Below are positions 1 through 64,000 of a stretch of DNA of 64,000 nucleotides, piece after piece. The translations under genes were made by a program, and so were the position numbers. The stretch comes from Anthoceros angustus. Its lineage: Eukaryota; Plantae; Anthocerotophyta. The stretch is taken from contig MU008163.1 in NCBI GenBank assembly GCA_010909165.1, positions 1,302,001 through 1,366,000 on the forward strand. The letters are read 5' to 3'. Under the pieces are notes generated by a model, which was not told the DNA's origin, did no database searches, and worked only from the letters and a program-made list of their open reading frames with translations. Each line of letters begins with the position of its first letter. Position 1 is the first letter of the stretch.

Positions 1-303
1 GTGCTGGCAGACACGGGCTGCAACCAAACCACATTCGATTTCTCTCTGCTGCTGCACTTGCTCAACAGCGAATATCGGGACGAGTACGCCGCTGTTGTCA
101 GAGGCCTCCGAGTGGTGGGAGGCATCGTGGTGGTCTTGGTCGGCAGGATGGAGATCACCTTCTGCGGGCAGTATTTCCCATCCCTCCCCATCCGGTACGC
201 GGACCTTCCTCATGTTGCTGTCATTGGTAGGGACCTGCTCAGTGAAGGAAGGTTGTTATACGATGGCGCCAACACGCGATTGCTCGTCAGCAAACCCAGT
301 TGA
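1..303 (+). CDS. Partial (5' truncated by window) clan AA retropepsin-like aspartic protease
   Basis: Frame open from base 1: VLADTGCNQT (catalytic DTG after hydrophobic residues) and VAVIGRDLL about 70 aa later (the hhGxDhL closing motif), then stop at 301-303. Confidence 0.5.
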   Translation: MLADTGCNQTTFDFSLLLHLLNSEYRDEYAAVVRGLRVVGGIVVVLVGRMEITFCGQYFPSLPIRYADLPHVAVIGRDLLSEGRLLYDGANTRLLVSKPS

Positions 304-386
304 ACTGAGTCGATTAATATTCACGACCAAAATAATTCCCCAAGTATGAATTCATCTCCTTGATTGGGGACCACTTACGAACTAAT

Positions 387-757
387 CTTTTGGAGGGAAG
401 ACTCTACCTGAACGAATCTATGGTACATAGGTATTTGAAATGAGTGTGTACACTCTCGCGGAGCTTTTGGTGGGAAGACGCTACATATGAACTAATCTAT
501 GGTACATGGGTATTTAAAACGAGTGTGTACACTCTCGAGGAGCTTTCCAATATACTCTCTGCATTCTCTTTTGGAGGGAAGACTCTACCTGAACGAATCT
601 ATGGTACATAGGTATTTGAAATGAGTGTGTACACTCTCGCGGAGCTTTTGGTGGGAAGACGCTACATATGAACTAATCTATGGTACATGGGTATTTAAAA
701 CGAGTGTGTACACTCTCGAGGAGCTTTCCAATATACTCTCTGCATTCTCTTTTGGAG
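387..757. repeat. Direct tandem duplication, 2 x about 181 bp, each with two diverged internal subrepeats
   Basis: agctttccaatatactctctgcattctc at 541 and 722; gggaagactctacctgaacgaatctatgg at about 395 and 576. Confidence 0.95.
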
Positions 758-2320
758 AGGAGTGAGGTCGGTAAAGCGCTTCCAATCCTCGAGAACTAAC
801 CTGAGGTCCGCAAGTTTCCTTTGGAGGCCTGTGCAGCAATTGGCGTGCATAGTGCAAACTTGGTCGAAGTCCTTGCTCACTTCGCAGAATCCTCCAAAGT
901 AAAGCGTGTCCAGGAATTCCACCTTGATACCTATCTTCTGATAAGTCTCATCGCCCTTAATGAAATTGAACACATCTTGGTCATGCTTATGCGGATGTTT
1001 CAGCCGAGATGCGTGCCAATATTTGTAAAATTCCCGTGTTCTTTCGTTGGCGCGAACATACACAAACCCTCCATTCGGCAAGTTGCTAAGGTCTGTGGGA
1101 TGGCCGCTGTACTTATCACAGGCAATCTGGAAATCGGGTTCCTTGGAAAATATCGGGAAAGGGTTGCGCAACCACATTACGTCCGCGTCCTGCGCAGTTC
1201 ACAAGCAGTGCTGGTGAGCCGTCCTGTTGTCACTTGGTTACACTCCTAAACAAACCAAAAACACAGAACACAATGAGATGCAAATTTTGATTCCAGGAAG
1301 GTTGAAGAGTCAGCATTGTAGTCACCGTGAAGACAAAATTGTAGCCAAGATCAAGCACTCCTCGAAGAAACTCTATTCTCCGCCACATCATTTTCAAATA
1401 GTCATCTGTCATGAAAAATTTCTCCCCAGCGAAATCTACTCCCTCAGTCCTCAGACGGTAGCAGTGCTCGTGACTGTGAACACAGCGGTTGTAAGAAAAC
1501 TCATCCAGAGTCACAACGACAAGATGGTGGACAAGGTGGCTGATGTTCTCCCCCCGTTGGAAGCTGCTGAGAAACAGGTCAAACATAGAGTTCTCAACCG
1601 CCCACGCTTGATTCAAAGTTGTAATAATTACAGTTTTATCTTCAGTAGCAGCCCTCTCTAGCACTCCTTGCAAATACGGTAGCTCGCTCTGCACCAGACC
1701 CACACGAATTAATCAAACAATCTCTAAAGAAGTGTTCACGCTAAGGGTTAATGACCCCACCTCAGACTAATAAAACAGCTGAAATGAAACTCAAGCTAGC
1801 CAAAAAGGTACCCTATCCATTTCTGCGATGGCACCGAACCGGGCTCTGAGTTCCAGGAATATGCGTATTACTGACCATTTTCCGTATGGAAAAAAGGGTC
1901 AATAATACGCGTACACCCGTGACCTGTGGCAATGGCACCCTGGTGGCACAGGGCCGAGTGGCTACCGAAATAAAGCCTGCAGAGATCCCCTCACCTGCCA
2001 CTGGGTGCGCACAGGGCCGAGTGGCTCCCGAAACAAAGCCTGCAGAGATCCCCTCACCTGCCTTTGGATGCTCACAGGCTCAAGTTTGAAAGCAAAACAG
2101 CGCAAACAACGAAAAAATGCCTCACCGCGTTTCCTTTGGCGCCAAGCCAATCGTCATCCCCCACCACCAATTGCTTCCATCTCTCCGCAACAGACTCTGG
2201 TGAAATCATCTTGAACACTCCGTGCGTCTGGAGAATGACTAGATACGGAAACACCACGAACGTGGTGCAAACCACCACGCGGATCACATCCTTCAACTTC
2301 AACCTGGTAATCATCGACAT
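695..2320 (-). CDS. Nucleotide-diphospho-sugar transferase family protein (GT77-like, type II membrane), spliced
   Basis: DKTVIITTLNQAW...MFDLFL...YLKMMWRRIEFL...GYNFVFT joins DADVMWLRNPF (DxD) across an intron at 1190-1325; NGGFVYVR, HDQDVFN, MHANCC downstream. Probable first exon with a TM helix at 2320-2165; the link to it is less certain. Confidence 0.88.
1947..2078. repeat. Tandem repeat, 2 x 63 bp, probably intronic
   Basis: acagggccgagtggct...aaagcctgcagagatcccctcacctgcc at 1948 and 2011. Confidence 0.85.
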
Positions 2321-3774
2321 GGCTGCGGAACCTCACCCTCTTCCAGCTCCCGGAGCAGGGGAAACGAAATTCCTGCTTGTGACACCACAAAATACTCCAA
2401 ATCCGCGTCACAGCCGCAACAACAACATCACCGCTCACGGCAGCCGGCACTTCTCAGCCTCGCAATTCCCGCCACAAAATCAACCTCAAACACTCTCCAA
2501 CACAAACAGCTGTACAAAACTTCTCTCCACATCCCGATCCCTGCTCTCCAAATTCAGCTCCTCCACAATTCCGGCTCAAATCTCAGACTCCACTCCAACC
2601 CCTCCCTTCCAACCTCAGCTCCACTTCCCTTCCCTTCGCCTTCCTTGCACCAAAAACCAGACTCCGGACCGCGACCAAACATTCCGCAACCCCGCTCCTA
2701 CGCCGCTGCAATCCACGCCTCGTCTCCAGACCGACTCCGAGTGCGCACTCCGCTGGCCCGAGAGGCGGCAGACTGGGAGTCTGCATATGGCAGGTTCGGA
2801 TCCGGTCCGCAACCCGTGCCGCCCGCCTCCCCCGGTCGCCGCCCGGCCCGGACTCAACCCAGTCAATACGCGCTCCTTCGACTCCGGACCAACTCAACCA
2901 TATGCTATTTGCAACCTACAAGCAGGTAGGTACATACTTCCATATACATATCTGGTCTATCTACTGTAGTAGACGTGTCCCTCTCGAGACGGAAGGCATG
3001 CCTGTAGATCACTTGTCGCGTGCACATGCGCCGGTCGGCTACCATCCCAAAACCGGTCGTGCGCCAACTCCGACCCGCCTCCCCCTCGCGCCTGCCCTAA
3101 CACGTAAGCCGTACACGAACCGGAAGCAAGGCTTCCACTTTTCGCAAACAAAACAAAGCAAATAGCAATCGCTTATACTGTAGTAAAGAAGTAGCGTTAA
3201 CCTCCCGCTGGAATCGACTTGAAATTGGTAACTTCCTAAGCTTCCATGCTACACACAATGCAGGACCTGGTCGGAAGCTACCAAATGAAGAACAGGGATT
3301 AGGTTAGGTTTCCCCGTAGTTCATGAAGGACTTCAGGCAAAGGACGAAGTGAAGTCTGACAAAGTGGGTTACACGACGCTCCCTGGCAATGCAACCTAAT
3401 AAGTAAGCTTTTAGTTAGTAGCACTGTGCTGGGTCGGCACCGCCAAGTGAACTTGCAGTTGGAGTGAAGTCTAAAAAATCCTTGTTCCTAGTTTGTCACA
3501 GCGTAACAGCACGAAACTCCAAGTCCAACTTCCAAGGCGGCGAGTATTATCATTTGCACATGCAGCACGGATTCAACATAATAGGGACATAAGTCGGGAA
3601 ACTCGATTGGGAAGCGCGATTCGTGAATCATGCATGAGTCGTGTCCTTGGAATGGCGGGCTGGTTAAAATGCTAAATTTTATAAGTGTAGTGGTGAGTGC
3701 TTATAAGTAGTTGTGGCTTGTTCCCGAGAACGCCAGCTGGCGCTGGCTCCCGTCCCGTTCCGGTCCGTGTGGGA

Positions 3775-4986
3775 ATGGCCGGGCAACCACAACACCATGT
3801 AATGAGCTCGCAACACGGTGCGGGCGTTGCGAGGCAATGCGGGCGGCGATGGAGTCAGGTAGGCAGGCGAGGCGGGGAGTGCGAGGTAGGCGGCTATGGC
3901 GGAGACGAAGCACACGGCGGCGATGCCGGATTCGCCTTCACACCTGGGTACGAGCCGTCGGCGCCGCCGGCTCCGCCGGGGCTCGGGGGCAGGCAGCAGG
4001 GCACGGATTTCTTCCTGGGAGGGGAGTATCCGCCGGCGGAGTTCCGGCGAGGGGCCGGGCTAGGGCGGGGGACGCTGCCGGTGCAGGCGCAGGAGCAGGA
4101 GCTGGGGGAGACGGTGGGGCAGAGGATTGTGGGAGTGCTGGCGGGCGTGGCGCGCGGGCTATGGCGGACGTCGCACACGGTGCTGCGGCTGGAGCTCCGG
4201 CGGGAGTGGGGTACGGCTACATCCCGCCTGTGAGCCGGCTGCAGCCTGGGCGCACCATCGCGGACCAGCCCGGGGCCACGGCGTCCACAGGCGGGCCTTG
4301 TATGGCGGCCAGGCCGAGGTTTCTCCGACCAGGAGTTGCAGGGAGCGGGGAAGTTGCTGCAGGGCGGGGGGAGGCTGAAGCTCATGCAGATATGGGAGTT
4401 TTCGGACCAGGCGGAGGAGATGGGTGGAGGAGAGGTGCTCGTGCTTGGAAATGGAAATGGAACTGGAAACGGAGATGGAAAGGGCGCTGTGGAGGGAGCG
4501 GGGGAGGGATTGGAGGTTGGGAGGAGACGGAGGAGGATGAGGTTTCCGTGGCGGGTGAACCTCGGGCTTGGAGCCAGCGTGGAGATGGAGAAAGGGATGT
4601 TGGAGCCGCGGCTGCGGGTGCGGGGAGATCATGTGGCTCTGCATCTCCTGCCGGACCCGGTGCTGGAGTTCCGCGGGAAGTGGCCCGTGCTCAACACGCA
4701 GCTGGCCGTGGATGTGCGGTACCGGGTGCCGCTGCAAGGGTTGCACCGGTTCTGGGAGGATTCCGGGGCCAGGCTCATGGTGAATCTGTTTAATCCGCTG
4801 GGAACAGGAGTCCATCTTACGCCCGGGGGATTGGAGTTCGATGAGCACGTGCTGCAGGTAGGGAAGTACACCACGATTAGGGTGGCGGCTTCTGTGGATT
4901 TCCCCCGCCAGTTTCCCCTGTCCGAAGGGGAGCAGCCTGTCAAGGTTCGGATCAACCGGCTAGGGCTCAAGACCAGAGTACTATAG
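3775..4986 (+). CDS. Hypothetical protein, probably two exons: Gly-rich N-terminus and beta-strand-rich C-terminus
   Basis: Two same-frame GC3-rich ORFs (3697-4233, 4336-4986) separated by a short stop-containing gap with GT donor and CAG acceptor candidates; exact junction phase not resolved. No family recognised. Confidence 0.6.
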
Positions 4987-5532
4987 AGTATTGGAATGGT
5001 GGGGTTTGTGGACCCGGGGACAGCATCTGCGCACATGCATTCTGTGCTTGCTGCACGCCGTCGGAAACACATGTTGGATGACACAGGAGTCGCTGATCAA
5101 CAAATGGAATCGGCGTGGTAGGAGGTGGGTGCAAGGACGGGTAACGTTCAAGAGAGTAGCCAAAAGAAGGCAACAACCCCGACTGCACCGAAAGCATACT
5201 GGATTTGACCAGACTTGAGTCTGAGGACCTTGAAAGGGAGGTTTGTGACAGCCCACACACCTTTCCCATTCCAAGAGGAAGTAGGTTGGGTCCGGTCTGA
5301 TCGGGTTGGATCAGTCACATCATAAACGTCCTCCATGACTGGGCATTGTTGTTTTTGAGTTTGGATTCTTCCTGTAGTGGGAGACAAGATGCAGTGGATT
5401 GTCCGTATTGCTTGGCTTGCCTTGTGCGGGTGGTGGTAGGAGTGCCGACTTTCGTACAACCTTTTCCAGGCTCCAATGATGTCCTGAGAAGATTCCCACC
5501 GGTTGTGTGTTGATTCTGCAGTGCTGGTAGAC

Positions 5533-7090
5533 TCAGATTACGCCTGCATCAATCTCTGGAGGTCTGTGTAGCTGCGATGAAGCAGTGGTGGAGCTACCGT
5601 CCTCCTGTAGAGCCTGCAGGGTTGAGTATATTACGGTAAAGCTTGTCCCAATGAAGCAGAACTGGAGAGAGCTACTTGCAGAATGCAGAACATACCTCCT
5701 CTGTCGAATCCGAGGGTGGGTTGGAGTTATGTGTTGGCCGCAAAGCTCTTGCGAGTACTCTCCTGTTTCTCCTTTGTTGACGAGCTCGCCAGCATTCCAG
5801 TACAAGACGGAGGATTGTGGTTACACCCAAGAAAATCAAGACACCTGCAACAATGGTCGGACCGTAGTGAATGAAGGGCAAGCTCTGTGCTAAGGTTTTG
5901 GTCCATTTTCAACTCTGATAATTCACATGTGGTGCATGACATGCTTGATGAAAGTTCCACTTGCAGTATTTGCCAAAAACATCGGCATACAAGAAGATGT
6001 ACCTATAATGATATTCACAGGAAGAGCCGAGGCCCCAAGAAATACGGAAATTAGTACGTCAAAGAGTAGTCCGCTGACGAGGATCACCAGGGCCACCCAG
6101 AGCGGCTGGAGACGAAACTGTGAATCAGAACAGAAGCAGAACAACCTTGCTTGAAATGTAGATGGTGGTACATACGAGAAACAGGACTGCAAAAAAGCAA
6201 CTCAGTTCGTACCCTGTTTGGAGCTTGCCCATCTAACGTCCACACCCAGAATTGCTGCTGCAGAGAACAGGACAAATCTGATCAGCGAGGACCACTTAAC
6301 TGGAAAGAGCTCGCGAGATTTCTAAACAAGAGTGCAGTCGCCGACTTACTCCTGGTTGCGTCATCGGAGGAAGGACGTTCAGGCAGATCTCCCTGAAGAG
6401 AAAAACAGGGCATGAGTCTGAGAGGGAAGGAAACAGGAAACAGAATTCCAGGGGAGATGAGGATGCCAGCAACCTTACTTGCATATCTCGCAGTCGTTGG
6501 TGCCCCTTGTGGCAAACCATGCGTCTATGCATGTCCGGTGGGCCACAGCCAGTCCACCCCGACAAGCACATCCCAATTCAATCAGCGGCTCTTCAGATGT
6601 GTGCTGACAGATCCTGCCAACCAACTTAGCAGCCATGAGAGACCCACTCCTCCATCCCATCCCATCCCATCCCATCCATCCCCGGCTTCCCAGCTCCCAC
6701 AGCCATATCTCACCTGCAGGTGTCCCCGCTGCTGGAGCTCCGGGGAATGTCAGACCCCGAGCCCGTCCCGCCCGTCTCCTCCCTTCCATCCGCATTTCCG
6801 ACATCCGAGGCGTTGGAATTCCGCAATTCAGACCCGCTCTCCTGCACATCCTTCACCTCCACCACCACGGTTGTCTGCTCCCCGCTCTCCTCCGCATCCT
6901 TCACCTCCACCACCACCACCACCTGCTCCCCGCGACCGCCCTCCTCCTGCGCCCGCTCCGCCTCCCCCGACCCCTGCTGCTCCTCTAGCTCCGTGTGGCT
7001 GCCAGTCGGCGACTGCTGGTCGTGAATTCTTTCCGACTGCTCAGCCCTGATCCACAAGCCCCGCACCGACGACAACATTCTCGGCAGCAT
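5533..7090 (-). CDS. RING-CH (RING-variant, C4HC3) E3 ubiquitin ligase with two C-terminal TM helices, multi-exon
   Basis: TCR|ICQHTSEEPLIELGCACRGGLAVAHRTCIDAWFATRGTNDCEICK; then QPLWVALVILVSGLLFDVLISVFLGASALPVNIIIG and VLIFLGVTTILRLVLECW. Last exon and stop are uncertain. Confidence 0.85.
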
Positions 7091-8091
7091 GCTGGTCAGT
7101 CCTGCCCTGGCAGCAGGAAGCGCACCTCCGGTCTCCTTGCTTACAATTGCTGTTGCCGCTCATTCCAATCCAGCACCACCGTGTGGGGCCACACTGCGTC
7201 ACAGGAACCGCAGCAGCGTAACATGTCCACCATAGCCTGGCAGCCTCAGCCTCTCTCCCGCCTCCGGGCCTTTTGCAATGCACAACCGATCCCAATGCCC
7301 TCCCCTTACTCGGACACTTCCGTGAGCACCAATCGCCTTGGAATTCAGCACTTCGCACGCATCGATGAGGGATTTTGGTTGAGCGTGCCTTCCTTCTCCT
7401 GACGCACGTGTAATGTTAAATGCAATATTCTAACTACATATGCAAAAACTTACCCACTACGGAGGACTGTCCATATGGGTGTTCACAACTTTTTCCATGC
7501 ATATAGAGAAGCTGGACAATTTTGTATGGAGGTGATCTCTCGATTGTTTGAAGACATGCTTTTGTTGGGAAGTGCTTGCACAATCGGAGTAGTTTTTGTA
7601 TGTCATACAGACTATTAGAGTGTAAGGGGTTGCATGTCGTAAGACCATTTTTGAATGTAAGGGAGTCGTGCATATTGTATATCAGGCTAGCTGGACATAC
7701 CATTCAAGGGTTGCTATTTTGTATTAGGGTTCTGGAGTTTCCACCTCTGGTATACATTGTTCACGATAGAGCACATCATTAACTCCAGTATGTATTGTTC
7801 ATGACAGAGCAATTTAACCATTCATGGTGTGTGTGAGGCTTACCGGGGGGCCGAGCATTGTGAGGCTTGCTGGAGGGCCGAGCATGACAGAGTACATTTA
7901 ATCATTTATCATATATGTTATGAAGCTTGCTGGAGGACTGAGCATTGTGATCATTGTTACATATTTTATACCCTATAGATGGTTAGCATTTAGTAGCATT
8001 TAGTAAATACGACAGTTCGGATCAAGAATTTAGAAGAAAGAGCCACTGTAGGGTAAGTACGATAGCGATGAAAGTGGGTTTCTTGATCGGT

Positions 8092-8420
8092 AGCCTTCCA
8101 GCCGTCCTACTAATCACAACAGGCTGGACTACAACCTATGCTTACATGAAGTTACCAGCCTTCCAGCCGTCCTACTAATCAAAACAGGCGGAGCTACAAC
8201 CTATGCTTACATGAAGTTTCCAGCCTTCCAGCCGTCCTACTAATCACAACAGGCGGGGGTACAACCTATGCTTACATGAAGTTACCAGCCTTCCAGCCGT
8301 CCTACTAATCACAGCAGGCGGGGCTACAACCTATGCTTACATGAAGTTACCAGCCTTCCAGTCGTTCTACTAGTCACAGCAGGCGGGGCTACAACCTATG
8401 CTTACATGAAGTTACCAGCT
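8092..8420. repeat. Minisatellite, 5 x 65 bp
   Basis: agccttccagccgtcctactaatcac...ctacaacctatgcttacatgaagttacc starts at 8092, 8157, 8222, 8287, 8352. Confidence 0.95.
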
Positions 8421-8839
8421 CTCGCAACACAGCCTTTGCTAACACCCAGGATAGCCCGTCTAATTCAAGACGTTGGATGCACTCCAATCAAAATGAAGCA
8501 TCACGAGTCTCTGCTGCTTATGCTCGTCTCTCTGAGAAGTACCTTGAGGAAGCAATCACTGGTCACTCCTTCAACCTTCTCCACAATCAAACCGTTGTTT
8601 CGCAACAGGAACATGAGTAACTCGATGGGATCATTTGCTTTCACTGACTTGGATTCCGGTGTCTGCGGCAGGTTGCACACTATGGCAACCTCAAGGACGG
8701 GCTCTCCGATTGCTGTCCACCATCGTCACTAGGATTGCTCACTGTCCCTTTGGGCGGAGTAGCTTGCAATCAATGCAATCCAGGCGACTAGGTCCCTTTC
8801 ATGCAACAAATCAAAATCCTACTGTGCATCAAGGCATGC

Positions 8840-9190
8840 ACCCAGACTTTCCATACATGTTCATCAAACTGCCAGCGTCAAGTACATCAGCTGCGAGCCC
8901 TTGCTCTTCAATCTGTGCATGCAGCTACCTTCCGAGAAGCAAAGCTGCCAAATTTGCACATGTCTGCAGGAGGAACAACAAATGTAACGGAATTGCGTAC
9001 ATCGGTGCTTCTTCTTGCATGACACTGTAAAGGCAAAGGGGTTCCTGGTTCATGCCTTGCTCGGAATACCCTGCACCTTATAAGAGCAGTCCACGTTACA
9101 ACCTCTTTTTCACTGAGTCCCTCAAATACTCTTTGCGCATCCTCGCTGAACGCCGGTATCAACCTGCCAGTCCCAATTCCCATGACCGCT
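8840..9190 (-). pseudogene. Degenerate PLS-class PPR gene fragment
   Basis: EDAQRVFEGLSEKEVVTWTALI and, in another frame, FLLQTCANLAALLLGR*LHAQIEEQGLAADVLDAGSLMNMYGKSG; stops and frameshifts. Limits approximate. Confidence 0.7.
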
Positions 9191-10412
9191 TAATCTTCCC
9201 TTCCCATGCCTGAATCGATAATGGGCTGGCAAAGCTTTGCAAATTTCTCCGGACACACATTCAAGGCATCGAGGCATGGGCCAGTAGCCTTGCAGGTTGT
9301 AAGCAACTGTGGGAAGCTTGACTTTCATGAAAGGAGGGAGCATGTGGTGGACCAAGCTTAAAGAGGCCCATTTTTCCCTTTTGTGAGCCTTCCAGGCTTT
9401 TGTAGAATAAGTTGGCCTGGTTGGCGGCAATGGCAAGCAGATGTAGTGCCGCACTTAGCATCGTATCGTCTACCTTGTTCAGCCTTGTTCAGAGTCTCCA
9501 GATGTTGTGGAGTTCTCAAACCTGGAGGAACTCCGGTTAGAAGGAAATGGTATGGAGGGTATGTGAATCAAAAACGTTCCCATCCGTAAAATTGGCTCTA
9601 ACAAACCACACTGTATTAACAAGCTTACATGGGAAGAATGCATGCTCAAGAATGTGAGGTATGGGTTCTCATGTGCCAAGTACCTTAACTGTCACCAAAA
9701 ATATGCTTCAACATATCAGCCTGGCATCGAAAGGATTGTTTGCAACCCGTGTGAGCGCAAGGCACCATTTCTGATGCCATTTTATCGAAGAATCAGAAAC
9801 AACACAGGAGAACACATGCGACAAAGCCGACTCCAGTTTCCCCCAATCCTCGCCCTTGAGCACCCAGTCGAACGTCGAATCATCAATTGCACGCCGAGCT
9901 CAGCGAGCATGAAGTCATCATCCACGGGACCCTGAGTTTAAATACATGGCGAAAGCTTCAACATAGAAGGTTAAAACCGTCAAGTATGGAAAGGCCCGAG
10001 CATAGGAGAATTCATAGTTAGATAGGAGTGCGAGATTACGAATTTCTTGAAACTATGTACATATGTACATGTACATCTACAGGTGTACATACGCCCGTGT
10101 AGCCGATTCCCCCCTTCTCCGCGGCAGGGCAGGAAGGAGCGTGTGGGCCGATTGCCCCAGTCTCTCCTCCCGCTTTGTTTGCATCCTATGCGGGGGCCGC
10201 TCTTTCCTGCGGTGCCGCCTCACGGCTGCCAGCGGGCTTCCCCCGTCTTGTGCCCTCGGGCAAGGGTTTCTGCTGGGCCGCAGCTGAATTGGGGAGTCCG
10301 TTGCTGTTGTTGTTGCTGAGAAATCGGTTTTGTGCTCGCCTTGTCTGAGGCGAGGTGAGATGGTGACGAGCCCTTGCTGATCAGTGTCGGATCTTGAGTG
10401 TGCTGGGCGGAG

Positions 10413-12205
10413 ATGTCGGTATTTTCGGTGACCACTTTGGACAGGCTCATTGAGTCGCTGGATGAGCGGGGGGCGGCGTCCTCCAGGCTGGCCAGTGCCG
10501 TGGAGCAATGTTGCTCGGCGGCCTCGTCTTTGAAGACTGTGGCTTCGTCTTATGCGTCCTCTTTGAAAGGATCGCAGGCTGCCGCTTCGGCCCTGCCCGC
10601 TTCCTTTGTTCTAAGGAGCTCTCCTCGGCTGACTAGTTCTCAGGACCTGCCTGCTGTGTCTGGGTTGGAGATTCCCGGTGCAGATGGGGTTGAACAGGTC
10701 GGCGGGTTGGGTGGGATCGGTGGGAGTGCCCGTGGGGAAGAGGTTGTGGAAGGCAGGCCGCGGTTGAGCAGGAGTTTGTCTGCCGGCCGAAGTCGGACGC
10801 TGAAGAATCTGCTTGCTCAGTCGTTGGAGGCAGGCAGGGAATCCGGGGTTGATTGCAGGGCTCAAGACTTCGCGGTTACGGGGCCTGGGGAATGCGTTCA
10901 TGACGCCGACCTGGAGTTCTGTGCTCATAGGCCTGGCTCGTCCCCACACCCTAGCATCCGCTCTTCCGCCGGTGACGAGTATGTTGATGCATCGGATATT
11001 TTCTACGATGGTGAGCGCTTGTTGGCAATACCGCGACTTCCATAGCTGGAATTCGCTCTTGTTCGTCCATGAAGGATGCTGATTCTGTCTGGATGTCTGT
11101 GATTTTTGCCTCTCCAAGTCTTTACTGTTGTGGCCATTTGACTTGACAGCTACCATGATGTGTGGCTGTGCTTAACCTAAGGGTTTTAATGTTTGTCAAA
11201 TTGCCCTTGCTGGCTGGTGTTTTGTGACTGGGCATTTGGCATCTTGTTTGACTTACAAGAATGCATCTAATGTCTTGCTGCAGGGTCCTCAAGTGATGAT
11301 GAAAGCTCAACGTCAGCCCAATTTAAAGAACGGAGTTATTTTCCAAGTCTTGCAGCGTATCGGGATTTAGCTTTGCAGCTGCAACGTGAGATTGAAAAAC
11401 GTAGACAGATCGAAGGTGTGGTATCGACGTTGCAAGAGGAGCTTGAGGTGAGAAGGCTGTGTTCAGTAGTGCCTCTCAGTGTCTCCAGTGTGAGCGCGGA
11501 GCTGGCAGCATCAAAAAAGCTAGAGGACGAGTGGCTTCAAAAGATGTCAGTCGCCCGCATATTGGCTGGGGCTATCGCTAGAGGGGTTGCCAAGGCAGAG
11601 GCACAGGAAGAGCTGAAAAGTGTCATTGGGGATAAGAATCGTGAGCTATCGAGGTATCGTGACAAAATTCATTACTATGAGACCATCATCCATGAGATGT
11701 CGCAGATCAATCAACAATCGATCGGTGAGCAGTTCGTTATTCTCAACGGCCTTGACAGTTTTTGTATGGTGCTTTCTGAATTTCCTTGTTTATGTACGCT
11801 CTGCACTTGCTTTTTCATGTGCATTCTGCATTTGCTTGTTCATGTGCTTTCTGCATGTGCTTGCTCATGTCCTTTAGTAAACCAAAACCATGTTATGCAT
11901 TTTTGTCCTCCCCCTTTGTGGACTGCAAGTGATCCATGCTTAAGCTGTGTGCACTGTTGTTCCGTACTGCAGAAACAGCTCGGCAACGAAGGCGAAGGCG
12001 TCAGAAGGTAACCCGTTGGGTTATGGGATCTGTGGGACTAGCAGTGTGCCTAGGTTTGTCTGCTGCGGCGGTCCACCGCTACGGTGTTTGGGAGCAGATC
12101 AAGGACCTGAAGTGGAAAACATCTTCCGCTGGCAATGAGTGTCAGAATCTAGCAGAGAGTACTGTCAGTCATGATTTTGCAGGTGAGATCTTTGCTGAAC
12201 TGTAA
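10413..12205 (+). CDS. Plant coiled-coil protein with C-terminal tail anchor, spliced
   Basis: Coiled-coil exon (LQREIEKRRQIE...ARGVAKAEAQEELKSVIGDKNRELSRYRDKIHYYETIIHEMSQINQQSI) followed by basic RQRRRRRQK and TM WVMGSVGLAVCLGLSAAAV, a conserved plant tail-anchored pattern recalled from memory. Middle exons uncertain. Confidence 0.7.
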
Positions 12206-12434
12206 TGCACCCTATATGAGGAGGCAATTGATATGGGATGGGCAGTCGAGTACGGCAGGGGAATGTTGTATCGCCTCAGAACTGTCGGTTTCTTCCGTTT
12301 GTTCTCTGGTGACGTCCTCGTTGTGAGAAAACTTGTGTACACACACAGTAAAAACTCTGATGCGAAATGCTGTCTAATTTTGTAAATTCCAACCGAAAGT
12401 CGGTTGATCAGTGCAATGATTCCGGAACCACTTG

Positions 12435-25470: not shown

Positions 25471-26100
25471 GCGTATGCGGTACATGCAGTGTAATTTCCA
25501 GGTAGCAGGAAAGATACCCTCTTGAGGTCCGTATACACACATGAAAGGGATTGCGTGCTGAAGCAAACAAGTGTACAGCAGTAGCACGTGGCGGCTCCCG
25601 GTTACGTGATCTCGAATGTAGATGAGCTTTCGCCATCAACCTACATCCCAAGTACCAAGGGAACAAGAGGACATGCATGCGGGCAAGCATAGCGACAACA
25701 ACAATGCAGTATCCAACCATCCCTACATGTAGTTACTCCATGTAGCCTCGTACTCCATATCTGGCATACGATTGGCATCCATCAATAAATGCACACGTCT
25801 ACGGTGTGACCGGGGCCGCACCGGTCATCCTTACCCCCCTCCACCCCCTCACACACATCACCTTACGGAGCACTTATTCCCGGACTCGGTTGTGTTATCA
25901 TTATCGTCACGGAGTTCTCACGTCCTCACACTCCGTGCCCAGGTTGTTGGTACGTTCGTGCATACATACAGCTAGCTCTCCCCTCCCAAAAAGCATGATC
26001 CATTCCCTCACAAGCTCATTTATTTATAACCTTGCATTATGGGACTTTTAGTTTAACTTTTAGAACCTCATGAATACTTATGAGGGATGGATGAATATGT

Positions 26101-26172
26101 GGATAGATAGATAGATACATAGAGAGATAGAGATAGAGATAGAGAGAGAGAGAGAGGAGGAGGAGGAGGAGG
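26101..26172. repeat. Compound (GATA)n/(GA)n/(GGA)n microsatellite
   Basis: gatagatagatagatacatagagagatag...gagagagagagaggaggaggaggagg. Confidence 0.9.
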
Positions 26173-27732
26173 ATTCACTGCACCATCTGATTTGAAAAAG
26201 GCCATGTTGATGAGAAGCAAGCCCTAGTTCCAAAGCAAGTGGTGTTTGGTATGAGCGGTGTAACGCTTTTGGGTAACGGAGAAGTGCAGGAAGCACAGGC
26301 AGGCGGCTACGGAAGTGGGGGAGATAGGGCCCCTGGAGGGAAGGAGGGGGAGGTGGGCAAGAGGGCGGACACGTCCAAAGGACGCAACGCGACAAGAGGG
26401 TGGATTAAGAATGCGGGAAGCGGGCCAATGGGCAAGGGGAAATGGGCAATGGGCAATGGGCAATGCGGGTGGCGGGGGTCAGTCAGTCCTGACTTATTTT
26501 GACCTCGCTTTCAAAGTTGCCATGGCATCCTGGACCTGCCCGACTGTGGTCGCCCACTTCCGACACCTCCACGCATGCGCGGCGGGCCGCGGTGGAGTAA
26601 TAAGAGACGGAACCTTTCTTTCCACTTCCCTTCTTTCCTTTTTCCTTTGGTTTTGCCCCAAAAAAAATATCGTAATCCTAATGTCCCGCGGGCGGCCCAC
26701 TGGGCCCAGTGGACCCCACCTCGGGCGTGCGAATAAATTTAGGCCCCCATAAACATAATGCGCGCGTTTAGCGTTCCACGACTGGGCCAAGACGGAAGCG
26801 GCCGCCGGATGCGGGCACGCCATGTCGCGACAAAGCGGCCGCAGCGCACGCCTGGCCCTGCAAATGCCCCTGCGCGCTCTCGCCTTTGCCCTTTCATCTC
26901 TGCTGTGTCACCTCATTTAATTCTGTTTCCCTTCTGCTTGGGTCGCGTAATCCTCCTGGCCCCTGTGAAATCTGTGAAACAGGGCTGGCCGCGGACTCCC
27001 AATAATTTCGATTAATTAGGGCCCGTACTTGGGGGGCTTCCCGGAGCAGCGCGAATATGGCCGGATTCAGCATTCAGCCCCGGGCCGGCCGCTGCCGCTG
27101 CCGCTGCCGCTGCCGGGCCCCGGGGCTCGACCTCAATATTGAATATTGAATGTTGAATATTGAATACTGAATGCTGAAAGGAGATGGAAGCAAGATGGTG
27201 TGTGTGTGCGCAAATGATGGGGAGCATCATTTGGGTTTCACCGCGGTGAAATTTTGGGAGACAGAATTTTCGGGAGGGTGACCGGCGCTACGCGGTCACT
27301 AATGCTTAACAACTTGGCTGCTGCCACCACTTGTGTCCTGCCCCTGCGTTGGGCTGGAGCTGTACTTGCCTCTCCTTCTGCCGCTGTCTCTTTCCACCTC
27401 TCTACCGTCCCCCTCCCCAGGCTCTGCCCACCCCGCAATGCCAATGCATCGGAGCGTGGACAAGATGATCGCCTTCTCCCTCGCCTCCGCCCCCGCTCTC
27501 GCTCCGCGCCCGCTCGTGTCTTGCGCGAGTCGCGTGTCGTGAACGGATCGCGTCTCGGGTTTGAGTCGCGTTTCGTTTCTGAGTCGCGCGAGTCGGGACG
27601 CCTGGTGCGGGAGGAAGATGCTGCAGCGGCTCTGCATACGCTGTCGCCGCAACAGGGGCTGTACAGGTTGGGAGGCGTGGAGATGGCGGCGGAGTGATGC
27701 CATTTTGTTAGAGGACGGAAGATTTTGGTGGT

Positions 27733-27862
27733 GGAGGAGGAGAAGGAGGAGGACTTAGAGGAGGAGTTGGAGGAGTTGGAGGAGGAGGAGGAGGAGGAGG
27801 AGGAGGAGGAGGAGGAGGAAGAGGAAGTAGAGGAAGAAGAGGAGGACGAGGAGGTGGAGGAC
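27733..27862. repeat. (GGA)n-rich purine tract immediately 5' of the TIR1/AFB start
   Basis: Long GGA trinucleotide run with interspersed GAA/AGA. Confidence 0.9.
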
Positions 27863-27888
27863 AAGGTTCGGGAAAGCTGGATCCCGAG

Positions 27889-29893
27889 ATGCCCCCGCTC
27901 TTCTTCCCCGACGAGGTGCTGGAGCATGTGCTGGTGTTCCTCACGTCGCACAAGGACCGCAACAGCGTGTCGCTGGTGTGCCAAGCCTGGTACAGGGCGG
28001 AGCGATGGAGCCGGCGGCATGTCTTCATCGGGAACTGCTACGCCGTGTCCCCGGAGATGGTGACCGCCAGGTTCCCCAAGCTCAAGGCCGTGACGCTCAA
28101 GGGGAAGCCAAGATTTTCGGATTTCGGGCTGGTGCCGGCCGACTGGGGAGCCAGTGTTTACCCCTGGGTGCTGCGGCTGGCCAAGGAGTGCGCGCAGCTG
28201 GAAGAGCTGCGCTTCAAGCGCATGCTCGTCACGGATGACAGCTTGGAGCTCATTGCCTCCTCCTTCCCGGGCTTCAAGGTGCTGGTGCTCACCACCTGCG
28301 AGGGGTTTAGCGTCAGGGGGCTGGCCACCATTGCGCGGCACTGTCGGTATGTCGGTTCCAAGCTCATTGCCTGCTGGTTAGGTCATCTGTTCGGGCCTCG
28401 CATCCAGATCCCCGCGCTTCGCTGCGCCGCGCTGCGCTGTGCTGTGCTGTACTTCGCTGAGCTATGGTGTGGTGTGGCTGTGGCTGTGGCTGTGGCGCAG
28501 GCATCTGACGCAGCTGGACCTCCAGGAGAATATCATGACTAGCAGCGAGGAGCCGGAGCCGTGCTGGCTGGAGGCATTTCCCGACTCCTCTGTGTCTCTC
28601 GAGACTCTCAATTTTGCCATCAACTCCGACTCGGACGTGAACCACGACGCCCTCAGGAGCCTCGTGGCCAGATGCCCCAATCTCAGGAGCCTCAACGTGA
28701 GCAAGGGGGTGTCCATGGAGCACCTCCCCGGTATCTTGCACAGGGCCCCGCAGCTGGTGGAGCTCGGCACGGGCTCTCATGCCGTTACCTCCACCTCCTC
28801 CATCACGGGCTTGGGTGCGGCGATCAAGAACTGCACCACTTTGCGGAGGCTGTCCATCCGCTGGGACCTGACGCCGTTCCACCTTGGTGCTATGCTGTCC
28901 GTCTTTTCTAACCTTATCTCGCTTGACATCAGCTACGTGGCCGTCCATCCCCCGGAGTTTCAGAATCTCATGTCGCGCTGCCGCAACCTGGAGAAGCTCT
29001 CGGTGAGTTCGTGCTTTCTCCTCTTGCGTGCACGGCTGGGGAAATGGACCTCGCTCTGGATTGATCTGAAGCTCTCGCGGTGTTTTTCATGTGTTATCCA
29101 GATGCTGGACTTCGTCGGGGATGAGGGGCTCCAGGCAGTGGGTCGTTACTGCCCCAATTTGCAAGAGCTGCGTGTCTATCCTATGCAAGAGAATGGTGGC
29201 ACGCCGGGGTTCGTCACGGAAGAGGGACTCATTGCCATTGCCGATGGCTGCCCCAAGCTGTCCTCTATACTCTACTTTTGCAAGCAGATGACCAATGATG
29301 CCGTCCACATAATGGCCAGGAAATGCTCTCTGATCACACGCTTCCGCCTGTGTATCATCACACCTCGGCTACCCGATTGTGCTACTGGGGAGCCTATGGA
29401 TGAGGGCTTCGGAGCGATTGTCATGCACTGCAAGCACCTCAGACGGTTGGCTGTCTCTGGCCTGCTCACTGACAGAGCTTTTGAGTATATCGGGAGGTAT
29501 GGAAAGGGTTTACAGACTCTATCAGTAGCTTTCGCTGCCGAGAGTGACATGGCAATGAAGTATGTACTGGAAGGCTGCCCAAAGCTTCGCAAGCTGGAGA
29601 TACGGGACGCTCCTCTTGGGGATGGGGCTCTGCTTACTGGCATCGAGCGGTTTGAGTCGATGCGGTTCCTGTGGATGTCCAACTGCAATGTGACATATCA
29701 TGGGTGCAGATACCTGGCAACCAGGCTACCCCTCCTCAACGTGGAGATCATGAAAGACGACGACTGGCCCAGCGAGGAGAAGCCTGTTGTGTCCAAGCTC
29801 TACCTCTACAGGTCCCTTGCCGGGCCCCGGGAAGATGCTCCCAACTTCGTGGTCACTTTTCGATCCTCGGGCTTCCACATCTCGGAGCAATGA
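27889..29893 (+). CDS. TIR1: TIR1/AFB auxin co-receptor (F-box plus LRR), 3 exons (about 27889-28346, 28501-29003, 29102-29893)
   Basis: [26 protein letters not shown]...FIGNCYA...[10 protein letters not shown]; LEELRFKRM; ELRVYP; [10 protein letters not shown]; FRLCII; DEGFGAIV; [10 protein letters not shown]; KLEIRD; MRFLWMS; YRSLAGPR. The R403/S438-equivalent motifs indicate TIR1 rather than COI1. Confidence 0.95.
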
Positions 29894-30388
29894 GCGTCCC
29901 ATCCAGGTTGCTGCCTTCCCTGTACATACACCTCTCATGTAAAGTCCTTGAACGGTGCCATTTCAGGGGTTCTACCTACATCTTCTGTAAGCTGCCGCAG
30001 TCTCTTTACAGACTGCATATGAAGTTACAAAGCTGCTCCCTACTTGTGCTCTGTTCCCACATCCGCCTCCTAGCCTCATGATGGCCAAATGGACCATAAA
30101 TGAATTTCTTCCTCTTCTAAGCTGCAACACGGGCTGAATCCGCACTGGATTAAATCCCCTTTACTTTTCGTAGCGTCGTCAATTTCCGACATGGGTGACG
30201 GTTTCCCCCCTCAGACAACATGTGAGGCCATGAAAGCTGTCATCCCCGTACCACGAACGTCACACTTGCGAATCAGCTGTGCATCTCCCTCCAACTTCGC
30301 TCCATCATCCAGAGACTTCTCAAAAAAAAAAAAAACAGTTCCGCGGACAAAAGGACGATGAAATCAGACAAGGCGTGCTACAGGAATA

Positions 30389-31454
30389 TCAAGTGGACGT
30401 CCTGGCAAACGTGAGATACCCCGTGTGCCCCTTGGTTTCAGAGCATGGTCTGGCCATAATAGATCGCATCGGATTTGTGTTTGTGCCCCGTGTGTCATTT
30501 CCAGCTGAACCAGGATTGTCCTCAGCACCAGCCAAGCAAATCCTCTTGGGAGGCGGCGACGTGGACGAGCTCCTGTGGACGGCTCTGTCTGCCGGATGAA
30601 GTGCATCCAGAGCCACCCTTTGGACCTCGTATGTTCGAAGCAGAATTTCGAATGTCCTGATGTCTGCAATGGCATCGGAGGAGAAGCCACCCATCACCCA
30701 CCAAGTCGGTCAAAGAAAAACGGACATGCCCTTGAACTAAATCGAACATACCTGTCAGCTTGTGGTCCCTGAGAGCCGAGGCTGTGCGCTGGACTTGCTC
30801 TATGCACGGAGAGAACGAGCAGATGATCCCACCCCATCTCAGGCATGTGGACACCGATCGTACTGCTAGCCATGGCTGCGGCAGGTCCAAAAACACAGCG
30901 TCGCACCGGTTGCTGAACTCCTCAGGAAAGCCCTCCCCCTGGACGTCACGCTTGTAGGCTGTCACCAATTTGCCCAGCCCGTTGCGGCTGAAGTCCTCCC
31001 TAGCAGCATCAGATCGTTGTTGATGGAAGTCGAAGGTGTGCACATGGCCTGTGGGAGCCACAGCCCGGGCCAAGGATGTTGTCAAGGACCCGCTCCCTGT
31101 CCCGGATTCCAGCACTATGCTTCCAGGTCGAAGCTCCAGGTGGGCTATCACGAAGCTGATGTCTGCTACATACAGGATCTGCGTCCTGTGCGGCAGAGAC
31201 AGAGTCCAGAGCTCCGGATTAGGCGCCAGCAAGTGCACAAACGACTGCCCGTTGGAACCCACCACCTTGCATCCGAACGCCTTGCCGACCCAATCCTTGT
31301 GATCGAACACACCAAATCGGTTCTGCAGCTTTGCGTCCTTCTTCACCGTCACCACCTTCATCCGGTCGTGCCTCTCGTAAACCACCACCATGTCCCCATC
31401 TTGGATGAGCCTTTCCCCCGGGATGGCCCCCTCCGCTTCCTCCTGTGCTAGCAT
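30389..31454 (-). CDS. TRM61: tRNA (adenine58-N1)-methyltransferase catalytic subunit, 2 exons
   Basis: PNPELWTLSLPHRTQILY, VLESGTGSGSLT, DAVFLDLPQPW, CSFSPCIEQVQRT; second exon TFEILLRTY...GHTGYLTFAR. Confidence 0.93.
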
Positions 31455-31529
31455 GGCTCACGACACCCACAACTTGGATCACAGCATGCCCTATTTCCCC
31501 CGAGGCAATTGCGTCTGCCGCTCCGGCAG

Positions 31530-33851
31530 ATGGCTATGGCTGCCGGTCCGCCGCCTTTGTACACCTTTGGGACCCCGTGGCCGGTTCTTAACGAGGGAGT
31601 GTTGTACACGGACGTCGTGAAGTCCTCCAGCTCAGGTGCAAGTGCTGAATCCGATTTTGCAACAGGCTGGCTGCTCGGAGCTTCGGCTGTGCTCTTGACA
31701 TGCCGTGTTTGCTTGTAGATGAAACCCTGCTTCACTACTACGCCTCCAGATTTAAGGATTCCGCTTCTGAACAAGGGTATGCTCTTCTGGTTGCTTCAAG
31801 AGCCGACAGCAAGTACCTGCTCAGACTTGGACTGACGATTTCCACAATTCTGACAAACCAGCGGACAGTTGGCTGCAGAGGATCAGGAATGGGCAAGTAA
31901 GGAGCCAAGCTGCACATATACGGTTGAAGTGGGAAGCTGCAAATCTGCCCTGAATTGATCATCTGTCTCCTTCTTGTTGTCAGATCAAGGTGAATGGGCA
32001 GGTGACCACGTCCCCGGATGCCAAGCTCAGGTGTTGTAGCCATTTCCCCCCCACGATTCCCTCGTTGTCTCAAATCCCCGCTGTTTACAGCCCCTGATGA
32101 CGCTGATCCCTGTTTCAGTTTCGGGTCTACAATTGTGTACCATAGGCTTCCCTGGAGTGAGCCGTCTGCTCCCTATGAAATACCTGTTCTTTTCGAGGAT
32201 CTGCACCTGGTGAGTAAGGATGCTGCATTGGGGTTGATGCTCTGGAGACCTTTGTATGTTCTAATGTGGTGTTCATGTCTTTCAGATTGCCATCAACAAG
32301 CCATCCGGTTTGCAAGTTCTTCCAGGAGGCCTGTTTCAGCAGAGAACTGTTCTGCAGCAACTACAGTGGTTGTCTTCTGCTTTGTCGCAGAAGTTGGAAG
32401 ATCCCTCAAATGTGGATGTATCTCAACCTACTCCTGTACATCGACTTGGAAGGGGCACTTCAGGTCTCACAGGGTTCTTCCATCTGTTGCTTGGTTCCTC
32501 TTCAGCAAGACGCCCACGTTATTGACCTCATATTGTGGCTTTTGTTCGTGGGAACCTGTTGCTTTATCAGGTGTTTTGCTTTGTGCAAAAACACCAGAGT
32601 CAAAGTCAAGACTTGCTGCAGATTTTGCTGGATCGACGTCATTGTGCTCTGAACGCATGTAAGCCTTTGGTTCAACATACCCCTGATCCCTATCACTGCC
32701 AGTATGCATGCCTCACACATGGGCGACGTGTTGGCTGTCTGCAGACCGAATGTCAACACAGAAACCATACGGCGGATGACCAAAACGTACAGAGCTCTTG
32801 TGAAGGGCGTCCTACAAAATGAAAAGGTTGTTTCTTTGTGCGATCCTCGTCAATGACACTGATGACTGGTTAAGAAAGAATCTTACATCTGCCTATGCAT
32901 TCAGATGGTCATTGACCAGCCAATTGGCAGGCTGAAGTACCCAGGAGTTTCTGGTGGCCTGTACATGGCATCTTCAACTGGTATTTTCATCCCTCAAGTT
33001 TACCTGTTGCCCCTTGTCTAGCTTGTAGGTGGACAGCTTCTCCATGTCGTTGTGGATGGAGCTAGTGCTGTGCAACAAAAATTGATTTTGCCTTTTTGTA
33101 CGTAGGTAAGGCGGCTCAAAGTACTGTTTCAGTTGTCTGGCGGGACGAAACTGAGCAAACCACTCTGGTGGAGGTATGGCTTCCTAGAACGTACGGCTGT
33201 GGTCACCCAAATAGGGGTGAGTTCTGACTGTGTGAATCTAAAAGACGTCTGATTTGTAGCTGCTGTTTGCTCCAGGTAGAAATATTCTCTGGACGGCCCC
33301 ATCAAATCAGGATCCATATGGCCACGATTGGCCATCCACTGCTTGGTGAGGGTTCGTCTGAGAGTCACCCCCGGGGTGTCATTTTCTTGCTTGGATACTC
33401 ACCTCAAGTCATGCAGGTGACCCCTTGTACGTGGAGGGAGGAAAACCATCTGTAGAATCAAGACTGGATCTGGAAGAAAATGCTACTCCAGCAAAGGATG
33501 GGTACTGGATTGTTACCTGTCATGGCAGTCATTTAGTCCTGTACTCGTTTCTCCAGCAGCTTATGTGTGTTTGTATGGCAGGGGATATGCAAAGCCAACT
33601 TCACCTGTCCCAGGTGACTGTGGGTACTACCTACATGCATTTCAAATGTCCTTTTGTCATCCGGTTGGTGGACATGTAAGTTGCTTCTCTTCTTGTTTGC
33701 CCACTGCGGACTGGTAGGAAGGGTGAATGCATCTCAAAACGCACTTTTTCTGTCTGGGATCTCGACTTACCTCCAGTTTCCTGCCACGCAGATAGTTACT
33801 ATATCCGCACCTCCACCTGCAAGGCTACGAACCCCTTCCGAAAATTCATAA
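31530..33851 (+). CDS. RluA-family RNA pseudouridine synthase (plant PUS5-like), multi-exon; start may be 31486
   Basis: YHRLPWSEP, IAINKPSGLQVLPGGLFQQRTVL, PVHRLGRGTSG, VEIFSGRPHQIRIHMATIGHPLLG|DPLY, PGDCGYYLH. Confidence 0.88.
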
Positions 33852-34159
33852 TCCTTAGTATGTTACAGCACAAGTGCTTTGGCCATAGCGTGTTCCGAGA
33901 TCCTGAATTGATTTGCGGTAGAACAAAATTCATTACCATCTAACCCCGTCACTCCTTACCCTAAGTTGAAATGCTACCGACTCTTCCAGGCAGTAATTGC
34001 TGCGGCAATCAAATTATCGGTAATTCAACCCTTATACTGCATAGTTGATGAGGGAGTTTAGTAGTTGCAGTCATTTTGCTGTGCGTGGTGAGCCGCACCG
34101 TGGAGGGCATCGGGCGCGGAGGGATTGCGGTGTAATCAGGGAAGCGCGCTAGTAGATGG

Positions 34160-34728
34160 ATGGAGTCGGAGCTTGAGAGTGAGAAGGGTAAGGCGGCGGA
34201 AGTGCAGGCGGAAGTGGAGCGAATCAAGCAGCTGCCTTCCACCAGCGCTTACGCCGCGCATCGTCTCCGTGTGTTGAACAAAATGCTGGACTTACTGGCT
34301 ATTCATCCCAAGAGCGCTGATATTGTTAATTCTGCTCCTCCTAGTCCAAGCAGTGCCAGTGATGCGGTGACTCCACAGTCCGTTGCCCTTTCCAGCTTCT
34401 GTTTCGTAGATGCGTTAGGCATGCTGTCTGCCAGCCTGGTGCTCAGCATAGCATCTTGCGCAACAGAACAGGTTTGTTGCGGTATGCCTGAATGATGTCC
34501 CGTACATCCGCCGCCTCAGCCATGCTTACATCCTGCCTTGCTTGGAGTTGTTTTCCAGCCTCCGCAGTTTCTTAAGTGATATTCCCGTGTCAGATCCGTC
34601 GTGTCGTGCCTTCCATGTTGAGCTGTTGGCTAGATGAACAGCACTGATACAAGAATGTTCTACTTTTGCAGCTGAGAGCGTGCCGGGGTGACGAGCTGGA
34701 GCTGCTCTTCTCCGAGTTGTCATTTTAG
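34160..34728 (+). CDS. Small conserved plant protein of unknown function, spliced
   Basis: IKQLPSTSAYAAHRLRVLNKMLDLL plus a terminal exon after a CAG at about 34671 ending DELELLFSELSF*, a pattern recalled from a small plant family. Confidence 0.6.
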
Positions 34729-35232
34729 AACATCGGAGCTCGTGGTTGAGATTTTGCAAATAGAATTTGCTCGGGGGTTGGATCCCGACTCTCCCTGTGA
34801 AGCGACAATTAGCCTACGCACCTGCTTCTCGCGGGTGCCACAGCTGATTGTGGATTTTGGCGCCTGCTTAGAACCGCGTCTGGGCATGGCAGAGATGCGC
34901 TGTTTTAAAATAATGTTGAGTGCTTTGGCTCGGAAGAGAATTGTGCCCATGAGAACTGCGTGTGCGCAGGGAGACAACACGCAGACTCCAGTTGAAGACT
35001 CCACGTATCAGACACATCATCACTCGTCGAGTGCCAGTAAGTTAGCCAGGATTTTTTCCCTGCACAATGACGACATCCTGGGACACGAACCACCTCAAAC
35101 TATATACAGTCGGCCCTCACACCTTTCTTCGGACTTGCATTTTTCTCTCCACGTTTCTCGCGAAGCTACCCAGACAATTCTACCCAAAACACACGTCTCC
35201 ATATGCTTCTCAAGTCTTTCATCGGTTAACGG

Positions 35233-36844
35233 CTAAGCAGCAAGAGGTAGCGGTATGTAAGGTACCGCTAATGGCTTGCCACCTTCACTCAACCACGAGT
35301 GTTGGGGATCAATAAAATGGACAGAGAGGAACTGCTTGGCTTCGTCATCCTTCAATTGTGAAGCCCATGAAACACGCTTGGAAGTATTACTGCCAGGGCC
35401 AGAGCATCTGAACACAAGGCAACAGAATCTCGTGGTCAGAGACAAGAATCACAACCATGTGATGCTATCAAAGCTCAGATGGGGCAAAGACAACATACCT
35501 GTATTCATAATAGCAAGCTGTTTTCTCATTCTCGTGATTGTTCCAGTTATTCCAGCCCGTGGGTAGGATACAGCTATCCATCCAGGTGTAGGCAAAAATT
35601 ACACGGGCATAAGGAGCCCACGGACGGCCTAGGTGCATATATGGAGAGCTTGCACCAGTTCCAGTAATCACAGATCTGCAAAAGGACACATAGTCAGAAA
35701 CTTGACTGTAAGAACAGGTTCACCCGGCAACTCATCAACACGTCCGCATAAAATGAGCATGATCGAGGACCTATAGAGGGACGATTGACAAACCTAAGAA
35801 ATACATAACCAGAGGCCTCAAAAGGACTCCTTCGCTGTTGTGCTGTGATATATCCATTAGCCTTGCAGTGGATGTGGCAATGCTCCAGTAGAACAGATGC
35901 ATTCCCAAAAATGAAGTCCACGCTGCCCTCGATATAACAATCTCTGAAATACTGCCTACCATAGTGCAGGTACGCGGTATCCTGGCAATTGATCATCATA
36001 CGACACAGACAGAATCTGAAGATTATGGACAGGGCTATTAGCACAAGCACATATGCATGGCCAGAAAACCAACAAGATGGGAGAGCTAACAGTCACATTA
36101 CCTGCCATCCCAACAACCGACATGAGTAGAACGCACATCGATCAGCTGTTACACGGATCGCCACGGCCTGTCCAGATCCCTGCTGGAAGCAATGGGTTTC
36201 GAGGAAAAAAGAAACAACCAGTCAGTACAAGGAAGATAGATCTGCATATCATGAAGACAGGGCCAACGCCAAAGTCTGAGATGCCCGAACAACCAATGCA
36301 CTGGCGGATCGAATAAGGAAGAAAGCAGGCGTGCCTGGTGGCTGTAGAGTCTAGGAGCCGTGCCTTGGGTGCAGCATTTTCAAAAGTGATGCCCTGCGCT
36401 ATGAAATCCTCTCCTTCCACGATCGCCGTGCCGCATCCAAACGTACCCGTGCCGATCACACGGGATGCCTGCAGAAGACAGAGAGCATGAAACCCACCAA
36501 TCTTGCATCCATACAGACCCTGATACACTGCCCTAGAAAAGCGGATTCACGTCCCGGCAGTACGATCTGCACTGCAGCTCCCTGAACCGCCCAACTTCCG
36601 GACGCACCTGGTGATGCTCGATGCTGGTGGCAGTGTTGGACCAGGTGAGCACAGTATCTTCCGCAGCATCTGCGAAGAGCGTGATGTGATTTTTGGACTT
36701 GGGCACGTAAATCGGCTGCCGGTACACCCCCGGTGCGATGTGGATGACGATGCGCTGCGTGTTGCAGAGCGGCACAGCATCGATGGCCTCCTGTACGGTC
36801 CGGTATTGGCCGCTGCCATCAGCCGCCACTCTCACCAGCGCCAT
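35233..36844 (-). CDS. PME31: Pectinesterase 31-like (no signal peptide or pro-domain), multi-exon
   Basis: VAADGSGQYRTVQEAIDAVP, IGTGTFGCG, ITFEN, GQAVA, QDTAYLHYGRQYFRDCYIEGSVDFIFG, LGRPW, GWNNW. Confidence 0.93.
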
Positions 36845-37178
36845 GCTGCCCGGCAACCCAGCTGCCAGCGCAAGAACGCGCCTTCCCCACCTCCAGTCCA
36901 CTCAGTGACGGATTTGTTGCTGGCATGGGACACAGCTCATCACACATTAGCAACGGTAAACGTTGTCTCGCTAACCACGGCTCCCACTTTGGTTAACCAC
37001 TGGCTAGCCTTCGGCTAGCTATGTACGTATGTACCTGGAAGGCTTGCTCACCAGCTGCCTCACTTTACTTTCACTTCCTGCCCTGTCGAGTCAAATTCAT
37101 GAGACGACAGGGATGGAGTTCTACCACAGCAAAATACAAGAAAAACGTCTCTGCAAAGTGCCAACCTCTGAACCACAT

Positions 37179-38218
37179 CTAGGAGCGCCTGGGGTTCCTG
37201 CCTACATTGCACCTGAGTTGCATATCAGCTGCTAATCGGTGCACGGAGTCAGCCATGCCCAGAATCGGTGGGAGACAGAATGGAGGAAGCACAGGGAGCG
37301 AGGTAGTGAAGTCTGTTGAACGCGTGGCGTCCTGCAAAGTTGCAGCCACTGCAGGAGGGGGCCGGGCCTGTATGACAGCCTCGTAGAGGTAAGAGAAAGC
37401 CCCAAAGCTGACACAGCTTTGCAGAAGTGCTTGAGGTGAGCCTGCATGCGAAGTGGAGGGATTAGGAGACGGGAAACAGATTTGGCTTCATGTGCGTGAG
37501 AGTCTTGCAAACTAGTCTACCCGGGTGACATACCTGGCGTGCACAGAACGAGGCCAGTTGCACAGCCAGCAATCCCCGCGTTGATAGCTGTCAGAAGACA
37601 ACAATGTGAAGGAAGTGACTGACTCCAGTCGCAACAAAACAAACTATTTCACAAATGAAATGCATCAATATAGTTACTGTGTTGTATACCATCTTCCTTG
37701 CCCCGAAAACGCTTCAAGTAGCAGGTAACTAGACTGTGCACTCCAGATAGCAAAGCGAAAGTCTGCAGAGAGATCCCCACTCAAAGTTATAAACCAATGC
37801 ACTGTTCACTTGAACCTAGAAGCTCAAAGTTTTGTCCAAAACTCGTTGCTCTATCTCTCGTGTAGGGAGAAAGAAAAAGCCAAAACATGGTGAAAACATG
37901 TACCCTAGCAGAATTCCCTGCCTCCAGAAACGCTCCCTTGAACCCCGCCTTCTTGAAGATGCCTGTGCCTGCCCATTCATAATCTCTCAGTAAATGCCCA
38001 CAACCGCTAACACAATGAAAGGGCGAGCGACAGGAAGGAGAAACTGAGCCAACCCACATACCTAGGCCGAAGACAGATCCCATGATGGAGCCAGCCAGTG
38101 CGTCGCCAATGCCTTTGAAGAGGCACATCTGAGGTCCGTCATACGACACAACGGGGCCTGCATCCTCACCCTGCGTCCAACCCTCGCCCTCAGAGGGTTG
38201 CGGCCCTCTATCTGCCAT
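37179..38218 (-). CDS. Tim17/Tim22/Tim23 family preprotein/amino-acid transporter (HP20/TIM22-2-like), multi-exon
   Basis: [83 protein letters not shown]. Confidence 0.85.
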
Positions 38219-38917
38219 CCCGTCTCCTTACAACAAAACCCTGCGTGTGTAGTCTGCATACAGAAGTGGCACACAGTCTGAGAGCTTTCCGCAATCGACA
38301 CCAATAAACGAATCAAACAGACCAGACAGCGGGCGGCCTTTCAAAAGTTTGGGAGGACCTGCAGCCCAGCCGCCGGGGTCCGCAGATGCCCAACACCTAA
38401 TTCTCCAGTTTCTCGCCAAGTAAGCTCAGGCAGTTTCGGAAGTGAGGCCTTCAACCTTTCAATCCTGCGACACGCTTGGCTCCGATCCCGACCCAGAATG
38501 CGAAAAATGCGAGCGGACAGCCGGCAAGGAACTCGATGCGGCGTCTATCCTCTCCCATATGAGCTTAGGGTAGGTGCAGGCAACCTGTTTTCTGACTCGC
38601 AACTGAACGAAAACTGGACAACTGAGCTGTCCTCCCCGTGTCCAAAGGCCTTTGGCAGACCTAGTGGGCATCGCGCTGGATTCTCACAAGTTTCCATTGA
38701 TGGCGCCATGGCTGCTTTAGAAGAAACGAGACATGGCCAGAGTGGAAATCTGCCTTTCCGTTTTTGTGATCACCTCTGTTCTTCTAACATGATGTTCATG
38801 ACACAGTCCATGGACATCATAAGAATCCAAGCAGCGTCGGAAAGCCAGGGCAACCCGGATATGGTATCACTGCTTGACTCTAGGGATGAAACAAGCTGTG
38901 CCGACTAGCGAAACAAG

Positions 38918-39560
38918 TCATTCTATAGCAATTTCTTCCGGTCCATCTTCCACGGGCGCGTTCTCCTCGTCCACCTTCACTCCAGCTGCCTCCGAGGTCT
39001 TAGCAACCCATTCCTTGAGCGGGTCCTCGTTCAAGTCCAGCCGTAGCAGGCCCGCAAAGACACCGCCGAGGAAAGCAACTGGTTCCTGCTCACAAGCAAA
39101 ATCCAGTGTGAGTGAGCAATCCCTGAATGCCACATTTGGAGAACCAAACGGGAATCCTACATTCTGAGGGGCACACCTTCAAAGCTTCCTTGACGATGGG
39201 ATCATCCTGGAAATTGATGAAAGCCCTCACGTCACTTCCGCGGCCGGCGTGTGGCCGTGACCGGAAAGCTGGAACGCGTACGATCAATTTCGAACCTGAC
39301 GAGATTGCACATGCTGATGAACCTGGCTGAATTGCGCAGAGGACCGGTCAGGGCGTCAGGAACATTCACAAGAATGCAAACAGGTAGGGGAAGCAGTCAG
39401 CAGAACCAAGCCCGTTGGACGAAGTTGAAGATCCACACCGAGTTTGCGGATTCAAGGTGGAAACAGCGATCCAAAAGCAGGATGAAAGACTTGCCCGAGG
39501 GAAGGAGGAACCTGCCGTCGGGCAGGACAGGAGGGCTGTCGTGGCCATCGCCATCACCAT
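38918..39560 (-). CDS. UPF0426 (At1g28150-like) small chloroplast protein, spliced
   Basis: DDPIVKEALK|EPVAFLGGVFAGLLRLDLNEDPLKEWV...PEEIAIE*; Ser/Ala-rich transit-peptide-like first exon. Confidence 0.8.
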
Positions 39561-40521
39561 CGCCGTGGTAACTGTGCCTACTGTGTACTGTAGCTCAAGC
39601 TGGGATCCCTTTTCATACGCGGCACGGCATAAAGGGTCATTAACCTGGAACTTTTTTTAAGTTTATCTTAAGGAAAGAGGAGATGGGTGAACCCGTCTTC
39701 ATACTTCATACGTGGCACGGGGCACGGAATAAAATGTCATTAATTAGGAATTTTTTTCATTTTTATTAAGGAAAGAGGAAATAGGTAAACCCATCTACTT
39801 AAGGGAGACCCTAAGCGTCATAGTAAAGAAGGAGCAACTAAGCTTTGTATTTAAAGTCATCTGCAGCAGCTACAATGTCATAACTAAAGGAGATAAAATG
39901 GCCTATATATTACTAAACTAGCCGAGGATCTCCAACGGAGACGTTTGTTGTCCATGCTTACAATGTCATAATTAGGGAGATTAAATGGCCTACATATTAC
40001 TGAAGTAATCAAGGATACATCTCCAGCAGACGTTGTTATTCGTAGGTAATCAAGGATACATCTCTAGCAGACGTTGTTATTCGTAGGATAGTCCCTTCCA
40101 GTGTCCTTTGGTGGGCAATAGACACCCACTGCCGAAAGAAGAAGTGATGAAGCTACTGGCTCGACCTCGCACTCTTTGAACTTGCCCAATTTTGACAAGC
40201 ATATTCTTTTTCTTCCTTATTATGAGTGAAGAAACGTGACATAGATAATAACTTGGGAAGTAGGATGGTGAAGATCAAGGAATGATTGTTTGGCTGAAAA
40301 GACCTGAGGTTTTCTATATGAGGCTATGTCTCCTTTTTTTGCGATTCCCTGTAATCTACTGATATTTACACAAAAAAAAATATTATTTCTATTTTATCAG
40401 ATGGGTAGAGAGATTGATTGATAAGGACTTCAAAAATGTAATTTTGTCCGTATATATGCAATACTAGGACTGTAGGAGGCAGCTGACGCCCGTGGCTATT
40501 CTTCTCCCTTGTTTTGGAAGC

Positions 40522-41499
40522 TTATTCCCCTTGGCTATTCAGCCAAAGGGAATCAAAGAAAGTATCTTGAGCTATTTCTGCTACTGTTTTACACTTCAAT
40601 ATCCCTTTTCTAAACATATAAATTTGTTTGGAAAATATCGAAAGTTGGTCATCTTGACGCACCATTAAATGAGCTACCTCCGCCAGAAACTCGACCCACA
40701 AAACATTAATTTTTGGGAAGTTATGTTTCCATTTTTTGCCGACAATCAATTTTATTTCAGTCCACACTCTTATAAAAGAATGACAGGTACAACTTTCAAA
40801 TTTTACGTCATACAAATTTTTGAAAAAAATAGTGGAACCTCTTTGAAGACGGGACACTCCAAAGTCTATGATCGAAACTTTTATCCCATAGGTTTTGATC
40901 CATCTTTCCTCATAATTTATTTGATATCTTTCTGTGCTTTCCTTGTTATGGCTACGAGATATAAGAATATTATTATTATGTGCATCTCGATGTTCAAAAC
41001 CAAAAGCGGCTTCTGCCACTTCCATGGCTAGAATGATTTGTAAGAATGTACTTTGAAGTTCTCGTACATTTCTAAATTCAAATTTGTGAAAAGGTACCCC
41101 ACCATCTTCTTGCATCATGACTATAAACTTTTGATTGTGTGGATATTCTAGAGGATGTTTTGGTTTCCCATTTAGCCATGATTTCTTAGCTCTAGAGAGT
41201 TCAGCAGCATATGGTCCTTTACATTGTATTTCCCATTTGTTCATCATAAAGTTAGTACAAAAATACGAACCAGTAGGATTTTGCAGTGTGGCCAACATCT
41301 TTGCGATCTCCACTTCGTTGTTAATATCATTTAAACTTCGTATAGGTGCTATCTTTAGTATAAAATCTTGAAATTTAAAAATTTCTCCAAACGCCCCTTC
41401 ATTTATCTTTTTTATATTTTTCATATCTACACCCATAGAGGTCAAAGCAGTAGTCATGTCGGTAACTCTTTCTCTTTTAAAAATGCAACAGCAATCCAT
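40522..41499 (-). CDS. Intronless Haspin-like protein kinase, copy 1 (kinase domain only)
   Basis: KINEGAFGEIF, LKIAPI, NEV, EDGG, LQIILAMEVAEAAFGFEHRDAHNNNILI, IKTYGIKVSIIDFGVSRL, W...F...NVLWV: Haspin-specific motifs. Likely ATG at 41499 (MDCCCIFK) by alignment to copy 2. Confidence 0.85.
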   Translation of the reverse strand: MDCCCIFKRERVTDMTTALTSMGVDMKNIKKINEGAFGEIFKFQDFILKIAPIRSLNDINNEVEIAKMLATLQNPTGSYFCTNFMMNKWEIQCKGPYAAELSRAKKSWLNGKPKHPLEYPHNQKFIVMMQEDGGVPFHKFEFRNVRELQSTFLQIILAMEVAEAAFGFEHRDAHNNNILISRSHNKESTERYQINYEERWIKTYGIKVSIIDFGVSRLQRGSTIFFKNLYDVKFESCTCHSFIRVWTEIKLIVGKKWKHNFPKINVLWVEFLAEVAHLMVRQDDQLSIFSKQIYMFRKGILKCKTVAEIAQDTFFDSLWLNSQGE

Positions 41500-43128
41500 G
41501 TTTCCAGGTTTGCTTAGCAAATAGTAGAGTAACACCTTAAACTTCAATAGAAGATGTCACAAAGCACTTAAAACTAGGATGACATTATATAGGTTAATTT
41601 ATAGTGGAAAATGATTTGAACCGAAGGTTTTTTGTAACATAAAGCTCTATGGAAGCAAGCACAACACCAACCAGTTTATTTGTGTCCACAAGGCTCCTCG
41701 CAAGCAAACACAACAACAACAACTTTATTTATTTCCGCACGGCTCTATGCAAGCAAACAAGATAACATACAAGTGATAAAGAAGATATTGGATGTGAAGC
41801 CCTCTTATATCCGTCCAAGTGAACTAAAATAGACTTTTCTTTTTCTTGTATATACTATAAAGGAATAGTCAACTAACAAGCTACTATTTGTTAATAGGTA
41901 TCCAATTTTAGCTTCTTCCAATCTAGGTAATAATTAGTTTTTAATTTTCTGATAAATTAATAAAATTCTAATATTGATTCAAGGTAATATTTATTTCATC
42001 CTTTTTTAGTAGCAAGTATTAATTACTTTCTCTTCCAGCAAGAAGAACTTTTTGTACTTAATGATATCCCATATAAATCATTGAGGAAGCCTTTAAGGAC
42101 TTTGTGGCATGTCTTATAAGACCGAATTCATGAGTATAGATTAGCATCACCATTTTTTGACGTGGCCTTCACCCTCATCTTCAAACACCTTTGCAATTGT
42201 GGGTTTGAGATTTTCAAAAGGCTCCAACGTATACAAACGTGCCACTCCTCTCCAAATTGCAAAAACAAGATCCACCGAGAAGAAAAGTAAAAGATACATA
42301 AACTAGAAGATGAGAGCAAAAGAAGGCTGATCTCAAACTCACCCGTGGTCTTTCACGCTGTGGAGTCTGTACACAGTTTAAAAACGATTGGTGTGGTGCA
42401 TGATATGCAACGTCCTTGTGGATTCTAGCGGATCGTACTTAAATGAAAGCCCTAATCATTGACAGCGGAGAATGGGGGAACAGAAGTTCACACATTTGAT
42501 GCCCACTTGATCCCGACTTGTTTGTCGAGTTACCGCCCAAATGTTTGCAGTCTGGACAGCAGATTGCAGAGGGCTGCGCAGTCCCAAGATTGCGTGCAAG
42601 TTGCAACCAAATTTGAGCCAAGTATATGCACAAGATGAACCATGGGAGTCGATGAGGAGCACATCATCGTGATCTGGAACAGTGGATGGCGGGTAACATA
42701 CAGGAACCAGAGAAGGGATCGAGCAGGCTCTATCAAGCGAGATTTTACAGACGAGAGACGGGAAGAGAACGTCTGCAGGAAGCTCTGCCAGCCAGGAAGC
42801 CCGGAATGGAAAACAGCGTGGCTTGCCGGGTGCTCTAAAGCCGACCCAACCGGACGAAATCAGTGTCCCTTCGTGCCTCCTCTGCTTATCGCCTTCCTTT
42901 GCCTCCAGTCCAATCGTTTATGGAACTTGTCGACTTCACTGGTCGGCGCCCAGCCCGAAGCTCTGAGTAGTCCTCTCCTGAAGGTGGTGGATGCACGGTG
43001 GTGGGCTCGTGCATGCGGTTGTGGGCTGTGGGAAATTGCGAATGCGGTGGTGGGCTGTGGAAATGCGGTGGTTGTTGCGAGGAAAATGCTGATCCGGAGA
43101 TGGGTTTTTGCAGGTGGTTGGGACAGAG

Positions 43129-44283
43129 ATGGAGGCCCGTTCCAGAGCGGTGCGGACTTGCCTCACAGTCGCCCTGTTTCTGGGTTCGGCGTCGTTGGCA
43201 GCGGCCGAGCTCAAGGTCGGATTCTACCACGGCAAGTGCAAGGGGCGTGATGTGGAGCGCATCGTGTCCGTTGCTGTGAAGAAGGCATTCCTTGCCGACC
43301 GCACCGTCTGTGCTTCCTTGATCCGCCTCCACTTCCACGACTGCTTCGTTCAGGTGAGCATGAGCTCATGCCCCTCTGATGTAACTTCGTGTACAGTTGC
43401 TCCGAGAGAAGTCCCGCTGAATCCAACAGGGCTGCAGGGGTGCGATGGTTCCGTCCTGCTGGACACCCCTGACAGCGAGAAGAGCTCGCCCCCGAACTTC
43501 AACTCGCTGAGAGGATTCGATCTGATCGAGAACATGAAACGTTCTCTCGAGAAATGCTGCCCTTTGCTTGTGTCGTGCACGGACATCCTCGCCCTGGCCG
43601 CACGCGACTGCATTGCACTCGTAAGTCTTCCACACCTGCAGTTCAAAATTTCTATCCCGTCAGGCTTTCACAACTCTGACACTCAGACGAATGGCCATCG
43701 ACACGTGCAGCTGAAAGGCGAGGCCTACGCTGTGCCCACAGGCAGGTTCGACGGCCTGACATCCGGCGGATTTCTGGGCCCGCTGCTGGGCCTCCCTGCT
43801 CCGTTTCACCCCATCGCCACCCTGGAATCCATCTTCGCCAAGGTGGGGCTGCACAAGAACGATCTGGTGGTGCTCTCGGGCCTTCACACGGTCGGGCGGG
43901 CGAGGTGCCTCACATTCTCCAACCGCCTCTACGACAGCTCCGGCAACCCAATCCAGGACCCGCTCTTGACACCGGCCCGTTCCGCCCAGCTCCGACAGTC
44001 GTGCCCGTTCGGCGGAAACGGGGGCATCTTTGTGCCCATGGACACCACTTCCGCCATCGTCGACACCAGATACTTCCAGGGAATCGTGGGAAAAACGGCT
44101 CTCTTCAACTCCGACGATGCTCTCCTGGACGACCCCGACACTGCCGCCATCGTGCAGCGGCAGGTGGTGAGTCCTCGCTTGGAATTCGTTGGAGTGGGCG
44201 CGTCCATGATCAAGATGGGATCTATCGGGGTTCTTTCAAGCAGTACCGGCCAAGTCAGGTTGCACTGCAACCAGACCAACTAG
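43129..44283 (+). CDS. Class III secretory peroxidase, 3 exons
   Basis: Signal peptide, LKVGFY, ASLIRLHFHDCFVQ|GCDGSVLL (distal His), VSCTDILALAARD, GRFDG, LVVLSGLHTVG (proximal His), DTRYF, MIKMG. Confidence 0.95.
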   Translation: MEARSRAVRTCLTVALFLGSASLAAAELKVGFYHGKCKGRDVERIVSVAVKKAFLADRTVCASLIRLHFHDCFVQVSMSSCPSDVTSCTVAPREVPLNPTGLQGCDGSVLLDTPDSEKSSPPNFNSLRGFDLIENMKRSLEKCCPLLVSCTDILALAARDCIALVSLPHLQFKISIPSGFHNSDTQTNGHRHVQLKGEAYAVPTGRFDGLTSGGFLGPLLGLPAPFHPIATLESIFAKVGLHKNDLVVLSGLHTVGRARCLTFSNRLYDSSGNPIQDPLLTPARSAQLRQSCPFGGNGGIFVPMDTTSAIVDTRYFQGIVGKTALFNSDDALLDDPDTAAIVQRQVVSPRLEFVGVGASMIKMGSIGVLSSSTGQVRLHCNQTN

Positions 44284-44646
44284 ACTAGATCGTAGGCGGC
44301 GACACCCTCGTCGATGCGAGGAGACAAGTCGCGAATTTTGCAGCTGGAGTCATTGCGGGCCATACAGCCTGTGTCCTTCCCGTGTCCGCACGGCTTTTGG
44401 GATACCTATTGTGCATCGCCCTTAATGGTTCTCACGAGTTTCATCACAGATTCCCTGATGGCTGCATGGGTGCGTTAGCAGAATGGAGACCTGGCCAGAG
44501 TAGAAATCTGCCCCTCTGTTGTGATCACACAGTCTTCTAACAAGGTGTTCTTGTCGACGACTCGACGGAGATTGAACGAAATACAGGAGTGGAGCGGATG
44601 TTTTTATGTTATATGTATCTTATTTTCTGCATGTATTGCGCAACAG

Positions 44647-44718
44647 GGAGGTATAGCTCAGTGGTAGAGCAATCGGCTGCAGTCCGATAGGTCATCAGTT
44701 CAATCCTGGTTGCCTCCT
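44647..44718 (+). tRNA. tRNA-Cys (GCA)
   Basis: Cloverleaf: acceptor GGAGGTA/TGCCTCC, D arm GCTC-AGTGGTA-GAGC, anticodon arm ATCGG-CTGCAGT-CCGAT, T arm ATCAG-TTCAATC-CTGGT, discriminator T; upstream CAA and AT-rich box. Confidence 0.92.
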
Positions 44719-45069
44719 CATCCCCCCAAGAAATATGTCATCTGTGGATTTAGTCTTTTGTGGGTTGAAACTTCTGGATGTTCCATGCCGTTACGGGGGA
44801 CATCCAGAAGTTTAACCCCGTTTTTTGAAACTCCAGCGTGGCGGACGCAACCAGCAGTGGCAGCTCGGAAGGGTGACCGGGGCGCACAACCAGGAGCAGG
44901 AGCCGGCTGTGACGCTGCTATCTGCAGGTTTGGCAACCTACAACGATGATGTCAGCTCGCTCACGCTACTATCTGGCTATTAGAAATGATTTATTATAAT
45001 ATATTATGAATAGTGTCCCAAAACACGTTATCAAGAGTGTCCTAAAAATAACAAATTTGTATATTTTCA

Positions 45070-45289
45070 AGGTCAAGTGACCAATAGGATTCAAGGATAA
45101 GGACTATATAAGGCCAAGCCCACCTAGGTATGGGGTATGGTGTGTGCAAATGTGCTTGTGTGCTAGTACCTAGTGTGCCTAGTGCATATAACCCATATTG
45201 TATGGGAGTGTTGTGTTCTCTTTTAATAAAGGCTTAGCTCTTTTCCTAACTTGGTAATAGAGCCATATTCTAGAGCCAATCTTCACTCA
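45070..45289 (+). mobile_element. Possible solo-LTR-like fragment
   Basis: ctatataagg TATA-like box at about 45105, aataaa at about 45225, ends ...cactca in AT-rich context; no TG start or target-site duplication confirmed. Confidence 0.3.
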
Positions 45290-45307
45290 GGGGTTTTTTC
45301 AATTTTC

Positions 45308-45697
45308 CTGACCCTGTTATTGCGGGAGTTTGCTTGAAACAAATGTGGGAAATGAGGACCACCCAAATTCAACTTCTCAACTTACCGGTCCTGACCCTAT
45401 TATTGCAGGAGTTTGCTTGAAAACCACCCAAATTCAACTTCTCAACTGCTTGAAACAAATGTGGGAAATGAGGACCACCCAAATTCAACTTCTCAACTTA
45501 CCGGTCCTGACCCTATTATTGCAGGAGTTTGCTTGAAAACCACCCAAATTCAACTTCTCAACTGCTTGAAACAAATGTGGGAAATGAGGACCACCCAAAT
45601 TCAACTTCTCAACTTACCGGTCCTGACCCTATTATTGCAGGAGTTTGCTTGAAAACCACCCAAATTCAACTTCTCAACTTCAACTTCTCAACTTACC
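45308..45697. repeat. Tandem repeat, about 3.3 x 116 bp with internal subrepeat
   Basis: cctgaccctattattgcaggagtttgcttgaaaaccacccaaattcaacttctcaact...; identical short ORFs start at 45413 and 45529. Confidence 0.95.
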
Positions 45698-47591
45698 GGA
45701 TATTTGATTATGCTTCACAGCACTCGTCTCTATGCCAGACTCAGAATAGCAGTTAATTTTCATGATAATCTCTCTGTATATCTGTTGGTTGCTGTCTGTG
45801 CTTCACTATGGTGTACCGATTGCATACCCTTCGCTTATCGTGTGCACACCCTTCGCGGTTCCTGAAAAAAGTTGTTTTTTCACACACTCTCACATACAAA
45901 ATACTATATTCATATATATTTTTGTCCACATGGCACCAAATACATACAAATCTTAACCATGCATTGCTTCTGTACGATATCTAGAGCCAAAAGTGCATTT
46001 CGTGCAGCGTGCTTCAAAAACTTTCGGCCGTCATTTTAGGGTTTTGTTTTCGGATCCAGTCTAAAAAGAGGTATGTTCACACGGTGAGTTTAGGGTTTAG
46101 GGTTTCGCAAGGCCGATTGCTTGCTTGGTCAGGGTCCAAGCTACATCAGGAGCGTCTACTGTGGCCAGAAGTACCTAGGTGCCCAGAATTGGACCAGGGC
46201 CGTCAAACCCTAATGCAACCCTAACCCTCCGTACGGAAATATTTTGAGAGTGTGTGCAATCGGTACAACGGGCGGAGGACTTGGGGAACCGTTTTGATAC
46301 TCCCTACCACTCCGAAACATAGTTCATGGAGACATGCCATCCTGGTTTCCCTGGTGCGAGTCCTCATGGATGACAAATATATCATACCTATCGTCCTATC
46401 CTCGCGGCTTGAGCAGCAGCTCGTATGCAGTTTAGCAAAAGAGAGGCGGGAAACGGGGTTTCTGGAACATGTCCACAACTTTTGAATAGCATGCGTCTAA
46501 ACAGGAGGTCCTCGTAGATTGGACGCCGCTCATTCAACCTTGTGTGTTGCGAGCCTGACATCCATCACACGGAATCCACCTGTCTCCAGGTCTCCGTGTG
46601 TGAGCTGCGCCTCGGTGACTCCATCCACCAGAGCCAACCTCCCCTCCGTTTGTGCAATTTGCAATTCGGCTGAACATTGCATTCAACCAGGCCAAGACAG
46701 ATCACTCAGCGGCGTCGCCGAAGGCACCTTGCTGTGGTCCCCTACTTTTAGCAATCAAAACCGCTTGGTGACATCTTCTATCTCCTGGCCAGCGTACTGC
46801 CCGATCCTCCATGGAAGGCGACAAGTGCTTATTGTGCGTGATCTTGTTTCACAACGCGGAACAGGGCCGTCTCTGCAGCAGCAACATCAAATTCTGAGGC
46901 CCAAAAACGTTCTGGCCGAGAGTGGCCACCCTCGCTCTGGGACTGAATATTGGAATCCTACTCTCCCTACTCGATCGATAAGAAAGGAGGACTTGGCCAG
47001 CCGCTCAAAACCTGTCAATAGAATATAGATGCGCAACCGACGCTGAGGTATACTCCCACTTGCTTCTTCAGGTTTCCGTGCAGCACCGCCTCCTTCCGAA
47101 CTTGGGGCCAGACAGGTCTAGGTCTAAGAGCTGCTGCACACACGCATTCAACTTGCAGGCATTTAAGCTAAACTGCTAGCAGCTTAAACTCCTAGTTACG
47201 AGCTAAAGTGCTTACGGAGCATGTATGTCAAACTTGCTTGCAAGATGACCAGCTTACATGCAATTTCACGCGGGAGGATCAGAAAAGTACGGGCTATGAC
47301 ATGGAAACCAACTATGGAGGTCGGAGGTTAGTGGTCTGAGGGATGCGAAACTAGGTTCGGGAGGAAGGATGGGATCTTTCAAGGTTTTATGGCTTGATGA
47401 GGGGTTTTGCTTGAAGCAAAGTCCACAAGGACCGAGCACCAAGTCTATTAAATCTTTTCTCCGTAAGGAATGGTGTGTGTTGATAGTCCAAAGCCAAATC
47501 TGGTAACGACATCCTTGGCTAAATGGTCGATAAAAGGATCTACAAAAACACCTTCATCGTCAAGAACCAGCACACTAGGTGACTCTTCCTG

Positions 47592-50000
47592 CTAGGCTGA
47601 GTTTGGACCATTATCTCCATTCCGAGAGGATGTGGAACCAGGCCCGTACAAGTTGTTGGGCCCAAGGAATAGGTCATTCAATAGCTTAGTTTCTAGACTT
47701 TCAGGCGTATACTTGAGGTACCTACCGGCTGCTGCCCCCTGATCCAAAAGTGACCCGTAGCTCTGAATGTAGCTGCGATATGCGGACTGCACCACTTGCA
47801 CCACTGCTTGTTTCACATCCCTGCGAAGATCGGCATCAGGTATGCTCCACTTGCTTTGCTTGTAAACGGTTTCTTCAAATGCTGTTGTGAACAACCTGAG
47901 TCTCTGCTTGACCAAGTCGCGGGCAGCACCCCTGCCTCCACTGGAAACCAGCAATCCCTCTCTGCTGAGGTGTGCAAGGACTTTGCCCCAGTCTTCCCTT
48001 TGGTAACCCAGAGAATGCTGCTCCACCTTCCTGCGGTGCTCCTTCATCCATAAGTCACCTAACAAGCCTCCTAGCTCACACTTACTAGACCTGTCGTACA
48101 TGTAATGGATGTTGTTCATGAGAAATATATGCGCTAGTGCTGGATCCTTGTATCCCTTTGCTCTTGCTTCAGCATTCCTCTCCAGTGCCTGTACTATGGT
48201 GAGCACTGCATGTGAAAGCCCCCTCTCCTCCTTCCTCGGGGGCTCTTGTCTCCAGCTCTGCTCTATTTTCAACACCTGAGCCATGATGGGCCCATAGAAT
48301 TCGCTGACAAGATACTTCACATAGTTGACGACATAACTCGAAAGCTTTGGATGGCTCCCATCCGCTGGTAAACTGCCCTCAGTCTGCCCCTCTAGAAGCT
48401 GCCTCGAGAACTCCCACAGTACCTGACACGAGCCATGCACCAGATGTTTCTGCAGCTCCCTCGCCCGTGACCTCATCTCTGTGCAGCCCTCACCTTCGAA
48501 CACCTCCGCAATGCTCGGGCTGAGGTTCTCCAGAGCCTCAAACATATCCAACAGCTTGAATAGCTTCTCGGGCGTCTTTTGGCTGCGTGCCACTCCCTCT
48601 CCAAATTGCAGAAACAAGAGCATGCCAGCTTGGGACAAGCGCAGGAAGCAATCCCGCCATACATGAGGTTCCGCCCTGGCAAACACTTGCGCGCACAGAC
48701 TACGTTCAGGCCCATACAAGTGCTTCACTGCCACCTCAAACTGCTGAGTCCACAGCCCGATGTACCCTTCCAAGTCATTCCAGTCCAGCATATTGATAAC
48801 CTCCGGAGTGGAGTACTGCAGGTAATCTCCCTCCAGATACTTCAAGCTCCCAATAGCACTGGAGCTACGTGCCTGCCAATACGCCTCCACACACCCATCC
48901 AGCTGCCGGTTCACAGACAGCTTGTGCACAATGACCTGCAGCTTCTCTACAACATCCGGCGGCATCAGGGCAGCCTCCTCCATCCCCACAGGAGCAGCAT
49001 CCGGGAGCGACACAGGCGTGCTGTGGTGCAACATAACATTCCCGAACTCCGACTCCAGCTGCTCCAGAGCCAAGTTCAACAACCCACCATCAAGCCCCGT
49101 CTGCTCGGGACCCGACTGAGCTTGCCGCAACACCGACAGAGCTTCGTTCAGCCTATGCATCCGGTACTTATCCGTCACCGCACTCTTGCCAAGAAAATCA
49201 ACAGCGTCCTGCAACCACTGCACAGCAACTGGGCAATTTTTCCCCAGAAATTCGAGCGAATCCTCCAGACGGGCAACTGCAGTGAGGTACCCAAACAAAT
49301 CCTCTCCCACCCCCTCCAACAACACCACCTCCAAATCGTGCAGATTATCAAAACCCTTCAGCACAGCTGCAGCAGGCCCCGTGGCTCGGTCAATGCGACC
49401 GTTCAGCCCCCGCACCAGCTTCGACTGCGCTTGCAGAGGCCCCACTGCCGCCTCCAGATTCGGTATTCGCTCCCCAATACCCCTCAGCCGCACATGAGAA
49501 ACCTCCAGGGCCGCAGACAACTCCATTGCCTTCTCCAGACTCTCATACAAGGACTTCCGTGCAGCCTGGAACTCCGCCGACACCAAACCACTCCCATCTT
49601 CCTCCTCCTTCACAACCGCCGTCTTGGGTACAGCAGATCGTTCAGGCCGAGTCTTCACCACAGTGGCCTTAGGCAACCCATCCCCAAACAAGGTAAAACT
49701 GGACAACCCTGTCACAGCTCTCTCCTTCACCCCTTCCTTCTCCTTCTCTTCCATCCCACCCTCCTCAGCAACCTGACCCTGCTGCCCTCCTGCAACATTT
49801 TCTCGCCCATCACCCGATTCATCATACCCCTGCCCATCACCCACGAGCTCCTCTACCTCCTGCTCATTCTCCGCCTCTGCTACAGCCTGGATCGGCTCCG
49901 CATCAGGGCCCCCACTACCGTCCGAGTCGAAGATTGGAGAGTCGTCATAACCTGCCTCCTCCGCCTCCTCTCGAGCTCCCTCCCCGGAGTTACTGCCCAT
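47592..50000 (-). CDS. EXO70: Exocyst subunit Exo70, G-clade-like, single exon, 802 aa
   Basis: KTPEKLFKLLDMF, LVSEFYGPIMAQVL, HIFLMNN, HLSREGLLVSSGGRGAARDLVKQRL, KQSKWSIPDADLR, YRSYIQSYG, KYTPESLE. Confidence 0.93.
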   Translation of the reverse strand: MGSNSGEGAREEAEEAGYDDSPIFDSDGSGGPDAEPIQAVAEAENEQEVEELVGDGQGYDESGDGRENVAGGQQGQVAEEGGMEEKEKEGVKERAVTGLSSFTLFGDGLPKATVVKTRPERSAVPKTAVVKEEEDGSGLVSAEFQAARKSLYESLEKAMELSAALEVSHVRLRGIGERIPNLEAAVGPLQAQSKLVRGLNGRIDRATGPAAAVLKGFDNLHDLEVVLLEGVGEDLFGYLTAVARLEDSLEFLGKNCPVAVQWLQDAVDFLGKSAVTDKYRMHRLNEALSVLRQAQSGPEQTGLDGGLLNLALEQLESEFGNVMLHHSTPVSLPDAAPVGMEEAALMPPDVVEKLQVIVHKLSVNRQLDGCVEAYWQARSSSAIGSLKYLEGDYLQYSTPEVINMLDWNDLEGYIGLWTQQFEVAVKHLYGPERSLCAQVFARAEPHVWRDCFLRLSQAGMLLFLQFGEGVARSQKTPEKLFKLLDMFEALENLSPSIAEVFEGEGCTEMRSRARELQKHLVHGSCQVLWEFSRQLLEGQTEGSLPADGSHPKLSSYVVNYVKYLVSEFYGPIMAQVLKIEQSWRQEPPRKEERGLSHAVLTIVQALERNAEARAKGYKDPALAHIFLMNNIHYMYDRSSKCELGGLLGDLWMKEHRRKVEQHSLGYQREDWGKVLAHLSREGLLVSSGGRGAARDLVKQRLRLFTTAFEETVYKQSKWSIPDADLRRDVKQAVVQVVQSAYRSYIQSYGSLLDQGAAAGRYLKYTPESLETKLLNDLFLGPNNLYGPGSTSSRNGDNGPNSA

Positions 50001-50817
50001 GATTCACCTCGCCCTTGCTTTTGCCCTGACTCATCATGCCCTCCGATCCAGCCCAACTACCAACCCATAATACTGCCCATGAGACATGGCTGATCACAGC
50101 CCCATCATCCGTTGCATCACCACCCACAGAAGGCCGGGCTGCTTAAGCGCCTGATCCCCCCGAAGCGAGCTAAACATCAATCGCAGCCACACGCAGAGCA
50201 CAGAGCGCACAACACCGGGACCTTCGCCCCATGAGCTGTCCTGCAAATCTCACACCGCTGATACCACTCCTGTAAAGCCGAGTGAGATCCGGCTCTCTCG
50301 GGAGCTCAGAAACGGATGAGGAACCGCCGCTCCGGAAACTACCAGGACCCAGGCACCAGAATCCGGTGCCGGGCTCTCTCGAGAGCATCAACCCACCAGC
50401 CACAGGAGCGGGAGAGGTACAACTACGGGATCACAAGCTTCTCATGCTGGGGCCGGGGCCGGGGCCGGGCGTTGGGCTCTGTAGCTCTTCCGGTGCCAGT
50501 GGTCAGGTCAGCCCCCGGATTGCCGAGTCCATTCCACATCGAGTCTCTGTTTCCGACGAGGCCAACGCGTTGGCCCGCCATGGCAGAGAGAGAGTGATGG
50601 AAATGGCAAGTAGCAGGCAACTGGCCCCGCTTGCGCGCCTCTTTCACTGCTGACATGGAGGACAACTTTTCCTACGCAGCGCAGGTGCGTGCAAAACCTG
50701 CGACATAGACAAAACCATCCATGTACATGACTCCCTGCGACAACTCTCATGTGATCAGATGGTGTAAAGGACTGCGGAAGCCATCTGACCAAGCAGGATT
50801 ACAGCCAGCAAAAGCCA

Positions 50818-53800
50818 TTAAAGAAGAAAGCAGCCTTCCTCCAGGATTTGTGCGGAGAGCTGATTCAGTATTTCTGTGATCTGCTGGTTCTGTTGGTGGT
50901 TTCTGCCTGCTACGAACACCTCGACGTTGCCTCCGTGCTCGATCCAGCTCTGCCCCGGTCTCTTGGATGCACCTGCAGCACTTCTTGAGTCCTCTACCAT
51001 GGTTGCCTCCTCCAGCATGTCAGCATGGGCGTAGATGTTTGACATGAGGATGTAGGATGCTCTGTGCTCTGGTTCTAGCGCGACAGCGTGGTGGAAAGCA
51101 CGTCGGCCAAGCTCCACGTTGCCATACTTTCGGCATGCGCCCAGTAAGGATAGCCACATGCCCAGTTCAGGTTGAACTGGGAGTTTCAGGATCAGATCTT
51201 CTGCTTCCTTCAGGAGACCTGCACGGCTTAGAAGATCAACCAAGCTGGCATAATGCTGGAGGGTGGCACTGATTGCATGGTCTCTGTCCATGGACTCGAA
51301 GAACTGAAGGCCCCTTTCCACTACACCAGCATGACTGCAAGCAGTAATGACGCACAGGAATGTGACTGCATCTGGTCTTATGCCGGCGTCTTGCATTTCT
51401 TCGTAACACTGCAAAGCTATTTCAGATTCCCCTTGTCGGGCATATCCAGCTATCAATGAATTCCATGACACCACGTCGCGCCAGAGCAACGTGTCAAACA
51501 CATGCCGGGCATTCATCATGTTCCCACATTTGCCATACGCGTGAATGAGAGCATTCCCCACATCGAGAGTCCAGTTTTGTCCATCTCTGCATATGTCTCG
51601 GTGGATCTGGCTACACATCCGTAAAGCTCCTACGTTGCTGCAAGCTTTTAGGATGCATAGAAATGTAGCCTCTGTGGGCTCGATTCCCTCTGCCTTCATC
51701 TGAGGATAAAGCTGCATAGCTTTCTCACCCTGCCCTTGCAGTGAGTATCCTGAAATCATGGAGTTCCATGACACCACATTGCGCTCTTCTAGTGTGTCAA
51801 ACACTGCCCATGCATCCACAACGCTCCCACATTTGGCATACATGTAGACAAGTGCGTTGGCAACCATTGAATTTGATCCGTATCCCCTTCTCAGCAGTTC
51901 AGCATGTATTGCTTTACCCTTCTGCAAGGAGTCCAGCTTCAATGACTGACCCTTGATGAAAGTGTCCTTCTCCCTTTCTGCCAGGCTGCTACATGCTCTG
52001 AGTGCACTTACGAACATCCAGTTGTTTAAACTTCCACCCTCCTGCTGTATTTGGGCAAAAATTTGCAGCGCCTCCTCCCCTTGTTCGTCTGCATATCCGG
52101 CAATTATTGCATTCCACGATACCACATCTCTCTGGGGTAGATTGTCAAACACTTGACGCGCATCCACAAGGCTGCCACATTTTGCATACATGTGGATAAG
52201 GTTGTTTCCAACATAAACATCAGAATCACAGCCCATTCTAATCGCATCCGCATGAATGGCCTTACCCTTTTCAAGGGTCTTCAGCCTCATCGAGTGTCCA
52301 GAGACAATAGTCTCCTTTTCCGTCGCTGCCAGGCTGCAGCAAGCTGTGAGGACGCTGACAAAGGTTCGGGTGTTAGGCGTCACACCCTCCGTGCACATTT
52401 GGACATACAGCTGCAGGGCTTCGCTACCCTGCTCTTGCTCAGCATATGCAGCAATCATAGCACTCCATGAGACCACATTCCGAAGCGACAAGGTGTCAAA
52501 TACATGCCGTGCATCCAACATGCTGCCACATTTGGCATAGACGTCAACCAGAGTTGTGCCCACAAACACATCGGATTCACAGCCCTTCAGAATAAGCTCG
52601 GCATGAATGTTCCGACACCGCTGCAGAGAGACATGTTTCACAAGTCTTCCATCAAGAAGTGACCCCTTCTCCAATGCTGCCAGGCTCCCACAAGCTCTCA
52701 GTATGCTGACAAATATCCAATTGTTTGGCATAACCCCCTCTTGCTTCATCTGAGCATAAAGCTGCAACGCTCTATCACCTTCTTCTTGAGCTGCATATCC
52801 ACCAATAATTGCATTCCAGACAACCACATTTCGTTGGGGTAATGTTTCAAAGAAATGCTGAGCATCAGACATGCTCCCACATTTTGCATACATGTCCACC
52901 AACGTAGTGCCAACAAATATGTCTGAATCATAACCCTGCCTGATGACTTCAGCATGGAGCGACCTGACATGTCGAAGAGAGGGCGATTTGACACCTGGCC
53001 CGCCATCAGGTCCTCCATTTGCCATGTCTGCAAGGCTGCCACAGGCTTTGAGTAAGAACACAAATGTCCGACTGTCCGGCATCACACCCTCAATCTGCAT
53101 GCGAGCATACAGGTGCAGAGCCTCCTCACCCCCTTCCAGTTCAGCATACCCAGCAATCATAGCATTCCAGGACACCACGTCTCTCTCAGACAAGGTGTCA
53201 AACACATGCCGTGCATCCAAAATGCTCCACATTTTGCATACATGTCCACCAACGTAGTGCCAACAAATATGTCTGAATCATAACCCTGCCTGATGACTTC
53301 AGCATGGAGCGACCTGACATGTCGAAGAGAGGGCGATTTGACACCTGGCCCGCCATCAGGTCCTCCATTTGCCATGTCTGCAAGGCTGCCACAGGCTTTG
53401 AGTAAGAACACAAATGTCCGACTGTCCGGCATCACACCCTCAATCTGCATGCGAGCATACAGGTGCAGAGCCTCCTCACCCCCTTCCAGTTCAGCATACC
53501 CAGCAATCATAGCATTCCAGGACACCACGTCTCTCTCAGACAAGGTGTCAAACACATGCCGTGCATCCAAAATGCTCCCACATTTTGCATACATATGCAC
53601 GAGAATGTTGCCGACAAATGAATCAGAACGATGACCTAGGCTGACAAGGTCTGCATGAATAGCCTTCCCCTTCTGCAGGCACTCGACCTTTTTCAGCTGC
53701 CCCTCAGTGAGGGTATCTGTTACAGTCTCAGCCAACATGCCACATGCCTTCAGTGCACTGACGAAGACCCTACTGTTTGGGAGGACACCCTCTTCTTGCA

Positions 53801-54830
53801 TTTGGTCATAGAGGTGCAAAGCCTTCTCAAACTGTTTTTGCTGAACAAATCCTGCAATCATTCCATTCCATGACAGTACACTCCGTTGTGACATCTTGTC
53901 AAAGACGTGCTGTGCATCCACCATGCTCCCACATTTTGTATACATATGTATTAAGCTGGGTCCCAAATAGGAATCCAATGCAAAGCCCCTCTTGGAAATT
54001 TCAACATGAATCATCTTACCCTTGAGGAGGCAGCTGGGCTTGACGATCTGTCCGTCGATGAAAATCCCTTCCTCCATGCTTGCCGAGCTGCTGCAAGCTT
54101 TCAGTACTCCAACGAAAGTCCAGTTGTCCGGATTGCAGCCTCCCTTAAGCATTTGTAGATAGAGTCCTAAAGCCATGTCCCCATCCTGTTGTTGAGCATA
54201 TCCATCGATAATCGCATTCCACGATGCCACTCTAGGGCGGGATAGTGCATCAAAAACTGCCCGCGCTTCCGAAATGCTCCCACACTTTGCATACATGCTG
54301 ATAAGAGTGGTGACCACGTAGGCATCTGACTCATAACCCCTCCGACTCAATTCCCCGTGTATCCATTTTCCCTGAGACAGATCTGCCAAGCTGCTGCAGG
54401 CTTTCAGCACGCTGATAAATATGGGCTTGTTCGGTTCTTGACCTTCATCCATCATCCGGTAGAACGTTTTCAAAGCCTCTCCACCTTGACCTTTGGCAGT
54501 AAATCCTGAGATGCCTGCTTCCCAAGAGGAAGCACTGAGTTGGTCCAAAATGTTGAAACACTCCGGGGCTCCTGATCGACCCCCAATGGAAACCATAGAA
54601 TTGCTCATACACCTCCTATCCGTCTCCAGCCCATGGCTGGATATGTCCCTGGCCACGCAGGTCTCAACAGAGGCCACAGAGCCCACAATGAGGTACCGGA
54701 CCAGCCCCTCCTTCGCATGTCCATCTCCACACAGACGCCTGACGTCCTCGCCGCCATGGAGCGCAGTACTAACCGGCACCAGGTTCGTCCTCCATGGACA
54801 AGCTCGTGACGAAGCGCTGGAAGCTAGCAT
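50818..54830 (-). CDS. PLS-class PPR protein with E1/E2/E+ terminus and no DYW domain; split by one apparent 1-bp frameshift near 53228
   Basis: Repeating VVSWNAMIAGY / TFVxxLKAC / LVDMYAKCG motifs; ends WLSLLGAC...SYILMSNIY...KRPGQSWIE (PG box)...EEGCFLL*. Restoring one C joins the two ORFs into about 1340-1350 aa. Confidence 0.9.
52874..53590. repeat. Perfect tandem duplication inside the PPR gene, period 350 bp (351 with one C restored)
   Basis: attttgcatacatgtccacc at 52881 and 53231; taaccctgcc at 52931 and 53281; gacaccacgt at 53171 and 53521. Confidence 0.95.
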
Positions 54831-55215
54831 GCAGGTTAGAGCTGGACACTTCCAGCACTGTTCAGGCACTCTACACCATCATGCCTTCAGGCTCCATTCA
54901 TGTGTAGAATCAAACGCCCGAAGAATGCCTGTAATACCCGGTGCATGAGCAGCTACCGTGCGCCATTTCCTCCCAGCGGAAATTTTCACTGCATGAAAAC
55001 ATACCTTAAGCTAAACCATTAAACTGTTGCCTGCTTGCTAGGATGCCACCACGCATCTGAATCACAAAATGACAGAGCATACATGCTAAGTGCGAGCATC
55101 GAGATAAGGGGTTCAACAGCTTTTGTAACATGCTGTGGAGATGGTGCCGGCGCACTTGCTCTCAATTTCCAACAAGGACAAGTAAACTCTTGTCCAGCCA
55201 TTGCAGGAGGGATTG

Positions 55216-55352
55216 TACATAGTTTGTGTGCTACCCCAGTAACTTGTAGAGATTCCAACTTCAAGAACTTGGAACCTCCACAATACATAGTTTGTGTGCT
55301 ACCCCTATAACTTGTAGAGATGTCAACTTCACAAGAACTTGGAACCTCCACA
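55216..55352. repeat. Tandem repeat, 2 x about 69 bp
   Basis: acatagtttgtgtgctacccc...taacttgtagag...caagaacttggaacctccacaa occurs twice. Confidence 0.85.
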
Positions 55353-55625
55353 AGCCACATCCTTTTTGTCTCACAAACTTCAAGGTCTTTACGGCATTGC
55401 CAAACCTTTCATGTGCTCAAGAAGGACTGCCAGCACCGTTGCAAGCCTGTTGATGATCCATTCCATTATTAAGTATTGCTGTTTAATCTCCTTCACATTT
55501 ATATGAATGGTTTTCAACAATAATCTTCGAAAACCAAGTTATCTAGTAAATTTTGATAAAAGTTTAGTTGATATATTTGCTTCACATATTAATAACACAC
55601 GTCTAGTCCCGGGCTCACCTGCAGT

Positions 55626-55803
55626 GCTCCCTTTTCTACTTCGTCCCCTACACTGCTCCCTTTTTTAGTTCGTCCCCTACATTGCTCCCTTTTCTACTTC
55701 CCTTTTCTACTTCGTCGCCTACACCGCTCCCTTTTCTACTTCGTCCCCTACACTACTCCCTTTTCTACTTCATTGCCTACACTGCTCCCTTTTCTACTTC
55801 GTT
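55626..55803. repeat. Minisatellite, about 6 x 29 bp
   Basis: gctcccttttctacttcgtcccctacact units starting at 55626, 55655 and onward. Confidence 0.9.
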
Positions 55804-57463
55804 CATTTGGATGCTTCATCTCTAGTCCACAACCATCTCTCTTATAAGCATGTGACGGTGCTTTATATCTAGTCCACAACGTCTCTCTTTTTATCTCTTT
55901 TATAAACTCGTGACAGTGGTTGACAAGGACCATATTATCAAGAACCATATTATCATCCCAAACTTAAATGTAGCGTTATCAGTACTAGGTACATTAATGA
56001 TGTTTTAATATATACAGATAACACATTTTTTATACTAGTTTGTTGTTGGAAAAGGAGATTGGAACAATATTGACTTGATTTTATCATGTTTTTAGAGGTT
56101 CAAATGAATTGATTCATCACGGCATAGTAATATAATCCGCCCACCTAGGAAGGGGCAATGATAATATCTCGTTGATGTGAGGACTCCTTGTCCCAAGACT
56201 CTATAGCTCAAACGTGCTTAACTTGGGGGATTGTATTCTCTCATGCTTTACGACACCCCAAGTCTCTCATTTTTTTTCTTCTGATTTTTGTGGATTGGGT
56301 AATCTTTAGTCACCCTTTTAACGAATAATCAACGATGACAAAAAGAGAAGAAGTTAGATTTAGGAAACCCAGAAAGTCTCTAAAGCCGATTATACCGATT
56401 CCACTAAAATGCAATTAGCTTCTCCACCTCAAGTTGCCATGCGGTAAGAGCTTCCTCTAGACTAGACAAAGTCATCTACTTTTCCAAAAAAATTCTAGAC
56501 TAAGAGAGAGGGGAGAAAGGGAATATGGATGGGAAGTAAGAGGTCCAGGCCCTGCTCTCGAAGGCCTAGCAGCAATCAGAGTTTCTGATATGGTCGGAAG
56601 CCTAAGAGGCCTTGCTGCAAGATATGGGGCAGAAGGGAGGTGCCAGGGGTAGAGGGTAGGGGGATAGAGGGAAGGGGGATCTGCACAAGAATATTGGAGC
56701 CGATGCAGCAATGTATGGCAGCCCTTATTTTCGGGCAAAGGTAAAGGTGGGGAGTTTTAGTGGGTGAGGGAGTTCTTCCCAAGTCCCACATAACCTGCGA
56801 TGGTATCTAGCACGTACTCGGATGACCTCGGAAGAGTAAAGTCTCTTCCTGTTGGGATGATACGATGTGTAACATAGGGGAATCAGAACCCTTGCTGAAG
56901 ATTTCTCCCCCGGGGTTGTTTTGATTTATCTTCAAAATACCAAATTAAAAAAAAAAATCTGCACAAGAAGGGTTAGGAGAAGTGCCTTCTTGTTAGAATT
57001 TTGTTAAATTAGAAGTATATTCAAAAAATATTTACTAGATTGGAAGAAGCTTAAATTGAATACTTATCTAGAGGTACTTTCTTGGTTGGCAATTCCTCTA
57101 TAGTATATATAGGGGGCTTGGGGCCAGGGCCTCAAGCTTGGATATAGGGCTATATCCAATATCTCCTTGACCACCATTCTCATATTTCACTATTAGTGCT
57201 ACATATAATTATGTTGTCCTCATTATATATCACTCTTCATTAACTTATGTGATATCATCCTTCTAGGTTTAACTTCTGTTATCACATGTCTTATAGTAAC
57301 GGGGGCTAATCCCCTTGGCCTGGTGCCCTCCGTAGGGTTGTTTCGCTTTGTCTTGGGGTAGATGGAATTTCTCATCTTGTTTTTTATATAGAGTCTCCCG
57401 TTTCATCTCTTATTAAATTGTAAGGTGTTACTATATTTTTTGGTACTACTGTAGATGTAGGAT

Positions 57464-58540
57464 ATGGATTTATTTTTAAATTTAAAAAGAAATAATATTG
57501 AACCTTTAGATAATTTTAAAATAAATACCATAGAAAATATGGAAATTATGGATATGACTACAGCTTTAAACTATATGGCCATACATATGATAAATATAAG
57601 AAAAATAAATGAAGATACATTTGGAGAAATTTTCAAAATTGGAAATCATACACTTAAGGTAGTAGCGATACGAAGTATAAGTGATAACAATAATAATGAA
57701 GTGCAGATTGCAAAGAATTTGGCTACATTGCAACAACCTGCAGGATCATTTTTTTGTACCAACTTTATGATGAACAAATGGGAAATAGTATGTACAGAAC
57801 CCTATGCTGCTGAACTCTCTAGTGCTAAACGATCATGGCCAAATTTGGGAATTTCAAAACATCCTCTAAAATATCCACTCGATCAGAAGTTCATCATTGT
57901 ATTATATGAAGACGGTGGGGTACCTTTGCACACATTCAAATTTAGAGATATACGAGAACTTCAAAGTACAATCTTACAAGTTATTTTAGCCATGGAAGTG
58001 GCAGAAGCAGCATTTGGTTTTGAACATCGAGATCTACATGGTGATAATATCCTTATCTCTCGTAGTGACAATGAAGAGAGCAAAGAAAGATATCACATAG
58101 ATAATAAGGAAAGATGGATTAAAACCTATGGGATAAAAGTGTCCATCATCGGCTTTGGAAGGTCCCGTCTTCAAAAGGATTCACATGTTTTATTCAAAGA
58201 TTTGCATGACATAAAGTGGAATGATTTTTCCTATGATTCTCTTAAAAAGGTGTGGGCTGAAACGAAACTGATAGTGGGCAAAAAATGGAAACATAATTTC
58301 CCCAAAACTAATGTGTTGTGGGTTAATTTTTTAGCAGAAGTAGCTCATTTACTCGTGTGTCAAGACGAAAAACTTTCGATATTTTCTAAACAAATCCATG
58401 ACTTTAGACAAGGGATACTGAAGTGTGAAACTATAGGAGAAGTAGCTCAAGATAGTTTCTTTAATTCCATTTGGTTCAATTGGGGCGATTTTGAAAATGG
58501 ACATTACGACCAATATTTATATGATGTAGCATTGAATTAA
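57464..58540 (+). CDS. Intronless Haspin-like kinase, copy 2 (probable pseudokinase), 358 aa
   Basis: Collinear with copy 1: KINEDTFGEIF, LQVILAMEVAEAAFGFEHRDLHGDN, IKTYGIKVSIIGFGRSRL, WKHNFPKTNVLWV. Confidence 0.85.
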   Translation: MDLFLNLKRNNIEPLDNFKINTIENMEIMDMTTALNYMAIHMINIRKINEDTFGEIFKIGNHTLKVVAIRSISDNNNNEVQIAKNLATLQQPAGSFFCTNFMMNKWEIVCTEPYAAELSSAKRSWPNLGISKHPLKYPLDQKFIIVLYEDGGVPLHTFKFRDIRELQSTILQVILAMEVAEAAFGFEHRDLHGDNILISRSDNEESKERYHIDNKERWIKTYGIKVSIIGFGRSRLQKDSHVLFKDLHDIKWNDFSYDSLKKVWAETKLIVGKKWKHNFPKTNVLWVNFLAEVAHLLVCQDEKLSIFSKQIHDFRQGILKCETIGEVAQDSFFNSIWFNWGDFENGHYDQYLYDVALN

Positions 58541-59819
58541 CCTTTAGTTATAATTTACCATATTCAACTTCTTCCTTGAGTCAAAACTTCTATTTTCTCC
58601 TTGCTTGCCCTCGTACTATATGGTTGTTTTGTGCGCACCGTGTTTTTCTTCCTGTTCTTATCTTGTGCTTGTCGGATGGTGCTACCGGCTTTCTGCACGT
58701 CTCTTGTATCCAGTTTTATTTGGTCCCCTATTCATTTAGTTCTTTAAATGAGACCAGATTAGTTCCCAAAAAAAACCTTTTGCATAGAATTTTTCTCTTA
58801 GTTTTTCAATTTTCATGTGAACTATGCTTAGTGTGCAATTTATTAAGCAAGTAAAGATAAAGAGGGCTTACCTAGCATAAAGCACCTTGAAGAGACTCCT
58901 TGGGTCACTTAAAGAAGGAACAACTAAGTTTGCACTGTGTCTAAATTCCGTCTAAGTGGACTATAATAAAATTCTTATTGTTCTTTTTCTAAAGTCACCT
59001 ATCGTGCCTATGAGATGGAAGCTTCTACATACTTAACTTAAGTCAGTTCGAGGATGCATCTCCAATTATCATCGTTGTCCTTTCAATTGCTCCCGCAAGT
59101 GACCTTCGAAGAGCAATGAACATCTATTATCAAAAGAGAGAGGTGTTTAACTCTAGAATACCCAAGTCACTCAAATTAAGCCTTCTCACCCATGTTATTT
59201 AACATTATGTACAATTTTTGAATGACACTGGTTCCGTTTCTTGAGGGGTTTGTAAATTTTTTAAAAGATTCTTTCGTGTTGCGACCCGATATTTTTGTCA
59301 AATATTTTCAGTTATTTTGTGTAACATAGAGGGCATAATTTACCACAAAGGGAAACCTTAACATGAGCCATTATTACTTGGGTACTCATCAATTGGTCCA
59401 GGTTTTTAGTGCATTGGAAAGGTCTTTTCTTAAATTATGTGCCTTATTGTTTAAGAAAAATAAAATATTTTGAGAAAAATATATTTGTCAAAATATTTTT
59501 ATCTACGAATTCTTGGAGGATCATTTAATTTGTGTGCCACATCATTTCTTGTTAGGTAACTTGCCTGCAAGAAAAAAAGCAAAAAGACTTGCTTGCGAGA
59601 AAGAGGTGTTGTTTGTGGTACCTAATTAATAGTATGGAACACGGAGACTTTTTAGACATGCAGAGATGGAAAGAAAGTAATTTTATAGTTCATGGTGTAA
59701 AAGGTTATATGTGTGTTAGCTTTTTCAGTCCTAATATGTCTTATAGTGTGTTTTGTATGTTTGCAGTTGATCTTAGGCTGTGATGTTATTGCTGTGAAAG
59801 GTTTAAAATCGTTTATCAC

Positions 59820-62800
59820 CCTTCAAATCAAGCAAGGGTGCTAGACCAATTGAATTCCAAGCACTCGCTCAAGGTCAAGGAGGTCTTGGATAAATATCTG
59901 GAGGCAGACATCATCTTCCCAATCGTAAACAGCGAATGGGTAGCGCCCATTGTCGTCGTGCCCAAGAAACAACAAGGACAGATCTGTGTCTGTCAGGATT
60001 GGAGGAAACTCAACGCCGCCACCGAGAAGGACCATTTTCCCATGCCCTTCGTGGACGACATACTGGACAAGGTGGCAGGACGGAGTACTTATTCCTTCTT
60101 GGATGGATACTCCGGCTACAACCAACTGCACCTAAGGGAGTCGGACTGCGATAAGACAACGCTCACCACGGGGAACGCTGGCCTAAGCGGCGCCGGATGA
60201 CAGGAGCACCCGGGTCATTCATGCGGATGGTGACTAACGTCTTCAGGGATTTTCTGAGGGACTTCATGGAGGTATTCCTGGATGACTTCTGTGTACGTGG
60301 AGAGGAAGACAAGCACGTTGGGCACCTGCGGAAGTGCTTGGAGCGTTGTAAGGAAACTCAGCAGTGTCTACATCCGGAGAAATGCTACTTTGGAATGACG
60401 GAAGGAATCCTGCTGGGACATCGTGTGTCGGCGCGAGGGATAGAGGTGGACCAAGATAAGGTCAGGGTCATTCAGTCCCTGCAGCCGCCCACGAATCTGA
60501 AGGAACTGCGGGGATTCCTCGGCATGGTAGGTTATTACAGGCGGTTCATTCAGGACTTCGCAAAGAGGGCCGCCAAGCTAACGGAGTTACTCAGGAAGGA
60601 GGAGGAGTGGACCTGGACACCAGAAAGGAACGCGGCATTCAGAGATCTACAGACCACCCTGATAAGCGCTCCGGTATTAAAAGGTCCGGACTGGAGTAAG
60701 CGGTTCCATGTGTATGTAGACGTGTCGGCCTTCGCCATCGGAGTGGTGCTCAGTCAAAAGGACGACAAGCGGAGGGATCATCCAATCTACTATGCTGGAA
60801 GACAGCTCACGCATGCGGAAGTACACTACTACGGAGCGAGAGGCGTTGGGAATGGTATACGCGGTCAAGAAATTCAGACACTATCTTCTGCCCAACGAGT
60901 TTGTGTTCTATGTCGATCACTTCGTGCTCAAGCATCTGGTGAATAAGGCAGACCTGTCCGCAATTGCGAGGTGGATTCTGCTGCTCCAGGAGTTCACCTT
61001 TGAGGTGGAGACCCGGCAAGGGAGGGAACACCAAAATGCTGACTTCTTATCCAGGTTGAAGACGGAGCCGACCCTGCGGGATCAGGAGGATGACTTTCCG
61101 GACGAGGAATTGGTGGCAGCAGTGGGGACACAGGAGGAGGAGCGCAGTCTAAAGAACCCCAAACTTGTGGATGCAGAATCAGAGCGGAGAAGGGAGCGAC
61201 GAGAGGACGGCCCACCCATGAGTTGGAACTGCACTGTGGGAGATGGAGATTCCAAAGGAGTTAAACTGCCCAACAACAGCCTTCAGACACTACGCCGCCC
61301 TTCAGATGTACAATGGATGTATCTTTAAGGTGGGACCCCACGGTGGAGCGAGGTACCTTCAACAAAGTAAACAGAGGTAGTCATAAAAGGGATGCATGAA
61401 GGCTGGGCGGTGGTCATTATAAAGATGTGTCACCACCAAGAAAATCTTGAGGCGGATCGGTGGCCCACCATGTATGGAAACGCACGCTTTGTAAAAGATG
61501 TGATGCTTGTCAGCGGATCGGGAAGCCGACCCCCACGACGCAATGGCCGCTGGTGCCCATACTCGCACTAGCACCGTTTGAGAAATGGGGTATCGACTTC
61601 GTCGGACCTATACAGCCTACGACGAAGCACACACAGAAGAGGTACATCCTGGTGGCAACGGACTACTGTACCCGGTGGGTGGAGGCGGCGGCAACAAGGA
61701 CGGACTCTGCAAGCACCGTGGCAAAGTTCCTCTATGAGAACATCATCACGCGGTATGGGTGCACGTTGCAGTTGGTAAGTGATAGGGGAACTCATTTCCT
61801 CAATGATGTGATAACTGCAATGACGGACTATTTCGGTATAAACCATCGCAAGATGGCTCCATACAACCCGAAGGCCAATGGGTTAACGGAGAAGACTAAC
61901 GGACTTATGTGTCGCATCCTGAATAAGCTCACGATTAACTATGCGCACGATCGATACTAAGCTACCATCCGCTATGGGCCTTCGTGACGGAGAAGGTAAC
62001 TACGCAACGAACTCAGACATTTAACCTATGGGCATTCGCCGTTATGCCCGTGGAGTTTGAGGTACCAACGCTCCGAGTCATGATGGAGGGACGCTTAATG
62101 ATGAAGAAAGCCAACCGAGCGAGGGTTTGTCCAAGATACCTAAAGGCGGAGGAGGCGCAAAGACAATGCAATCGGTACAAAACCGGCGGAAGCTATGGCA
62201 TCACCGCGACCCGCAAGGTGGAGTATGTGAAGGAGGGAGATCTAGCCCTTCTTTCTGACGATCGCCATATGCACTTCCCGGCAAGGGAGGCAACACCAAA
62301 ATCGACTATCCAGTTGAAGGCGGGCCGACCACTGGGATCGGAGGATGACTTTCCGGACGAGGAATTGGTGGCAGCAGTGGAGACACAGGAGGAGGAGCGC
62401 AGTCTGAAGAACCCCAAACTTGTGGACAGCGCAACCGTAGCAGAAGCGGAGAAGGGGAGCGGACGTAGAGGACGGCCCACCTATGCGGAGCTGGAACGGT
62501 ACCTGTGGGAGATGGAGATTCCAAAGGAGTTAAACCGTGCCCAACAACAGGCCTTCGTACATTACGCTCGGCCCTTCAGGATGTACAATGGATGTATCTT
62601 TAAGGTGGGACCGGACGGTGTGGAGCGTAGGTACCTTCAACAGGCAGAAACAGAGATAGTCATAAAAGGGATGCACGAAGGCCTGGGCGGTGGTCATTAT
62701 GTTGCACAGGTCACCACCAAGAAAATCTTGGAGGCCGGATACTGGTGGCCCACCATGTATGGCGAAACGCACCAGTTTGTAAAAAGATGTGATGCTTGTC

Positions 62801-63690
62801 AGCGGATCGGGAAGCCGACCCCCACGATGCAATGGCCGCTGGTGCCCATACTCGCACTAGCACCGTTTGAGAAATGGGGAATCGACTTCGTCGGACCTAT
62901 CTGACCTGACGACACACATAGAAGAGGTACATCCTGGTGGCAACGGACTAATGCGGTGGGTGGAGGCGGCGGCAACAAGGACGGACTCTGCAAGTACAGT
63001 GGCAAAGTTCCTCTATGAGAACATCATCACGCGGTATGGGTGCACGTTGCAGTTGGTAAGTGATAGGGGAACTCATTTCCTCAATGATGTGATAACTGCA
63101 ATGACGGACTATTTCGGTATAAACCATCGCAAGATGGCTCCATACAACCCGAAGGCCAATGGGTTAACGGAGAAGACTAACGGACTTATGTGTCGCATCC
63201 TGAATAAGCTCACGATTAACTATGCGCACGACTGGGATACTAAGCTACCATCCGCGCTATGGGCCTTCAGGACGGCGGAGAAGGTAACTACGCAACGAAC
63301 TTCGTATTACTTAACCTATGGACACTCGCCGGTTATGCCCGTGGAGTTTGAGGTACCAACGCTCCGAGTCATGATGGAGGGACGCTTAATGATGAAGAAA
63401 GCCAGCTGGGCGGCTAGGGTTTGTCCGGCCTCGAGGAGGAGGAGGCGCAGATGTAATGCAATCGGTACAAAACCAGCGGAAGCTATGGCACGACCGGCGA
63501 CTCCATAGCGGGAGTATGTGAAGGAGGGATCTAGCCCTTCTTTCTGACGATCGCCATATGCACTTCCGGGCAAGCTTCACTTACGATGGATGGGCCTTAC
63601 CGGTAGTGCGGTCTCGAATGGGTCCGTTCGACTCCGTGATTAGATGGTGAATCGCTGCCCACAAATGGGTGGTGAAGAAGTATCATGCTT
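59820..63690 (+). mobile_element. Degenerate Ty3/Gypsy (Athila/Tat-like) pol: RT, RNase H, integrase; 5' truncated, integrase region duplicated
   Basis: EWVAPIVVVPKK, DWRKLNAATEKDHFPMPF, FLDGYSGYNQ, VFLDD; YVDVSAFAIGVVLSQ, YTTTEREAL; GHY...CDACQ, WGIDFVGP, VSDRGTHF, YNPKANGLTE; GPY-like tail near 63580. Order RT-RH-INT; many frameshifts; no gag, protease or LTR seen. Confidence 0.93.
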
Positions 63691-64000
63691 AGTGTTGGCG
63701 AGACGCCAATGTATGAGAAGGGAGTATGTGGACAGCGGACTCCTTGGGGTTGGGAAATAAGCGGGGTTTGTTTTTTTCGTAGGTATGGAGTGTAAAATAA
63801 GGCGGAAAAGGAGGAATAAGCACGGACTCAGACTCGATGCTCGAGTACCGACTCCGGTAGGTAACGGACCCCGGTGCCACTCAAGGACCCCGAACACGCA
63901 ATGAGATCGGATAAGTCCGGACCCCACTCCGGGTCCGAATGGGATAAGTATGCCCAGTAAGGTAATTTAGAAGTTGGGGCGTGAGTTAGACAGAGCGGCG

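What the first reader, a model, noticed from the sequence alone, without database searches (positions are those of the whole stretch)
39650..59830. Two AT-rich islands each carry an intact, intronless, kinase-only Haspin-like gene
Seen: 40522-41499 (minus) and 57464-58540 (plus) are about two-thirds identical in protein by manual alignment, have AT-rich codon use unlike every neighbouring gene, lack introns, and stay open over more than 320 codons despite divergence, which implies purifying selection. Known: canonical Haspin is usually a low-copy H3T3 kinase with a long N-terminal regulatory region, and the plant gene is multi-exon. Inference: a separate, mobile or expanded Haspin-derived family (retrogene, TE cargo or foreign/viral origin) with its own role, for example in chromatin or cell-division control. 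This is the best candidate for an undescribed system here.
Basis: partly seen in the sequence, partly recalled or inferred. Interest (0 to 1): 0.82.

Follow-up and report, generated by a model that had tools for sequence, protein, structure and literature searches.

The report
Divergent kinase-only Haspin gene pair
A land-plant genome segment carries two intact, intronless, very divergent copies of the Haspin kinase domain in AT-rich patches; both have been kept by selection, one looks catalytically complete and the other has lost a key catalytic residue, and nothing close to them was found among about 15 billion public proteins.

Summary
ORF A (40522-41499, minus, 325 aa) and ORF B (57464-58540, plus, 358 aa) are 68% identical in protein and 80% in DNA. 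Both match Pfam Haspin_kinase well above its cut-off. A model of A superposes on human Haspin (TM 0.83).

They sit in patches of 33-36% GC. Their GC3 is 0.27-0.30, against 0.52-0.74 in all neighbouring genes. dN/dS is 0.36 (bootstrap 95% 0.25-0.51). All indels are in frame, and conserved promoter-like blocks lie upstream.

They are not ordinary orthologues. Canonical land-plant Haspin kinase domains are 53-74% identical to each other but only about 30% identical to A and B. An exhaustive HMMER search of 1.84 billion cluster representatives found nothing closer.

A keeps every catalytic residue. B has Gly in place of the metal-binding Asp. Both have replaced Haspin-specific substrate-region residues and carry a neutral-to-basic charge instead of the usual acidic one.

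Most likely this is an old, 5'-truncated retrocopy of a streptophyte Haspin that was duplicated and took on a new role. I found no support for a viral origin or for transposon cargo. The host species, genome-wide copy number and expression are unknown.

The parts
39600..42400 (.). AT-rich island A (GC about 0.36) holding one ORF and short local direct repeats
   Evidence: Composition in 200-nt and 1-kb windows. There is no other ORF of 100 aa or more apart from an antisense one inside ORF A. Local direct repeats were found but no terminal repeats.
40522..41499 (-). Haspin-like gene A: 325 aa, kinase domain only, full catalytic set (beta3 Lys, alphaC Glu, HRD Asp, catalytic-loop Asn, DFG Asp)
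   Evidence: AlphaFold2 model pLDDT 91.2. TM 0.82-0.83 to human Haspin structures.
41500..41971 (-). Upstream region of A, with blocks conserved against the upstream region of B, including a TATA-like block about 350-380 nt before the ATG
   Evidence: the conserved blocks are 76-90% identical, in otherwise unalignable sequence.
55400..59830 (.). AT-rich island B (GC about 0.36) with a 29-nt tandem array at 55586-55829; it abuts a degenerate Ty3/gypsy pol fragment on its right side
56993..57463 (+). Upstream region of B, homologous to the upstream region of A
57464..58540 (+). Haspin-like gene B: 358 aa, kinase domain only. It has Gly where the metal-binding Asp of DFG/DYT should be, and Asp in place of the second P-loop Gly. 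It is a probable pseudokinase or weak kinase.

Best explanation
A and B are lineage-restricted paralogues derived from a streptophyte Haspin. I infer the following history.

1. A processed, 5'-truncated copy of a Haspin mRNA kept only the 3' part. In every canonical Haspin that part is the C-terminal kinase domain.
2. The copy landed in AT-rich, repeat-bearing DNA and gained its own promoter and start codon.
3. It diverged strongly. It lost a loop of about 10 residues in the N-lobe, replaced the Haspin-specific substrate-region residues, changed from an acidic to a neutral or basic surface, and changed D-F/Y-T to a DFG-type motif.
4. It was later duplicated, together with about 470 nt of upstream sequence, into an inverted pair about 16 kb apart (dS about 0.5).

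Both copies have since been under moderate purifying selection. A is predicted to be an active Ser/Thr kinase with a substrate other than, or in addition to, the histone H3 tail. B has lost the metal-binding Asp but stays open and constrained. It is predicted to act as a pseudokinase, for example as a scaffold or regulator, possibly of A.

Shown: family membership, fold, divergence, composition, selection, residue states and absence of close relatives. Inferred: the retrocopy route, the change of substrate and the pseudokinase role.
For: Family and fold:
- Pfam PF12330 at 91.5 and 88.6 bits.
- Human Haspin is the only strong structural match, TM 0.83 and E 1e-24. The next kinases score TM below 0.5.

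Divergence:
- The best of 1.84 billion representatives scores only 162 bits. The top hits are canonical Haspins of Selaginella, Physcomitrium, Calypogeia, Diphasiastrum, Riccia and Amborella.
- A and B are 29-32% identical to these, against 53-74% among them.

Plant ancestry (weak):
- A shares 4 and B shares 3 of 8 streptophyte-specific signature columns. Both share 0 of 4 holozoan ones.

Intron state:
- The Physcomitrium Haspin gene has at least 13 coding pieces, and its kinase domain is split by at least 8 introns. A and B have none.

Selection:
- Omega is 0.36 and uniform along the domain (0.34-0.37). Indels are in frame only.
- Conserved upstream blocks suggest a shared promoter.

Residues:
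- A keeps 40 and B keeps 37 of the 59 columns that are at least 90% conserved in 47 canonical Haspins.
- A has Lys, Glu, HRD, Asn and DFG-Asp. B lacks that Asp and one P-loop Gly.
- Net charge is +7 (A) and 0 (B), against a canonical median of -10. The post-DFG segment is +4 and +3, against -2.

Literature: most organisms, plants included, have one Haspin gene (PMC3113928).
Against: - No poly(A) remnant or target-site duplication was found, and the parent gene cannot be examined.
- A neighbour-joining tree leaves A and B on a very long branch. It does not place them inside plants.
- The signature-column counts are small.
- AT bias reaches into the amino-acid composition: FYMINK is 0.37-0.38, against 0.23-0.29 in canonical kinase domains. 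This means long evolution under AT pressure and would also fit an AT-rich donor genome.
- Part of the dN/dS signal could predate arrival in this genome if the two copies were separate acquisitions.
- No expression data are available.
- The host genome is absent from the protein collections, so copy number is unknown.
Confidence: 0.55

Rival explanations
1. Foreign origin. The gene came from an unsampled AT-rich donor, such as a large DNA virus or another eukaryote with an intronless Haspin-like gene. It arrived either once and was then duplicated, or twice from related donors. Much of the purifying-selection signal would then have accrued in the donor.
For: GC3 is 0.27-0.30 against 0.52-0.74 in the neighbours, and the amino-acid composition is AT-shifted. 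The flanks are AT-rich too, and they are not homologous between the islands beyond about 470 nt upstream. The genes are intronless. No close relative exists in any sampled organism. The tree leaves them unplaced.
Against: No Haspin-family gene was found in 2.9 million viral contigs with the genes' own motifs or family hallmark motifs, and none in metagenome contigs. The viral structure library gave only generic kinases with TM at most 0.65. No second ORF or viral hallmark gene lies in either island. The best sequence hits and the shared signature columns are streptophyte. The flanks hold no intact ORF while the kinase ORFs are intact, which points to selection in this genome.
Confidence: 0.15
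2. Transposon cargo. A and B are gene fragments captured and spread by a non-autonomous DNA transposon or Helitron-like element. The islands would be the element bodies.
For: Two dispersed copies lie in opposite orientation in AT-rich, repeat-bearing patches. Island B lies next to a degenerate Ty3/gypsy fragment. A captured fragment could explain the kinase-only truncation.
Against: No terminal inverted repeats, LTRs or target-site duplications bound either island. Homology between the copies stops at the end of the ORF and about 470 nt upstream, so no element ends are shared. There is no transposase or other element ORF. Omega of 0.36 and intact frames are unusual for captured fragments.
Confidence: 0.1
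3. Relics without a present function. The genes were constrained earlier but are now decaying. Copy B, which has lost a catalytic Asp, would be the first to go.
For: B lacks the metal-binding Asp and a P-loop Gly. B shows slightly more unique changes than A in most outgroup comparisons. The genes lie in AT-rich, repeat-rich patches that could be silenced. No transcript-derived protein close to them is in the collections.
Against: Both frames are open over more than 320 codons, against 6.5-12 nonsense hits expected per copy. Omega is uniform and low along the whole domain. The rate asymmetry is not significant in 8 of 9 tests. Upstream blocks are conserved. The lack of transcripts is uninformative, because the host itself is not in the collections.
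Confidence: 0.12
4. They are simply this lineage's ordinary, single-exon Haspin orthologue, locally duplicated.
For: They are full members of PF12330. Mammalian HASPIN is itself intronless (PMC8254168).
Against: They are about 30% identical to all canonical Haspins, while mosses, liverworts, lycophytes, a fern and angiosperms keep 53-74% identity among themselves. They have no N-terminal region. About a third of the near-invariant Haspin columns are replaced. Their composition is unlike the host's genes. A syntenic contig from a related species has no such gene.
Confidence: 0.03

Closest known systems
Canonical plant Haspin (AtHaspin, At1g09450, and its orthologues; histone H3 Thr3/Thr11 kinase; PMC3113928)
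   Same: Same Pfam family and the same atypical kinase fold. The F-E-H-R-D-x-H..N catalytic loop, beta3 Lys and alphaC Glu are present. The best sequence hits are plant Haspins.
   Different: Only about 30% identity. No N-terminal regulatory region. No introns. An N-lobe loop is about 10 residues shorter. The motif is DFG (A) or GFG (B) instead of D-F-T. The conserved post-DFG substrate-region residues are replaced. Net charge is basic or neutral rather than acidic. The genes are AT-rich.
Haspin-related gene expansion in Caenorhabditis (more than eight predicted proteins with some homology to the Haspin kinase domain; PMC9277076, citing Higgins 2001)
   Same: Lineage-specific, divergent extra copies of the Haspin kinase domain alongside a canonical gene. 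Their function is unknown.
   Different: A different kingdom and an independent event. Here there are two copies in compositionally deviant islands. I found no plant counterpart in the literature searches.
5'-truncated processed retrogenes
   Same: Intronless copy of a multi-exon parent that keeps only the 3' (C-terminal) part, followed by new regulatory sequence and fast divergence.
   Different: No poly(A) tract or target-site duplication can be recognised. The parent gene has not been seen. Both copies share upstream sequence, so the second copy arose by DNA duplication and not by a second retroposition.

Membership tests
Haspin kinase family (Pfam PF12330) | Profile match above the curated gathering score | tested here: met
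   91.5 bits (A) and 88.6 bits (B), against a cut-off of 25.
Haspin kinase family (Pfam PF12330) | Haspin-type atypical kinase fold over the whole domain | tested here: met
   The model of A (pLDDT 91.2) matches 12 human Haspin entries at TM 0.81-0.83, E about 1e-23 to 1e-25. Other kinases score TM below 0.5. Caveat: the model used an alignment of Haspins.
Haspin kinase family (Pfam PF12330) | Catalytic residues: beta3 Lys, alphaC Glu, HRD Asp, catalytic-loop Asn, metal-binding Asp | tested here: inconclusive
   All are present in A. B has Gly at the metal-binding Asp position and Asp at the second P-loop Gly.
Haspin kinase family (Pfam PF12330) | D-Y/F-T-L-S-R motif in place of DFG, and the H-R-D-L-H-W-G-N catalytic loop | tested here: not met
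   The Thr is 91% conserved in 47 canonical Haspins, and both copies have Gly there. The Trp-Gly of the loop (94% and 100% conserved) is replaced in both.
Canonical Haspin orthologue (H3T3 kinase of mitosis) | Long N-terminal region followed by a C-terminal kinase domain | tested here: not met
   The ORFs are 325 and 358 aa, with only about 25-40 residues before the domain. Canonical hits are 476-1638 aa with the domain at the C-terminus.
Canonical Haspin orthologue (H3T3 kinase of mitosis) | Sequence conservation at orthologue level | tested here: not met
   29-32% identity, against 53-74% among land-plant orthologues.
Canonical Haspin orthologue (H3T3 kinase of mitosis) | Conserved acidic substrate region that receives the basic H3 tail; H3T3 phosphorylation | tested here: inconclusive
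   The near-invariant post-DFG columns are replaced in both copies. Segment charge is +4 and +3, against a canonical median of -2. Activity itself cannot be tested with these tools.
Processed retrogene | No introns where the parent gene has them | tested here: met
   The kinase domain of the Physcomitrium Haspin gene is split by at least 8 introns. A and B have none. The host's own parent gene has not been seen.
Processed retrogene | Poly(A) remnant and target-site duplication | tested here: not met
   None is recognisable downstream of either stop codon. At dS about 0.5 or older they may have eroded.
Transposon-carried gene | Terminal repeats (TIR or LTR), target-site duplication, shared element ends between copies | tested here: not met
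Endogenous large-DNA-virus fragment | Viral homologues of the gene, or viral hallmark genes alongside it | tested here: not met

The most novel reading that the evidence does not exclude
A and B form a kinase/pseudokinase pair, acquired from an unsampled AT-rich donor or born by retroposition. They have been recruited to a new, non-histone signalling role that is specific to one early-diverging land-plant lineage. This would be a branch of the Haspin family not described before, with a DFG-type activation motif and a basic surface.
Probability: 0.15. Interest if true: 0.75.

Novelty: new variant of a known kind. Interest (0 to 1): 0.5.

Why it matters
Haspin is treated as a single-copy mitotic histone kinase in plants (PMC3113928). 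The only known large expansion, in Caenorhabditis, is still unexplained (PMC9277076).

This pair shows how a core cell-division kinase domain can be copied without its regulatory region. It can then move into a different compositional compartment and still be kept by selection for a long time.

The pairing of one catalytically complete copy with one that lacks the metal-binding Asp is a concrete case for studying how pseudokinases arise. The compositional contrast also makes such genes easy to miss or mask in annotation, so similar families may be under-counted.

Tried and rejected
Searches that found nothing:
- Exact-sequence look-ups of A, B and the neighbouring Exo70 found nothing. The host genome is therefore not in the collections, and the absence of transcripts says nothing.
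- The word-based protein search gave only three distant Haspins.
- Viral-contig scans with the genes' own motifs and with family motifs were negative, as was one metagenome scan. Each scan used only two peptide patterns, so the negatives are not exhaustive.
- Rfam and tRNA scans found nothing in the islands.
- Pfam scans of ten other window ORFs were blank.
- Literature searches for Haspin together with giant viruses, bryophytes or Anthoceros gave nothing relevant.

Analyses that did not resolve the question:
- A syntenic contig from a related species (L001; PPR plus Exo70 at 66-73% DNA identity) has no Haspin-like ORF. Its flanks share nothing with the window, so it cannot date the insertion.
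- The neighbour-joining tree could not place the long A/B branch.
- The TRM61 search did not identify the host. TRM61 is 65-71% identical to mosses, liverworts, a lycophyte, a fern and angiosperms alike. A hornwort would fit, but that is my guess.
- CpG depletion is no stronger in the islands than in neighbouring genes. Deamination decay alone therefore does not explain the AT-richness.

Procedure:
- No spliced gene model was needed, so no exon joining was done.
- One search printed, for 59 scattered columns of cellular Haspins, the commonest residue with its share.
Full report
**Observation**

A is 40522-41499 on the minus strand (325 aa from the first ATG). B is 57464-58540 on the plus strand (358 aa).

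They are 68% identical over 312 residues and 80.5% identical in DNA over about 930 nt. Homology starts about 470 nt upstream of each ATG (A 41971 / B 56993) and ends just before A's stop codon. Nothing aligns downstream.

Each lies in an AT-rich patch: 39.6-42.4 kb and 55.4-59.83 kb, GC about 0.36 against about 0.5 elsewhere. GC3 is 0.30 and 0.27, against 0.52-0.74 for Exo70, two PPR ORFs, a peroxidase, an F-box/LRR gene, TRM61 and the retroelement ORFs. The bias reaches the protein: FYMINK residues make up 0.37-0.38, against 0.23-0.29 in canonical Haspin kinase domains.

**What the genes are**

Both ORFs match Pfam Haspin_kinase far above its cut-off and match human Haspin chains at E about 1e-20. 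An AlphaFold2 model of A (pLDDT 91.2, pTM 0.91) superposes on human Haspin structures at TM 0.82-0.83. The next best kinases stay below TM 0.5.

Each ORF covers the kinase domain end to end and little else, so 'kinase-only' and 'intronless in the coding region' both hold.

**Host and neighbourhood**

The window is land-plant nuclear DNA. It carries an Exo70 gene, E-type PPR genes, a class III peroxidase, an F-box/LRR gene, TRM61, U6 snRNA, tRNA-Cys and a degenerate Ty3/gypsy pol fragment.

The host is not in the protein collections. Its TRM61 is 65-71% identical to mosses, liverworts, a lycophyte, a fern and angiosperms alike, so the lineage stays unidentified. A hornwort would fit, but that is my guess and not a result.

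**Not ordinary orthologues**

An exhaustive HMMER search of 1.84 billion cluster representatives, standing for about 15 billion proteins, gave a best score of only 162 bits. The top hits are canonical, long Haspins of Selaginella, Physcomitrium, Calypogeia, Diphasiastrum, Riccia and Amborella.

Over 316 trimmed columns, canonical land-plant kinase domains are 53-74% identical to each other and 29-32% identical to A and B. A neighbour-joining tree leaves A and B on a very long, unplaced branch.

A count of clade-specific columns gives weak support for plant ancestry. A shares 4 and B shares 3 of 8 streptophyte signature columns, and both share 0 of 4 holozoan ones. The literature states that most organisms, plants included, have one Haspin gene (PMC3113928). 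The known exception is the Caenorhabditis expansion (PMC9277076).

**Selection**

Omega is 0.36 by NG86, with a bootstrap 95% interval of 0.25-0.51 and 0 of 500 replicates at or above 1. Other estimators give 0.37-0.56. It is uniform along the domain at 0.34-0.37.

With dS of 0.32-0.5, 6.5-12 nonsense hits per copy would be expected under neutrality. None is present, and all indels are in frame.

Upstream, short blocks of 76-90% identity survive in otherwise unalignable sequence. They include a TATA-like block about 350-380 nt before the ATG. This suggests a shared promoter that is still constrained.

**Residues**

Of the 59 columns that are at least 90% conserved in 47 canonical Haspins, A keeps 40 and B keeps 37.

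- A has the beta3 Lys, alphaC Glu, HRD Asp, catalytic-loop Asn and the metal-binding Asp.
- B has Gly at the metal-binding Asp position and Asp at the second P-loop Gly.
- Both copies replace the first P-loop Gly, the Trp-Gly of the catalytic loop and the Thr of D-F-T, so A reads DFG.
- Both replace the near-invariant post-DFG residues and lack a loop of about 10 residues in the N-lobe.

Net charge of the domain is +7 (A) and 0 (B), against a canonical median of -10. The post-DFG segment is +4 and +3, against -2. Rates in A and B do not differ significantly.

**Origin**

The Physcomitrium Haspin gene has at least 13 coding pieces over 5.5 kb, and at least 8 introns split its kinase domain. Loss of all of them at once, together with loss of everything 5' of the kinase domain, is what a 5'-truncated processed copy of a Haspin mRNA would give.

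No poly(A) tract or target-site duplication is left, so this remains an inference. The second copy carried the upstream region with it, so it arose by DNA duplication.

The evidence against a viral origin is as follows:
- Two viral-contig scans were negative. One used the Haspin hallmark catalytic-loop motif.
- The metagenome scan was negative.
- The viral structure library returned only generic kinases.
- Neither island holds another ORF.

The evidence against transposon cargo is as follows:
- There are no terminal repeats or target-site duplications.
- The two copies share no element ends.

A syntenic contig from a related species carries the PPR-Exo70 pair but no Haspin-like gene. Its flanks are unrelated to the window, so it cannot date the insertion.

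**Mechanism proposed**

A is an active Ser/Thr kinase whose substrate surface is no longer the acidic H3-tail groove. B is a constrained pseudokinase or weak kinase. Both are expressed from a shared type of promoter.

These are inferences from residue states and selection. Expression and activity are unknown. Roughly, dS of 0.5 puts the duplication tens of millions of years back under typical plant substitution rates (general knowledge, not computed here).

- One search printed per-column commonest residues with their shares for 59 scattered columns of cellular Haspins.
- The neighbouring retroelement fragment is described only by its bounds and by the number of ORFs it is split into.

**Verdict**

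This is a new, strongly divergent variant within the Haspin family, of moderate interest. The main gaps are the identity of the host, the genome-wide copy number and expression.

Noticed in passing
window 52877-53578: An exact 350-nt tandem duplication (two 100% identical copies, 702 nt in all) sits inside the PPR coding array, where the older repeats are spaced 351 nt apart. It coincides with the split of the PPR coding region into two overlapping ORFs (50818-53232 and 53157-54869). The syntenic contig L001 has a single 1169-aa PPR gene. This is either a very recent duplication or an assembly artefact.
   Followed up: partly
window 45331-45679: Three exact tandem copies of a 116-nt unit (GC 0.42) lie between tRNA-Cys and the Exo70 gene. 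They account for the third low-GC stretch of the window.
   Followed up: partly
window 59838-63508: A degenerate Ty3/gypsy pol fragment (RT, RNase H and integrase domains; GC 0.53) is split over six consecutive plus-strand ORFs. It has no gag or protease part and starts directly at the right edge of AT-rich island B.
   Followed up: partly
window 55586-55829: A tandem array of about 8 copies of a 29-nt pyrimidine-rich unit lies at the left side of island B. Two other short local duplications lie at 55216-55353.
   Followed up: no
window 17889-17989 and 44647-44719: A U6 spliceosomal RNA gene (107.6 bits) and a tRNA-Cys(GCA) gene. The tRNA lies between the peroxidase gene and the 116-nt repeats.
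   Followed up: no
L001 (Logan SRR33208241 contig, 15745 nt): The PPR-Exo70 gene pair is conserved in order and orientation in a related, unidentified species (Exo70 69% protein identity). Everything outside the pair differs from the window.
   Followed up: partly
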